Positions 1 to 54,515 of a stretch of DNA of 54,515 bases are shown here, piece by piece (position 1 is the first letter of the stretch; each line of letters starts with the position of its first letter). This DNA comes from Omnitrophica WOR_2 bacterium RIFCSPHIGHO2_02_FULL_45_21 (GTDB taxonomy: Bacteria; Omnitrophota; Gorgyraeia; Gygaellales; UBA12090). The stretch spans positions 1 through 54,515 of the forward strand of contig MHGN01000005.1 in the NCBI GenBank assembly GCA_001805575.1. The letters run 5' to 3'. Below the pieces are notes generated by a model. The model had not been told where the DNA came from and searched no databases. It worked only from the letters and a program-made list of their open reading frames with translations. The translations under genes and the position numbers were made by a program.

Positions 1-56
1 TACTTTGATTGCTTCCCGGCCTTCGGCGTACAGAAATATAAATTAAATACTTGCTC

Positions 57-107
57 CCCGCTCGACTTCCTTAATGACGATTAAGGCTTGAGGCGGGATT
101 ATTTTTT
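57..107 (+). terminator. Rho-independent terminator-like hairpin, presumably for the gene upstream of the window
   Basis: Imperfect stem CCCGCTCGACTTCCTTAAT / ATTAAGGCTTGAGGCGGG around loop GACG, followed by ATTATTTTTT. Confidence 0.5.
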
Positions 108-496
108 GTAGACATTTTTAAGGTTATTTGGATACCGGCTACCTGTTGGATTCAAAATGAGGGGATATCGACCATCTATATATCAGGCAAAAGCAGTTTG
201 GAAAGGTTAGTATCTTTTTTTTTCAGACCCCTCCCGCCCCTAAAAATCCCTGTTAGATTCTTCCGCTTCTTACGTCTATTATAGTAGGAGGTGGTCCACA
301 CGTATTATACCAATCCCAACAGCGCTGGTCATACTCAACAGGTGTTAGGCGGTTTATGTGCCATTTAACCGTATTAAGATTTATCTCTTTGGCAGCATTG
401 CGCTGAGAGAAAAGAGACCTAAAAGGCCTATAATCCCAGCTTCAACTTTCCTCAACTTTATTACCGCGTTACAGGCGCCAAACAAAAAAACTTTCC

Positions 497-525
497 TTTA
501 CAGCTTCTAAAAAATCTGTTATTAT
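497..525 (+). promoter_or_regulatory. Sigma70-like promoter for the tRNA / rnhA / rnpB cluster
   Basis: TTTACA (497-502), 17-nt spacer, TATTAT (520-525), about 45 nt upstream of the first tRNA; the ~570 nt upstream have no ORF of 60 aa or more. Confidence 0.4.
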
Positions 526-568
526 AAAACTTCACTTTTAAGATCAGAGGATGGGCAATGAATTCTCC

Positions 569-640
569 GGGCCCATAGCTCAGCGGTAGAGCAGGTGACT
601 CATAATCACTTGGTCGGAGGTTCGACCCCTCCTGGGCCCA
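569..640 (+). tRNA. tRNA with CAU anticodon (elongator tRNA-Met, or tRNA-Ile2 if lysidine-modified)
   Basis: 72-nt cloverleaf: acceptor GGGCCCA/TGGGCCC, D arm GCTC-AGCGGTA-GAGC, anticodon arm GGTGA-CTCATAA-TCACT (CAT at 601-603), T arm GGAGG-TTCGACC-CCTCC. G1-C72 pair argues against an initiator. No encoded CCA. Confidence 0.9.
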
Positions 641-660
641 GCAAAGAGCAGAACTAAGCG

Positions 661-734
661 GGGCGCATGGCTTAGCTGGTTAGAGCGCCACATTCACATT
701 GTGGAGGTCATAGGTTCGAATCCTATTGCGCCCA
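661..734 (+). tRNA. tRNA-Val (CAC anticodon)
   Basis: 74-nt cloverleaf: acceptor GGGCGCA/TGCGCCC, anticodon arm CCACA-TTCACAT-TGTGG, T arm ATAGG-TTCGAAT-CCTAT; no encoded CCA. Confidence 0.9.
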
Positions 735-758
735 TAATTATACATCGTGAGGTAAAAA

Positions 759-1487
759 TTGGCAGAGACGGTTAGCATAAAAGATCAGGTAAGGATTTTA
801 GTCCAGATGCAGGAAAGGGACAGCAAGATTTACGCTTTGTTAAAAGAAAAAGAAGAGCTGCCCGCAGAGATTTCCAGATTGCAAAATATTTTTGAGGATA
901 AAAAGACAGCCTTGAAAAGCTTGGAGGAAAAAGAAAAGGCCCTGGCAGTCAAACGTAAAGAAGAAGAACTTGAGTTGGCTAGCAAAGAGGAAAATATCAG
1001 GAAGCTCAATACTCAACTATTATCTTTAAAAACCAATAAAGAATATCAGGCAATGTTAAGCCAAATCGGCGGTTTAAAAACTGATTGTTCTGTTTTAGAA
1101 GAAGAAATTTTAAAGATGATGGATGGGCAGGATTCGCTCAAGGCCGAGGCGGTTGGCGAGAAAGCGCGTTTAGCCGAAGAAGAAAATAAGTTTAAAGAAG
1201 AAAAGAAAAAAATTGATCAGCGGCTGAAAGAGATAGAATGGGCCATAAATGATTTGACTGCTAAACGTAATCAGCTCATTCCTTCTTTAGATAAACACAT
1301 TTTTTCATCGTATGAGCGGATTTTAAAAGGGCGCGGCGGCCTGGCATTGGTTAAAATCAAGGACTATTCCTGCCAGGGCTGCTACATCGCGGTTACTTCC
1401 CAGGTGGTAAATGAAATTAAGATGCAGGATAAGATGATTATCTGCGAGTCCTGCGCGCGCATGCTCTATCTTGAAGAGGACCTTTGA
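759..1487 (+). CDS. C4-type zinc-ribbon protein with long coiled coil (COG1579 / DUF164 family)
   Basis: ORF track; K/E-rich coiled-coil body and C-terminal CQGC...CESC zinc ribbon; TTG start 6 nt after GTGAGG. Confidence 0.75.
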   Translation: MAETVSIKDQVRILVQMQERDSKIYALLKEKEELPAEISRLQNIFEDKKTALKSLEEKEKALAVKRKEEELELASKEENIRKLNTQLLSLKTNKEYQAMLSQIGGLKTDCSVLEEEILKMMDGQDSLKAEAVGEKARLAEEENKFKEEKKKIDQRLKEIEWAINDLTAKRNQLIPSLDKHIFSSYERILKGRGGLALVKIKDYSCQGCYIAVTSQVVNEIKMQDKMIICESCARMLYLEEDL

Positions 1488-2008
1488 GGCAGTTAGATAT
1501 CTATATTGACGGCGCAGCTAAGGGTAACCCAGGCCCGGCGGGAATCGGCGTTGTCATTCTCCTGGATGGCCGGGTGCTTAAAAATATATCCAGATTTATT
1601 GGTAATAAAACCAATAATGTCGCTGAATATACCGCGCTTATCTATGGTTTGCAGGAAGCGCTGATTTTACTGGCGGACAAGAAAATCGCCTTCCCGCCTT
1701 TGGCGGAATCCGCCGTAGGCGTGATCGGCGATAACTCTAAGCGATTTTCAGTGGTTGGGAAAGTGCCTTATACTTTCCCAGACCATAAAATAAGAGTTTG
1801 GACTGATAGCGAACTGATTTCTAAACAGCTCAAAGGCGAATATAGAGTCAGGCACGAAAATTTAAAGCCGCTCTTTGAGCAGATAAAACATTTAACCGGC
1901 GGCTTCGGCTCATTCGAGATTCATCATATAAGCCGCGAACGTAATCGCGGGGCGGATAAATTAGCAAATCAGGCAGTTAAAGAATCAAAGATTAGAAGGC
2001 AGGCTTAG
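1484..2008 (+). CDS. rnhA: Ribonuclease HI carrying an internal insertion of about 36 aa
   Basis: Catalytic D-E-D-D context YIDGAAKGNPG, NNVAEYTAL, VWTDSEL, RGADKLAN; TTG start overlaps the upstream stop (TTGA). Confidence 0.85.
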   Translation: MRQLDIYIDGAAKGNPGPAGIGVVILLDGRVLKNISRFIGNKTNNVAEYTALIYGLQEALILLADKKIAFPPLAESAVGVIGDNSKRFSVVGKVPYTFPDHKIRVWTDSELISKQLKGEYRVRHENLKPLFEQIKHLTGGFGSFEIHHISRERNRGADKLANQAVKESKIRRQA

Positions 2009-2435
2009 GTGGACGCCCCCACCGCTTTACTTTGCAAAGCGAAGCAGTGAGGGAGGAAAGTCCGGGCTCCGGAGGGCAGCGCACCCTGAGAATATCAGGG
2101 CATCCCGCACCTTTTATTTATTCATGTTTTGGATAAAAATTTTGAATACTAAAAAGGTGCGGGATAGGATAAGAGCCACAGAGACGAGTAGCAGTTGAGG
2201 GTTTGTGAAAAGTTAGATTCTTCGGCTGCGAGATGAAACGAGGCAATCTCTGCGCGGAGAAAGGTCAAATAGGCCCAGCCCATTCTACCAATAATGGTAG
2301 GAATAAAAGTAGCCCGCTTGAAATTCTCATTTTATGAGAATGGGCTGGGTGGGTAGACTGCTTGAGTTCCGATGGTAACATCGGAATCTAGAGGAATGTC
2401 CATAAATAACAGAACCCGGCTTATGAGCCTGCTTC
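1995..2435 (+). ncRNA. rnpB: RNase P RNA, bacterial type A
   Basis: P4 strands GAGGAAAGTCCGGGCTC (about 2052) and ACAGAACCCGGCTTA (2409-2423). P1 pairing GAAGGCAGGCTT (1995-2006) with GAGCCTGCTTC (2425-2435). P2 TGGACG/TGTCCA. Long AT-loop hairpin ATCCCGCACCTTTT...AAAAGGTGCGGGAT. Ends are +/-10 nt. Confidence 0.88.
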
Positions 2436-2446
2436 AATTCGCGCGA

Positions 2447-2499
2447 ATAACTTACGTCGCTATAGTGAAAGCGAGTGCTCCGTAAGTTATGCGCTCATT
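2447..2499 (+). repeat. Hairpin-plus-GCTCATT element, copy A
   Basis: ATAACTTACG (2447-2456) pairs with CGTAAGTTAT (2481-2490), then GCGCTCATT (2491-2499), 3 nt before the ATG at 2503; clearly homologous to copy B at 23433-23485. Confidence 0.8.
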
Positions 2500-2502
2500 T
2501 AA

Positions 2503-3387
2503 ATGACCGTTATTCATCACCAGCATCACGGAATAAATAAGCTTTCGCGATTGAGGATTGCCTTAATCTTAACAGCCGTAGGTATGCTTTTTGAATTCCT
2601 AGGAGGTTTTCTTTCTAACAGCTTAGCTCTTATCTCCGATGCCTGGCATATGCTTACTCATTTATTTGCTTTGGGGATGAGCTATTTTGCCATATTGCTT
2701 GCTATGCGTCCGGTGACCAAGAAGCGCACCTATGGATTTTATCGGGCAGAAATCCTGGCAGCATTTGTCAACGGGATAGCGCTGATTTTTATATCTGTCT
2801 ATCTGGTCTATGAGGCGATTTTGAGATTTATGTCTCCCCAGAAGATAAGGGTCGGGGAGATGCTCTTTGTGGCAGGATTCGGTTTGCTGATTAACGGCCT
2901 AAGCACTTATCTTTTAGCCAAAGTAAGCCACCATGATTTGAATGTGCGCAGCGCCTTTTTGCACGAAATCGGGGATTTAGTATCCAGCGTCGCGGTGGTT
3001 GCCGCGGGATTAACCATATTTTATACCAATAGTTATATCATCGATCCTTTAATTTCCCTTTTTATCTGCGCGCTCATTATGATTTGGGCGGTGAAGCTGA
3101 TTATTGACTCCGCAAACATACTCCTGGAGGCAGCCCCGAAACATCTGGATATTGACGAGGTGGCTGCAGTATTGAAGAATGAAGTGAGCGGCGTCTATGA
3201 GGTGCATCATCTGCATGCCTGGACTATCGCATCTTCAATGTATGCCCTGACCGCCCATGTGGTTATTGAGGACTGTCAAGTAAGCAGTGCAAACGAACTT
3301 CTAAAAAAAATAAATACCTTACTGGAGGAGAGATTCCGCGTTGAGCATACCAACATCCAGTTTGAGTGCCTGATTAAAAAGCAATGA
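2503..3387 (+). CDS. Cation diffusion facilitator (CDF) divalent-metal efflux transporter
   Basis: His-rich N-terminus, six hydrophobic segments, SNSLALISDAWHML signature, C-terminal cytoplasmic domain. Confidence 0.85.
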   Translation: MTVIHHQHHGINKLSRLRIALILTAVGMLFEFLGGFLSNSLALISDAWHMLTHLFALGMSYFAILLAMRPVTKKRTYGFYRAEILAAFVNGIALIFISVYLVYEAILRFMSPQKIRVGEMLFVAGFGLLINGLSTYLLAKVSHHDLNVRSAFLHEIGDLVSSVAVVAAGLTIFYTNSYIIDPLISLFICALIMIWAVKLIIDSANILLEAAPKHLDIDEVAAVLKNEVSGVYEVHHLHAWTIASSMYALTAHVVIEDCQVSSANELLKKINTLLEERFRVEHTNIQFECLIKKQ

Positions 3388-3467
3388 CGGCTAATTTGGC
3401 AATATTATTCCATATATTCTTTTTTTCAATGCCGTTTTCGCTCTGCGCTCAAGGGGAGGTGGATAAG

Positions 3468-4106
3468 ATGCTTACGAACCTGCATTGGTTAGGCCACGCC
3501 AGCTTTAGATTAGACGCTTCGAGGATTATCTATTTTGACCCCTGGAAATTGCCCAAGGATTCCAGAAAGGCAGGGATCATTTTTATCTCCCACGACCACT
3601 TTGACCATTTTTCTAAGGACGACATTGCCTTGATAAGTACAAAAGAAACGGTGCTCGTAACGGATAAAAGCGTGGGTAGGCAATTAGAGGGTAAGCTGGT
3701 TTGCAAAGAAATCAAATCCCTTAAGCCAGGTAATAAGATTGAGGTTTCTAACGGGGTAAAGGTGCAGGCAGTCTATAGCTATAACCTAAACAAGGAATTC
3801 CATCCTAAAGAGGACGGGAAATTAGGATTTATTGTTACTATTGACGGGATTTCAATTTATCATGCCGGAGATACTGATTATATTCCCGAAATGAAAGATT
3901 ATGCCTGCGATATCGCTTTGCTTCCGGTAAGCGGAACCTATGTAATGACTGCGGATGAGGCAGCGAATGCGGCATTGGCGATTAAACCCAGGGCAGCGAT
4001 TCCTATGCATTATGGAGACATTGTCGGCTCTAATTCTGATGCCGAAGTTTTTAGGGATTCATTAAAAGATAAAGTAGAAGTAAGAATTTTGAAGAAAGAG
4101 AAATAG
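3468..4106 (+). CDS. MBL-fold metallo-hydrolase (UPF0173-like)
   Basis: SHDHFDH (HxHxDH) and HAGDT motifs. ATG at 3468 preferred because AGGGGAGGTGG lies 6 nt upstream; the ORF track start 3384 would add a hydrophobic leader. Confidence 0.75.
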   Translation: MLTNLHWLGHASFRLDASRIIYFDPWKLPKDSRKAGIIFISHDHFDHFSKDDIALISTKETVLVTDKSVGRQLEGKLVCKEIKSLKPGNKIEVSNGVKVQAVYSYNLNKEFHPKEDGKLGFIVTIDGISIYHAGDTDYIPEMKDYACDIALLPVSGTYVMTADEAANAALAIKPRAAIPMHYGDIVGSNSDAEVFRDSLKDKVEVRILKKEK

Positions 4107-4115
4107 GGAGGTTGA

Positions 4116-4301
4116 ATGAAAGCAGTAGTTGACCCGGATATTTGTATTGGCTGCGGCTTATGCGCGGATACCTGTCCCGGAGTTTATCGGATGGAAGGGG
4201 ATAAGGCAGTTATCTCTCTAGAGCCTGTTCCGCCGGACCAAGAGGAGTGCGCGCGCAAGGGCGCTGAGGAATGTCCGGTTGAGGCAATAAAAATATTATA
4301 A
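4116..4301 (+). CDS. Small single-cluster ferredoxin
   Basis: 61 aa with CIGCGLCADTCP ... CP motif; GGGAGG 5 nt upstream. Confidence 0.85.
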   Translation: MKAVVDPDICIGCGLCADTCPGVYRMEGDKAVISLEPVPPDQEECARKGAEECPVEAIKIL

Positions 4302-4357
4302 GATAGAGCGCAGAAATTTATGGAAATTGATTGAGATTGGTGGAAATTTATACTTTC

Positions 4358-4460
4358 GCGGCCAAAAACCGCCCCGCCGATGGCTGGGCGGATGGGTTTG
4401 GCCGCTCAAGTATTTCGCCAAGCAAGGAACCCCAGGCTTTAGCCTGGGAGGGGCTCCATT
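4358..4460 (+). repeat. GC-rich nested-hairpin intergenic element with a GGGCTCCATT tail
   Basis: Outer stem GCGGCCAAA (4358-4366) / TTTGGCCGC (4397-4405), inner CCGCCC/GGGCGG, second hairpin CCCAGGC-TTTA-GCCTGGG (4431-4448), tail GGGCTCCATT (4451-4460); ends resemble the short element at 42029-42052. Confidence 0.6.
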
Positions 4461-4517
4461 GTATACGAGGCAACAAATCTCCATATCTTTCAACGAATCT
4501 CCATATATTTCAGAGAT

Positions 4518-5528
4518 ATGTTAAAAGAGGCGCTTCTATACCAGAGGTTACCCGATAATAAAGTATCCTGTTATTTATGCAGCCATCGCTGTTTTATAAA
4601 TGATGACAACTTTGGCATTTGTCAGGTACGCCAGAATAAAGGCGGGGTTCTCTATACCTATGCCTATGGCGAGGTAGTGGCAGCGAATATTGACCCCATT
4701 GAGAAGAAGCCGCTCTTTCACATCTTGCCTGGTTCAAGTTCATTTTCTATTGCCAGCGCAGGCTGTAATTTTCGCTGCGGCTTCTGCCAAAATTGGCAGA
4801 TTTCTCAGAAAAGGGAAGCTGATAAGGTTGGTGTCAGCTCAAAGCCGATGAGCCCGCAAGAAATCGTAGCGAATGCCTTAAGCTATAAATGTAAAAGTAT
4901 CTCCTATACTTATACCGAGCCGACCATATTTTTTGAATACGCCTTTGAAACAGCTAAGCTTGCCAAAACAAAAGGGCTCTATAACGTATTTGTCACCAAT
5001 GGCTATATGAGCAAAGAGGCATTAGAGATGTTTCAGCCGTATTTAGATGCGGCTAACGTTGACTTAAAATTTTTTAGTGATCAGAGCTACATCCGTGTCT
5101 GCGGCGCAAAGTTAAGGCCGGTTTTAGAGTCAATTGCCCTGATGCGCAAACTAAATATCTGGGTAGAGGTGACTACCTTAGTTGTCCCGGGCGAAAATGA
5201 TTCAACTGAAGAATTGAAGGGGATTGCTTCATTTATCGCTGGCACAGGTAAAGAAATTCCCTGGCATATATCCCGTTTTCATCCTGACTACAAGATGACA
5301 GATAAAGCATCAACCGCATTTAGCAAATTAAAAGAGGCCGAGCAGCTTGGAAAAGATGCGGGTTTGCGCTATGTGTATATCGGCAATGTGCTCAAAGAGG
5401 ATAAGACATATTGCTCTAAATGCGCAAGGAGTTTGATTTCGCGTTTGGGCTTTGATATCGTTGAAAACAATTTAAAAAATGGAAAATGCCCTGATTGCGG
5501 CAGGGAGCTTGAAGGTGTAGGCTTATGA
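4518..5528 (+). CDS. AmmeMemoRadiSam-system-type radical SAM enzyme (AmrS-like)
   Basis: N-terminal CYLCSHRC...C cluster and radical SAM motif CNFRCGFCQNWQIS; C-terminal CSKC...CPDC. Confidence 0.8.
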   Translation: MLKEALLYQRLPDNKVSCYLCSHRCFINDDNFGICQVRQNKGGVLYTYAYGEVVAANIDPIEKKPLFHILPGSSSFSIASAGCNFRCGFCQNWQISQKREADKVGVSSKPMSPQEIVANALSYKCKSISYTYTEPTIFFEYAFETAKLAKTKGLYNVFVTNGYMSKEALEMFQPYLDAANVDLKFFSDQSYIRVCGAKLRPVLESIALMRKLNIWVEVTTLVVPGENDSTEELKGIASFIAGTGKEIPWHISRFHPDYKMTDKASTAFSKLKEAEQLGKDAGLRYVYIGNVLKEDKTYCSKCARSLISRLGFDIVENNLKNGKCPDCGRELEGVGL

Positions 5529-7279
5529 AAACAAAAAATATTCTGCGCCTGGGCATGGCGCAGATCAATACCTGCGTCGGTGATTTCTCGGGGAATACCC
5601 GGAAAATAATCAGCGCTATTGACCAGGCCAGGAAAGCGAGTTGCGACATTATTACCTTTCCTGAACTGAGTATCTGCGGTTATCCGCCCGAGGACCTCCT
5701 TTTTAAAGATAGCTTTATTCAGGAAAATCTGAGGCGCTTGGATGAAATAAGAAAGAGGACTACGCAGCTTGTGGCGATTGTCGGTTTTGTGGATAAATCT
5801 AAGGGCCAATTATTTAACAGCGCGGCAATCATTTATGAGCAAAAAATTATTGATATTTATCATAAGATACACCTTCCTAACTACGGCGTTTTTGATGAAA
5901 AACGTTATTTTACAGGAGGTAAGGGATTTTCTCTTTATGAGTTATCGGGAATCCGTTTTGGAGTGAATATTTGCGAAGATATCTGGATTGAAGACGGGGT
6001 CATTGCGGCACAGGCAAAATCCGGCGCCAGTTTGATTTTAACCATTAACGCCTCACCGTACCATATGGGAAAGATACGGCTTCGCCAGAGAGTGCTCAAA
6101 GAGCAGGCCAGGAAAAACAGAGTTTTTGTCCTCTATACGAACCTGGTCGGCGGCCAGGATGAACTGGTTTTTGACGGCCGAAGCATGCTGCTCACGGATA
6201 AAGGCCGGGTTGCCTCAAGCGCATTTGCTTTTAAAGAGGACCTGCGTATCGTTGATATCGAGAAAAATAAACTGCCTAAAAAGCAAAGAGCTAAAAGAGT
6301 GCGGCTTGTATCCATTGATATAGAGAAACGAGAGGAGGGCTTCCCTAAGCCACCGCTAATTTCAACTCAGCCGCCGAAGCTTATGCCTATGGAAGAGGTA
6401 TTTTCAGCCCTGGTTTTAGGGACTCAGGATTATGTGCATAAAAATGGTTTCCAGAAGGTAGTTCTGGGTTTAAGCGGAGGCATTGATTCCAGTTTAGTAG
6501 CAGTAATCGCCGCTGAGGCATTAGGAAAAGAAAACGTGGCCGGCGTCCTCTTGCCCTCAAAGTTTAATTCCCGGGAAAGCCTTGATGACGCGGCAGCCCT
6601 GGCAAATAATCTAAGAATAGAACATAGGATTATCCCGATTCAGGAGATTTTCCAGATGTATCTTAAGATTCTTAAACCTCATTTCTCAGGTAGGCCCTGG
6701 AACGTGGCTGAAGAAAATCTCCAGGCGCGCATCCGGGGGAATATCCTGATGGCGTTTTCAAATAAATTTGGCTGGTTGGTCCTGACTACCGGAAATAAAA
6801 GTGAGATGAGCGTTGGCTATGCCACGCTCTACGGAGATATGGCCGGCGGATTCGCGGTGATTAAGGATGTGCCGAAAACAATCGTCTATAAGCTGGCGGA
6901 GTTTTACAATTGTAAAGCAATGAGCGAGGTTATCCCGAGGCGCGTTTTCAAGAAAGCGCCCACTGCGGAATTGAAGGAAAATCAGAAGGATGCCGATACA
7001 TTGCCTGAATATGCAATACTTGATCCAGTATTAAAATACTACGTAGAGCAGGATTTATCCGTTTCGGAAATTATTAAGAAGGATTTTAGCAAGGCACCCC
7101 GCTGTAGGCGGGGCGATAGGCAAAGCCACAAAGGAGAGGTCTTAAGGGCCGTTCTGATGGTGGATAAGAGTGAGTATAAGCGCAGGCAGTCGCCGCCGGG
7201 AATAAAGATTACTCCGCGGGCATTTGGAAGGGACAGGAGAATGCCGATTACTAATAGATTTAATGAAGCCGCCGGTTGA
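5525..7279 (+). CDS. nadE: Glutamine-dependent NAD+ synthetase
   Basis: N-terminal CN-hydrolase domain, C-terminal synthetase domain with SGGIDSS P-loop and the EYKRRQSPPG...FGRDRRMPITNRF tail. Confidence 0.9.
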   Translation: MKTKNILRLGMAQINTCVGDFSGNTRKIISAIDQARKASCDIITFPELSICGYPPEDLLFKDSFIQENLRRLDEIRKRTTQLVAIVGFVDKSKGQLFNSAAIIYEQKIIDIYHKIHLPNYGVFDEKRYFTGGKGFSLYELSGIRFGVNICEDIWIEDGVIAAQAKSGASLILTINASPYHMGKIRLRQRVLKEQARKNRVFVLYTNLVGGQDELVFDGRSMLLTDKGRVASSAFAFKEDLRIVDIEKNKLPKKQRAKRVRLVSIDIEKREEGFPKPPLISTQPPKLMPMEEVFSALVLGTQDYVHKNGFQKVVLGLSGGIDSSLVAVIAAEALGKENVAGVLLPSKFNSRESLDDAAALANNLRIEHRIIPIQEIFQMYLKILKPHFSGRPWNVAEENLQARIRGNILMAFSNKFGWLVLTTGNKSEMSVGYATLYGDMAGGFAVIKDVPKTIVYKLAEFYNCKAMSEVIPRRVFKKAPTAELKENQKDADTLPEYAILDPVLKYYVEQDLSVSEIIKKDFSKAPRCRRGDRQSHKGEVLRAVLMVDKSEYKRRQSPPGIKITPRAFGRDRRMPITNRFNEAAG

Positions 7280-7285
7280 ATTAAG

Positions 7286-8521
7286 ATGTTTAATCCCGTA
7301 AAAATTAAAGAAAATCTATACTGGGTTGGCGCGATTGATTGGAATATCCGTACCTTTCATGGCTATACCTATTCAACGCACAGCGGGACAACCTATAATT
7401 CTTATCTTCTCGTTGATGATAAAGTAGCGCTCATTGACGGAGTGCATATGAATTTCTTTGATCAGTGGCGCGAGCGCATCAGCCGGGTTATTGACCCGAA
7501 AAGAATAGATTATTTTATCTGTAATCACGTAGAGCCTGACCATTCAGGGGCAATTCCGCAGATGATGCAGTTAATGCCGCAAGCAAAAGTAATTACTAAT
7601 CAAAGGGCAAAGGATGCGCTCTTAAAATATTATTCTACCTATTGGAATTTTGAACTTGTGAAAACAGGAGATATATTGAAGCTGGGAAAAAAGACGCTTA
7701 AGTTTATTGAGGCGCCGATGATACATTGGCCTGACAGTATGTTTGATTACCTTGAGCAAGACGGCATTCTTTTTTCCAATGATGCCTTTGGCCAGCACTA
7801 CGCTAGCTTAGAACGTTTTGATGACCAGGTAAGCTTAGAGCTGCTCATGGATGAGAATGCCAAATACTATGCCAATATCCTCTGGCCATTAAGCCCGATC
7901 ATTTTAAAGAAGCTCCAGGAGATTAAGGCAATGAATATTCCGTTGGAAATGATTTTAACCAGCCACGGCTTAAGCTGGCGAAAGTATGCGCATAAGGCGG
8001 TAGAATCGTATATAAATTGGGCGAAGGGAAGCGTCTCCCAGAAGGTCTTAATTGTCTATGATACGATGTATTATTCTACCGAGAAGATGGCTTTAAGCAT
8101 TTTAGAAGGGATTCTTTCAAGCGGCATCGCTGCCCGGCTGTATCGTTTGCCGGTATCGGATATGGGTGATATCATCAAGGAATTTTTAGATAGCAAAGGA
8201 ATCCTGCTCGGCTCCCCGGTGGTCAACAATGAGATATTGCCGACAGTAGAAAAATTTCTATTTGAGCTCAAAGGTTTGCGCCCATTGAATAAAATTGCGG
8301 CATTCTTTGGCTCTTATGGTTGGATGAAGGAGCAGGCGGCAAAATATGCAGAAGGGACAATGGGAGAAGCAGGAATAAACATTGCTCTTCCGGCATTGAA
8401 TATAAGGTATGCCCCGGCTCCCGAGGAACTAAGGCAGTGTTTTGACTTTGGCCAGAAATTTGCCCTGGAGGTGAAGAATGGAAACCAACGAAATAATGCA
8501 GGAAAGGCTCGCCAAGCTTGA
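7286..8521 (+). CDS. Flavodiiron protein (FprA-type O2/NO reductase)
   Basis: MBL-like di-iron domain (HVEPDHSG) fused to a C-terminal flavodoxin-like domain. Confidence 0.85.
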   Translation: MFNPVKIKENLYWVGAIDWNIRTFHGYTYSTHSGTTYNSYLLVDDKVALIDGVHMNFFDQWRERISRVIDPKRIDYFICNHVEPDHSGAIPQMMQLMPQAKVITNQRAKDALLKYYSTYWNFELVKTGDILKLGKKTLKFIEAPMIHWPDSMFDYLEQDGILFSNDAFGQHYASLERFDDQVSLELLMDENAKYYANILWPLSPIILKKLQEIKAMNIPLEMILTSHGLSWRKYAHKAVESYINWAKGSVSQKVLIVYDTMYYSTEKMALSILEGILSSGIAARLYRLPVSDMGDIIKEFLDSKGILLGSPVVNNEILPTVEKFLFELKGLRPLNKIAAFFGSYGWMKEQAAKYAEGTMGEAGINIALPALNIRYAPAPEELRQCFDFGQKFALEVKNGNQRNNAGKARQA

Positions 8522-9971
8522 GAGGCTAGAGCAAAAAGGGATAAGGCCTTACGGAGCATTGCCAAAATTTAGCGCAGCTATGTCCATAGCCAACGTTCTC
8601 TCCTGGTTTAAGGAAGGAGCCCAGGCTGTTATTTGCGGCAGGCTGATGGCCAAGAGAGAGCACGGCAAAGCTGTATTCTTTGACCTCAGAGACCAGGAGG
8701 CAAAGCTCCAGGTTTATGTAAAAGAGGATATCTTGAGTAAAGAAGTTTTACAATTATGCGCAAGTTTAGATATCGGGGATGTGTTGTTAGTTGAAGGAGA
8801 GCTTTTTAAAACCCGCACCAATGAGCCGACGATAAAAGCGCTGGATATCCGTTTATTAGCCAAGTCCTTTAGGCCCTTGCCGGAAAAATGGCACGGCTTA
8901 AAGGATATTGAAACCAGATACCGTAAGAGATATATAGACCTCATTGCTAATTGCCAGCTGCGTAAAATCTTTAGCCAGCGCAGTAAAATAATTTCGGGCA
9001 TACGTAATTATTTAGATAAGAAAGGATACTTGGAAGTAGAAACTCCGATGATGCATCCTATTCCCGGGGGAGCCGCCGGCAGGCCATTTAAGACGCATCA
9101 TAATGAACATAATATGGATTTATATTTAAGGATTGCGCCAGAGTTATATTTAAAACGGCTGCTGGTAGGTGGTTTCGAGAAGGTTTATGAGCTCAACCGT
9201 AGTTTTCGCAATGAGGGGCTCTCGACTAAGCATAATCCTGAGTTTACTATGCTTGAGGCCTATACTGCATACAGCGATTGCAAGGGGATGATGACTTTAA
9301 GCGAGGAATTAGTTGTTGAGGCGGCGGCGTTAGCCGGATTGGGTTTAAGGTTTGAATATCAGGGTAAGGCCATTGACCTAACTCCGCCGTGGAGGAGGTA
9401 CTCTTTTGCCGAAGTTGTTAAGGAAAGATTTGAGATTTCACCCGAAGATTCAGCGCAAGCGATGCTGACTAAGTTACAGGCAAAAGGCAGGGCATTGAAT
9501 GAGAAAAAACTCAGCCGCTGCCAGGTGGTAAAATTAGTTGAGGACATGCTTTGCGAATCCACTGACTTTTCTCCCGCTTTCTTTACTGATTATTTTTCTA
9601 TCCTTTGCCCACTGGCTAAGAATAAACCGGATAATCCCTATATCTCCGAGAGATTTGAGCTTTTTATCGGCGGTATGGAAATAGCCAATGCCTACTCAGA
9701 ACTCAATGATCCCAGAGAGCAGAGAAAGCGGCTGGAAGAAGAAATGGCTGAAGGCCAGCTTGTCCTCCTCGGGGGACTTGAGCACCCCTCGGGGTGCAAG
9801 CCGGATCAGTTTAGAATGCTTGATGAAGATTTTATCACTGCTTTAGAATACGGAATGCCTCCTGCCGGAGGCTTAGGCATTGGTATAGACCGCCTGGTGA
9901 TGCTTTTGACTAATCAGCCCTCCATACGGGATGTGATTTTGTTTCCTCTTCTAAGGCCGGAGGCCCAATGA
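8478..9971 (+). CDS. lysS: Lysine--tRNA ligase, class II
   Basis: OB-fold N-domain, FRNEG motif 2, GGLGIGIDRLVML motif 3; strong GGAGGTGA 4 nt before the ATG at 8478; overlaps the fprA end by 44 nt. Confidence 0.9.
   Translation: METNEIMQERLAKLERLEQKGIRPYGALPKFSAAMSIANVLSWFKEGAQAVICGRLMAKREHGKAVFFDLRDQEAKLQVYVKEDILSKEVLQLCASLDIGDVLLVEGELFKTRTNEPTIKALDIRLLAKSFRPLPEKWHGLKDIETRYRKRYIDLIANCQLRKIFSQRSKIISGIRNYLDKKGYLEVETPMMHPIPGGAAGRPFKTHHNEHNMDLYLRIAPELYLKRLLVGGFEKVYELNRSFRNEGLSTKHNPEFTMLEAYTAYSDCKGMMTLSEELVVEAAALAGLGLRFEYQGKAIDLTPPWRRYSFAEVVKERFEISPEDSAQAMLTKLQAKGRALNEKKLSRCQVVKLVEDMLCESTDFSPAFFTDYFSILCPLAKNKPDNPYISERFELFIGGMEIANAYSELNDPREQRKRLEEEMAEGQLVLLGGLEHPSGCKPDQFRMLDEDFITALEYGMPPAGGLGIGIDRLVMLLTNQPSIRDVILFPLLRPEAQ
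9755..9809. repeat. CCCCTCGGGG-type palindromic element inside lysS
   Basis: GTCCTCCTCGGGGGAC (9762-9777) and GCACCCCTCGGGGTGC (9782-9797); CTTGTCC..GGGGGACTTGAG matches the reverse complement of 49994-50022. Confidence 0.75.
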
Positions 9972-11146
9972 AGGCAATTTTCTGGATAAGTTGGCGTTAT
10001 TTGTGGGGCAGGCGCAGCGAGCGTTTTGTCTCTTTAATCAGCATTATCTCAATCTTGGGAGTGGCGATTGGGGTTGCCGCGCTGATTGTGGTATTGGCAG
10101 TGATGTCAGGTTTTGATAAAGATTTAAAAGAAAAAATCATCGGGAATTATTCGCACTTAGTGATTGAGCAGCGTCCGGCAATAACTGATTATCATCAGAT
10201 TTTAGAGCGGTTAAGCAAAATTGACCATATTGTTGCCAGCAGCCCTTTCATACAGAGCCAGGCGCTTTTAGAGACAAAAGAATCTGCCCGCGGGATAGTG
10301 GTGCGCGGGATTGATTTGGACTTAGAGTCCAAGGTGACCGCTATTGATAAATATTTGGCCGGCAGCGCCAAAGATTTTGACGGCGGGATATTTATCGGCA
10401 GGGAATTAGGTTATGCCTTAGGCCTTAGCCTGGGGGATGAGATCGTATTAGTTAATTCCAAGGGAAAAAGATTCATCCTCTTAGTCAGGGGATTATTTAA
10501 TTCCGGGATGTACGATTTTGACGCCAACGTCATTTTTATTGATTTGCTCAAGGCCCAGGAGATTTTTGAATTGGCTGAAGGAGTAAATGGTATAAGCGTA
10601 AAGATTGATAAGTTGTTCTTAGCAGCTCTGATCAAGAATAAGATTCAGCATGCGCTGGGAGTTAATTTTTATGTCAGGACATGGATTGAGCGCAACAGGA
10701 ATTTCTTTGCCGCTTTAAAATTAGAAAAGATAGCGATGTTTATTATCTTAACCTTAATTGTCCTGGTTGCCGCCTTCAATATCATCAGCACTCTCGTGGT
10801 TATGGTTATGGAAAAAACCAAGGATATCGGCATATTAAAGGCAATCGGGATGAGTCCTCGGGGCATCCGCTTCATTTTTACCTTAGAGGGGTTATTGATA
10901 GGATCCTTAGGCGTTATGCTGGGAAGCGCAATCGGTGTCTCGTTATGCGTATTACTCAAAAAATACCAGTTTATAAAATTACCTCCTGATATCTATTATT
11001 TAGACAGGCTCCCGGTGAGCCTGGTCTTATGGCCGGATGCGGGAATGGTTATCATCGCCGCATTTTTTATCAGCCTGGTCTCAACGGTTTATCCTGCAAA
11101 AAAGGCGGCGGATTTAAATCCGGTTGAGGCCCTGCGCTATGAGTGA
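9968..11146 (+). CDS. LolC/LolE-family lipoprotein-release ABC permease
   Basis: FtsX-like four-TM permease with a large periplasmic loop, directly followed by a LolD-like ATPase. Confidence 0.8.
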   Translation: MKAIFWISWRYLWGRRSERFVSLISIISILGVAIGVAALIVVLAVMSGFDKDLKEKIIGNYSHLVIEQRPAITDYHQILERLSKIDHIVASSPFIQSQALLETKESARGIVVRGIDLDLESKVTAIDKYLAGSAKDFDGGIFIGRELGYALGLSLGDEIVLVNSKGKRFILLVRGLFNSGMYDFDANVIFIDLLKAQEIFELAEGVNGISVKIDKLFLAALIKNKIQHALGVNFYVRTWIERNRNFFAALKLEKIAMFIILTLIVLVAAFNIISTLVVMVMEKTKDIGILKAIGMSPRGIRFIFTLEGLLIGSLGVMLGSAIGVSLCVLLKKYQFIKLPPDIYYLDRLPVSLVLWPDAGMVIIAAFFISLVSTVYPAKKAADLNPVEALRYE

Positions 11147-11885
11147 TGCCCGGAGTGCCTCAAGCCTCTTCTCCCTGGGTGACCCCCCGATTCTTCTTGA
11201 GGCAAGAAATATCAATAAATATTACACCAACGGTAAGCAGGGGCTGCATGTCTTAAAGGATGTAAGTTTAAAAATTGACATAGGAGAGATTATATCGGTT
11301 CTTGGGCCTTCAGGCGCGGGAAAATCAACGTTGCTTCATATTCTGGGAGGTTTGGATACGCCAACAAGCGGAGAGGTTCTTTTTGAAGGAAAGGCCTTTA
11401 AGAATTTATCAGAGTCAGAGTTATCCAGCGTCAGAAATGAAGCAGTGGGATTCGTTTTTCAGTTTTACCACCTTATGCCGGAATTTACTATTTTAGAAAA
11501 TGTGATGATGCCCGCTCTTATCGGCCTCCGGCCTCCGGCCTCCGGCCTCCGGCCTGAAGAAAAGGCGTTAGAGCTTTTAAAAGAAGTAGGATTGAGCCAT
11601 CGGACCAGGCATTTCCCCGGTCAGTTATCCGGCGGAGAACAGCAGCGGGTAGCAATCGCCCGGGCCTTGATGAATATGCCGAAACTTTTGCTTTGTGATG
11701 AGCCAACCGGTAATCTTGATTCTGAGAACGGAAAACAAATCTGCCAGTTGCTCAAGAAGCTAAACCAGGAAAGGAAAATGACTATTGTGCTGGTAACCCA
11801 TAATTTAGAGGTAGCTGGTTTTGGGTTTAAGGTGTATAATATGGCTGACGGGTCAATCCGCCCCGAAAGAGGCGGGGCTGATTAA
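11139..11885 (+). CDS. lolD: Lipoprotein-releasing ABC transporter ATPase
   Basis: Walker A GPSGAGKST, signature LSGGEQQRV, Walker B LLLCDEPT; ATG at 11139 overlapping the upstream stop preferred over the TTG at 11124. Confidence 0.85.
   Translation: MSDARSASSLFSLGDPPILLEARNINKYYTNGKQGLHVLKDVSLKIDIGEIISVLGPSGAGKSTLLHILGGLDTPTSGEVLFEGKAFKNLSESELSSVRNEAVGFVFQFYHLMPEFTILENVMMPALIGLRPPASGLRPEEKALELLKEVGLSHRTRHFPGQLSGGEQQRVAIARALMNMPKLLLCDEPTGNLDSENGKQICQLLKKLNQERKMTIVLVTHNLEVAGFGFKVYNMADGSIRPERGGAD
11523..11555. repeat. Heptanucleotide tandem array (GGCCTCC) x4.7 inside lolD
   Basis: Perfect copies at 11523, 11530, 11537, 11544 plus GGCCT; translated as GLRPPASGLRP. Confidence 0.95.
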
Positions 11886-11894
11886 GGAGAGGCG

Positions 11895-12764
11895 ATGAAG
11901 GTCTATATCAACGGAAAATTTTACGAAAAAAAAGATGCAAAGATTTCGGTTTTTGACCACGGTTTTCTCTACGGAGACGGAGTTTTCGAAGGGATCAGGT
12001 CTTACAACCGCTTGGCCTTTAAATTAAAAGAGCATATTGACCGTTTATTTGAATCAGCGCACAGTATCTGCCTTGAGATTCCCTTAACTAAAGTGCAGCT
12101 GCTTGAGGCAGTCTGCGATACCCTGAGGGTGAATAAGTTAGATAACGCTTATGTCCGTTTAATTATTTCGCGGGGCGAAGGGGACCTGGGATTAGACCCG
12201 CGTAAGTGTAAAGGCAACGCTAGCGTAGTTATTATTACCGATAGGATTGCCCTCTATCCGGAGAAGCTTTATAAGGAGGGCATGGAAATTATTACCGTGC
12301 CGACGATCAGGAATCTTCCCGAAGCGCTTAACCCTCAGATTAAGTCCTTGAATTATTTGAATAATATCTTAGCTAAGATTGAGGCGATCAACTGCGGTTA
12401 CGAAGAGGCGATTATGCTTGATTCCTTAGGCTATGTTGCTGAATGCAGCGGAGATAATATTTTTATCGTCAAAAGAAATGAGCTCTATACGCCTCCGCAG
12501 TGCATGGGAACTTTGCGCGGGATAACCCGGGATACAATCTTAGAGATTGCCTCAAAAAAAGGCATTGCCGTGCACGAACATGTAATTACCCGCCACGAGG
12601 TCTATATTGCCGATGAGTGTTTCTTAACCGGGACCGCGGCTGAGGTTATTCCGGTGGTAAAAGTTGACGGAAGAAAAATCGGAAGCGGCTCACCCGGCAG
12701 TTTAACCTTAAGGCTGATCAGCGAATTTCGTAAGAGCACCAAGAGAGAAGGGATAAGGTATTAA
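11895..12764 (+). CDS. ilvE: Branched-chain amino acid aminotransferase (fold type IV)
   Basis: 289 aa with FLYGDGVFEGIRSY and class IV aminotransferase layout; AAGGAG upstream. Confidence 0.85.
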   Translation: MKVYINGKFYEKKDAKISVFDHGFLYGDGVFEGIRSYNRLAFKLKEHIDRLFESAHSICLEIPLTKVQLLEAVCDTLRVNKLDNAYVRLIISRGEGDLGLDPRKCKGNASVVIITDRIALYPEKLYKEGMEIITVPTIRNLPEALNPQIKSLNYLNNILAKIEAINCGYEEAIMLDSLGYVAECSGDNIFIVKRNELYTPPQCMGTLRGITRDTILEIASKKGIAVHEHVITRHEVYIADECFLTGTAAEVIPVVKVDGRKIGSGSPGSLTLRLISEFRKSTKREGIRY

Positions 12765-12781
12765 TATGAACGGAGTAAGCT

Positions 12782-13291
12782 ATGGTTTGTGATATCTGCG
12801 CTGTTAATTCTGCGACCGTGCATTTGACCGAGATTATTGACGAGCAGATGACGGAGCTGCATCTCTGCGAGGAATGCGCCAAAACCAAATCTATGGATAT
12901 GGAACAGCAGTTTGGCCTGGCTGACCTTCTGGCAGGGTTGTCTGATGCGGGCAAAACCCTGGTTGAAGGCAAGGAAATCATCAAGCTAAAATGCCCTAAT
13001 TGCGGCATAAGCTATGAAGATTTCAGAAAGATGGGCCGCTTAGGCTGCAGCGAGTGTTATAATTCGTTTCGCAAATATTTGATGCCGCTCTTGAAACGTA
13101 TCCACGGCTCAAGCAAACATTATGGAAAAATTCCGCTGGTGATTGCCATGCCGGCCCAGTCAAAGTCTGGGATAGCGGAATTAAAGATAAAGCTTGAGAA
13201 GGCAATTCAGGATGAGGAATTTGAAGAGGCAGCGCGTATCCGTGATCTGCTCAAGGAGCTGGAGAAAAAAGAACCGGAGAACAAAGAGTGA
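12782..13291 (+). CDS. mcsA: McsA (UvrB/UvrC-motif zinc-finger activator of McsB)
   Basis: N-terminal CxxC pairs (CDIC..CEEC, CPNC..CSEC) and C-terminal UVR motif EEFEEAARIRD; followed by mcsB and clpC. Confidence 0.85.
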   Translation: MVCDICAVNSATVHLTEIIDEQMTELHLCEECAKTKSMDMEQQFGLADLLAGLSDAGKTLVEGKEIIKLKCPNCGISYEDFRKMGRLGCSECYNSFRKYLMPLLKRIHGSSKHYGKIPLVIAMPAQSKSGIAELKIKLEKAIQDEEFEEAARIRDLLKELEKKEPENKE

Positions 13292-14352
13292 GATTAGATA
13301 ATTTGATAAATCATACCAGTGAATGGCTTAAGGGAACAGGGCCTCATTCCGATATTATTATCTCAAGCCGCATACGGCTGGCAAGAAACATACAGGGAAA
13401 GCTCTTTCCGCAATGGGCAAGCAGGACTCAGGCTGAAGAAGTAATGAATATGCTCAAAGAGGCGATCCAGCGGGTAAATTACCTTAAGAAAACCACCTTT
13501 TTCAGGCTTCTTGAGATGGATAACGTGGATAAGCAGTTCCTTGTCGAGCGCCATCTGATGAGCCGGGAGCAGGCTTCCAAGGCCGATTCCAAAGCCATCG
13601 TCATTGATGATGAAGAGATTATCTCCATTATGCTCAACGAAGAAGATCATCTGAGGATGCAGGTGATGAAATCAGGATTTGATTTATTGGGGGCCTGGGA
13701 GATAATGAACACCATTGATGATGCCATTTCAAAAGAACTTAATTACGCCTTTTCCGGGGAGCTGGGATATCTGACTGCCTGTCCTACCAATGCCGGAACC
13801 GGGATGCGCGGTTCGGTAATGCTGCATCTACCGGCCCTGGTGATGCTGCGCAGCATTGATAAAGTTCTTTCCGCAATTGCAAAACTCAGCTTTACCACCA
13901 GGGGGCTTTACGGAGAAGGAACCCAGGCAATTGGCAATTTCTTCCAGATTTCTAATCAGGTTTCATTAGGCCATAACGAAGATGAAATTATCAGTAACAT
14001 CAACGGGCTGATCCGGCAGGTAATTGAACATGAAGAACAGGCGCGCAATATGTTTTTAAAACAACAGCGGGCATTATTAGAAGATAGGGTTTGGCGCGCC
14101 TGCGGCGTGCTCAAAAATGCCTACATCATTTCTTCCCAGGAGACCACCGAACTTTTGTCAATGATGCGCTTAGGCTCTGATTTGGGTTTAGTTAAGGATA
14201 TTGACCGCAGGAGCATCAATGAGCTCTTTATCTTGATTCAGCCGGCGCACTTACAAAAATTGGAAGGTAAGAAACTGAACGCTCAAGAAAGAGATGTTAA
14301 ACGGGCAATGATAATCCGTGGAAAGTTAGCAGGAGGAAAAAACAATGTTTAA
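13288..14352 (+). CDS. mcsB: Protein arginine kinase McsB
   Basis: ATP:guanido phosphotransferase domain with CPTNAGTGMR motif; GTG start overlapping the mcsA stop. Confidence 0.9.
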   Translation: MRLDNLINHTSEWLKGTGPHSDIIISSRIRLARNIQGKLFPQWASRTQAEEVMNMLKEAIQRVNYLKKTTFFRLLEMDNVDKQFLVERHLMSREQASKADSKAIVIDDEEIISIMLNEEDHLRMQVMKSGFDLLGAWEIMNTIDDAISKELNYAFSGELGYLTACPTNAGTGMRGSVMLHLPALVMLRSIDKVLSAIAKLSFTTRGLYGEGTQAIGNFFQISNQVSLGHNEDEIISNINGLIRQVIEHEEQARNMFLKQQRALLEDRVWRACGVLKNAYIISSQETTELLSMMRLGSDLGLVKDIDRRSINELFILIQPAHLQKLEGKKLNAQERDVKRAMIIRGKLAGGKNNV

Positions 14353-16786
14353 CCGTTTCACTGAAAGGGCAAGGAAGGTAATTATTCTGGCTAAAGAGGA
14401 AGCCAGGCGTTTTAACCACGATTATATCGGAACCGAACACATCTTGTTAGGGCTTATCCGCGAAGGAGAAGGAGTTGCGGCTGCGGTGTTGGAAAAGATG
14501 GGTTTAGACCTGCAGACCATCCGCTTAGAGGTGGAGAAGGTTGTTCAGCCTGGCCCCACCACCCAGATACTCGGCGACATTCCCTTTACGCCCCGGGCAA
14601 AAAAGGCGCTTGAGCTGGCGGCAGAGGAAGCCCGCTCCTTAGGCCATAATTATATCGGCACCGAACATATCTTGCTGGGTTTGATACGCGAAGGAGAATC
14701 CGTTGCTTCTCAGGTGTTGCTGAACTTAGGGCTGGATTTGGACAGAGTTAGAAATGAAGTCCTAAATGTCCTGGGCGCGGTAACTCCCGGATTCGGCCAG
14801 CAGCCGCAGGCTGCTCCTGGAAAGTCCAGGACCCCTGCGCTTGATGCCTTTGGAAGGGATATTACCCAGGCCGCCCAGGAAGGCAAGCTTGACCCGGTGA
14901 TTAACCGCAAGAATGAAATTGAGCGAATTATCCAGATCCTCTCCCGCCGCACCAAAAATAACCCGGTGCTTCTGGGCGAGGCCGGGGTGGGAAAAACTGC
15001 AATCGTAGAAGGCCTGGCCCAGGCAATAGTCAGCGGCAATATCACTGAAAATTTACGAAAAAAGCGCATCATCGTTCTGGATTTGGCTCTGATGGTTGCC
15101 GGGACGAAATACCGCGGCCAGTTTGAGGAGCGCATCAAGGCGGTGATGGAGGAAATTAAACGTTCACAGGACGTAATCATCTTTATTGACGAGCTGCATA
15201 CCTTAGTGGGGGCAGGCGCCGCAGAGGGGGCGATTGACGCCTCGAATATCCTCAAGCCGTCTCTCTCTCGGGGTGAAATCAAGTGTATCGGCGCAACCAC
15301 GCTTGATGAATACCGTAAATATATTGAGAAGGATGCGGCCTTAGAAAGAAGATTTCAGACCATAATGGTGGATCCTCCCAATGTGGAACAGACCATTGAA
15401 ATCCTTAAAGGGCTGCGCGAGAGATACGAAACGCACCATCGGGTAAAATTTCCTGATGAGGCCCTGGAGGCAGCGGCAAAGTTGTCTGACCGCTATATCC
15501 CGGGAAGGTTTCTGCCGGATAAAGCCATAGACATGATTGATGAGGCAGGCTCCCGGGCACGCTTAGATGTTTTGGTTGTGCCTGCGAATGTTAAAGAATT
15601 GGAAATCAAGGTTGAGGAGTTGAGGAAGGAAAAAGAGGCATATATCAAGTCCCAGGATTTTGAAAAGGCAGCGAATCTTCGCGACCAGGAACGCCAGGCG
15701 CGCTTAGAGCTTGAGCGGCTGAGTAAAGAATGGAACGAAAAGAGGGATCAGATCAGGGCTGTGGTAGATGCTGAGGCAATTGCCAAAATTGTATCCCAGT
15801 GGACCGGAATACCTCTTTTCCGGCTGGAAGAAAAGGAAGGAGAGAAGCTGCTTAAGATTGAGGATGGGCTGCGTAAACGGGTTATCGGCCAGGAAGAGGC
15901 AATCTCGGCAATTGCCCATGCGGTGCGCAGGTCAAGAGCCGGGATCAAGGATCCGCGCCGGCCCATTGGTTCATTTATATTCTTAGGACCTACCGGTGTC
16001 GGAAAAACCCTCCTGGCCCGGGCCCTGGCTGAGTTTATGTTTGGCGATGAGGAGGCATTAGTGCAGTTGGATATGTCTGAGTATATGGAAAAGTTTAATC
16101 TCTCCCGCCTGATCGGAGCTCCGCCGGGATATGTCGGCTATGAAGAAGGCGGACAACTCACTGAGAAGGTCAGGCGCAGGCCTTATTCGGTAATTTTATT
16201 AGATGAAATTGAAAAGGCTCACAGCGATGTGTTCAATTTGCTCTTACAGGTTTTTGAAGACGGCCGGCTCACGGATAGTTTTGGCAGGAAGGTTGATTTT
16301 CGCAATACCATTGTGATTATGACCTCTAATGTGGGCGCGGAATTAATCCGCAAGCAGGGTTCTATTGGGTTTAAATCTCAAGCAGAAGAGTTAACTTATC
16401 AGGAGATGAAGGAGAAGCTTCTGGAAGAGGTCAAGCGGACCTTTAAGCCGGAATTTCTCAATCGTATTGATGATACTATTGTCTTCAGGCCGTTGGTTAG
16501 GGAAGATCTGCATAAGATTGTAGAGATTGAACTCGGATTTCTCAGAGAAAGGCTGAAAGATCAGAGGATTACCCTGGAATTAACCGAAGGAGCAAAGGAT
16601 TTCCTGATTGAAAAAGGTTTTGACCCGGTATTCGGCGCCAGGCCATTAAAGCGGATAATCCAGAGATTTATTGAAGACCCTTTATCCCAGGATATCATCT
16701 CTAATCGGTTACCTGAAGGCGCTCAGGTAAAGGTAGATAAAAGGAATGATACGTTGGTGTTTGAAACAGTCTTGTTAACTTCGTAG
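14345..16786 (+). CDS. clpC: ATP-dependent Clp protease ATPase subunit ClpC
   Basis: Duplicated Clp_N repeat, two AAA+ modules (GEAGVGKT, GPTGVGKT), UVR-like linker. Confidence 0.95.
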   Translation: MFNRFTERARKVIILAKEEARRFNHDYIGTEHILLGLIREGEGVAAAVLEKMGLDLQTIRLEVEKVVQPGPTTQILGDIPFTPRAKKALELAAEEARSLGHNYIGTEHILLGLIREGESVASQVLLNLGLDLDRVRNEVLNVLGAVTPGFGQQPQAAPGKSRTPALDAFGRDITQAAQEGKLDPVINRKNEIERIIQILSRRTKNNPVLLGEAGVGKTAIVEGLAQAIVSGNITENLRKKRIIVLDLALMVAGTKYRGQFEERIKAVMEEIKRSQDVIIFIDELHTLVGAGAAEGAIDASNILKPSLSRGEIKCIGATTLDEYRKYIEKDAALERRFQTIMVDPPNVEQTIEILKGLRERYETHHRVKFPDEALEAAAKLSDRYIPGRFLPDKAIDMIDEAGSRARLDVLVVPANVKELEIKVEELRKEKEAYIKSQDFEKAANLRDQERQARLELERLSKEWNEKRDQIRAVVDAEAIAKIVSQWTGIPLFRLEEKEGEKLLKIEDGLRKRVIGQEEAISAIAHAVRRSRAGIKDPRRPIGSFIFLGPTGVGKTLLARALAEFMFGDEEALVQLDMSEYMEKFNLSRLIGAPPGYVGYEEGGQLTEKVRRRPYSVILLDEIEKAHSDVFNLLLQVFEDGRLTDSFGRKVDFRNTIVIMTSNVGAELIRKQGSIGFKSQAEELTYQEMKEKLLEEVKRTFKPEFLNRIDDTIVFRPLVREDLHKIVEIELGFLRERLKDQRITLELTEGAKDFLIEKGFDPVFGARPLKRIIQRFIEDPLSQDIISNRLPEGAQVKVDKRNDTLVFETVLLTS

Positions 16787-16812
16787 GTTAACAGGGGAGA
16801 GGGATAAAAGGA

Positions 16813-17934
16813 ATGCTATGTTGGCGTTTGAGTAACAGGCCGCAGGCCGTAGGGCGCAGGCCGCAGATTCTGATCAAGATTGTTTTTGTCTGTTTTGCGA
16901 TATTCTTTGTTGTGGTTAGTTGTTTTGCTCTTGATGGTTCGACTACGCTCACCATCAATCCTGAGCAAAGCCGAAGGGTTGAGAACAGGACCTTTGACGG
17001 TAGAATTGATTTTTTGCACAAAGATATATTTTTCAGTCTGGATTTGAGGGATAGTGGTAAGTTAGAAGTTTCCGGCAACATTGAAGGAGAAAGATATAAT
17101 CTTAAGCTCAAGCTAAGGCACCTGAAGTTTGGAAGGAGCGACCTCTCCACTGATTTTTATGCCAGCGGCGTAATTATAAAAGGGGCTGATGGGAGGATAA
17201 AGTCCATAAAGGGAAAGGCCTGGACCCAGGCCTCTCTGCTTAATTTTAAACCCTTGAAAGAATTTGCTGCGGATTATGGATTAAAAAACGGCAGGCTCAT
17301 TATCGATGCTCTCTCCTGGGCAGATTTTGGCCTTACGGGTTATATTGAGAAAGGCCCGCCTGCCGGAAGGTCAGTCGGGACTGCTGATAAAAAAGGCAAT
17401 TCATTCTTGCACTTAGAGGCTGATCTGTTTCTGACTATTAAAGAAATGCCGCTAAAGGATTTAGCTGGCCTGCTGGGAATCAGCCCCGAAGATATAGAAT
17501 TAGCGGGGATTATCTCAGGCGTTGTCAGAATAAAAGGCCCGCAGGATGCGCTAAAAATTGAGGCTAAGCTTACAGCGCAGGACGGAACGGTTTCTCAGCT
17601 TAAGTTTAAAAGCGCTGCGCTTGACTTAGAGGGAATCTGGCCGGTATTACGGTTTGTGCATTCCCGGATTAACGATATTGAAGGAGTTTCCTATGAACTA
17701 AAAGGAAAATTTAACGCTATGTCGCTTGCGGAGCTTAATTCTGCCGACCATCAGGTAACGGTTAATTCGGCAAATGAGGCAATGCGTTTTCAGGACTGGG
17801 TAATCAAGCGTAAATTAGGCAGAGGCCAAGAGGCGCTTGAGGCGGCATATCCGCTGAAGAAAAACCAGGCGCTAAAGATGCGTATTAAGAATGAGGAAGA
17901 GACCTTAGGGTGGGAGAAGACGGTAAAGTTTTAA
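16813..17934 (+). CDS. Hypothetical signal-anchored (periplasmic?) protein, operonic with mlaEFD
   Basis: ORF track; basic N-terminus then hydrophobic segment ILIKIVFVCFAIFFVVVSCFA; no recognisable motif; ends 4 nt before mlaE. Confidence 0.6.
   Translation: MLCWRLSNRPQAVGRRPQILIKIVFVCFAIFFVVVSCFALDGSTTLTINPEQSRRVENRTFDGRIDFLHKDIFFSLDLRDSGKLEVSGNIEGERYNLKLKLRHLKFGRSDLSTDFYASGVIIKGADGRIKSIKGKAWTQASLLNFKPLKEFAADYGLKNGRLIIDALSWADFGLTGYIEKGPPAGRSVGTADKKGNSFLHLEADLFLTIKEMPLKDLAGLLGISPEDIELAGIISGVVRIKGPQDALKIEAKLTAQDGTVSQLKFKSAALDLEGIWPVLRFVHSRINDIEGVSYELKGKFNAMSLAELNSADHQVTVNSANEAMRFQDWVIKRKLGRGQEALEAAYPLKKNQALKMRIKNEEETLGWEKTVKF
16834..16868. repeat. Imperfect heptamer array (CGCAGGC-like) in the first 20 codons of the hypothetical protein
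   Basis: AACAGGC CGCAGGC CGTAGGG CGCAGGC CGCAGAT. Confidence 0.8.
16938..16975. repeat. TTCGACTACGCTCA palindromic element, copy 1
   Basis: TTCGACTACGCTCA (16938-16951), 10-nt loop, TGAGCAAAGCCGAA (16962-16975); the 14-mer is identical to 36308-36321. Confidence 0.8.
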
Positions 17935-17938
17935 TGAA

Positions 17939-18721
17939 ATGGTAACCATAGTCCAAAACTTAGGGGCAGGGTTCGTTTATTATATTAACTATGTGGGCGC
18001 GCTCACGAAATTATTTTTTCAGACCTTATACTGGATGTTTGTCCCTCCCTTCAAGTGGGAAAGAACATACCAACAAGCAAGACGTATCGGGTTAGAGAGC
18101 CTGCCGATTGTTTTATTGGTGTCCCTGTTTATCGGCATAATCCTTGCTTTGCAGACTGCCTATCAGATGCAGAAACTTTCCAGTGAAATATACATCGCCA
18201 ATATTATTGCTTTATCGCTGGTGCGGGAATTAGGCCCGGTGATAACCGGCCTTATCTTAGCCGGAAGATGCGGCGCAGCAGTAACCGCGGAATTAGGCAC
18301 AATGAAGGTTACCGAGCAGATTGACGCTCTTGAGACCCTGGCGACAAATCCGGTAAAATATCTGGTGGTTCCCCGCTTTCTCGCTTTTACCTTTATGCTT
18401 CCAGTGCTTACCTTATATGCCAATCTCGTTGGCATTATTGGAGGATATCTTATTTGTGTCTATCGGTTAGGGATACGCTCCAATATGTATATCCATATGA
18501 CTTTTGATGCGCTGCAGATTAAGGACTTAGCTACCGGTTTGATTAAGACCCTTGTCTTCGGCATTATCATTGCTATGGTGGGATGTTTAGAGGGAATGCG
18601 TACCGAAGGCGGCGCTGAAGGCGTAGGAAAAGCAACTACGGTATCGGTAGTGACGAGCTTTATTTTGATTATTGCGGCTGATTGTATTTTTACAGCGCTC
18701 TTTTATTTTATTTTTCCATAA
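17939..18721 (+). CDS. mlaE: MlaE-family ABC permease (phospholipid/MCE transport)
   Basis: 260-aa polytopic protein with MlaE/Ttg2B-like conserved core (RELGPV..GLILAGR..AELGTMKVTEQIDAL). Confidence 0.85.
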   Translation: MVTIVQNLGAGFVYYINYVGALTKLFFQTLYWMFVPPFKWERTYQQARRIGLESLPIVLLVSLFIGIILALQTAYQMQKLSSEIYIANIIALSLVRELGPVITGLILAGRCGAAVTAELGTMKVTEQIDALETLATNPVKYLVVPRFLAFTFMLPVLTLYANLVGIIGGYLICVYRLGIRSNMYIHMTFDALQIKDLATGLIKTLVFGIIIAMVGCLEGMRTEGGAEGVGKATTVSVVTSFILIIAADCIFTALFYFIFP

Positions 18722-18773
18722 GACCCTGCCCTTAATGGAATGGGGAGGTCTATCCTGCTGGATAAGGCGCCTT

Positions 18774-19538
18774 ATGTTAATTGAGATCAAAAATGTATAT
18801 AAGAATTTTAACTCTAAAAGGGTTTTAAACGGCATCAGTTTAACCATTGGCAAGGGCGAGACCAAGGTGATCATCGGCCGCTCAGGATGCGGTAAGAGCG
18901 TTTTGTTGAAGCATATTATGCGGATTTTGAAACCGGATAGCGGAACAATCACCCTCGATGGAAAGGATTTAGCTGAAATTTCAAGCAAGGAGCTTAATCG
19001 CTTACGCATGCGTATGGCGATGGTTTTCCAGGGAGGAGCGCTTTTTGATTCTCTGACCGTAGGAGAGAATGTTGGCTTTGCCCTGTATGAACATTCACAA
19101 TTAAGCAGCAAAGAGATTAAAGAGCGCGTTGAGGAAGCGCTCTGTAACGTTGAACTCTGCGGCATCTATGAGCTAACGCCTTCAGAATTAAGCGGAGGAA
19201 TGAAAAAGCGCGTGGCTATTGCCAGGGCTTTGTGCGTGAGGCCGGAGGTGGTGCTCTATGATGAGCCGACCACCGGGGTTGACCCTATAACCGCTGACAG
19301 CATCAACGAGCTGATCCGCAGCCTGCACGATAAACTTAAGATGACCTCCATCGTGGTTACTCACGATATGAAAAGCGCTTATCGGGTAGCGGATAAGATT
19401 GCTATGCTCTATAACGGCAAGATTATCGCAGAGGGAGCTGCCGGAGAGATACAAAATACACAGCATCCGGTTGTATATCAATTTATCAACGGCCTGGCTA
19501 AAGGGCCGATTACCGAAACCATAGAGAAGTTTATATAA
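18774..19538 (+). CDS. mlaF: MlaF-family ABC ATPase
   Basis: Walker A GRSGCGKS, signature LSGGMKKRVAIARAL, Walker B VVLYDEPT; ATG at 18774 gives a canonical N-terminus (MLIEIKNVYKNF). Confidence 0.85.
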   Translation: MLIEIKNVYKNFNSKRVLNGISLTIGKGETKVIIGRSGCGKSVLLKHIMRILKPDSGTITLDGKDLAEISSKELNRLRMRMAMVFQGGALFDSLTVGENVGFALYEHSQLSSKEIKERVEEALCNVELCGIYELTPSELSGGMKKRVAIARALCVRPEVVLYDEPTTGVDPITADSINELIRSLHDKLKMTSIVVTHDMKSAYRVADKIAMLYNGKIIAEGAAGEIQNTQHPVVYQFINGLAKGPITETIEKFI

Positions 19539-19585
19539 ATGAGGCCACAGCTTGACGCTTCGCTATAACTTAAGGAGATGATGAA

Positions 19586-20248
19586 ATGACTGCTAAATCA
19601 CGCATTGAATTGGGGGTTGGCATATTCATTGTTATCGGCTTAATTATTTTGGTAGCATTCGTATTTTTAATCAGCGATTTTCAGTTTATAAAGCCGGGTT
19701 ATCAATTTGATGTTGTTTTTGGCTTTGCTAACGGCTTAAGGGAAGGCGCTCCTTCCCGCTTTGCCGGCGTGGATATCGGAGAGGTAAAGGCCTTACGGGT
19801 TTTTTATGATCCCGAGGCGTTAAAAACAAAGGTGAGGGTGCGTGTCTGGGTCAAGGAGGATTCTCGGATACCTGCAGATTCACAGGTTTGGATTAATACC
19901 TTAGGTTTATTAGGAGAAAAGTACTTAGAAATCATCCCGGGTGAGAACTACAATGCGCTGGTTAAAGCAGGTGATGCGATTATGGGGCAGGATCCGGTGG
20001 CCATGGCAGAGATAACTGAGCAGAGCAAAAAATTAGTTTTAAAGATTGAAGAGGCGGTTGACGGGTTAAATGACATGTTGGGAAGAATAAGGACAGGCCA
20101 GGGAACGTTGGGTAAGTTAGTTTATGATGAGACGGTTTATCAGAATATCTCTGCGGTAAGCGGCGATTTAAAGGAGCTTACCGAAGACCTGAAGCGCCAT
20201 CCCTGGAAGCTGTTCTTTAAGCCAAAAGAAAAACCGCTAAAAAAATAA
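19586..20248 (+). CDS. mlaD: MlaD-family MCE-domain protein
   Basis: N-terminal TM anchor followed by an MCE domain; AAGGAG upstream. Confidence 0.8.
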   Translation: MTAKSRIELGVGIFIVIGLIILVAFVFLISDFQFIKPGYQFDVVFGFANGLREGAPSRFAGVDIGEVKALRVFYDPEALKTKVRVRVWVKEDSRIPADSQVWINTLGLLGEKYLEIIPGENYNALVKAGDAIMGQDPVAMAEITEQSKKLVLKIEEAVDGLNDMLGRIRTGQGTLGKLVYDETVYQNISAVSGDLKELTEDLKRHPWKLFFKPKEKPLKK

Positions 20249-20265
20249 CACTGATTACACGGATT

Positions 20266-21636
20266 ATGAAAACTAAAACCATATTCTCCTGTCAGAGCTG
20301 CGGTTATCAATCGCCAAAGTGGTTAGGCCGCTGCCCGGATTGCTCTAATTGGAATTCTTTTGTTGAGGAAGCATATGCTGAACCAAAAGCAGCCCGTCCC
20401 GCATATGCCGCCCTTGCCGATTTTTCCTCAAACCAGGAGCCGGTCCTGATGAGGGATATAGAGAAGAAGGATGACTTGCGGCATAAGACGCAGATTGGAG
20501 AGTTAGACCGGGTATTAGGCGGCGGTATAGTCAAGGGGGCAGTTGTGCTTTTAGGCGGAGACCCCGGGATTGGGAAATCCACCATCGCTTTACAGCTCTC
20601 AAATCAACTTTCTCAAACTGGCCTGAAGATACTCTATGTGAGCGCTGAGGAATCAGTGCAGCAAACCCTGATGCGCGCTGAGAGATTAGGCGCTCTTTTA
20701 GCGGAGAGGATTTATATTGTCAATCAGACGGATCTTTCAGCAATCATTGAATATATCAAAAAAATAAACCCGGATGTGATGATTATTGATTCAATACAGG
20801 TGATTTTCAGCCCTGATATTTCATCAAGCCCGGGTTCAGTAAGTCAGGTGAGGGAGTGCTCCCATATTTTAACCCGTATAGCAAAGAGCGGGGGTATCTC
20901 TATGTTTATTATCGGCCACGTTACCAAAGAAGGAGCTCTTGCCGGCCCGCGTATTCTGGAACATATCGTTGATACGGTGCTTTATTTTGAGGGCGAAAGG
21001 TATTCAACCTATCGCATCCTGCGGGCGGTTAAAAACCGTTTTGGCTCAACGAATGAAATTGGAGTTTTCCGTATGGGCTTAAGCGGGCTTGAGGAAGTAA
21101 AAAACCCTTCAGAGTTTTTTCTTTCCGAGAGGCCGCAGGACGCCCCGGGCTCGGTAATTACTTCGGTTCTGGAGGGAACACGGCCAATGCTCTTAGAAGT
21201 TCAGGCCTTAGTTGCCAGAAGCTCCTTTGGGTATGCCGCCAGGCGCTCAGAAGGGTTTGATTATAACCGCCTCAACCTGCTGGTTGCTGTTTTAGAGAAA
21301 AGATTGGGGCTGCATTTAGAGAATGAAGATATTTTCATTAATATAGCCGGCGGCGTTACGGTGAAAGACCCTTCCTGCGACCTGGCTGTGGCTTTAGCAA
21401 TTGTTTCCAGCTTTAAGGAGAAGATTGTTAAAAAAGATATAGTTATCATAGGCGAGGTGGGATTGGCCTCCGAAATCCGTAACGTTACCCAGGTTTCTTT
21501 AAGGATAAAGGAGGCGCAGAAATTGGGCTTTAAGCAATGTATTATACCAAAGAATAATTTAGATAATAAGGAAAGCTATGATATTGAGTTGACCGGAGTG
21601 AGGAATATTCAAGAGGCGATGGAACACGCTTTTTGA
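20266..21636 (+). CDS. radA: DNA repair protein RadA (Sms)
   Basis: N-terminal zinc finger [18 protein letters not shown], Walker [15 protein letters not shown] motif, Lon-like C-domain. Confidence 0.95.
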
Positions 21637-21664
21637 TACATTCAATATACGGAGGGAAAATATA

Positions 21665-22648
21665 ATGACATTATTATTCATTCGTTTTCTTTTTATCATT
21701 GGTTCAATGCTCATCGGCTATCAGATAACCGGCCAAAATGATAAGGCCTTGCTGGGGGTGGCGATAGGCGGGTTGATCGGGCTAATGATTATTTTCACGG
21801 AAATCGGGATGCGCCGCGTATCGGTAAGAGGACTATCCAGCGCTGTCTTTGGCCTGATTCTGGGGCTGATTATGTCTAAATTACTTTCGGATATCTTCAT
21901 TTTCCTTAAGATCGATCTGGAAACTCTCTCGTTCATCCGCCCGGTTATGACCTTGATTATTTGCTATATGAGCATGGCGGTTGCCATACGGGGTAAAGAT
22001 GAATTTAATGTGATCATTCCTTATGTGCGCTTGAGCAGGCAGGGACATGTTGATACAGTAGTGGTAGTGGATACGAGCGCCATCATTGACGGGAGAATTG
22101 CCGATATCTGTAAGAGCAGGTTTATTGAAGGAAAAATGGTGGTTCCAAGATTTGTTTTAAAGGAGCTGCAGCAGATTTCCGATTCCGCAGACCCTATAAA
22201 AAGGCAAAGGGGTAGACGCGGTTTAGAGGTGCTCAACACTATCCAGAAGGATATCGGTATTCCGGTTATCATCCATGAGGAAGATTTCCCCGAGATCAAA
22301 GAAGTAGATGCCAAATTGGTAAAATTAGCCAAGTTGCTGGAGGCAAAGATATTTACCGTTGATTTTAATCTTAATCGGGTGGCAGAGATTCAAGGGATAA
22401 AAGTTTTAAATATCAACGAACTGGCAAATGCCCTTAAACCGGTGGTATTTCCCGGTGAACTAATGGAGATACGGCTGCTCAGGGAAGGCAAAGAATACAA
22501 TCAGGCGGTGGGTTATCTTGACGACGGGACAATGGTTGTGGCTGAAGATGCGCGTAAGTTTATCGGCTCAACCGTAAAGGTGGCGGTTACATCAGTGCTG
22601 CAGACCCAGGCAGGCAGGATGATTTTTACCAAGCTGGCTGCTCATTAA
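21665..22648 (+). CDS. Membrane-anchored PIN + TRAM domain protein (YacL-like)
   Basis: Four N-terminal hydrophobic helices, PIN domain ([12 protein letters not shown]), C-terminal TRAM-like segment; same genomic position as B. subtilis yacL. Confidence 0.8.
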
Positions 22649-23389
22649 ATGAATGTAGAAGCGATAGTCCCTGCTGCCGGGCTGGGTTTAAGGCTGAAGG
22701 CCGCCCTGCCTAACCGGCAGGCGGGGATTCCCAAGCCGTTAGTTAAAATAGCTGATAAGCCTATTTTGATATATACCTTATGCGTTCTTTCAAGAATCAA
22801 GAGTATAAAACGGATTATCCTTGCGGTAAACAAAGAATACCTTGATAACTTTCGGGAAGTTCTGAAAAGATTCCCGCTAAAAAAAAGAATTGACCTGGTT
22901 CTCGGGGGCGCAAGCCGCAGGGAATCAGTTGAAAACTGTCTTAAAACTATAGATAGCGCTGCCAATATAATTTTGGTGCACGATGCGGTGAGGCCATTTG
23001 TATCCAAAGATTTAATTGACAGATTATTGAAAGAGGCAAGAGTGAGCCCTGCGGTTATAAGCGGGGTGCCGGTTAAGGCAACCATAAAAAGTGTCAAGGT
23101 GTCAAAGTGTCAAGGTGTCAAAGAGGGCTGTATGGTAGAGAAAACATTAAACAGGGATAATCTGTGGGAAATACAGACGCCGCAGGTATTTAGAAGAGAA
23201 TTGCTGCTTGAGGCCTACGAAAAATACAGAAACCCGGCAGTCACCGATGATGCCTCTTTAGTTGAAAAATTAGGAGTGAAGGTAAAAGTAGTGCGCGGCT
23301 CATACTTTAATATTAAAATCACAACTCCAGAGGATCTGGTGTTTGCAAAGACAATAGTAAAAAGTTTTCCCTTGCGTAAACGCTCGTAA
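22649..23389 (+). CDS. ispD: 2-C-methyl-D-erythritol 4-phosphate cytidylyltransferase
   Basis: AIVPAAGLGLRL N-terminus, VLVHDAVRPF, IQTPQVF motifs; followed by ispF. Confidence 0.9.
   Translation: MNVEAIVPAAGLGLRLKAALPNRQAGIPKPLVKIADKPILIYTLCVLSRIKSIKRIILAVNKEYLDNFREVLKRFPLKKRIDLVLGGASRRESVENCLKTIDSAANIILVHDAVRPFVSKDLIDRLLKEARVSPAVISGVPVKATIKSVKVSKCQGVKEGCMVEKTLNRDNLWEIQTPQVFRRELLLEAYEKYRNPAVTDDASLVEKLGVKVKVVRGSYFNIKITTPEDLVFAKTIVKSFPLRKRS
23101..23132. repeat. Octanucleotide tandem array (GTGTCAAR) x4 inside ispD
   Basis: GTGTCAAG GTGTCAAA GTGTCAAG GTGTCAAA; translated SVKVSKCQGVK. Confidence 0.95.
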
Positions 23390-23432
23390 ATTTCTGCGAA
23401 ATTTACTTCGCACGCTTCGGGATAATTCGCAG

Positions 23433-23485
23433 ATAAACTTATCTTCGCTCTATCTTTAGCTCACTCCGTAAGTTTAGCGCTCATT
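23433..23485 (+). repeat. Hairpin-plus-GCTCATT element, copy B
   Basis: TAAACTTA (23434-23441) pairs with TAAGTTTA (23469-23476), then GCGCTCATT (23477-23485), 2 nt before the ispF ATG. Confidence 0.8.
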
Positions 23486-23487
23486 AT

Positions 23488-23991
23488 ATGTTTAAAGTTG
23501 GCATAGGTTACGATATTCACCGTTTGGTTCGGGGGAGAAAACTCATTTTAGGCGGCTTGCATATTCCTTTCAAGAAGGGGCTGCTTGCCCATTCCGACGG
23601 CGATGTCCTGGTTCATGCGCTATGTGATGCCTTATTAGGCGCAGCTAATTTAGGCGATATAGGAATTCATTTTCCTAATTCTGATAAGCGCTATAAAGGT
23701 ATTTCAAGCTTAAAATTATTAGAAGCGGTAAATCGTAAACTCAGCAAGGCCGGATATAAAATTGGCAATATTGATAGCGTGCTGCTTATGGATCAGCCGA
23801 AGATTAATCAGTTTCGCCAGGAGATAATCGGCAATCTTAGCGCGGTATTAAAAATAGCTCCGCAAGCCATAAGCCTCAAGGCCACGACTAATGAAGGTGT
23901 TGGTTCAATTGGTTCAAAAGCGATTGCCGGCTATGCGGTGGTGTTACTTGAGCCTAGAGCGCAAAGCGAAAAGCGCAAAACTAAAACGTAA
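23488..23991 (+). CDS. ispF: 2-C-methyl-D-erythritol 2,4-cyclodiphosphate synthase
   Basis: GIGYDIHRL and HSDGDVLVHALCDA motifs; C-terminal tail of about 13 aa (EPRAQSEKRKTKT) is encoded by a heptad-periodic repeat. Confidence 0.9.
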   Translation: MFKVGIGYDIHRLVRGRKLILGGLHIPFKKGLLAHSDGDVLVHALCDALLGAANLGDIGIHFPNSDKRYKGISSLKLLEAVNRKLSKAGYKIGNIDSVLLMDQPKINQFRQEIIGNLSAVLKIAPQAISLKATTNEGVGSIGSKAIAGYAVVLLEPRAQSEKRKTKT

Positions 23992-24087
23992 AGTTTAAAC
24001 CTATTTTGTTTTAAGTTTTAGGCTGTAACTTTACGCTTTGAGTTTCGCACTGAAAAATGCGTTATTCACAGGCAGGGGAGTAAGAGA

Positions 24088-24777
24088 ATGGTTGAATTAC
24101 TTTTATATCTATTGTTCATATTGGTTTTTTTAATCATAGCTTATTCTCTATACGTGGCCGTATTCTTCCGCCGGGAAATCCGCGCCATTTTCCTCAAAGA
24201 CCCTGCAGCGCGTTCGTATTTAGAGGTGCTCATGCTTTATCCGGGTTTACATTCAATAGTAATGCATAAATTTACGCATTTGGTTTATCTTCTCAAGGTT
24301 CCTTTTCTGCCGCGTTTTCTTTCAGAGATGATGCGCTTTTTTACCGGAATTGAGATTCATCCCGGAGCAAGGATTGGCCGGGGCTTATTTATTGACCACG
24401 GTAATGGAGTGGTTATTGGCGAGACGGCAATCATCGGCGACAATGTCCTGCTTTATCAGGGAGTAACCTTAGGAGGCACCGGCAAAGAAAAAGGAAAGCG
24501 CCATCCTAGCATAGGCAATAACGTAGTTATTGGCGCAGGGGCAAAGGTCCTGGGTAATATTAGCGCGGGAGATAATTCCTATATCGGCGCGAACGCGGTG
24601 GTAGTCAAGGATGTCCCGCCAAACTCAACGATTGTGGGCGTTCCGGGAAGGATTACCCATCAGGATGGTAAAAAAATAGATTTTGATTTAGACCATGTTC
24701 ATATTATCGATCCGATTATGCAGAATATTGAAGAACTGCAGAAAAGGATAGAGGCGCTTGAGAAAAGAATAAAATGA
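24088..24777 (+). CDS. cysE: Serine O-acetyltransferase with an unusual hydrophobic N-terminus and coiled-coil C-terminus
   Basis: [18 protein letters not shown], left-handed beta-helix hexapeptide repeats ([22 protein letters not shown]); GGGGAG 8 nt before the ATG. Confidence 0.85.
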
Positions 24778-26204
24778 CAGAAAAAAAGCTTATTCAGACC
24801 TTGCTCATAGATGATGACCCGTTCTTTGTCGTTGTTTTTAGCGACTTAGGGAAAAAGATGGAGTCAATCGAACTTACTCTTCATCATACGGTGAGCCTGG
24901 AAGAATCCTTGAGTTTCCTTGAAGAACATCACGAGATAGAAATTATTCTTTTAGATTATCGCGTGCATCATAAAATCACCGGCTTAGAAATCCTTCAGCA
25001 TATACGGGCAAAGGGTGTCAATATTCCGGTAATCGTTGTTACCGCAAGCGGCAACGAAGAAATAGCCGCTACCATGATGAAGGCCGGAGCCAGTGATTAT
25101 TTAGTAAAAGGAACTTTAAACCACGAAGTCCTGGAACGTTCCATCAAGGATGCCTTAGAACATTATCAGGCATATGGTAAGGCTACTGGCCAGGGCGAGG
25201 AATCCATTCTCAAGGAGTTAGCGCTAAAGCGGTCATTGAATGGCGTCTCTATTATGGATAGAGAAGGGTATATTAGCTATGTCAATCCTTCCTTTGTAAC
25301 TATGTATGGTTATGGCAGCGAAGAGGAAATCGTGGGCAGAAATATGGAAGAGCTGACGCTTTCGCCTGGAGAATTTGATGAAGTGTTAGCCGTCTTGCGT
25401 GATAAAAAGGTCTGGCTGGGTGAGCTCGCCGGCATTAAGAAGGATAAGGTCGAAATCAACATGCAGACATTATTTTCCCTCATTGAATATAAGGAGCTAA
25501 AGCCCCCGGAAATAATGGCTTCTTTTATTGATATAACAAAACTCAAAGATGCTGAGAAGAAAAGAGAGTCCCTCTACAGGGGGATTATGGAGGTCTTTGC
25601 CTTAAAGGCCGAAGAGGTAGGCAATGTAGAGACCGCAGGGCATATCCGCCGTATTGCCGAGTATACGCATTTTGTCGCCGACGAATTGAAGAAACAGGAA
25701 CCCTTCAAAAATTACATAGATGATAAATATGTTTCTGACATCAGCTATGCCAGTATGCTCCACGATGTAGGAAAGTGGAGGACGCCGAACGAGATTCTAC
25801 TTAAGCCCTTCCAATTAAGCGAGGCTGAATGGGGGATAATTAAACAGCATCCTAAGCTTGGGGTTGATATGTTAATGCCTCTCTTAAAGGATAAGGGAAG
25901 CAATCAGTATCTGAGGCTTATTGAAAGCATCGTGTTGTATCATCATGAGCGCTGGGATGGTTCGGGTTACCCTGAAGGGCTGAAGGGAGAGGAAATCCCC
26001 CTTTCTGCCCGGATTGTTGCTCTGGCAGATACCTATGACGCTTTGGTTTCGGACCGTTCTTACCGGAAGGGATACAGCCATGAGCAGGCGGTGGAAATCA
26101 TTAGAAAGGAAGAATACAGGTTTGACCCGCGGGTATGGCAAATTTTTATGGATAATCAGTCAGAGTTTAAGAAGTTAAAGGATAAAAGCAGCTCCGTTTA
26201 TTGA
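24774..26204 (+). CDS. Response regulator: receiver + PAS + HD-GYP (predicted c-di-GMP phosphodiesterase)
   Basis: Receiver motifs (DDD, LLDY, VVTAS, YLVKG), PAS segment, HD-GYP motifs MLHDVGK ... [14 protein letters not shown]; ATG overlaps the cysE stop (ATGA). Confidence 0.85.
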
Positions 26205-26245
26205 TATGTTTTCCAGCCGCAATCCACAGGCCATAAGGTTGTAAT

Positions 26246-27775
26246 ATGCCTCTCTGCATCTACAATTCGCTCACCAGAAAAAAAGAGCCGTTTGAGCCAA
26301 TAAATCCCCCCCAGGTAAATATGTATACCTGCGGCGTAACCGTTTATGATGCCTGCCACTTAGGCCACGCCAGAAGCTTGTATATCTTTGATCTCTTCAG
26401 GCGCTATCTTGCCTATCGCGGCTATAAAGTAAATTTCGTGCGCAATATTACCGATATAGATGATAAGATTATAAAGCGCGCCCAAGAACTGAAGACGAAT
26501 TGGCAGTCCTTAGCGGAAAAATACATCAAAAGTTATAAAAATGATTTGAAGGAATTAGAGATTAGAGAAGCAGATTCTGAACCCCGGGCAACTGAAAATA
26601 TTCCCGAAATGCTAAAGCATATTGAAGGATTAATTGCCAAAGGTTATGCCTATATTACTGATAGCGGAGTATATTTTAGCGTGCGCAAGTTTAATGATTA
26701 TGGAAAATTGTCCGGCCAGGGCATAAACCAGATGCTTAGCGGCGCGCGTATCGAACCTGATGAGACAAAAGAGGACTTTTTGGATTTTGCTCTATGGAAA
26801 ATATCCAAACCCTCCGCGGAGGGTTTACCCGATGAACCATCCTGGCTGAGCCCTTTTGGCCGGGGCCGTCCAGGCTGGCATATTGAATGTTCGGTAATGG
26901 CTCATAAATTTCTAAAGAACGAAACCTTGGATATCCATGCCGGAGGCAGAGATTTAATCTTTCCCCATCATGAAAACGAGATTGCCCAGAGTGAGGCCTT
27001 AAGCGGAAAGCCTTTTGCCAAATATTGGCTCCATCATGGCCTGCTTACCATCAATGGCCATAAGATGGCAAAATCATCGGGGAATTTTATTACGATAAAA
27101 GATTTCTCTGAAGGAGAAATGCCTTACATTTTAAAACTATTCTTTCTTTCAGCGCATTATCAAAGCAATTTAGACTATAATGAAAAGGCCTTGCATGCTG
27201 CTTTAGAACATGCAGAAACTATGGATGTATTTTTCAGAAGGTTAAAATATTGTAAGCAGAAAGACGGTATTGCCGATGCGCAGGATGCAGAGGAATTCAA
27301 AGGGCGATTCATTCAAGCAATGGACGACGATTTTAATACCCCTGTCGTCTTAAGCATATTATTGGAAATGGTTTCTGCAGGCAATAAATATATTGACCAA
27401 GACAAAAGTAAGGAGGCATTAAGTATTTCCCGGCTGCTTATAGAATTATTTGAAGTGTTAAATTTGCAGGAAATGCAAATATTCTCCCAAAAGAAGATAA
27501 CAACGGAAGAGATTGTAGATCTGCTAGATACTTTACAACAAGAATATGAAGGTGAATTTAAGAAATATAGCATGGGTTTAATATTTCTTAAGAACAGGGC
27601 AGATGAAATAGGTAATCAGGAGAGATTGCTGGAGAACTTTAGAGGATTACGTGGCCGCGCACGTAAAAAGATGGATTTCTTATTATCAGATAAAATCAGG
27701 GTTGACCTGCATGAGAAGGCAGGGATAATTCTGGAGGATACTAAAGAAGGCACGAGATGGCGGGTCAAAATTTAA
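26246..27775 (+). CDS. cysS: Cysteine--tRNA ligase
   Basis: HIGH-type motif CHLGHAR and KMSKS-type motif KMAKSSGN. Confidence 0.95.
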   Translation: MPLCIYNSLTRKKEPFEPINPPQVNMYTCGVTVYDACHLGHARSLYIFDLFRRYLAYRGYKVNFVRNITDIDDKIIKRAQELKTNWQSLAEKYIKSYKNDLKELEIREADSEPRATENIPEMLKHIEGLIAKGYAYITDSGVYFSVRKFNDYGKLSGQGINQMLSGARIEPDETKEDFLDFALWKISKPSAEGLPDEPSWLSPFGRGRPGWHIECSVMAHKFLKNETLDIHAGGRDLIFPHHENEIAQSEALSGKPFAKYWLHHGLLTINGHKMAKSSGNFITIKDFSEGEMPYILKLFFLSAHYQSNLDYNEKALHAALEHAETMDVFFRRLKYCKQKDGIADAQDAEEFKGRFIQAMDDDFNTPVVLSILLEMVSAGNKYIDQDKSKEALSISRLLIELFEVLNLQEMQIFSQKKITTEEIVDLLDTLQQEYEGEFKKYSMGLIFLKNRADEIGNQERLLENFRGLRGRARKKMDFLLSDKIRVDLHEKAGIILEDTKEGTRWRVKI

Positions 27776-28407
27776 AAAAAGGCATATTCATTACCTTTGA
27801 GGGTTTTGAAGGCAGCGGAAAGTCAACCCAGATTAAGCTCTTGGAGGATTATCTCAAGAAGCATAAATACCCTGTTTTAGTTCTAAGAGAGCCGGGCTCA
27901 ACCAGGGTGAGTGAAGCGATCAGAAGAATGCTTTTGGATAAGAATAATGGTTTTATTTCAGATAAGACAGAACTTTTGTTCTATCTGGCCGCCCGGGCGC
28001 AGCTGGTTGAAGAAAAAATTGTTCCTGCTCTAAAAAAGGGCGCTATAATTCTCTGTGACCGTTTTCAGGATGCCACGGTTGCTTATCAGGGTTATGGTTT
28101 AGGATTAGAGAGGGCATTTATTAATCAATCAGGCAGTTTTGTAACCGGGGGTTTAACCGCTGATTTGACCGTGCTTCTTGATATTGATGTCGGGGAGGGT
28201 TTAAGGAGAGCCGGAAAAAATAAGGATAGGATCGAGCAGCGTTCGTTTGCTTACCATTTGCGCGTGAGAAAAGGTTATCTTAAAATAGCGCAAAGCTCGC
28301 CCCGGAGGGTAAAGGTAGTCAAGGTTAAGAATATCAAAAAGACCCATGAAGAAATAAAGAGATTGGTAGATAAACTGCTAAACTGCAAATGTCATTTAAA
28401 GAAATAA
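27757..28407 (+). CDS. tmk: Thymidylate kinase
   Basis: P-loop FEGFEGSGKSTQ and DRF motif. Confidence 0.9.
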   Translation: MAGQNLKKGIFITFEGFEGSGKSTQIKLLEDYLKKHKYPVLVLREPGSTRVSEAIRRMLLDKNNGFISDKTELLFYLAARAQLVEEKIVPALKKGAIILCDRFQDATVAYQGYGLGLERAFINQSGSFVTGGLTADLTVLLDIDVGEGLRRAGKNKDRIEQRSFAYHLRVRKGYLKIAQSSPRRVKVVKVKNIKKTHEEIKRLVDKLLNCKCHLKK

Positions 28408-29354
28408 TCGGGCAAGAAACCGCAATTAAGATTTTACAAAATTCATTGAAAGAAAGACGCCGTGGGATAAGCTATCTTTTTTATGGCCCGGGCGGCGTAG
28501 GTAAATCCTTTACCGCTAAAGAGTTTGCCAAAAGCCTCAATTGCCAGCAGGATGCTCTTGACTCCTGCGGGCAGTGTATCCCTTGCCTTAAGTCGGATAA
28601 GCTGGAATATCCCGATCTGCACTGGTTAGACCTTAAGGAAGATTCTCAGAGTATCGGGATTGAGCATATCCGCCAGATGCAAAGTGCCGTTAACTTTAAG
28701 CCCTTTGAGGGCAAAGTTAAGGTGTTTGTGATTAATAATGCCCAGGCCTTGAGCGAGGAAGCAGCGAATTGCCTGTTGAAGGTAACTGAGGAACCGCCCG
28801 CGGATTCGGTTGTCATTCTTATTACAACGCAGCTACGCGCAGTTTTACCTACTATTTCATCACGCTGCCAGAAAATTAAATTCTCTAATCTGAGAAGAAT
28901 GCAGGTTGAGGGAATTCTCAGCCGGGACTATGCCTTAGATCTTCAAGAAAGCAGCTATCTGGCTCGTTATTGCGACGGAAAGATATCCGCAGCAAGAGCA
29001 TTAAGCGGGGGTGATTTCTTAACAAGGAGAAAAGGTATTCTGGATACGTTTTCACACGGTGAGGGGTTTGAGGAATTTTTTAAAGATAAGGCGCAAGGCA
29101 AAGAGAGCCTGTCTATCCTGGTGAGCTACTTCAGGGATCTAATGTTTGTTAAGGCAGGTATGCCGGCCGAATATCTGATAAATCAAGACCGCTTTCAGGA
29201 AGTCATAGCTGCATCCCGGCTGTACACTCATTCCGAATTACTTTCGCTACTGGCTAAACTCTCCAAAAGTTTTGAGTATATTGACCAAAATATTAACCTC
29301 AGGCTGCTTACAGATAACATCTGGACGGCCGCCCTCCGTATATGGAAAAAATAA
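28389..29354 (+). CDS. holB: DNA polymerase III delta-prime subunit
   Basis: AAA+-like YLFYGPGGVGKS, zinc-module cysteines CGQCIPC, position between tmk and the PSP1 gene. Confidence 0.8.
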   Translation: MSFKEIIGQETAIKILQNSLKERRRGISYLFYGPGGVGKSFTAKEFAKSLNCQQDALDSCGQCIPCLKSDKLEYPDLHWLDLKEDSQSIGIEHIRQMQSAVNFKPFEGKVKVFVINNAQALSEEAANCLLKVTEEPPADSVVILITTQLRAVLPTISSRCQKIKFSNLRRMQVEGILSRDYALDLQESSYLARYCDGKISAARALSGGDFLTRRKGILDTFSHGEGFEEFFKDKAQGKESLSILVSYFRDLMFVKAGMPAEYLINQDRFQEVIAASRLYTHSELLSLLAKLSKSFEYIDQNINLRLLTDNIWTAALRIWKK

Positions 29355-30160
29355 CTCAGGTAAAACTTAGAGAGGTAGGGCAGAGCTTATATTTTAAATG
29401 TGCAGAAGAAAAAATAAGGCCTGGCGATTACGTTATTGTTGAGGCCGACCGCGGCACCGATTACGGCCACGTAGTTTTAGTGGTAGAAAATAAGCCAGCT
29501 GAGAAATCCCACCCTGAGATTTATCATCCCGATGATAAATCTCAGGGAGAGCCGCTAAGGAAGGTCTTAAGGATCGCCACAGGCAATGATTTAAAGCAGA
29601 TAGACGATAATAAGCTCAAGGCCAAAGAGGATTTCGGCAGGGCTCAAGCGAAGATTGAGGAATATAGGTTAGAGATGAAATTAGTTAACTGCGAATATTC
29701 CTTTGACCGCAGCAAAGTAATTTTTTATTTTACAGCTGAGGGCAGAGTTGATTTTCGCGACTTAGTTAAGGAGCTGGCAAAAATTTTTAAGGCCCGTATT
29801 GAATTAAGACAAATCGGAGTCCGGGATGAGGCAAGGCTTTTTGGCGGCTTTGGTATCTGCGGGAGAAAGCTTTGCTGCGCTACTTTCTTAAAGGATTTTG
29901 AGCCGGTAATGATTAAGATGGCGAAAGAACAGGGGCTTGCCTTAAATCCGCCTAAGATCTCCGGTATCTGCGGCAGGCTGATGTGTTGTCTTGCCTATGA
30001 ATATACTATGTATAATGAATTATCTAAAGACCTGCCTAAGGAAGGCGATAGCGTTAGCACTCCCGAGGGTAAGGGTAATGTCGTCAGTGTTAATAAGTTA
30101 AAGCGCTGTTGTTGCATAGAATTTGATGACGGAAGGCAGGTTAAGAAGGAATATAAATAG
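29342..30160 (+). CDS. PSP1 domain protein (YaaT/RicT-like)
   Basis: PSP1 C-terminal-type core with Cys-rich CGRKLCC ... CGRLMCCL; conserved holB-yaaT neighbourhood. Confidence 0.8.
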   Translation: MEKITQVKLREVGQSLYFKCAEEKIRPGDYVIVEADRGTDYGHVVLVVENKPAEKSHPEIYHPDDKSQGEPLRKVLRIATGNDLKQIDDNKLKAKEDFGRAQAKIEEYRLEMKLVNCEYSFDRSKVIFYFTAEGRVDFRDLVKELAKIFKARIELRQIGVRDEARLFGGFGICGRKLCCATFLKDFEPVMIKMAKEQGLALNPPKISGICGRLMCCLAYEYTMYNELSKDLPKEGDSVSTPEGKGNVVSVNKLKRCCCIEFDDGRQVKKEYK

Positions 30161-30267
30161 TCGAGATACATATTTATAAAGGTTTAGGCCGAGGCTTAGG
30201 TTAAGTTTTATTCAAATGACCTATAATTATTTTATTCTCAACCTCAGCCTTAGCCGGAATTCTAAAT

Positions 30268-31734
30268 ATGCCTGAGAAATTTTATATTACCACCCCCCTA
30301 TACTACATCAATGCCACGCCGCACATCGGGCATTCGTATACGAATATCGCAGCGGATGTATTGGCAAGATTCCATAGGCAGCTCGGCGAGGATGTATATT
30401 TTTTAACCGGAACCGATGAGCACGGACAGAAAATAGCAAAGAGCGCCCAGGACGCGGGCGAAAGTGAGAAGGTATTTGCGGATAAGATGGCCTCGGTATA
30501 TATTGAGCTGTGGAAATCGCTGGATATTTCCTACGATGATTTTATTCGCACCAGTGAGGAACGCCATACGCTCGCCGTAAAAAATGTCTTAAATACTCTA
30601 TATAAAAATAAAGATATATATCTTGAGTCGTATGAAGGATGGTATTGCGTCCCCTGTGAGACATTCTGGACAGATTTGCAAGTTCAAGGCGCGGGCCTTT
30701 GTCCCGAATGTCTTCGTCCGGTCGAGAGGCTTAGCGAAAAAAATTTTTTCTTCAAGCTTTCTAAATATCAGGGCTGGCTTACCGAGTATATAAAAAAACA
30801 CCGGGATTTTATCAAACCAGTATCCCGTTATAATGAAGTATTGAGTTTTCTTGAACTTAATAAGCTTAATGATTTATGTATCTCAAGGCCGCGCGCGCGC
30901 TTAGGCTGGGGAATCGATATACCTTTTAGCAGAGAACATGTGACCTATGTCTGGTTCGATGCTCTTATAAACTATATCAGCGCCGTAGGTTTTGGTTACA
31001 ATGAAGCAAAGTTTAAAAGATATTGGCCGGCAGACCTGCACTTAATCGGTAAAGATATCTTAAGGCAGCATGCAATCTATTGGCCGATTATTTTAAGGGC
31101 TTTGGACTTGGAGCCTCCCAAAATGATTTTTGCCCATGGTTGGTGGATGACAGGCCAGGATAAGATATCTAAATCCCGCGGAAATGTGATTGACCCCTTG
31201 AAGCTGGTAAAAGAATACGGTATAGACGTTTATCGCTATTTCCTGCTGCGCGATATTCCTTTTGGCCTGGATGGAAACTTTTCTGATCAGGCAATCATAA
31301 AAAGAAAAAATAGCGATTTAGCCAATGATCTGGGCAATCTCGTTCATCGCACCATAACGATGGTAGAGAAATATTTTGCAGGCATTCTTCCTCAGATGCG
31401 AGAACTTAAGCCAAGCAAGCTCAAGGATAGTAATGATAATTTGATAGACGAAGTAAGGATGGCTATGGAGAGGATAGATTTTACCACTGCCTTAGATAAG
31501 ATATGGCTGGTGATAAATCAAGCCAATAAATTCATTGAAGAAACAAAACCCTGGAATTTACTCAAAGAAAAAAGGGCAGGGGAAATGGATTCTTTTATTC
31601 TTCTTTTGGTTGAGGTAGTAAGGAATGTCTCCCTATCCATATCTAATTTTATGCCCTCTAGCGCGAAAATGATTCAAGAGCAATTTTCCGCAACCGTAAT
31701 CAAAAAAGGCATCCCGCTTTTCCCGCGCACTTAA
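30268..31734 (+). CDS. metG: Methionine--tRNA ligase (short form, no C-terminal tRNA-binding domain)
   Basis: HIGH motif PHIGHSY, zinc knuckle CVPCETFW..CPECLRP, KMSKS motif KISKSRGN. Confidence 0.95.
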   Translation: MPEKFYITTPLYYINATPHIGHSYTNIAADVLARFHRQLGEDVYFLTGTDEHGQKIAKSAQDAGESEKVFADKMASVYIELWKSLDISYDDFIRTSEERHTLAVKNVLNTLYKNKDIYLESYEGWYCVPCETFWTDLQVQGAGLCPECLRPVERLSEKNFFFKLSKYQGWLTEYIKKHRDFIKPVSRYNEVLSFLELNKLNDLCISRPRARLGWGIDIPFSREHVTYVWFDALINYISAVGFGYNEAKFKRYWPADLHLIGKDILRQHAIYWPIILRALDLEPPKMIFAHGWWMTGQDKISKSRGNVIDPLKLVKEYGIDVYRYFLLRDIPFGLDGNFSDQAIIKRKNSDLANDLGNLVHRTITMVEKYFAGILPQMRELKPSKLKDSNDNLIDEVRMAMERIDFTTALDKIWLVINQANKFIEETKPWNLLKEKRAGEMDSFILLLVEVVRNVSLSISNFMPSSAKMIQEQFSATVIKKGIPLFPRT

Positions 31735-31735
31735 G

Positions 31736-32566
31736 ATGTTTACTGACACCCATGCCCATTTAGACTTTCAGGATTTTGACGCTGATAGAGAAGAAGTGAT
31801 CAGGCGTTCGCAGAAAGAAGGCATTAACTCTATAATAAATGTCGGCTCAAGCCTGAAAGGATGTTTTGCCGCTGTTGATTTAGCCTCGCGATACGAAAAC
31901 ATCTATGCCTCGGTGGGAATTCATCCTCACTGCGCAGGAGAAATTGATCATAACGGCTTTAAGCAGCTGAAAAACCTTTTGCTTGCCCCGCCCTTGCGCG
32001 CAGGGGCGGGGCGGGTAAAGAAGGTAGTGGCAATCGGTGAAGTAGGCCTGGATTGTTATCGTAATCTCTCTCCGCTTGCTCTGCAGAAAGAACTTTTTAG
32101 AAAGTTTGTTGACTTAAGCCTTAGCGAGAATCTGCCTTTAATCATTCACAGCCGTCAGGCCGAAGAAGAAACCTTAGGGATATTAAAGGCCAAAGCGCAC
32201 AAGTTAAAAGGCGTGCTGCATTGTTTCTCCGGGAGTAGAGATTTTTTAAGAAGTTGCTTAGATTTAGGGCTGTACATTTCTTTTACCTGCAATATTACCT
32301 ATAAAAAATCAGATAACTTGCGGGAGTTAGTAAAACTTATTCCCGAGGATAGATTATTGCTTGAAAGCGATTGCCCCTATTTATCACCTGAAGGAATGCG
32401 CGGTAAGCGAAATGAACCGCTAAATGTAAAGTTCTTAGCTGGATTTCTTGCAGGGCTAAGAGGCTGCAGTATCGAGGATATTGCAAAAAGCACCACTGAG
32501 AATACCGGGAGGTTATTTGGGATTTCAATGAGCCCCGCCGATGGCTGGGTAAGTTCAGACAAATAA
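31736..32566 (+). CDS. TatD-family metal-dependent hydrolase
   Basis: FTDTHAHLD, AIGEVGLD, HSR, HCFSG, ESDCPYL motifs. Confidence 0.9.
   Translation: MFTDTHAHLDFQDFDADREEVIRRSQKEGINSIINVGSSLKGCFAAVDLASRYENIYASVGIHPHCAGEIDHNGFKQLKNLLLAPPLRAGAGRVKKVVAIGEVGLDCYRNLSPLALQKELFRKFVDLSLSENLPLIIHSRQAEEETLGILKAKAHKLKGVLHCFSGSRDFLRSCLDLGLYISFTCNITYKKSDNLRELVKLIPEDRLLLESDCPYLSPEGMRGKRNEPLNVKFLAGFLAGLRGCSIEDIAKSTTENTGRLFGISMSPADGWVSSDK
31985..32012. repeat. 28-nt near-perfect GC-rich palindrome inside the TatD gene
   Basis: GCCCCGCCC T TGCGCGCA G GGGCGGGGC; the only non-Watson-Crick position is a T-G pair. Confidence 0.9.
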
Positions 32567-32592
32567 CTTATCTTCGCTTCGCTCTATAAGCT

Positions 32593-33825
32593 ATGCCTTC
32601 ACTTATGAAATCACAGGTTTCTATAATTAAGTGTTCAACCTATAGCCAGGAAGAACTCTTTTTAAAAGTTAAGCAGTCCGTGGAACTCGTCGGGGGGATA
32701 GAGAAGTTCATAAAGCGCGGTTCCAAGGTTTTGCTTAAGCCAAACCTATTGATGGCGATTGAGCCGGAGGCGGGCATTACCACGCACCCTGAGTTTGTGC
32801 GTTCGGTAATCAGGCTCTTAAAAGAGATTGATTGCAAGATTTATCTAGGCGACGGGCCAAGTGTTTTCGGAGGAAATGCAGAAGATATCTTCAAGGTGTA
32901 TGAGCGAACAGGCATTAAAAAAATTGCCGAAGAGGAAAAGACAGAATTGGTCATCTTTGATAAACGTTTTATGCACGGCTATTTTCCTTTGACTACCTGG
33001 GTTAAGGAATGTGATTGTGTTGTCAGCCTGCCGAAATTTAAGACCCATAGCTTTATGTTCCTGACAGGAGCAATAAAAAATCTTTTTGGCTTAATTCCTG
33101 GCAGCTTTAAGCTTGAGTGTCATAAGAATTTTTTTCAGCAGGAAAAATTTGCGGGAGTTCTGCTGGATATTTATCAGGCGGTTAAACCCGCCCTTACCAT
33201 TGTTGATGGCATTTTGGGTATTGAGGGAAATGGCCCGGCAACCTCAGGAATAAAGAGAAATTTCGGTCTTATTCTGGCTGGCGCGGATGGCCTGGCAATA
33301 GATGCGCTCCTGGCGAAGCTTATGAATATTCAGCCGGAGTATGTCTTTACCAATAAAGAGGCAGCGTTCAGAAATATTGGAAACGTAGACGAGAATAATA
33401 TTGAAATCAAGGGCGAAAAGCTTTCCTCATGTATTATTGCCGATTTTAAGCTTCCTGATGCCTCATTTAAACAGTTTCTGGTAAATAAGTTTCCCGGATT
33501 CATTGCCAATATTTTGAAGAAACTAATCACCATCCATCCAAAAATAGATTCTGACGCCTGTCGGCTGTGTGAGTCCTGTATTAAGAACTGCCCTCAGCAG
33601 ACGATGAGCGTCCAAGAAGGTAAGCCGGTAAGGCAATGGTTTGGCATACCAAATAGCCAAAGCCATAAGCCGGTAAGGCAATGGTTTGGCATACCAAATA
33701 GCCAAAGCCATAAGCTCGTGATTGACTATGCGCAATGTATTTCCTGTTTCTGCTGTCAGGAGGCCTGCCCATATGGCGCAATTGCCACAAAAAAGAGTTT
33801 CTTATCCAGGGTCTTGGGAATATAA
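32593..33825 (+). CDS. DUF362 domain protein with C-terminal 2x[4Fe-4S] ferredoxin module
   Basis: DUF362-like N-terminal region (KVLLKPNL...THP) and CRLCESCIKNCP / CISCFCCQEACP motifs. Confidence 0.8.
   Translation: MPSLMKSQVSIIKCSTYSQEELFLKVKQSVELVGGIEKFIKRGSKVLLKPNLLMAIEPEAGITTHPEFVRSVIRLLKEIDCKIYLGDGPSVFGGNAEDIFKVYERTGIKKIAEEEKTELVIFDKRFMHGYFPLTTWVKECDCVVSLPKFKTHSFMFLTGAIKNLFGLIPGSFKLECHKNFFQQEKFAGVLLDIYQAVKPALTIVDGILGIEGNGPATSGIKRNFGLILAGADGLAIDALLAKLMNIQPEYVFTNKEAAFRNIGNVDENNIEIKGEKLSSCIIADFKLPDASFKQFLVNKFPGFIANILKKLITIHPKIDSDACRLCESCIKNCPQQTMSVQEGKPVRQWFGIPNSQSHKPVRQWFGIPNSQSHKLVIDYAQCISCFCCQEACPYGAIATKKSFLSRVLGI
33622..33715. repeat. Perfect 45-bp tandem duplication (2.1 copies) inside the DUF362 ferredoxin module
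   Basis: Units 33622-33666 and 33667-33711 are identical, plus AAGC; encodes KPVRQWFGIPNSQSH twice. Confidence 0.97.
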
Positions 33826-33826
33826 G

Positions 33827-34864
33827 ATGCCTATAGCCACTATTAGATGGAAAAATAATTGCCTCAGAATCATTGACCAGACCAGGTTACCTTTACGGCT
33901 TGTCTATATTGATTGTCATAATGTTAAATGCGTCTGGGAAGCGATCAAGGTTTTAAAGGTAAGGGGGGCTCCTGCTATCGGCATCGCCGCAGCATTTGGA
34001 GTGTTCCTCGGGATAAGAGAAGTAAAAACCGATGATTTTAATGTTTTTAAAGGGCATTTAGATAAAGTAATTGCTTATCTGTGCTCATCACGTCCCACCG
34101 CGGTTAACCTATTCTGGGCGCTTAAGAGGATGAGGAAAAATGTCCTGGCAAACAGCAATTTAAAAATAGCAGGGCTGAAGAAGCTTCTTCTTCAAGAAGC
34201 GCTCATAATTCTTGAGGAGGATAGACAGGCCTGCCGCCGCCTCGCTGATTTCGGCTCGCAATTGATTAAAGATAATGACAGTTGCTTGACTATCTGTAAT
34301 GCCGGGGCATTGGCTACTGCTGATTATGGCACTGCCCTGGGGGTTTTTTACCGGGCAAAAGAAAGAGGAAAGCGCTTTAAGGTCTTTGCCTGCGAAACCC
34401 GGCCTCTTCTGCAGGGTGCGCGGTTATCCGGCTGGGAACTTAAGAAACATAATATCAATCTAACTTTGATTGCCGACAATACTGCGGGATACCTTATGGC
34501 AGAGGGCTCGCTGCAGAAGGTACTCGTAGGCGCCGACCGGATTGCCGGAAACGGCGATACCGCCAATAAAATCGGGACCTTTAATTTGGCCCTGCTTAGC
34601 TATGCGCATAAGATTCCATTTTATGTGGTTGCCCCCGGTTCTACCTTTGATTTGAAGCTTAAGAGAGGTAAAGATATCCCCATCGAGCACAGGCATAAGG
34701 ATGAGGTCTTTAAGCTGCAATCTAAGAGAGTTGCCCCCCCTGGCATAAAGGCCTATAATCCTGCCTTTGACGTCACTCCAAATAAATTTATCAGCGCATT
34801 TGTTACTGAGAAGGGAATAATATATCCGCCCTTTAAAAAGAATATCCATAATGCCCTCGCCTAA
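33827..34864 (+). CDS. mtnA: S-methyl-5-thioribose-1-phosphate isomerase (eIF-2B alpha/beta/delta family)
   Basis: MPIATIRWKNNCLRIIDQTRLP N-terminus typical of MtnA; RGAPAIG, CNAGALAT, ADRIAGNGDTANKIGT motifs; ATG 1 nt after the DUF362 stop. Confidence 0.85.
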   Translation: MPIATIRWKNNCLRIIDQTRLPLRLVYIDCHNVKCVWEAIKVLKVRGAPAIGIAAAFGVFLGIREVKTDDFNVFKGHLDKVIAYLCSSRPTAVNLFWALKRMRKNVLANSNLKIAGLKKLLLQEALIILEEDRQACRRLADFGSQLIKDNDSCLTICNAGALATADYGTALGVFYRAKERGKRFKVFACETRPLLQGARLSGWELKKHNINLTLIADNTAGYLMAEGSLQKVLVGADRIAGNGDTANKIGTFNLALLSYAHKIPFYVVAPGSTFDLKLKRGKDIPIEHRHKDEVFKLQSKRVAPPGIKAYNPAFDVTPNKFISAFVTEKGIIYPPFKKNIHNALA

Positions 34865-35804
34865 GCCCCGTTTCAAACTACAGCGCAACAAGAAAAGAGA
34901 AAGATGTTTTGAACGAGGTAAACTTAACGAACTACATTTAGTCAAGCGAATTGCCGGGAAGATAAAAAACGATTCTTCGGTTGTCTGCGGCATCGGGGAT
35001 GACGCCGCAGTTTTAAGATATACCAAGGATAAGTATCTCCTTTTAACTTGCGATATGCTCATTGAAGGCGTGGACTTTGGTTTGTCAGCCGGACCTGAAG
35101 CAATCGGCTATAAGTCCTTGGCCTGTTCTTTGAGCGACATTGCGGCAATGGGGGGCCTGCCAAAATACGCGCTTATTTCTTTGGGTTTATCCAAGAAATG
35201 TCCGGAAAGATTTCTTGATCGATTCTATAGAGGCGTCAATAAGCTGGCGCGGCAGTTTAAAACCAATATTGTCGGCGGGGACCTGAGTTCTTCCAGCAAA
35301 ATAGTGGTTGATGTTTCAGTGGTCGGTACGGTTAAAAAGAAAAAACTTGCTCTTCGTTCTGGCGCAAGCTCAGGCGATATCATTTTTGTCAGCGGCCTCT
35401 TAGGCGGATCTATTTATGGAAGGCACCTTAAGTTTATCCCCCGGATAAAAGAGGCAAATTACTTAGTGAGTAATTATAGAATAAACGCGATGATGGATAT
35501 TTCCGATGGCTTAAGCCTGGATTTATACCGCTTATGCTCTGCAAGCAGAACCGGCGCAGTTATCTATGAAGATTTGATACCGCTATCCTGCGATGCAAAA
35601 TCATTAGATGAGGCGCTTAATATGGGTGAAGATTTCGAATTGCTTTTTACGTTGTCATCAGGAGAAGCAAGACGATTGATCAAGCATCGCGGTAAAACTT
35701 TCACAGCAATCGGTGAAATGAGAGAAAGAAAATATGGCATACGGCTGATTAGCAAAGAAGGCAAAGATAAGGCATTAGAGCCGAGAGGGTATCAGCACTT
35801 TTAA
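34851..35804 (+). CDS. thiL: Thiamine-monophosphate kinase
   Basis: AIR-synthase-like fold motifs GDDAAVL, SDIAAMGG, GGDL; no alternative in-frame start after 34851. Confidence 0.85.
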   Translation: MPSPKPRFKLQRNKKRERCFERGKLNELHLVKRIAGKIKNDSSVVCGIGDDAAVLRYTKDKYLLLTCDMLIEGVDFGLSAGPEAIGYKSLACSLSDIAAMGGLPKYALISLGLSKKCPERFLDRFYRGVNKLARQFKTNIVGGDLSSSSKIVVDVSVVGTVKKKKLALRSGASSGDIIFVSGLLGGSIYGRHLKFIPRIKEANYLVSNYRINAMMDISDGLSLDLYRLCSASRTGAVIYEDLIPLSCDAKSLDEALNMGEDFELLFTLSSGEARRLIKHRGKTFTAIGEMRERKYGIRLISKEGKDKALEPRGYQHF

Positions 35805-35867
35805 AATGTCATGGTTCGCAGGTTATGCGTTAAAAACTAAAAGCACATAACGCAGATTACAAGACGC

Positions 35868-36443
35868 ATGGCGGGAAGAGACAAGACAATGGAAATAGTT
35901 TCTGCCTCAATAAAGCAAACCCAGGAAATCGCCAGCAAATTAGCCAAATATCTTGAGCCTGGCGACGTGATAGCGCTGGTTGGTAATCTTGGTTCCGGTA
36001 AGACAGTTTTTCTCAAGGGTTTGGCTGTGGGCTTAGGCTGCAGTAAAAAAGAAGTTCTCAGCCCTACCTTTGTTTTGATGCGCAGGTATCAGGGGAAATT
36101 AACCCTGAATCATTTTGACCTTTACCGCCTCAAGGCTCTGCGTCAGCTTGAACAGATTGGTTTTGAAGAATATTTTTACAGCGGCGCCATCACGGTTATT
36201 GAGTGGGCGGACCGCATTCCAGATGCACTGCCCCAGGGATATTTGCGCCTTGAATTTAAAATTTTAACCAAAAATAAACGGCTGTTAAAATTTACGCCCA
36301 TCGGCACTTCGACTACGCTCAGTGTCAATGGTGAGCGAAGTCGAACCATCGGGGAAAGATATGCAAATTATCTCAGGGATCTTCAGGAGAAGAAGATTAA
36401 GCTTTCCCAAAGATATACGGCCAACCCAAAACAAGATCCGTAA
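35868..36443 (+). CDS. tsaE: tRNA t6A biosynthesis ATPase TsaE with a repeat-derived C-terminal extension
   Basis: P-loop GNLGSGKT, HFDLYRL, IEWADR motifs; ORF continues about 45 codons past the usual end, through a palindromic element and into rsmD. Confidence 0.8.
   Translation: MAGRDKTMEIVSASIKQTQEIASKLAKYLEPGDVIALVGNLGSGKTVFLKGLAVGLGCSKKEVLSPTFVLMRRYQGKLTLNHFDLYRLKALRQLEQIGFEEYFYSGAITVIEWADRIPDALPQGYLRLEFKILTKNKRLLKFTPIGTSTTLSVNGERSRTIGERYANYLRDLQEKKIKLSQRYTANPKQDP
36308..36345. repeat. TTCGACTACGCTCA palindromic element, copy 2
   Basis: TTCGACTACGCTCA (36308-36321), 10-nt loop, TGAGCGAAGTCGAA (36332-36345); 13 of 14 stem pairs. Confidence 0.85.
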
Positions 36444-36921
36444 GGCAATCTTTGATTGTCTGGGAAACTTTGTAAGAAAGAGCGCTGTGCTGGAACTTTT
36501 TGCCGGTTCAGGCGCCGTAGGAATCGAAGCGCTGTCCTGTGGCGCCCGGGAGGTTCATTTTGTTGACAATCAGGCCAGGTGCCTTAGATTAATTGAATCC
36601 AATCTTGCATCCTTGAAGGTAACGTCTTATGCGCTGCATAAAAAAGATTCTTTAAAAGCCATTGATTTCTTATCTGCCCAGGGCATAAGCTTTGATATAA
36701 TTTTTCTTGACCCGCCCTATAGGCAGGATCTGGCAAAAAATTCCTTGCTAAAAATAAGCAGTTGTGATATAGTTACACTTTCTGGTATAGTGGTTTTGGA
36801 ACATCACCATAAAGAAGAGCTGCCTGAAAGAGAGGGCAGCTTAATACTTTTTAAGCAGAAACGCTACGGCGACAAGGTGTTATCGTTTTATCAAATGAAG
36901 ACACAACTTAGCGAACGATAA
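36361..36921 (+). CDS. rsmD: 16S rRNA (guanine966-N2)-methyltransferase
   Basis: RPTQNKIRKAIFDCL, SAM motif LFAGSGAVGIEALS, DPPY; ATG at 36361 after GGGGAAAG gives the canonical N-terminus MQIISG. Confidence 0.85.
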   Translation: MQIISGIFRRRRLSFPKDIRPTQNKIRKAIFDCLGNFVRKSAVLELFAGSGAVGIEALSCGAREVHFVDNQARCLRLIESNLASLKVTSYALHKKDSLKAIDFLSAQGISFDIIFLDPPYRQDLAKNSLLKISSCDIVTLSGIVVLEHHHKEELPEREGSLILFKQKRYGDKVLSFYQMKTQLSER

Positions 36922-36953
36922 TGAAGCTAAGTTGTTGTCTGAATTTGCTCATT
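36903..36953 (+). repeat. Hairpin-plus-GCTCATT element, copy G
   Basis: ACAACTTAGC (36903-36912) pairs perfectly with GCTAAGTTGT (36926-36935), spanning the rsmD stop; TTGCTCATT at 36945-36953 precedes the coaD SD and ATG. Confidence 0.75.
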
Positions 36954-36963
36954 GGAGGGAAAA

Positions 36964-37473
36964 ATGTGTCAGAAAGCAATTTACCCGGGCTCATTTGATC
37001 CAGTAACCTACGGACATATTGATTTGATTCAGAGGGCGCAGAAGATATTTGAAACCGTGATTGTTGCGGTTGCCCACAATTCGCAGAAGAAACCTCTTTT
37101 CTCTATAAAAGAACGGGTGGATATGCTTAAAAAAGCTACCGCTGGTATGGATGGTATTATTATTGAAGATTTTGGCAGCTTGGTTGTAGATTATGCCCGT
37201 AAGCACAATATCGGCGTGATCATCAGGGGCTTACGGATGGTATCGGATTTTGAATATGAATTTCAGATGGCTTTGACTAACCGTAAGCTTTCCCGCGACG
37301 TAGAGACCATCTTTTTAATGCCTTCAGAGCAGTATTCCTATTTTTCCTCCCGACTGTTAAAAGAAACAGCGTTTCTGGGAGCGGATTTGTCTTCTTTTCT
37401 GCCTAAGGACGTTGAGCGCAGGTTAAAGGAAAAACTAAATGAGGCCAAAATTGATGGAGCGAAGCGAAGGTAA
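36964..37473 (+). CDS. coaD: Phosphopantetheine adenylyltransferase
   Basis: YPGSFDPVTYGHID nucleotidyltransferase motif; ATG 36964 follows GGAGGG by 4 nt (the ORF track TTG at 36952 overlaps that SD). Confidence 0.9.
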   Translation: MCQKAIYPGSFDPVTYGHIDLIQRAQKIFETVIVAVAHNSQKKPLFSIKERVDMLKKATAGMDGIIIEDFGSLVVDYARKHNIGVIIRGLRMVSDFEYEFQMALTNRKLSRDVETIFLMPSEQYSYFSSRLLKETAFLGADLSSFLPKDVERRLKEKLNEAKIDGAKRR

Positions 37474-37514
37474 ACTTATGCAGCGCCAAGTAACGACATA
37501 AGTTTAGTGCTCAT
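37471..37514 (+). repeat. Hairpin-plus-GCTCATT element, copy D
   Basis: TAAACTTATG (37471-37480, includes the coaD stop) pairs with CATAAGTTTA (37496-37505), then GTGCTCATT (37506-37514). Confidence 0.8.
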
Positions 37515-37519
37515 TGAAG

Positions 37520-37930
37520 ATGAAAATTGACTTAAACCAGTTTCCTGAGGCTCAAGTTATTGAGCTCCGAGAGCTCGAGCAGCCGCTAGATTTGGAAGTT
37601 TCTGGTATAAAGATATTATCTGCGATTGAGATAAAGGCTGAAGCGCTTAAGCTCCGAGATAATCTAGACGTTAAGATAGATTTAAAAACCATGGCTCTTA
37701 TGCAGTGTTCGCGCTGCCTTACCAATACCGAGGTTATTCTCCAGAAGGATTTCCGGCTCGATTATATTATAAGTAAGCATGATAGCTTTGTAGACTTGAG
37801 CGAGGACATACGTCAGGAGATTATCCTGGATTATCCTCTTAAGCCGTTATGCAAGTCATCTTGTAAAGGTCTTTGTGTCAAATGCGGTAAGAACCTGAAT
37901 GAAGGAGATTGTAAGTGTGTAAGCGTGTGA
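37520..37930 (+). CDS. DUF177 (YceD-like) protein upstream of rpmF
   Basis: Cys motifs CSRC ... CKSSCKGLCVKCG, conserved position before L32; ATG at 37520 preferred over the TTG at 37514. Confidence 0.8.
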   Translation: MKIDLNQFPEAQVIELRELEQPLDLEVSGIKILSAIEIKAEALKLRDNLDVKIDLKTMALMQCSRCLTNTEVILQKDFRLDYIISKHDSFVDLSEDIRQEIILDYPLKPLCKSSCKGLCVKCGKNLNEGDCKCVSV

Positions 37931-38000
37931 GTATTTAAGCGGACTTAAAAACTTTACACTTATACACTTTACACTCCCAGCGACTGGAAGGAGCGAGGTT

Positions 38001-38201
38001 ATGCCATTACCGAAGAGAAGATTTTCCCGTTCACGCACGCGCAAGAAAAGGGCGCATAAGCTGTATAGGTTAGGGCAGTTTGCTATCTGTCCTCAATGCA
38101 AGCAGCCAAAACAGCCGCATCAGGTTTGTCCGCTATGCGGTTACTATAAAGGCAGACAGGTTATTGAGATTAAGGTGAAAGAGAAGAAGAAAAAGCAATA
38201 G
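38001..38201 (+). CDS. rpmF: 50S ribosomal protein L32
   Basis: MPLPKRRFSRSRTRKKRAH N-terminus and CPQC...CPLCGYY zinc ribbon; GGAGCGAGG upstream. Confidence 0.95.
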   Translation: MPLPKRRFSRSRTRKKRAHKLYRLGQFAICPQCKQPKQPHQVCPLCGYYKGRQVIEIKVKEKKKKQ

Positions 38202-38275
38202 TAAATGCGGCCACAATTGAATTTTAACATATTTATGGTCGCATTTACCCTGAGCGTAGCGAAGGGTCTCCGTAT

Positions 38276-39340
38276 ATGAAAATAGCCGTAGACGCAATGG
38301 GCGGTGATTACGCGCCCGCTGAGGTAGTTAAAGGCGCAGTGAGCGCAGCTAAGGAATTTGGCTGCCAGATAGCGCTGGTAGGTATTGAAGAGCGTATCAA
38401 AGCAGAGCTAAAGAGGTTTAGGCCCTATCCTGATTCTCTTGAAATAATCCATGCTTCTGAAGTTATCGGGATGGATGAGCCCGCCGCTTTAAGCATCAGG
38501 AAAAAACGTGATTCATCGATCATCCGTTGTGTCGAGCTTTTAAAATCACAAAAAGCCGACGCCTTCTTTAGCGCGGGAAATACCGGTGCGGTGGTCTGCG
38601 CCGCGACCCTGGGCTTAGGGATGCTTAGCAACGTTGAGCGGCCGGGCATTGCCGTAATAACTCCTACATTAAGGAAAAATCCTACATTGGTAATTGATGT
38701 GGGCGCGAATATTGATGCCAAGCCAACGCAGCTTCTGCAGTACGCGCTTATGGCTGAGGTTTACTATCGCCACATCTTCAAGTACGAGAAGCCGTCGGTA
38801 GGCCTGTTGAATATCGGAGAGGAAGCGGCTAAGGGAACTGATTTTATCAAAGAGACTTATCAGTTACTGGCAGATACGGATTTGAATTTTCAGGGTAACG
38901 TTGAAGGCAAAGATATTTTTAAGGGCAAGACCGAGATCGTTGTTTGCGACGGTTTTGTCGGCAATGTAGCCCTGAAGGTTTCTGAGGGAGTTGCCGAGGC
39001 GCTTAGTGAAATATTGAAGCGGGAATTGCTCAAAAGCCTGCTCGCCAAAATCGGTTTATTTTTTATCTATAACAGCTTACGGCGGGTGAAGAAGCATCTG
39101 GACTATTCTGAATACGGAGGCGCTCCGCTCTTAGGGGTTAACGGAATAGTAATCATTGGCCATGGCCGTTCATCAGCAAAGGCAGTTAAGAATGCCATAC
39201 GCGTGGCGATAAAAGAAGTAGAAAACAATGTGATTCAGAAGATGACAGAGTCAATCCAAAGTATAAGCAGAGAACCGCGGAACCAGAGAAATACGGAAAA
39301 CATAGAACCAGAAAAGACAGAGAGGCCAGGCATAAAGTGA
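38276..39340 (+). CDS. plsX: Phosphate acyltransferase PlsX
   Basis: MKIAVDAMGGDYAP N-terminus, GNTGA, CDGFVGN motifs; low-complexity C-terminal tail. Confidence 0.9.
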   Translation: MKIAVDAMGGDYAPAEVVKGAVSAAKEFGCQIALVGIEERIKAELKRFRPYPDSLEIIHASEVIGMDEPAALSIRKKRDSSIIRCVELLKSQKADAFFSAGNTGAVVCAATLGLGMLSNVERPGIAVITPTLRKNPTLVIDVGANIDAKPTQLLQYALMAEVYYRHIFKYEKPSVGLLNIGEEAAKGTDFIKETYQLLADTDLNFQGNVEGKDIFKGKTEIVVCDGFVGNVALKVSEGVAEALSEILKRELLKSLLAKIGLFFIYNSLRRVKKHLDYSEYGGAPLLGVNGIVIIGHGRSSAKAVKNAIRVAIKEVENNVIQKMTESIQSISREPRNQRNTENIEPEKTERPGIK

Positions 39341-40314
39341 AAGCGGTAGGAATTATAGGGTTAGGAAAGTATTTGCCAAAGAGGATATTGACTAATCAAG
39401 ATTTAGAAAAGACGGTGGATACTTCCGATGAGTGGATAGTTACCCGCACCGGAATAAGGCAGCGCCGCTTAGCGGCCACAAAAGAGGCAACCAGCGATAT
39501 GGCAATACGCGCGGCTATAGGCGCTCTCAAAGATGCCAAAATAAAAACTGAAGCGGTGGAATTAATCATCACGGCAACTACAACCCCGGACATGCAGTTT
39601 CCTTCGACAGCCTGCATTATCCAGAGCGCCCTGGGCGCAAGGAGGGCGGCGTGTTTTGATGTCTCAGCGGCTTGCGCAGGATTTGTCTATGCGCTTGTCA
39701 TTGCCCAGCAGTTCGTGAGCCGGGGGGTATACAGGAATGCTCTGGTTATCGGCGCAGAAAAGCTTTCTTCCATTGTTGATTGGCAAGACCGCAATACCTG
39801 TGTTTTGTTTGGCGATGGAGCAGGGGCTGCGCTGGTTGCGCCGGTCAAAAGAGGAGGAATTATTTCTACCTATTTAGGCAGCGACGGCTCAGGAGGGGAT
39901 TTATTATTGCTCCCCGGAGGCGGTTCGCGCCATCCGGCAACGCATCAGACCATTGATAAACGATTGCATTATGTCAAGATGCAAGGCAACGAACTCTTCA
40001 AGCTGGCAGTTAAAATAATGGCAGATGCAGCGCATAAGGCCTTAAAACAGGCAGGCCTTTCCTGTAAAGACGTAGACTGTTTTATACCTCACCAGGCAAA
40101 TCTAAGGATTATTTTAGCCGCTGCCAAGAGGTTGGGCCTTGATACCAAGAAGATTTATATGAATATAGAGAAATACGGCAATATGTCTTCAGCCTCTACC
40201 ATAATTGCCCTTTGTGAGGCGGTTAAGTGCGGTAGGATAAAAAAGGGCGATATCGTGGTGCTTGACGTCTTTGGCGCGGGCTTAGTCTGGGGGGCCTGCG
40301 TGATTAAATGGTAG
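39337..40314 (+). CDS. fabH: 3-oxoacyl-ACP synthase III
   Basis: Active-site contexts AACAGF, PHQANLRI, GNMSSAS; GTG start overlapping the plsX stop. Confidence 0.9.
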   Translation: MKAVGIIGLGKYLPKRILTNQDLEKTVDTSDEWIVTRTGIRQRRLAATKEATSDMAIRAAIGALKDAKIKTEAVELIITATTTPDMQFPSTACIIQSALGARRAACFDVSAACAGFVYALVIAQQFVSRGVYRNALVIGAEKLSSIVDWQDRNTCVLFGDGAGAALVAPVKRGGIISTYLGSDGSGGDLLLLPGGGSRHPATHQTIDKRLHYVKMQGNELFKLAVKIMADAAHKALKQAGLSCKDVDCFIPHQANLRIILAAAKRLGLDTKKIYMNIEKYGNMSSASTIIALCEAVKCGRIKKGDIVVLDVFGAGLVWGACVIKW

Positions 40315-41237
40315 CTTTCGTATTTCCAGGCCAGGGCGCTCAGTATGTGGGAATGGGCAAAGACCTCTACGAGACTTTTAAAGAGAGTAAGGCGGTCTTT
40401 GCTCAGGCAGATGAGGTCCTGGGATTTTCTCTATCTAAGCTTTGTTTTGAGGGGCCCCAGGAAAGGCTTACCCTTACTCAAAATTGTCAGCCAGCCATTC
40501 TTACGGTAAGTATAGCAGCGCTAGAGGCTTTAAAATCCAGTATCCAGTATCCAGTATCCAGTATCCAGTATGCCGCGGGCTTGAGCCTGGGTGAATACTC
40601 TGCGCTTGTGGCAAGCGAAGTATTAAGCTTTGAAGATGGCCTGCGCTTAGTGCGCAAGAGGGCAGAGCTGATGGAGGAGGCTGCCCGCAGAAATCCGGGA
40701 AAAATGGCGGCAATACTGGGGTTAGAAAGAAGCGCACTTGAAGCTCTCTGTAAAAAAAGCAATGCCGAGTTGGCTAATATTAACTGTCCGGGCCAGATGG
40801 TGGTCAGCGGCAAGACAGAGGCGGTTGAGAAGGTAAAAAATCTGGCGCTTGAGAAAGGCGCCAAAAGAGCGATTGATTTGGAGGTTTCGGGAGCGTTTCA
40901 TTCTTCATTGATGAAGCAGGCAGCTCTGGAGTTTAAGTCCTTCCTGGAAGGTTTTAGCTTAAAAACTGGCTCAATTCCTCTGGTAAGCAATGTTACGGCT
41001 AAGCCGGGATATGAGGCAGGGGAAATACGCGAGAACTTATTTAAACAGATTTATAGCCCGGTCCTCTGGGAAGATTCGGTCAGGTTTATGGCAAAAAAGG
41101 GTGTTAAGACCTTCTACGAAATAGGCCCGGGAAGCGTCTTGAAAGGCCTTATTAGAAAAATAAACCCGGAATTGACCGTAATAAACATAGGAAAGAAGGA
41201 AGACGTTGATAAGTGTGTCAGCTCTAACCCGAGCTGA
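40308..41237 (+). CDS. fabD: Malonyl-CoA:ACP transacylase
   Basis: FVFPGQGAQYVGMG, nucleophile elbow GLSLGEYSAL, SGAFHS motifs. Confidence 0.9.
   Translation: MVAFVFPGQGAQYVGMGKDLYETFKESKAVFAQADEVLGFSLSKLCFEGPQERLTLTQNCQPAILTVSIAALEALKSSIQYPVSSIQYAAGLSLGEYSALVASEVLSFEDGLRLVRKRAELMEEAARRNPGKMAAILGLERSALEALCKKSNAELANINCPGQMVVSGKTEAVEKVKNLALEKGAKRAIDLEVSGAFHSSLMKQAALEFKSFLEGFSLKTGSIPLVSNVTAKPGYEAGEIRENLFKQIYSPVLWEDSVRFMAKKGVKTFYEIGPGSVLKGLIRKINPELTVINIGKKEDVDKCVSSNPS
40536..40571. repeat. Heptanucleotide tandem array (TCCAGTA) x5 inside fabD
   Basis: Five perfect copies 40536-40570 plus T; translated SSIQYPVSSIQY, immediately before the GxSxG elbow. Confidence 0.95.
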
Positions 41238-41253
41238 TTAAAGGAGCGAGGTA

Positions 41254-41997
41254 ATGCGGCTTAAGGATAAAGTAGCCCTGGTAACCGGTAGCGCAAGGGG
41301 TATCGGAAGAGAAATTGCCTTATGTTTTGCCAGGCAGGGAGCTCATATAGTCATCTGGGACGTAAATCTTGAAGCAGCGAAGCAAACCCAGAAGGATATT
41401 GAGGCTCTGGGGGTCAAGGGTATGGGAGCTGAGGTTGACGTTACCAATTTTAACCGGGTAGAGGAAGCGATAAACAAAATCCTTGACAAATTTCAGAAGC
41501 TTGATATATTAGTAAACAATGCAGGTATCACCAAAGACAATATTTTATTGAGGATGCCTGAGGCAGATTGGGATGCGGTTATAAGTGTAAATCTTAAAGG
41601 CACTTTTAACTGTACCAAGGCCGCCTCAAAGGTGATGTTGAAGCAAAGGCAGGGTAAAATAGTCAATATTGCCTCGATCATTGGCATAATCGGTAATTTC
41701 GGTCAGGCTAACTATTCTGCATCTAAGGCAGGGATTATCGCCCTTACCAAAACAACAGCTAAAGAGCTGGCATCTAGAGGTATCTGTGTCAATGCGGCAG
41801 CTCCTGGATTCATCCAGACAGAAATGACCGCAAAGTTAGCTCCCCAGATACAGGAGAAGATGCTGGCAGCAATTCCCTTAAACAGATTTGGTAAGCCTGA
41901 AGATGTGGCTAATCTATGTTTATTCTTAGCCTCGAGTGACTCTGATTATATCACCGGTCAGACCATTATCATAGATGGCGGTATGGTAATGGTATAA
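41254..41997 (+). CDS. fabG: 3-oxoacyl-ACP reductase
   Basis: SDR motifs TGSARGIGREIA, NNAG, YSASKAG. Confidence 0.9.
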   Translation: MRLKDKVALVTGSARGIGREIALCFARQGAHIVIWDVNLEAAKQTQKDIEALGVKGMGAEVDVTNFNRVEEAINKILDKFQKLDILVNNAGITKDNILLRMPEADWDAVISVNLKGTFNCTKAASKVMLKQRQGKIVNIASIIGIIGNFGQANYSASKAGIIALTKTTAKELASRGICVNAAAPGFIQTEMTAKLAPQIQEKMLAAIPLNRFGKPEDVANLCLFLASSDSDYITGQTIIIDGGMVMV

Positions 41998-42067
41998 AGT
42001 GTAGCTAAGCTATGCTGAAAGTTAATTCGCCCCGCCATCGGAGGGGCTCATTAAGGAGGAGGAAATA

Positions 42068-42310
42068 ATGGCAGTAGCAGATAAAGTAAGGTCAATAATA
42101 GCAGAACAGTTAGGAGTAAAACCTGAGGAAGTTACTCCCAGCGCATCGTTTATTGATGATTTGGGGGCAGATTCCCTTGATACCGTAGAATTAGTCATGG
42201 CTCTGGAAGAAGAATTTGGTATTGAGATTCCCGATGAGGATGCCGAGAAGATGGCTACCGTTGGAGATGCCGTTAAGTATATTGAAGAAAAGGCAGGAGC
42301 GAATAAATAA
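42068..42310 (+). CDS. acpP: Acyl carrier protein
   Basis: [18 protein letters not shown] phosphopantetheine attachment motif; AAGGAGGAGG upstream. Confidence 0.95.
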
Positions 42311-42341
42311 TTTGCCGCCTGCGATTTATTAAGGTATAAGA

Positions 42342-42375
42342 GCCCCGGTCAATTACGATCGGGGCAAATTTTTTA
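42342..42375 (+). terminator. Rho-independent terminator/attenuator after acpP
   Basis: GCCCCGGTC (42342-42350) / GATCGGGGC (42357-42365), followed by AAATTTTTT. Confidence 0.65.
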
Positions 42376-42383
42376 AGTGAGGC

Positions 42384-42438
42384 CATAAGTTATGGAGTCC
42401 GTCAAAGAACAGCAGTAGACGACATAACTTATTTCATT
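42384..42438 (+). repeat. Hairpin-plus-TTCATT element, copy E
   Basis: CATAAGTTATG (42384-42394) pairs with CATAACTTAT (42423-42432), then TTCATT (42433-42438), 3 nt before the fabF ATG. Confidence 0.6.
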
Positions 42439-42441
42439 AAG

Positions 42442-43683
42442 ATGAAAAGAAGAGTAGTCATCACAGGATTGGGAGTCATTTCTCCAGTCGGTAACGATGT
42501 AGAGAGTTTCTGGCAGGCCTTAATCTCCGGTAAGAGCGGGATAGGCCCGACTACTTCTTTTGACGCTTCAAGCTTTGATTCAAGGATAGCCGGAGAAGTA
42601 AAGGATTTTGAACCCACTAAGTATATGGATGCTAAAGAAGCCAAGCGAATGGAGAAATTCGCCCAGTTCGCGGTTGCGGTTGGTAAACAGGCGGTTACTG
42701 ATGCAGGACTGGACCTGGCAAAAGAGGATGCGAATCGTATCGGAGTGATAGTCGGTTCTGGGATTGGAAGCCTGCGTATTGTGGAGGAACAATGCAGAAT
42801 ATATTTTGAGAAAGGCCCTTCAAGGTTTTCGCCTTTTATGATCCCTATGCTCATCGTTAATGAGGCGGCAGGCCATATTTCCATAACCCTAGGCCTTAAA
42901 GGCCCTAATTCCTGCGTAGCTACCGCCTGCGCCTCAGGTTCTCATGCTATCGGAGATGCCTTTCGCATAGTCAGCTATGGAGATGCTGATATTATGCTCG
43001 CCGGAGGGACGGAAAGCTGCGTCACCGCTCTGGGAGTGGGAGGTTTTTGCGCTCTTAAAGCTCTTTCGCGCCGGAATGACTCACCAGAAAAGGCATCACG
43101 TCCCTTTGATAAACTGCGGGACGGCTTTGTGATGGCAGAAGGAGCAGGGATTGTGGTCCTGGAATCCTTAGAACACGCCTTAAAGAGAAATGCCCGTATC
43201 TACGCAGAAATAGTCGGTTATGGCATGTCCGCGGATGCCTATCATATGACTGCCCCTGATGCTACCGGAGACGGGGCAATGAGGGCAATGCAGGCCGCCT
43301 TAACTGACGGCAATATCAGGCCCGAAGAGATGGATTATATTAATGCCCACGGGACTTCAACCCTTTTAAACGATAAGATAGAAACTTTAGCCATAAAGAA
43401 GGCCTTTGGAAGCCATGCCTATAAAATTGCGGTTAACTCCACCAAGTCAATGACCGGCCATCTCTTAGGCGCTGCCGGAGGCGTAGAGTTTATTGTCTTG
43501 TGCCTCTCAATTTATCACTCCCTGCTTCATCCCACGATAAACCAGGAAGTCCCCGATCCCGATTGCGACCTGGATTATGTGCCTAATTTTTCCCGGAAGA
43601 TGGAAGTAAACGTAGCCATGTCTAACTCATTAGGTTTTGGCGGCCACAACGCCACCCTGGTCGCAAAGAGGTTCAAAGAATAA
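42442..43683 (+). CDS. fabF: 3-oxoacyl-ACP synthase II
   Basis: Cys-His-His contexts ATACASGSHA, NAHGTST, GHLLGAAG. Confidence 0.95.
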   Translation: MKRRVVITGLGVISPVGNDVESFWQALISGKSGIGPTTSFDASSFDSRIAGEVKDFEPTKYMDAKEAKRMEKFAQFAVAVGKQAVTDAGLDLAKEDANRIGVIVGSGIGSLRIVEEQCRIYFEKGPSRFSPFMIPMLIVNEAAGHISITLGLKGPNSCVATACASGSHAIGDAFRIVSYGDADIMLAGGTESCVTALGVGGFCALKALSRRNDSPEKASRPFDKLRDGFVMAEGAGIVVLESLEHALKRNARIYAEIVGYGMSADAYHMTAPDATGDGAMRAMQAALTDGNIRPEEMDYINAHGTSTLLNDKIETLAIKKAFGSHAYKIAVNSTKSMTGHLLGAAGGVEFIVLCLSIYHSLLHPTINQEVPDPDCDLDYVPNFSRKMEVNVAMSNSLGFGGHNATLVAKRFKE

Positions 43684-43794
43684 TAAAAATCTACCCCTCG
43701 GGCTAAATCAGATCCTTTTGCGCTTTAACAAGTTATAGAAACGAGCGCTGAAGGATCAGGATAAATCTACCCGAAGGGCAGATTTATCCTGAAT

Positions 43795-45102
43795 ATGGCT
43801 TATACCATTACCGAGAAGATACTCTTAAAGCATGCCCCTGGTAAGCAAGACATTCATCCAGGAGAATTTATCTGGGCTAAGATAGATTTGACTTTAGCCA
43901 ATGATATCACCGCTCCTTTGGCGATTGAAGAGTTTAGAAAGGCAGGAGCAAAAAAGGTTTTTGACGCTAAGAAAATGGTGCTTGTGCCGGACCATTTTAC
44001 GCCTGCCAAAGACTTAAAGAGCGCCAATCAGGCTAAGCTCTTGGCTGATTTTGCCAGAGAGCAGGGTATCAAGAATTATTTTGAAATAGGCCAGATGGGT
44101 ATTGAGCATGCGCTTTTGCCGGAATTAGGTTTAATCCATCCCGGAGATTTAATTATCGGCGCAGACTCGCATACCTGCACCTATGGGGCATTGGGCGCCT
44201 TCTCAACCGGAATGGGCTCAACGGATATTGCGGCAAGCTGGATTACCGGTTTCACCTGGCTGAGGGTGCCGCAGACTCTTAAATTTATTTATAAAGGAAA
44301 GCTCAAAAAATGGGTTGGCGGTAAGGATTTGATTCTTTATACCATAGGAGATATCGGGGTTGACGGCGCGTTGTATAAGGCGATGGAGTTTTCAGGCCCG
44401 GTAATTGAAAAGTTAGGTATGGATAGCCGTTTGAGCTTGTGTAATATGGCAATTGAGGCAGGGGGGAAGTCAGGTATTATTGCGCCGGATGAAGTGACTT
44501 TTGAATATATTCGTGCTGCACGCTGCAGGCTGCAGGCTGCAGGCAACAAAACGCGGAGCTTGCAGCCTGAAGCGCGGAGCAAATTAAAATCTGATAGCGA
44601 TGCTCAGTATGCTGAAATAAAAGAGTACGACGTTTCAGATTTAGAGCCGCAGGTGGCCTGTCCGCATCTACCCAGCAATGTCAAGGGAGTAAGCCAGCTT
44701 AAAGATGTGAAGGTGGATCAGGTAGTAATTGGTTCCTGCACTAACGGCAGGATTTCAGATTTAAGGGTTGCCGCTAAAGTAATGAAGGGAAAGAAGGTAA
44801 AGTCTAATCTGCGCGTCATCGTCATTCCCGCAACCCAGAATGTCTATAAACAGGCAATTAAGGAAGGCCTGCTTGAGCTCTTTGCTAAAGCCGGATGCGT
44901 AATTTCAACTTCAACCTGCGGCCCTTGTTTAGGCGGGCACTGCGGGCTGCTTGCAGACGGTGAGACCGCTATTGCCACAACTAACCGTAATTTTTTCGGC
45001 AGGATGGGTTCTCCGAAAAGTTTCGTTTATCTTTCCAACCCTGCGGTTGCGGCAGCTTCAGCAGTTACGGGAAGGATTACTCATCCGGATGAAATAAGAT
45101 AA
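43795..45102 (+). CDS. leuC: 3-isopropylmalate (or homoaconitate) dehydratase large subunit, short archaeal-type
   Basis: Aconitase-family motifs ADSHTCTYGA, GSCTNGR, CGPCLGG; followed by the small subunit and the dehydrogenase. Confidence 0.85.
   Translation: MAYTITEKILLKHAPGKQDIHPGEFIWAKIDLTLANDITAPLAIEEFRKAGAKKVFDAKKMVLVPDHFTPAKDLKSANQAKLLADFAREQGIKNYFEIGQMGIEHALLPELGLIHPGDLIIGADSHTCTYGALGAFSTGMGSTDIAASWITGFTWLRVPQTLKFIYKGKLKKWVGGKDLILYTIGDIGVDGALYKAMEFSGPVIEKLGMDSRLSLCNMAIEAGGKSGIIAPDEVTFEYIRAARCRLQAAGNKTRSLQPEARSKLKSDSDAQYAEIKEYDVSDLEPQVACPHLPSNVKGVSQLKDVKVDQVVIGSCTNGRISDLRVAAKVMKGKKVKSNLRVIVIPATQNVYKQAIKEGLLELFAKAGCVISTSTCGPCLGGHCGLLADGETAIATTNRNFFGRMGSPKSFVYLSNPAVAAASAVTGRITHPDEIR
44514..44580. 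repeat. Heptamer array (GCTGCAS) x4 plus inverted partner, inside leuC
   Basis: TGCTGCA CGCTGCA GGCTGCA GGCTGCA GGC (44514-44544), then ACGCGGAGC TTGCAGCC TGA AGCGCGGAGC. Confidence 0.9.
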
Positions 45103-45161
45103 ACTGTTAAACTGTTATATTGTTACACTGCCAAACAGTATAATAATAGAGTAATAGAGCA

Positions 45162-45653
45162 ATGATTATTAAAGGAAGGGCGCACAAATTTGGCGATGAC
45201 ATTAATACCGATGATATTATTTCCGCGAAGTATCTGGTAACTATAGATCCCGTTGAATTAGGCAAGAAATGTATGGAGAGCATAGCCCCGGATTTCACTA
45301 AGCAGGCGGCAAAAGGCGATATTATCGCAGCGGGAAAAAATTTTGGCTGCGGCTCAAGCCGGGAGCACGCTCCGCTGTCAATTAAGGGGCTCGGTATTTC
45401 TTGCGTGATTGCCAGCTCCTTTGCCCGGATTTTTTATCGCAATGCCATAAATACCGGGCTTCCTATCCTTGAAATAGCCCAGGCGGATGAGATAAAAGGC
45501 GGCGATGAGTTAGAGATTGATTTAACTGACGGTATAATTAAGAATATTACTCAAGGAAAAACTTATAAATCTGATGGCCTTCCGGAGTTTATGCAAAGAA
45601 TTGTCGTATCCGGCGGACTGATGCAGTGGATAAGGAGCAGGACAAGTGTATAA
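45162..45653 (+). CDS. leuD: 3-isopropylmalate dehydratase small subunit
   Basis: 163 aa with GCGSSREHA motif. Confidence 0.85.
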   Translation: MIIKGRAHKFGDDINTDDIISAKYLVTIDPVELGKKCMESIAPDFTKQAAKGDIIAAGKNFGCGSSREHAPLSIKGLGISCVIASSFARIFYRNAINTGLPILEIAQADEIKGGDELEIDLTDGIIKNITQGKTYKSDGLPEFMQRIVVSGGLMQWIRSRTSV

Positions 45654-46695
45654 AATCGCAGTAATTCCAGGAGATGGAACAGGGCCCGAGGTTATTCGCG
45701 AGGGATTAAAAGTTTTAGAGGCAGCGAGTAAAAAATATAAGTTTCAATATGAAACTAAGAGCTTTGATTTTGGGGGAGAGCGTTATCTAAGCACCGGGAA
45801 AACCTTAGAGGATAAAGATATCGAGGAACTAAAGAAATATTCTGCCATATATTTAGGGGCAATAGGCCATCCGCAGGTTAAGCCGGGAATTTTAGAAACC
45901 GGCGTACTCTTAAGATTAAGATTTTCCTTAGACCAGTATATAAACCTGCGCCCGGTAAAACTCTATAATGAAAAGTTCTGCCCTTTAAAAGATAAAAAGC
46001 CGGAGGATATTGATTTTGTGGTGGTCAGGGAAAATTCCGAAGGGCTTTATAAGGGGATGGGCGAGTTCAGGGATAAAGCCACAAAGGATGAAGTTGCCAT
46101 ACAGGTTTCCTATAATACCCGAAAAGGCGTTGAGCGCTGTATCCGCTACGGTTTTGAATATACCCGTAAGCGCAATAAAAAGAAAAAGCTTACCCTTTGC
46201 GGCAAGACTAACGTTTTAACTTATGCCTGGGATTTATGGGAGAGGGTCTTTAATGAAGTGGCAAAAGAATATCCGGATATCGCTACTGACTACGCTCACG
46301 TAGATGCCACAACAATGTGGTTTGTGAAGAACCCGGAGTGGTTTGACGTGATTATCACGGATAATATGTTTGGCGATATCATCACCGATTTGGGGGCGAT
46401 GATTCAGGGAGGAATGGGTATTGCCGCCGGAGGGAACATCAATCCCCAGGGCGTTTCTATGTTTGAGCCTATTGGCGGAAGCGCGCCCAAATACACCGGC
46501 AAAAACGTGATTAATCCTTTAGCGGCAATCTGCGCGCTTTCGATGCTGCTTGAAAGTTTAGGGGAGGCCAGGGCATCCGCAGCAGTTGAAGATGCGGTAA
46601 TAGAGGTGGCAGCGAAAAAACTAAAATCCCTGGCCGCAGGAAAGATGGGTTATTCTACCAGCGAGGTTGGGGATTTGCTGGTGAGGTATCTATGA
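45646..46695 (+). CDS. leuB: 3-isopropylmalate dehydrogenase family (LeuB / tartrate-dehydrogenase-like)
   Basis: [28 protein letters not shown] motifs; GTG start. Confidence 0.8.
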
Positions 46696-47735
46696 ATAAA
46701 TATAATATAGCGGTAATTGGTGTCGGCGCAGTAGGCATTGAGATGCTTAGGGTTTTAAGGCAGCGCAATTTCCCCCTTGGCGAACTGCGTGTCTTTGCGC
46801 GGACAACAAGAGAGATTGAGGTTGACGCAGAGAAATATTCGGTAAAGGAAATTTCAGCCGAGGGCTTCAACGGCATTGATATTGCCTTATTTGCCGGGAC
46901 AGAAGGCGAAAAAGGGGCTAGCCTTCAATGGGCGCCGATGGCGGTTGCCAAAGGGGCTGTAGTAATTGATAATGGCGCTGACTTTCGGATGGATCCTAAC
47001 GTTCCCTTAGTTGTTCCCGAGGTAAACGCCAGAGACATAAGAAAACACAAAGGCATTATTGCCAATCCTAATTGTTCTACAATCCAGATGCTGGTTGCCT
47101 TATGGCCGGTTTATAAGAAAGCCGGAATTAAAAGAATAATTTTGACTACTCTTCAGGCCTCTTCAGGTGCTGGTAGGGGTGCAGTTGAGCAGCTTTGGCA
47201 TGAGGTGGAAACTATTGTCGCAGGACACAAGTCGCTTGGCGCAGGTCAAAGTCCGGTAACCTGCGACCTGAGACCTGAGGCAAGAATTATGCCTCAACAG
47301 TTAGGCTTTAATGTTTTTCCTCAGATCGGTAGTTTTAGCGAGTGCGATTATACCAACGAGGAATGGAAGTTAGTAAAAGAGACGCATAAGATAATGCACG
47401 ATGACAAGATTAAAATTTCCGCAACCACCGTAAGGGTTCCGGTGCGCACCGGCCATTCGGAATCAGTATATATCGAGACGAGAAAACTAATTGAGCCGCA
47501 GAAAGTAAGAAACATTCTTTCCAGAGCGCCTGGCATAGTGGTAATCGATGACCCAAAACATAATCTTTACCCTATGCCTAAGGATGCTGAGGGAAAGGAT
47601 GAGACCTTTGTCGGCCGCATCCGCAAAGACCCTTTTGTAAAGAACGGTTTATGGCTATGGGTGGTTGCCGATAACCTGCGCAAAGGAGCCGCTACCAACG
47701 CGGTGCAGATTGCTGAATGCGTAATCTCAGGCTGA
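46692..47735 (+). CDS. asd: Aspartate-semialdehyde dehydrogenase
   Basis: VGAVG Rossmann N-terminus, active-site NPNCSTIQ, RVPVRTGHS. Confidence 0.9.
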   Translation: MNKYNIAVIGVGAVGIEMLRVLRQRNFPLGELRVFARTTREIEVDAEKYSVKEISAEGFNGIDIALFAGTEGEKGASLQWAPMAVAKGAVVIDNGADFRMDPNVPLVVPEVNARDIRKHKGIIANPNCSTIQMLVALWPVYKKAGIKRIILTTLQASSGAGRGAVEQLWHEVETIVAGHKSLGAGQSPVTCDLRPEARIMPQQLGFNVFPQIGSFSECDYTNEEWKLVKETHKIMHDDKIKISATTVRVPVRTGHSESVYIETRKLIEPQKVRNILSRAPGIVVIDDPKHNLYPMPKDAEGKDETFVGRIRKDPFVKNGLWLWVVADNLRKGAATNAVQIAECVISG

Positions 47736-48523
47736 TCATAGAATATGATGGGACGAATTATGCCGGATGGCAGATACAGAAAGGTCAGAGGTTAAACACA
47801 ATACAGGAAACAGTAGGGAAAGCCCTTCAGAAAATCCTACAGGAATATGTCAAGGTTATTGGTTCAGGCAGGACCGATGCCGGAGTCCATGCTTTAGCCC
47901 AAGTAGCAAATTTTAAAACCAAATCAAAACTTCCTCTTGCTAATATCCAAAAAGCGCTTAACAGCCTCCTGCCGGAAGATATCTCTATAAAAGGCATAAG
48001 CGAAGTCAGGGAAGATTTTCATTCCTCTTATTCGGCGAAATCCAAAATCTACCGCTATCTTATCTTCAATAACCGCTTGAAGAGCGCGTTTTTTAATAAA
48101 TATACCTTGCGCGTTCCCTATAAGTTGAATCTGCGGCTTATGCGCCAGGAAGCCGGGGTCTTATTAGGCAGCCACGATTTCAGGTCTTTCTGTGCCAGCG
48201 GCTCGGACGCCAAGACTACTGTAAGAACAATAAAAAAGCTCTCTATAAATACTATACGCTATATGCTCTACGCTAACCCCCGCCTCGCCTGCTTTCGGCA
48301 GGCAGGAGGGCGGGGTAGGCGCTATCCGCTAATCATTATTGATATTCAGGCAGACGGATTTTTATATAATATGGCGCGCAACATTGTAGGCAGCTTAATC
48401 GAAACAGGGCTGGGAAGGCTTGAGCAGGGAGCGATGAAGAAAATTCTACTGGCTAAGGACCGTAGATTAGCCGGGCCTACGGCTCCAGCGCGGGGATTAT
48501 TTTTGATTAAGGTCAATTACTAA
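47717..48523 (+). CDS. truA: tRNA pseudouridine(38-40) synthase
   Basis: YDGTNYAGWQ, catalytic GSGRTDAGVHA, GFLYNMARNIVG. Confidence 0.9.
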   Translation: MRNLRLIIEYDGTNYAGWQIQKGQRLNTIQETVGKALQKILQEYVKVIGSGRTDAGVHALAQVANFKTKSKLPLANIQKALNSLLPEDISIKGISEVREDFHSSYSAKSKIYRYLIFNNRLKSAFFNKYTLRVPYKLNLRLMRQEAGVLLGSHDFRSFCASGSDAKTTVRTIKKLSINTIRYMLYANPRLACFRQAGGRGRRYPLIIIDIQADGFLYNMARNIVGSLIETGLGRLEQGAMKKILLAKDRRLAGPTAPARGLFLIKVNY

Positions 48524-48550
48524 ATTCAATAATATTACGAAGGACGATAG

Positions 48551-50179
48551 ATGAAAGATAGCGGACGATCTTCTAGCATGGGAAATTATCAAGTAAAATA
48601 TTCCTGGGATTCTTATTCCAAGCTTATCATAGTATCCTTTTCTGTGCTACAAATTATGCGCTGGAGAATCCTTCCCCAGTTTATGGATATCTTTTATCAT
48701 ATTTTGACTGCCTGGGGGTTTATCCAGGCAGGTGGATACAGTGGCTGGGACTTCTGGCAATATGCGCCGGTGGGAAGAACCCATATTTATCCCCCGTTTT
48801 TACATATCGTCCTGGCTTTTCTTATCAAGTCAGGTATTAGCAAAATCATCTTAGTTAAGTTCTTGGAAACGGCGGCGCCAATTACTTGTATGCTTACGCT
48901 TTGGTATTTTGTAAAGAGGAATTATAGCAGCCGCCTGGCATTTTTCTCTATGCTTATGCTTGGCTCGTCATTTTCCTTTTACAGTTCATTGTCTAATTAT
49001 CTCCCGGCGACCTTAGCAATGATTTTTGGTTTCCTGGGTTTAGATGAGCTTTTCAAGGTGCGTTTTGTGCGCCCTGCGCTTTTGTTCACCCTGTGTTTTT
49101 ATACCCATATCGGAATGTCCTGGTTTTTTGCTCTTAGCGTTATCTTATACGGTTTATTTGATAAGCGATACGCAAGGGTATTTTTTGCGGCTTTTGCATT
49201 TGCGCTAATCTTATCGGCTCCAATGCTCTACAAGCAATTGACGGGCTTAAGATATATTTCTATCTCAGGTATAGGCAATGAGAAGTATTTCTGTGAATTC
49301 AAAACCATTGATTACCTGCTGGCTTTTAATGCAATCTGGCTGCTGAGAAAGAAGGATAAGAAATACCGCCTCTTTTTGGCATTTTTCTTATCCAGCCTGA
49401 TTTTTCTGCCCTATCCCTATCGTTTTATTAATGCCCAGGGATATTTGCCGATTATCTTGCTTTCGGCAATGGCGCTGGATTATTTGTATGAGAAGTTTTG
49501 GGATAAAAGGAGATATACAAAGCCGTTATCCATATTTTTATTTGGTTACATTTTGCTATTCTCTCCAACCGTTGCGATGAATAAGGATATGGAGAAAGGA
49601 GGCAGAATTAAATATAAAATACATTTAGCCGATTCGGCGTTGATAAACTTGCTTTTGCCAGGCCGTAATGAGCGTATTTTCTCAAGTCTGGTCTGGCTTC
49701 CGAATGAATACCTATCCCTGTCCCAATTAATAAGGGAAAATTCTCTAGCCGGGGATATTATTTATTCTAAACTTTATCTTCTGGGCATCATCGCATCAAG
49801 TCTATCGGAGAGGGCAAGCGCAAATGGCTTATTTCCCGAGATTGCTCCTAGCGGAAAATTTGACCCCTTTTTAGTTTCGAAGCTGATTGTAGTTCCGCAG
49901 GATGAAGATAGGGAAATGTTTGAGGCAATTCTGAAGAATTATCATTTGCAGAAGGTAGGAGAAAATAGGCTCTTTATCGTTTATAAGAATTATCTCAAGT
50001 CCCCCTCGGGGGACAAGTCAGCTAAAATGCACATAGAAAGGGCATCGCTTACCTTTAAGGCGATTTCGCTTATTCTGGCCGTATGGATGTTATTATTTAT
50101 TTTTGCAGGGAGAATTGAGCATTTTCTATGCAAGGAAAATCGCTTGAATTACAAGTGCGCTTTTCCCTTGACAAAGTAA
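48551..50179 (+). CDS. Large polytopic membrane protein of unknown function (possibly GT-C-like)
   Basis: ORF track; about 10-12 hydrophobic segments over the first 350 aa, then a soluble-looking region and a terminal TM; no motif I can name. Confidence 0.55.
   Translation: MKDSGRSSSMGNYQVKYSWDSYSKLIIVSFSVLQIMRWRILPQFMDIFYHILTAWGFIQAGGYSGWDFWQYAPVGRTHIYPPFLHIVLAFLIKSGISKIILVKFLETAAPITCMLTLWYFVKRNYSSRLAFFSMLMLGSSFSFYSSLSNYLPATLAMIFGFLGLDELFKVRFVRPALLFTLCFYTHIGMSWFFALSVILYGLFDKRYARVFFAAFAFALILSAPMLYKQLTGLRYISISGIGNEKYFCEFKTIDYLLAFNAIWLLRKKDKKYRLFLAFFLSSLIFLPYPYRFINAQGYLPIILLSAMALDYLYEKFWDKRRYTKPLSIFLFGYILLFSPTVAMNKDMEKGGRIKYKIHLADSALINLLLPGRNERIFSSLVWLPNEYLSLSQLIRENSLAGDIIYSKLYLLGIIASSLSERASANGLFPEIAPSGKFDPFLVSKLIVVPQDEDREMFEAILKNYHLQKVGENRLFIVYKNYLKSPSGDKSAKMHIERASLTFKAISLILAVWMLLFIFAGRIEHFLCKENRLNYKCAFPLTK
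49994..50022. repeat. CCCCTCGGGG-type palindromic element inside the membrane-protein gene
   Basis: CTCAAGTCCCCCTCGGGGGACAAGTCAGC with perfect core GTCCCCCTCGGGGGAC (49999-50014). Confidence 0.85.
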
Positions 50180-50204
50180 AAAGATAAGGTATACTAAATT
50201 TTCT

Positions 50205-50630
50205 ATGCAAAAGACGTATTTAGCTAAAAAAACAGAGATTAAAAGGGCATGGTATCTCTTTGATGCCCAGGATAAGATTTTAGGCAGGCTTGCCGTAGAG
50301 GCGGCTAAAATCTTACGCGGTAAGCATAAGACATGTTTTACCCCGAATATTGACTGCGGGGATAACGTTATAGTTATCAATGCAGCCAAGGTGAAGGTGA
50401 GCGGAAGAAAAATGACCCAAAAGGTCTACCGCAGATATTCCGGGTATCCCGGCGGCCTTAGGGAGGTTGAGCTTGGCGAGATGCTTAAGAAGAAGCCAAC
50501 TGAGGTGATAAGATTGGCAGTGAGTAGGATGCTTCCTTCGGGGCCTTTGGGAAGAGATTTACTAAAAAAGTTAAAGATATATAGCTTGGATAAACATCCG
50601 CATGCTTCGGCTAAGCCGGAGGTTAAGTAG
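50205..50630 (+). CDS. rplM: 50S ribosomal protein L13
   Basis: Conserved L13 N-terminus ([18 protein letters not shown]) and the rplM-rpsI pairing. Confidence 0.95.
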
Positions 50631-50631
50631 A

Positions 50632-51027
50632 ATGGAATTAGGGACAAATTATACAGCAAACGGAAGACGCAGGGAGGCAATCGCAAGGGTCAGGCTCGTT
50701 CCGGGAAAAGGCAATGTTATGGTAAATAAGCGCCCAATTGATAATTATTTTATCCGGGAGACCGACCGAATTATTATAAAACAGCCATTTCAGACAACGA
50801 ACACCGTAAATAAATTTGACTGTTTTGCAAATATTAAAGGCGGCGGGCTTTCCGGACAGGCCGGAGCTTTACGGCTTGGAATTGCCCGCGCCCTTTTGCT
50901 TGTTGACCCGGCATTCAGGACAATCCTCAGAAAGGGTAGTTTTCTTACCCGTGATTCCCGGATGAAGGAGCGCAAGAAATACGGCCAGAAAGGCGCGCGC
51001 AAACGTTTCCAGTGGACAAAGAGGTAA
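50632..51027 (+). CDS. rpsI: 30S ribosomal protein S9
   Basis: [10 protein letters not shown] ... [19 protein letters not shown] ... [17 protein letters not shown]; ATG at 50632, 1 nt after the rplM stop. Confidence 0.95.
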
Positions 51028-51075
51028 AAGCATAACCAAGAACTAAGAGCTAAGGAAGTAGAGCTAAGAAATCGA

Positions 51076-51104
51076 AAAATCCCGCTGAAAAGGCGGGTTT
51101 TTTT
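51076..51104 (+). terminator. Rho-independent terminator after rpsI
   Basis: CCCGC-TGAAAAG-GCGGG followed by a run of seven T. Confidence 0.7.
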
Positions 51105-51163
51105 GTACGATAGAGAGAGGAAATGACTCCCGATTCTACGGCAGATTGCCGACGAAAAAAACA

Positions 51164-51192
51164 TTGACCCCGACGGTTATTTTTGGCATAAT
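51164..51192 (+). promoter_or_regulatory. Sigma70-like promoter of the argCJBD operon
   Basis: TTGACC (51164-51169), 17-nt spacer, CATAAT (51187-51192); lies between a terminator and argC. Confidence 0.6.
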
Positions 51193-51225
51193 AAGATGTT
51201 GTTAACAAGAAAGGCAGAGAATTTT

Positions 51226-52338
51226 ATGTTACGGGTTGGGATAATCGGCGCAAGGGGATATACCGGTGAGGAGTTGCTCAATCTTTTACTTCAGCATTCC
51301 CAGGTTAAGATAAATTATTTGACCGCCAGGGTTGATAGGCCGGTTAAGATTTCAGAGTTATTTCCTCAGTTTAAAAATAGATTAGATTTAGTTTGCGATA
51401 ATTTTAATCTAAGCCATGCTCTGGAATCCGCAGATTTATTTTTTCTGGCGTTGCCGCACACAACCTCTATGGATGTTGCGCCCTTGCTGCGAAAGCGCGG
51501 CAAAAAAGTAATTGATTTAAGCGCGGATTACCGCCTTAAAGATTTTAAACTATATGAAGCATGGTATAAAGCCAAACATAAGGATAGAAAAAACTTAAAA
51601 AAAGCGGTTTATGGCTTAGCGGAGATTCATAAGGCAGATATCAGGGAAGCTGATTTCATTGCTAACCCTGGTTGTTATTCTGCTCTAGCAATACTTTCGC
51701 TTGCGCCTCTTGTAAAAGTGAGGCCGGCGCAGATTAAGAGTATCATTATTGACGCTAAAAGCGGCTATAGCGGAGCCGGCAGAAAATCTACCGATGGTCC
51801 CTCCTGGGGAGAAATCAAAGATAACTTTAAGGCTTACAAGGTAGACAGCCATCAGCATACGCCGGAAATAGAGCAGGAGTTATCAAAATTAGCTAAGAAA
51901 AAAATAAAGGTTACCTTTGTCCCGCATCTCCTGCCCATAGAAAGAGGAATCTTAGAGACGATATATGTAAGATTAAGTGTTCCCTCGGCTTCGCTGGGGA
52001 CAGGCAAGTGCCAGGTCTCAAGTGTCAAGTTGATAAATATGTATAAAGATTTCTATAAAAATCAGCCATTTATAAGAATAAAAAACGAGGGTGAATTTCC
52101 CAGCTTAAGTGATGTCCAGCATAGCAATTTCTGTGATATCGGAATTAAGGCAGGTAAGGATAAAAAACTCATTATTATCATCTCTGCAATTGACAATCTG
52201 CTTAAAGGCGCATCAGGAGAGGCGGTGCAGAATATGAACTTGATGTACGGCTTCAGGGAGAGCGAAGGTCTGCCCCCGTTTGAAACTACAGGGCAAAGGG
52301 AAAAAATAAAGAGGTTTCGAACGGGGTTTACAATATGA
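51226..52338 (+). CDS. argC: N-acetyl-gamma-glutamyl-phosphate reductase
   Basis: VGIIGARGYTGEEL N-terminus, active-site ANPGCYS. ATG 51226 chosen because the 51196 ATG would sit only 3 nt downstream of the putative -10 box (51187-51192), upstream of the expected transcription start. Carries an internal and a C-terminal repeat-derived segment. Confidence 0.88.
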   Translation: MLRVGIIGARGYTGEELLNLLLQHSQVKINYLTARVDRPVKISELFPQFKNRLDLVCDNFNLSHALESADLFFLALPHTTSMDVAPLLRKRGKKVIDLSADYRLKDFKLYEAWYKAKHKDRKNLKKAVYGLAEIHKADIREADFIANPGCYSALAILSLAPLVKVRPAQIKSIIIDAKSGYSGAGRKSTDGPSWGEIKDNFKAYKVDSHQHTPEIEQELSKLAKKKIKVTFVPHLLPIERGILETIYVRLSVPSASLGTGKCQVSSVKLINMYKDFYKNQPFIRIKNEGEFPSLSDVQHSNFCDIGIKAGKDKKLIIIISAIDNLLKGASGEAVQNMNLMYGFRESEGLPPFETTGQREKIKRFRTGFTI

Positions 52339-53462
52339 GTAAATATAAAAATGCTATTTGCTTAGCCAAAGGCTTTACTTGCGCAGCTATAGCCTGCGGT
52401 TTAAAGGAGAATAAAGGCCTGGATCTGGCGTTGATTTCTTCAGAGGTTCCGGCAGTTGCCTGCGGGATGTTTACCGGGAATAGATTTGCAGCCAGCCCGG
52501 TCAAAGTTTGCAAAGAACACCTTAAGACAGGCCGGGCTCAGGCAATTGTAGTTAATAGCGGTAACGCCAATTGTTATACCGGGAAGAAGGGATTACGGGC
52601 TGCCCGGAAAACCGCGCATCTTGCCGCAAAACTGTTAGGCCTAAAAGATGTTTTACTATTGGTTGCATCCACCGGGATTATCGGCAGACAATTAAATTTT
52701 ACTAAGATTAAAAAGGCATTGCCGATATTAGCCGGCTCGTTAGATAAAAATAACGGTACAAAAGCCGCCCGGGCAATAATGACTACGGATACAAAGCCAA
52801 AAGAGTTAGCTGCAAAAATTAATATAAGCGGTAAGCTCATAACTATAGGAGCTATTGCCAAGGGGGCAGGCATGATTGCTCCGGATATGGCAACGATGTT
52901 ATGTTTTATAACTACCGACGTTTTGATTGCATACTCAAGCCTAAAGGCAGCTTTAGAAGAAGCAGTGAATACTTCTTTTAATATGCTCAGCATTGACGGC
53001 TGTATGAGCACTAACGACAGCGTGATTATTCTGGCCAATGGTTTAGCCGGGAACAGGCCGATAAGCTTAAATGACCGCAATTTTATAAAATTTAAAACCG
53101 CCTTAAAAAAAATTTGTCTTGCTTTAGCCAGGATGATTGTTTCCGATGCTGAGGGCGCAAGTAAGTGTATCACTATTAAAGTAATCGGAGCAAAGAATAA
53201 TCAAGAGGCAAAAAAAGCGGGCTTAGCAGTAGCTAATTCTAATCTTTTTAAGGCCGCGGTATATGGCAGAAATCGAAACTTGGGCAGGATTATTGCAGCC
53301 ATAGGAGCATCGGGAGCAAGGAGCAAAGAAGATATAGCCATTGCCTGCAGTTCGCTTAAGAAAAAGGATGTCAGGGTTAAGGTAGATTTAAAAATAGGCC
53401 CTGGTGAAGCTACGGTTTATACCTCGGACCTAACGCCGGAGTATGTCAGGATAAATGCGTAA
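52335..53462 (+). CDS. argJ: Bifunctional ornithine acetyltransferase / N-acetylglutamate synthase
   Basis: GFTCAAIACGLK, autoprocessing site context DMATMLCFITTD. Confidence 0.9.
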   Translation: MSKYKNAICLAKGFTCAAIACGLKENKGLDLALISSEVPAVACGMFTGNRFAASPVKVCKEHLKTGRAQAIVVNSGNANCYTGKKGLRAARKTAHLAAKLLGLKDVLLLVASTGIIGRQLNFTKIKKALPILAGSLDKNNGTKAARAIMTTDTKPKELAAKINISGKLITIGAIAKGAGMIAPDMATMLCFITTDVLIAYSSLKAALEEAVNTSFNMLSIDGCMSTNDSVIILANGLAGNRPISLNDRNFIKFKTALKKICLALARMIVSDAEGASKCITIKVIGAKNNQEAKKAGLAVANSNLFKAAVYGRNRNLGRIIAAIGASGARSKEDIAIACSSLKKKDVRVKVDLKIGPGEATVYTSDLTPEYVRINA

Positions 53463-53477
53463 TACAGCTGAACTTAA

Positions 53478-54332
53478 ATGGAAGAAGCGATTAAAAAAGC
53501 AGATGTTCTGATTGAGGCCTTGCCGTATATCAAGGAATTTCACCGTAAGATAATGGTGATAAAATATGGCGGGAGCATCTTAGGCGAAGAGAAAATCAGA
53601 AAAGGCGTTTTAGAAGATATAGTTTTTTTAAGCTATATGGGGCTTTGCCCGGTTTTGGTTCACGGAGGCGGGCCGAATATTTCAGAGCGGATGAAGTGCG
53701 CAGGCGTTAAAAGCGAATTTGTGGATGGCATGCGGGTTACTGATGAAAAAACCCTGGAGATAGTGGAAGAGGAATTGAATAAACTCAATAAAATCATTGT
53801 TTCTGAAATAAAGGAATTAGGGGGAAAGGCGGTTGGATTTCAGCTGAGAAAACAAAGCATAATCTTAGCTCGGAAAAAGCAAGAGGGCAGAGATTTAGGT
53901 TTTGTGGGGGAAGTGGAGTCCATTGATGTTAAGCCTTTATTACACCAGACAAAAGATTATACTGTCTGCGTAATTTGTCCGATAGGCAAAGGGCAGGATA
54001 ATAGGACATATAACATTAATGCTGATGATGTGGCTTCTTCTGTGGCGGTAAGCCTCTTGGCTGAGAAATTGGTAGTCCTCACCAATGTGCGAGGCATCAT
54101 GCGTTCTCCGGATGACCCAAGTTCTCTTATCTCAACGTTGACCATTGATGAGGCAAAAGGCTTGATTAAGGAAGGAGCGGTTCAGGAAGGAATGATTCCT
54201 AAGGTAAAGTCGGCAATGGCGGCTTTAGAAGGCGCAGTTAAAAAAACCCATATCATAGATGCCAGAATTCCCCATGCGCTCCTTTTAGAGATTTTTACTA
54301 AGGAAGGAATCGGCACGGAAATCATTAAATAA
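53478..54332 (+). CDS. argB: Acetylglutamate kinase
   Basis: VIKYGGS, VHGGGP, amino acid kinase fold motifs. Confidence 0.9.
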   Translation: MEEAIKKADVLIEALPYIKEFHRKIMVIKYGGSILGEEKIRKGVLEDIVFLSYMGLCPVLVHGGGPNISERMKCAGVKSEFVDGMRVTDEKTLEIVEEELNKLNKIIVSEIKELGGKAVGFQLRKQSIILARKKQEGRDLGFVGEVESIDVKPLLHQTKDYTVCVICPIGKGQDNRTYNINADDVASSVAVSLLAEKLVVLTNVRGIMRSPDDPSSLISTLTIDEAKGLIKEGAVQEGMIPKVKSAMAALEGAVKKTHIIDARIPHALLLEIFTKEGIGTEIIK

Positions 54333-54350
54333 TCAAGTTCTACTCTCTAA

Positions 54351-54420
54351 GCTGCAAGCTGCAAGCTGCAAGCTCTTAGCGTGAAGCGTGTAGCGTGAGG
54401 CGCGTAGCAGCCTGATGCGT
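54351..54420. repeat. Degenerate heptad-periodic array (10 units) between argB and argD
   Basis: GCTGCAA x3, GCTCTTA, GCGTGAA, GCGTGTA, GCGTGAG, GCGCGTA, GCAGCCT, GATGCGT in strict 7-nt register. Confidence 0.9.
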
Positions 54421-54432
54421 GTAATTTATAAA

Positions 54433-54515
54433 ATGATGAAAAAGGAAGAAATCTTTCAGGCTTATCAGGATTACATAATGCCCACCTATACCAGGACACC
54501 GGTAATTTTTGTTAA
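54433..54515 (+). CDS. argD: Acetylornithine aminotransferase, 5' fragment (runs off the window)
   Basis: MMKKEEIFQAYQDYIMPTYTRTPVIFV matches the usual ArgD N-terminus; follows argCJB. Confidence 0.7.
   Translation, partial: MMKKEEIFQAYQDYIMPTYTRTPVIFV

Follow-up and report, generated by a model that had tools for sequence, protein, structure and literature searches.

The 54,515-nucleotide contig analysed here (the window), from an uncultivated Omnitrophota bacterium, raises the question of whether the GC-rich palindromes and short tandem arrays within its housekeeping genes belong to the encoded enzymes or are foreign to them. The preferred reading, to which we assign a probability of roughly 65%, is that these segments are DNA-level repeat insertions without an enzyme-specific role, which would be transcribed and translated within the host proteins. 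A first-pass annotation had claimed that housekeeping genes carry such in-frame elements, and position and DNA structure were verified at all 14 of its sites, each of which lies inside a continuous plus-strand ORF. The elements are given below, where TRF denotes Tandem Repeats Finder; those at 16836-16866, 22703-22723, 23958-23986, 32532-32549, 34866-34918 and 47215-47283 are additional to the earlier list.

1670..1786 (+), rnhA (RNase HI): 32-aa insert, about four successive GC-rich hairpins
4300..4515 (+), intergenic: hairpin nest with 10- and 20-nt tandem repeats
7091..7135 (+), nadE: 13-aa insert, palindrome CCCGC-TGTAG-GCGGG within degenerate heptamers; gap versus PDB 4f4h
9755..9809 (+), lysS: 12-aa insert; gap versus PDB 3a74
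11156..11204 (+), lolD1, N-terminal extension of lolD: 9-bp stem, 31-nt loop; the weakest site
11522..11555 (+), lolD: heptamer array (CGGCCTC) x4.9 (TRF, 100% matches)
16836..16866 (+), N-terminus of unknown ORF 16813-17934: heptamer array (CAGGCCG) x4.4
22703..22723 (+), ispD: N-terminal insert of 7 aa (21 nt), ALPNRQA; gap versus PDB 5ddt
23088..23132 (+), ispD: 9-aa insert, octamer array (GTGTCAAG) x about 4 (TRF); gap versus 5ddt
23958..23986 (+), ispF: C-terminal tail, (AGCGCAA)-type array
31985..32014 (+), tatD: 10-aa insert, near-perfect palindrome GCCCCGCCC-TTGCGCGCA-GGGGCGGGGC; gap versus PDB 1j6o
32532..32549 (+), tatD: C-terminal tail, 18-mer GCCCCGCCGATGGCTGGG
33621..33715 (+), DUF362/ferredoxin protein: 30-aa insert, two identical 45-nt units (TRF score 190)
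34866..34918 (+), mtnA-like/thiL junction: hairpin of about 53 nt, A-rich loop
36303..36350 (+), tsaE: 16-aa insert, palindrome TTCGACTACGCTCA...TGAGCGAAGTCGAA; missing in L008 and L011
37905..37980 (+), intergenic: hairpin of octamer/heptamer arrays and their reverse complement
40535..40571 (+), fabD loop: array (ATCCAGT) x5.3 (TRF, 100% matches)
42385..42432 (+), intergenic: hairpin ATAAGTTATG...CATAACTTAT
44514..44581 (+), leuC: insert of (GCTGCAS) x4, A-rich loop and degenerate reverse-complement array
47215..47283 (+), asd: insert of 8-14 aa, 21-nt repeat and (ACCTGAG) x3
48248..48316 (+), truA: 23-aa insert, heptamer array (CTATNCG) broken by a nested palindrome pair; gap versus PDB 1dj0
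51987..52035 (+), argC1: 12-aa insert in argC, (CAAGTGT)-type units (TRF); gap versus PDB 1vkn
52274..52326 (+), argC2: 21-aa C-terminal extension of argC, argC/argJ junction
54345..54410 (+), intergenic: arrays (AAGCTGC) x3.7 and (TAGCGTGAAGCGCG) x2.3

Comparison with solved-structure homologues or close Omnitrophota orthologues identifies 13 sites as insertions or terminal extensions, in agreement with the proposal that they are lineage-specific and frame-preserving. For instance, residues 68-99 of RNase HI are unpaired between residues 67 and 69 of PDB 3u3g, the lolD array encodes GLRPPASGLRP and takes the place of a loop, lengthening the protein by a net 3 aa (alignment to PDB 7v8l), and the DUF362 insert is missing from the L008 orthologue. 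Three of the sites (lolD1, argC2, and tsaE) are terminal extensions or tails and not internal loops. LolD homology begins at residue 23, so that lolD1 precedes the homologous region, and its hairpin is unexceptional, with 24% of random window segments folding equally well. ArgC homology stops at residue 359, and argC2 is the read-through of a 53-nt hairpin with a 13-bp stem and an A-rich loop; likewise, the Pfam match of ispF stops at residue 154 of 167. In the case of TruA, the surface position anticipated for such inserts is supported by the AlphaFold model (mean pLDDT 91.6), in which the insert forms the tip of an extended beta-hairpin, predicted to be disordered on the basis of pLDDT values below 50 at residues 189-193.

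The inserts stand out from their surroundings in folding or repetitiveness: of 16 insert segments, 12 rank among the most extreme 2% in either hairpin energy or tandem score, compared with an expectation of about 0.6. The rnhA insert folds at -43.9 kcal/mol (controls, -21.2), the leuC insert forms a hairpin of 7-nt period at -43.2 kcal/mol, the tatD palindrome is the strongest fold of the window in the folding scan (-35.8 kcal/mol), and just 0.7% of controls match the fold of the nadE segment, where the heptamers around the palindrome read AAGGCAC, ATAGGCA, and AAGCCAC. The lysS DNA is a branched hairpin, with an outer stem enclosing two CTCG-loop hairpins. Against 30 dinucleotide shuffles, the frequency of the motifs is clearly above chance, the window holding 7 period-7 arrays versus a mean of 0.2 and a maximum of 1, and periods 6 and 9 not being as strongly enriched. 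TRF reports period-7 arrays at a density of 22 per 100 kb for the window, compared with 14.9 for other Omnitrophota loci and 5.0 for Firmicutes control loci. Windows of 50 nt folding at -22 kcal/mol or below number 26, versus 6-10 in shuffles, whereas perfect short hairpins show no excess (93 versus 82 per 100 kb in Firmicutes loci); what distinguishes the hairpins is thus their location and family membership rather than their number. Sense and antisense strands fold equally (-538 versus -546 kcal/mol, with 32 versus 30 G-U pairs), a comparison in which no strand-specific RNA signal was found. An assembly artefact can be rejected, as seven contigs that were assembled independently and come from ENA and JGI share the same inserts at 99.5-100% identity; the fabD array is unchanged across 7 independent contigs.

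That the repeated unit is the DNA and not the peptide, as first proposed, is evident from the recurrence of window motifs in other genes, in different reading frames, and in spacers. An identical 18-mer is common to the spacer at 4371-4388 and the tatD tail (E = 1.4e-4), and the tatD palindrome core recurs as its reverse complement at 4251-4263, in a ferredoxin ORF just upstream of the 4300-4515 nest. The argC2 element occurs a second time as the 34866 hairpin (21/23 identity with 52274-52296), one arm of the tsaE palindrome is found again at 16938-16955, and a hairpin related to that of lysS lies at 49994-50014. The GTGTCAAG unit is common to ispD, argC (52022), and LeuC of L012, where GGTGTCAA is also found again, and the 54345-54410 arrays and the leuC insert have related units. 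A CCTGCC...GGCAGG palindrome family is present in ispD, as the 22703-22723 insert (by sequence match), and in truA, as the inner GCCTGC-TTTCG-GCAGGC of a nested pair whose outer arms are CCCCGCCTC...GAGGGCGGGG. Within the window, each repeat family has 1-3 copies.

Palindromes and heptamer arrays are two kinds of DNA that interact: palindromes sit inside arrays, and the two are physically linked rather than independent curiosities. Defining a pair as a reverse-complement array within 70 nt, 22 of 91 Omnitrophota arrays are paired (control, 0), as are 51 of 182 metagenome-contig arrays (control, 5), and these paired arrays, about a quarter, make hairpins with a 7-nt period. The ispF array, for instance, has its reverse-complement partner in the downstream spacer hairpin 23983-24039, and the asd insert holds the inverted pair GTCGCAGG/CCTGCGAC. 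The heptamer units are diverse (204 rotation classes in 262 arrays), and the arrays thus show little sign of being a single mobile family.

At least one palindrome family, CCTGCCTRCCGGCAGGCAGG, is dispersed and reaches other lineages and viral contigs. Its core was counted 14 times across the Omnitrophota loci (586 kb) and not once across those of Firmicutes (622 kb); the family extends over many species of Omnitrophota, metagenome contigs (more than 120 stretches among the matches listed), and viral contigs (47 stretches, with 3-6 copies in some). The ends are sharp, the stem being confined to the 20-mer in 79% of copies, and no target duplication was found around them. In the case of L155, CCTGCCTRCCGGCAGGCAGG splits a RAYT-like gene whose ORF becomes continuous again through the HUH motif once exactly 20 nt are deleted, an exact insertion without target duplication. 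The tsaE palindrome is bordered by a 7-bp direct repeat (CCATCGG), a lone case that is at odds with this duplication-free family. Copies of CCTGCCTRCCGGCAGGCAGG can be found within arrays, at the tips of larger hairpins, and nested in other copies of itself; in truA of the window it is nested in another palindrome, and L008 has both side by side. A conserved function could instead account for the 20-mer, as suggested by its being common to hosts of 25-71% G+C.

Such insertions span Omnitrophota and are not peculiar to the window genome. The LeuC loop holds different inserts in about 20 species, including one unrelated in sequence in L008, the closest relative (82% LeuC identity); in 13 other species the FabD loop is occupied by different arrays or palindromes, and the TruA and Asd loops likewise differ between species. 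Among the 120 TruA homologues listed, length varies from 244 to 297 aa, with two indel hot spots, 7-aa-period peptides, and peptides that palindromes encode, among them LPCRQAG and MPACRQGR. No inserts of this kind were found in FabF, FabG, FabH, LeuB, or PlsX. Repeated occupancy of the same loops could also reflect one ancient array with fast turnover rather than repeated insertion. At TruA hot spot 1, the window has AGGTCAG units, L002 has AGTCCAC x4, and L008 has AAGTCACA x4; these units of related strains and species are related but not the same, a pattern consistent with an array turning over in one fixed position.

Two linked processes probably build these segments. Arrays of 7 nt, and sometimes 8 nt, may arise and turn over through replication slippage. 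A 7-nt unit does not keep the triplet frame, so survival in genes would be limited to arrays that are stop-free in all three frames and whose length is divisible by 3. GC-rich palindromes of 16-55 nt, in dispersed families, would be copied into single-stranded tips exposed by arrays and hairpins, which would account for their positions inside arrays, at apices, and within one another. Copying may be carried out in trans by a single-strand enzyme of the HUH/RAYT type or may occur through template switching. No transposase-like gene lies within the window, no trans-acting enzyme was found for the palindromes, and palindrome-bearing contigs show no enrichment of RAYT-like genes (L155 only; L046 has one without a palindrome). 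Intrastrand template switching, with one arm copied off the other, would account for the reverse-complement partners of about a quarter of the arrays. Selection would then remove all copies except those that are in frame, free of stops, and located in permissive surface loops or at protein ends, a filter that could explain why the LeuC, FabD, TruA, and Asd loops are occupied phylum-wide and the FabF, FabG, FabH, LeuB, and PlsX genes are empty. Every insert in conserved genes keeps the frame, and a lone 20-mer would shift it, as seen in L155. The inserts are predicted to be translated, not excised, and the encoded peptides are presumably neutral.

The nearest analogue is probably the heptamer arrays and small dispersed repeats of Nostoc, where Elhai and colleagues are said to have described, in 2008, small hairpin repeats within heptamer arrays. 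The combination had been put forward as one not known to be described; no literature description of such in-frame insertions was found for Omnitrophota, but given the Nostoc arrangement the combination may be new only in part. The proposed likeness to Rickettsia palindromic elements (RPEs) stands in so far as in-frame hairpin DNA is tolerated in unrelated housekeeping proteins. RPEs, however, are about 150 bp long and form ten families, each with a conserved peptide (PMC10969869), whereas the segments here are 16-99 nt and belong to many heterogeneous low-copy families. The analogy holds for behaviour and not for membership, and the inserts in the housekeeping genes of this uncultivated Omnitrophota bacterium parallel, in miniature, the 'selfish' palindromes known from Rickettsia.

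Strains differ at several of these elements. Strain-to-strain SNPs are concentrated in the tatD palindrome without compensating for one another, and this palindrome appears to be under relaxed constraint. The intergenic hairpin at 37905-37980 has a different repeat copy number in strain L003, and strains L003 and L004 carry 166 nt with three other hairpins in place of the 42385-42432 hairpin.

Every open reading frame of at least 100 aa with a match to a known family lies on the + strand of the window, which has a G+C content of about 44% and a GC skew that is positive along its whole length. When the LeuC protein was used to scan GTDB genomes, its nearest relatives proved to be Candidatus Omnitrophota, the best match (82% identity) being that of Omnitrophica WOR_2 RIFCSPLOWO2_12_FULL_46_30 (L008; L numbers denote the other DNA stretches compared). 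Pfam and PDB searches bear out the gene names of the first-pass annotation, and the gene content is that of ordinary housekeeping operons, encoding RNase HI, NadE, LysS, LolCDE, McsAB-ClpC, MlaEFD and RadA; IspD, IspF, CysS, Tmk, HolB, MetG, TatD and TsaE; and PlsX-FabHDG-AcpP-FabF, LeuCDB, Asd, TruA, L13/S9 and ArgCJB.

Within these genes, the first-pass annotation had marked 14 stretches as palindromes or short arrays inserted into otherwise normal family sequence. All 14 have the sequences that were described and keep the reading frame, and alignment with orthologues and structures reveals insertions in nine cases relative to solved structures. Repeat sites that the annotation had missed are listed with them.

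In-frame inserts and additional repeat sites of the window
rnhA: 32-aa insert, a gap against the solved structure
tatD: 10-aa insert, a gap against the solved structure
truA: 23-aa insert, a gap against the solved structure
lysS: 12-aa insert, a gap against the solved structure
ispD: 9-aa insert, a gap against the solved structure
nadE: 13-aa insert, a gap against the solved structure
argC: 12-aa insert and 21-aa C-terminal extension, from the alignment with the solved structure
lolD, array: loop replaced, with 3 residues extra, from the alignment with the solved structure
lolD, first site: N-terminal extension; the hairpin is unremarkable
tsaE: 16-aa insert, missing from close orthologues
DUF362 gene: 30-aa insert (two 45-nt units), missing from close orthologues
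ispD N-terminus (additional): 21-nt palindrome
Asd (additional): array-encoded insert
ORF 16813 N-terminus and ispF tail (additional): arrays
tatD tail (additional): repeat
34866 (additional): copy of the hairpin that encodes the argC extension

The elements range from 16 to 99 nt and the inserts from 21 to 99 nt, with a recurrent module of 20-21 nt, and the same DNA is translated in different frames at different sites. Computed folding shows that the palindromic inserts form stable hairpins; the only flanking repeat seen is a 7-bp direct repeat on either side of the tsaE palindrome. In conserved genes, all inserts maintain the frame, though the 20-nt module alone would shift it; such frame-keeping in at least 15 cases would be highly improbable for segments cut out of the RNA. 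Repeats of this sort exceed chance expectation in the window, with seven period-7 arrays versus 0.2 in dinucleotide shuffles and an approximately 3-fold enrichment of strongly folding 50-nt windows. In hairpin energy or periodicity, 12 of the 16 insert segments rank among the most extreme 2%. The raw number of hairpins was considered as a signal and rejected, since perfect short hairpins are only modestly enriched (38 versus 22 in shuffles) and show no excess over Firmicutes loci. The finding of in-frame inserts is real, statistically solid, and wider than the first-pass annotation held. No relevant publication on heptamers, palindromes or in-frame insertions in Omnitrophota turned up in a literature search, and Rfam holds no family for these elements, its matches being to RNase P RNA and two tRNAs.

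The same loops are occupied in related species, as is most evident for LeuC, for which about 40 orthologues were compared. The baseline form of the LeuC loop is found in proteins of 417-419 aa from Firmicutes and several Omnitrophota, and in about 20 Omnitrophota species the loop position carries inserts of differing length and sequence that are, as DNA, heptamer or octamer arrays. Often the arrangement is an array, an A-rich loop and a reverse-complement array (the window, L011, L034, L019 and L024); elsewhere a GC-rich palindrome is flanked by arrays (L008, L009, L010 and L022). In L031 (10708-10740), a LeuC loop of baseline length is encoded by (CTATACG) x4.6, the unit of the truA insert of the window, indicating that an array can take over a loop with no gain in length. 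In L011, the LeuC array contains CAACAGT units, a sequence shared with the STRR arrays of cyanobacteria, which may be a coincidence.

The FabD and TruA loops behave in the same way as the LeuC loop, and Asd has two insert sites of this sort; no inserts were found in LeuB, FabF, FabG, FabH or PlsX of any species compared. Among the 120 TruA homologues listed, lengths run from 244 to 297 aa with two indel hot spots, and there are peptides with a 7-aa period (TIRYPLSTIRYPL, SPQSIVHSPQ) as well as, in some homologues, palindrome-encoded peptides (LPCRQAG, MPACRQGR, PIRQAGA). In the closest species, L008, the DNA of the LeuC and FabD loops is unrelated to that of the window. The TruA loops of the two have the heptamer CTATNCG and both palindromes in common, the palindromes standing side by side in L008 and one nested within the other in the window. 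At the first TruA hot spot, the units are different yet related between the window and two of its relatives:

Window: two degenerate units
L002 (a 99.5%-identical strain): (AGTCCAC) x4, inside a tract that looks recombined
L008: (AAGTCACA) x4

These comparisons show arrays to be long-term residents of permissive loops, with a turnover much faster than that of the flanking sequence. The L002 tract (17475-17620, corresponding to 47779-47920 of the window) is a divergent stretch, about 140 nt long, towards the 5' end of truA; it carries about 40 SNPs and an array 21 nt longer, and looks like an allele imported through recombination.

Other recurrent hairpin families are also translated in frame. 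For instance, GTCATTCCCGCGAAAGCGGGAATC (VIPAKAGI...RFHGDD) lies in the FabD loop of L017, at about 6512-7444; the VIARS...DEAIS family is found in TruA homologues P0052 and P0059, and the NPVRN...ISNG family in Asd/LeuD of L011, L019, L023 and L034. The peptides of these three families appear familiar from 'hypothetical proteins' in many environmental genomes.

Arrays with a period of 7, as detected by TRF, number 22 per 100 kb in the window, about 15 in other Omnitrophota loci, and 5 in Firmicutes loci, where the dominant array period is 9. The 7-nt period is over-represented relative both to neighbouring periods and to shuffles, and the units are highly diverse, with 262 arrays falling into 204 rotation classes. 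The STRR units (CCCCAGT, TTGGTCA, CAACAGT) are absent among the array units of the window. Enrichment of a common core of the heptamer units, such as the CAGT found in STRR and in TAACTGA, was not convincing, and over-represented 8-mers in the window and related loci proved to be mostly conserved orthologous coding sequence, with no high-copy family among them. A spacer array between yceD and plsX, at 37955 of the window, is copy-number polymorphic for its 8-nt unit TACACTTA, the near-identical strain L003 having one unit more.

Arrays and palindromes are physically joined. A reverse-complement array lies within 70 nt of 22 of the 91 period-7/8 arrays in Omnitrophota loci (control 0) and of 51 of 182 in metagenome contigs (control 5), and several palindromes sit at the apex of paired arrays (L092, L115, L011 and L209). 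The typical composite is thus an array, an apex that is either an A-rich loop or a GC palindrome, and a reverse-complement array.

One palindrome family is widely dispersed and exactly bounded. Its core, CCTGCCTRCCGGCAGGCAGG, is 20-21 nt long and can be written as (CCTG)2CC|GG(CAGG)2, that is, a short tandem repeat followed by its own complement; the members in the window are the inner hairpin of truA and the N-terminal insert of ispD. Omnitrophota loci totalling 586 kb contain 14 copies of the core, located in LeuC, FabD, TruA and spacers, and Firmicutes loci totalling 622 kb contain none. An exact-match scan recovered the 20-mer from at least 120 metagenome stretches, and 47 stretches of IMG/VR carry it, some contigs having 3-6 copies; it occupies more than 130 unrelated sites, on host contigs of 25-71% G+C (mode 40-50%). 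The ends are sharp, with the stem stopping at the unit boundary in 79% of copies. No target-site duplication was found next to the copies and no clear motif at their insertion sites, and the flank composition of 136 copies contains no GTAG or CGTC head.

Many copies of the 20-mer are intragenic, lying inside ORFs, and others are found within tandem arrays, at the apex of larger hairpins, or nested in one another (L131, L132, L136, L138, L184 and L206). In the case of L160, deletion of the copy restores the array pattern exactly. Strict arrays of period 6-7 flank 5 of 122 copies (4.1%) versus 0.16% of control positions, an enrichment of about 25-fold; the low count under strict detection shows most flanking arrays to be degenerate. 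Copies also occur in close pairs, at 8514 and 8561 of L008 and at 2773 and 2806 of L215. A viral contig of 29.5 kb from IMG/VR (L234, L243 and L245) and the stretches L209 and L247 hold several copies each; in some of these viral contigs the 20-mer forms the middle of a larger inverted-repeat element that occurs in both orientations, and in others it stands between (GGTGAGA)n and (TAACCTC)n arrays. At three places the 20-mer abuts tRNA-like fragments, either a 5' half with the D-arm or a 3' T-arm/CCA end (L198, 642-683 and 817-858; L145, 321-378). Insertion into functional tRNA genes was considered for these and rejected, the pieces being fragments beside intact tRNAs and not interrupted genes; they are possibly remnants of integration sites.

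The cleanest evidence of a discrete insertion event is provided by the contig L155, where a gene (3380-4143) related to REP-associated tyrosine transposases (RAYT) is split by the 20-mer directly ahead of its FVVMPNHVHG (HUH) motif. Removal of exactly 20 nt restores the frame, and the flanks of the insertion site contain neither an array nor a palindrome; the case also shows that insertions are not in frame by nature. The repaired protein matches NCBIfam NF047646 with E = 1.5e-12 and 47.6 bits, below the curated cut-off of 80 bits, and is not recognised by Pfam. At 60% G+C, the contig is probably not from Omnitrophota. The two conserved halves of the gene are also separated by a low-complexity stretch of about 95 aa.

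As to mechanism, arrays probably originate through slippage, and palindromes are probably copied into single-stranded tips, the copying being done in trans by an HUH-type enzyme or through template switching; template switching from arm to arm would make the arms of an array hairpin resemble each other. Protein-family searches found no mobilising enzyme in the window, and a search for RAYT-like genes found none on the other element-bearing contigs. A bolder reading of this evidence, with a probability of roughly 0.3, is that a class of ultra-small mobile DNA not recognised before may be carried by Omnitrophota, by some other uncultivated lineages and by their viruses. Its element would be a sharp-ended palindrome of 20 nt that inserts into single-stranded tips without target duplication, and that, together with heptamer arrays, would build self-extending hairpins with a 7-nt period. 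Such a system would generate, across the phylum, variation in the length and sequence of surface loops of core enzymes, and would require an enzyme or a replication mechanism behind its spread.

A purely local mutational origin is possible as well, though doubtful. Here, slippage would create the arrays, template switching, when forks stall or breaks are repaired, would create and perfect the inverted copies, and nothing would move from site to site, sequences such as the 20-mer recurring as favoured products of the process. The extreme diversity of units, the reverse-complement partner near one quarter of the arrays, the make-up of the 20-mer as a short tandem repeat plus its complement, the relatedness of units at one site among related strains, and the lack of a target duplication, of a target consensus and of an identified mobilising enzyme are all consistent with such a process. 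However, independent creation is hard to reconcile with an identical, sharp-ended 20-mer at so many unrelated sites in hosts of such different composition and in viral contigs, with the exact insertion into a conserved RAYT-like motif, and with self-nested copies. Longer elements also recur within the window, namely the 53-nt argC hairpin at 34866 and an 18-mer at 4371 and 32532. As a specific mechanism for the dispersed palindromes, mobilisation of REP/REPIN-type elements in trans, with the RAYT (an HUH tyrosine transposase) supplied by a gene at another place in the genome, is unlikely, even if the 20-mer resembles REPs in its palindromic form and in size (20-40 bp; PMC3733652), and if duplication-free insertion fits the single-strand HUH transposition discussed for REPINs (PMC3116915). 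The closely spaced pairs in L008 and L215 and the copy within a RAYT-like gene would also be in keeping with this explanation. On the other hand, the elements are intragenic where REPs are extragenic, they have no GTAG or CGTC head, the L155 match falls short of the family cut-off, and the gene concerned is disrupted by the element and not flanked by it. Neither the window nor the other element-bearing contigs have yielded a RAYT, and a tblastn search of the partial contigs with the repaired L155 protein gave a RAYT-like gene in one further locus only, which is palindrome-free.

That the hairpins and arrays are functional, either as mRNA structures involved in processing, stability or translational pausing or as selected peptide loops, is improbable. 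In favour of function, five species share the LeuC hairpin architecture of arms and an A-rich loop despite changed arm sequences, and the 53-nt hairpins sit at two operon-internal gene junctions. In an AlphaFold model of TruA built with 120 homologues (mean pLDDT 91.6), the heptamer-encoded parts extend a beta-hairpin (strands 169-183 and 202-212) and are widespread (TIRYxLxAIRYxL); the palindrome-encoded residues 184-201, however, are predicted to make up an unstructured tip, where pLDDT falls below 50 at 189-193 (a TruA peptide across a junction would be ANPRLACFRQAGGRGR). Moreover, sense and antisense strands fold equally well and have equally frequent G-U pairs. SNPs between strains are clustered in the tatD palindrome, where they break pairs and none is compensatory. 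Complementarity of the LeuC arms peaks beside the loop and decays away from it, and can be explained by the fact that each arm is an array of the same unit. Relatives that lack the inserts are common, as the absence of the tsaE and DUF362 inserts from close relatives illustrates, and the 20-mer, which is translated in more than one frame, disrupts a gene in L155. Equal folding of the strands, pair-breaking SNPs, the nature of the LeuC arms and the insert-free relatives thus favour tolerated repeat DNA over a functional RNA or peptide. An assembly or sequencing artefact, which the first-pass annotation had allowed for, can be practically dismissed: misassembly or chimeras from genome amplification can yield short repeats and palindromes, but the inserts are identical in seven independent contigs from ENA and JGI assemblies (99.5-100% identity), which excludes an assembly artefact, long ORFs stay open through all of them, and comparable inserts are present in dozens of MAGs from unrelated studies.

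The first-pass annotation had likened the inserts to Rickettsia palindromic elements, and the likeness holds for their in-frame position, hairpin formation and housekeeping context, but not for size, family structure or host. RPEs (Ogata et al. 2000) are characterised in PMC10969869 as elements of about 150 bp in ten families, each with a conserved peptide and found only in Rickettsia, the defining size being given there as about 100-150 bp. Both kinds are repeated hairpin DNA, present in frame in many unrelated housekeeping genes, translated, and apparently tolerated at the protein surface. Judged by these descriptions, the elements of the window differ in their length of 16-99 nt, their recurrent module of 20-21 nt, their many families of low copy number within the window, their tie to heptamer arrays, and their Omnitrophota host. 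The inserts are a variant of an already known sort of phenomenon and, by size, family structure and host, lie outside the RPE family.

Arrays of heptamers were reportedly described by Mazel et al. in 1990 as the STRRs of heterocyst-forming cyanobacteria. STRRs have a few fixed units (CCCCAGT, TTGGTCA and CAACAGT) and are mostly outside protein-coding sequence. The arrays described here are likewise 7-nt tandem repeats scattered along the DNA, but have diverse units, lie in frame within enzymes, often have a reverse-complement partner, and belong to a non-cyanobacterial host. STRR repeats within the cyanobacterial RNase P RNA gene were reported by Vioque 1997, as cited in PMC2858038. In the window, a bacterial class A RNase P RNA (1996-2439, + strand) overlaps the last rnhA codons and measures 444 nt versus a model of 367 positions, the extra sequence including 14 nt in the P3 loop, a 56-nt hairpin at 2102-2165 (4 positions in the model) and a 44-nt insertion further on; these insertions recall those of STRRs in the cyanobacterial RNA.

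The closest match of the 20-21-nt family appears to be the small dispersed repeats (SDRs) of Nostoc punctiforme, which Elhai et al. (2008, Genome Res 18:1484) are said to have described as apparently mobile hairpin repeats of 21-27 nt that nest in each other and sit in heptamer arrays. The resemblance extends to size, dispersal, nesting and association with arrays, whereas the phylum is different, the sequences presumably so, and the 20-mer has in-frame enzyme sites and viral contigs among its locations. That work is not known to report systematic in-frame occupation of housekeeping enzymes or spread to viral contigs. REPs are 20-40-nt extragenic palindromes with a GTAG or CGTC head that flank a RAYT gene (PMC3733652), and the mobilisation of REPINs has been proposed to occur on single-stranded DNA, leaving no target duplication (PMC3116915). 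Like REP/BIME and REPIN-RAYT systems, the elements are palindromes of 20-40 nt, dispersed, sometimes clustered or nested, and free of target duplication; unlike them, they are headless and have intragenic copies. As to a RAYT gene between the repeats, which partial contigs may fail to show, the window has none, and the RAYT-like gene of L155 is interrupted and not flanked. MITEs have terminal inverted repeats and a target-site duplication and measure about 50-500 bp, whereas the 20-mer has no adjacent direct repeat and is too small. An excess of heptanucleotide repeats in prokaryotes has been ascribed to slippage of the polymerase (Mrazek et al. 2007, as summarised in PMC4679880). Such repeats are mainly intergenic, and in Beggiatoaceae they are built from a single fixed unit, TAACTGA, which carries stop codons (PMC4679880). 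The specific over-representation of 7-nt tandem repeats is shared with such heptanucleotide repeats, but the arrays described here are stop-free, translated, located in enzyme loops and associated with palindromes.

If these observations hold for whole genomes, the in-frame settling of repeats, selfish or mutational, in core enzymes would be general in a large uncultivated phylum, beyond Rickettsia, and elements an order of magnitude smaller than RPEs would suffice for it. Low-complexity or "hypothetical" segments in proteins from MAGs can be DNA repeats and not domains, and such segments distort alignments, phylogenies and structure predictions. They also mark permissive loops that could serve protein engineering, and offer a natural experiment on the amount of random peptide that a conserved fold can bear. 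The system ties heptamer slippage to palindrome formation, and the 20-mer family, with its diverse hosts and viral contigs, offers a concrete handle on the enzyme or replication process that spreads tiny elements.

Several further features of the window are of a similar nature:

42385-42432: 48-nt spacer hairpin upstream of fabF, replaced in 99.9%-identical strains by 166 nt with three different hairpins (L003, 12077-12244; L004, 3245-3412), which have stems of the ACTTACG/CGTAAGT type and nested GC hairpins
2443-2494 and 23983-24039: stems similar to ACTTACG/CGTAAGT
29512-29547 and 43756-43792: two long, near-perfect hairpins with the common core AGATTTATC, the former inside a PSP1-domain gene before the domain, the latter in the spacer upstream of leuC
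16813-17934: ORF of 373 aa without a Pfam match, with an arm of the tsaE palindrome at 16938
48551-50179: ORF of 542 aa without a Pfam match, with a relative of the lysS hairpin at 49994-50014

Lastly, a ferredoxin-like ORF of about 58 aa with a CxxCxxC motif (4117-4290), which falls below the ORF cut-off of 100 aa, lies just ahead of a repeat-rich spacer at 4300-4515.
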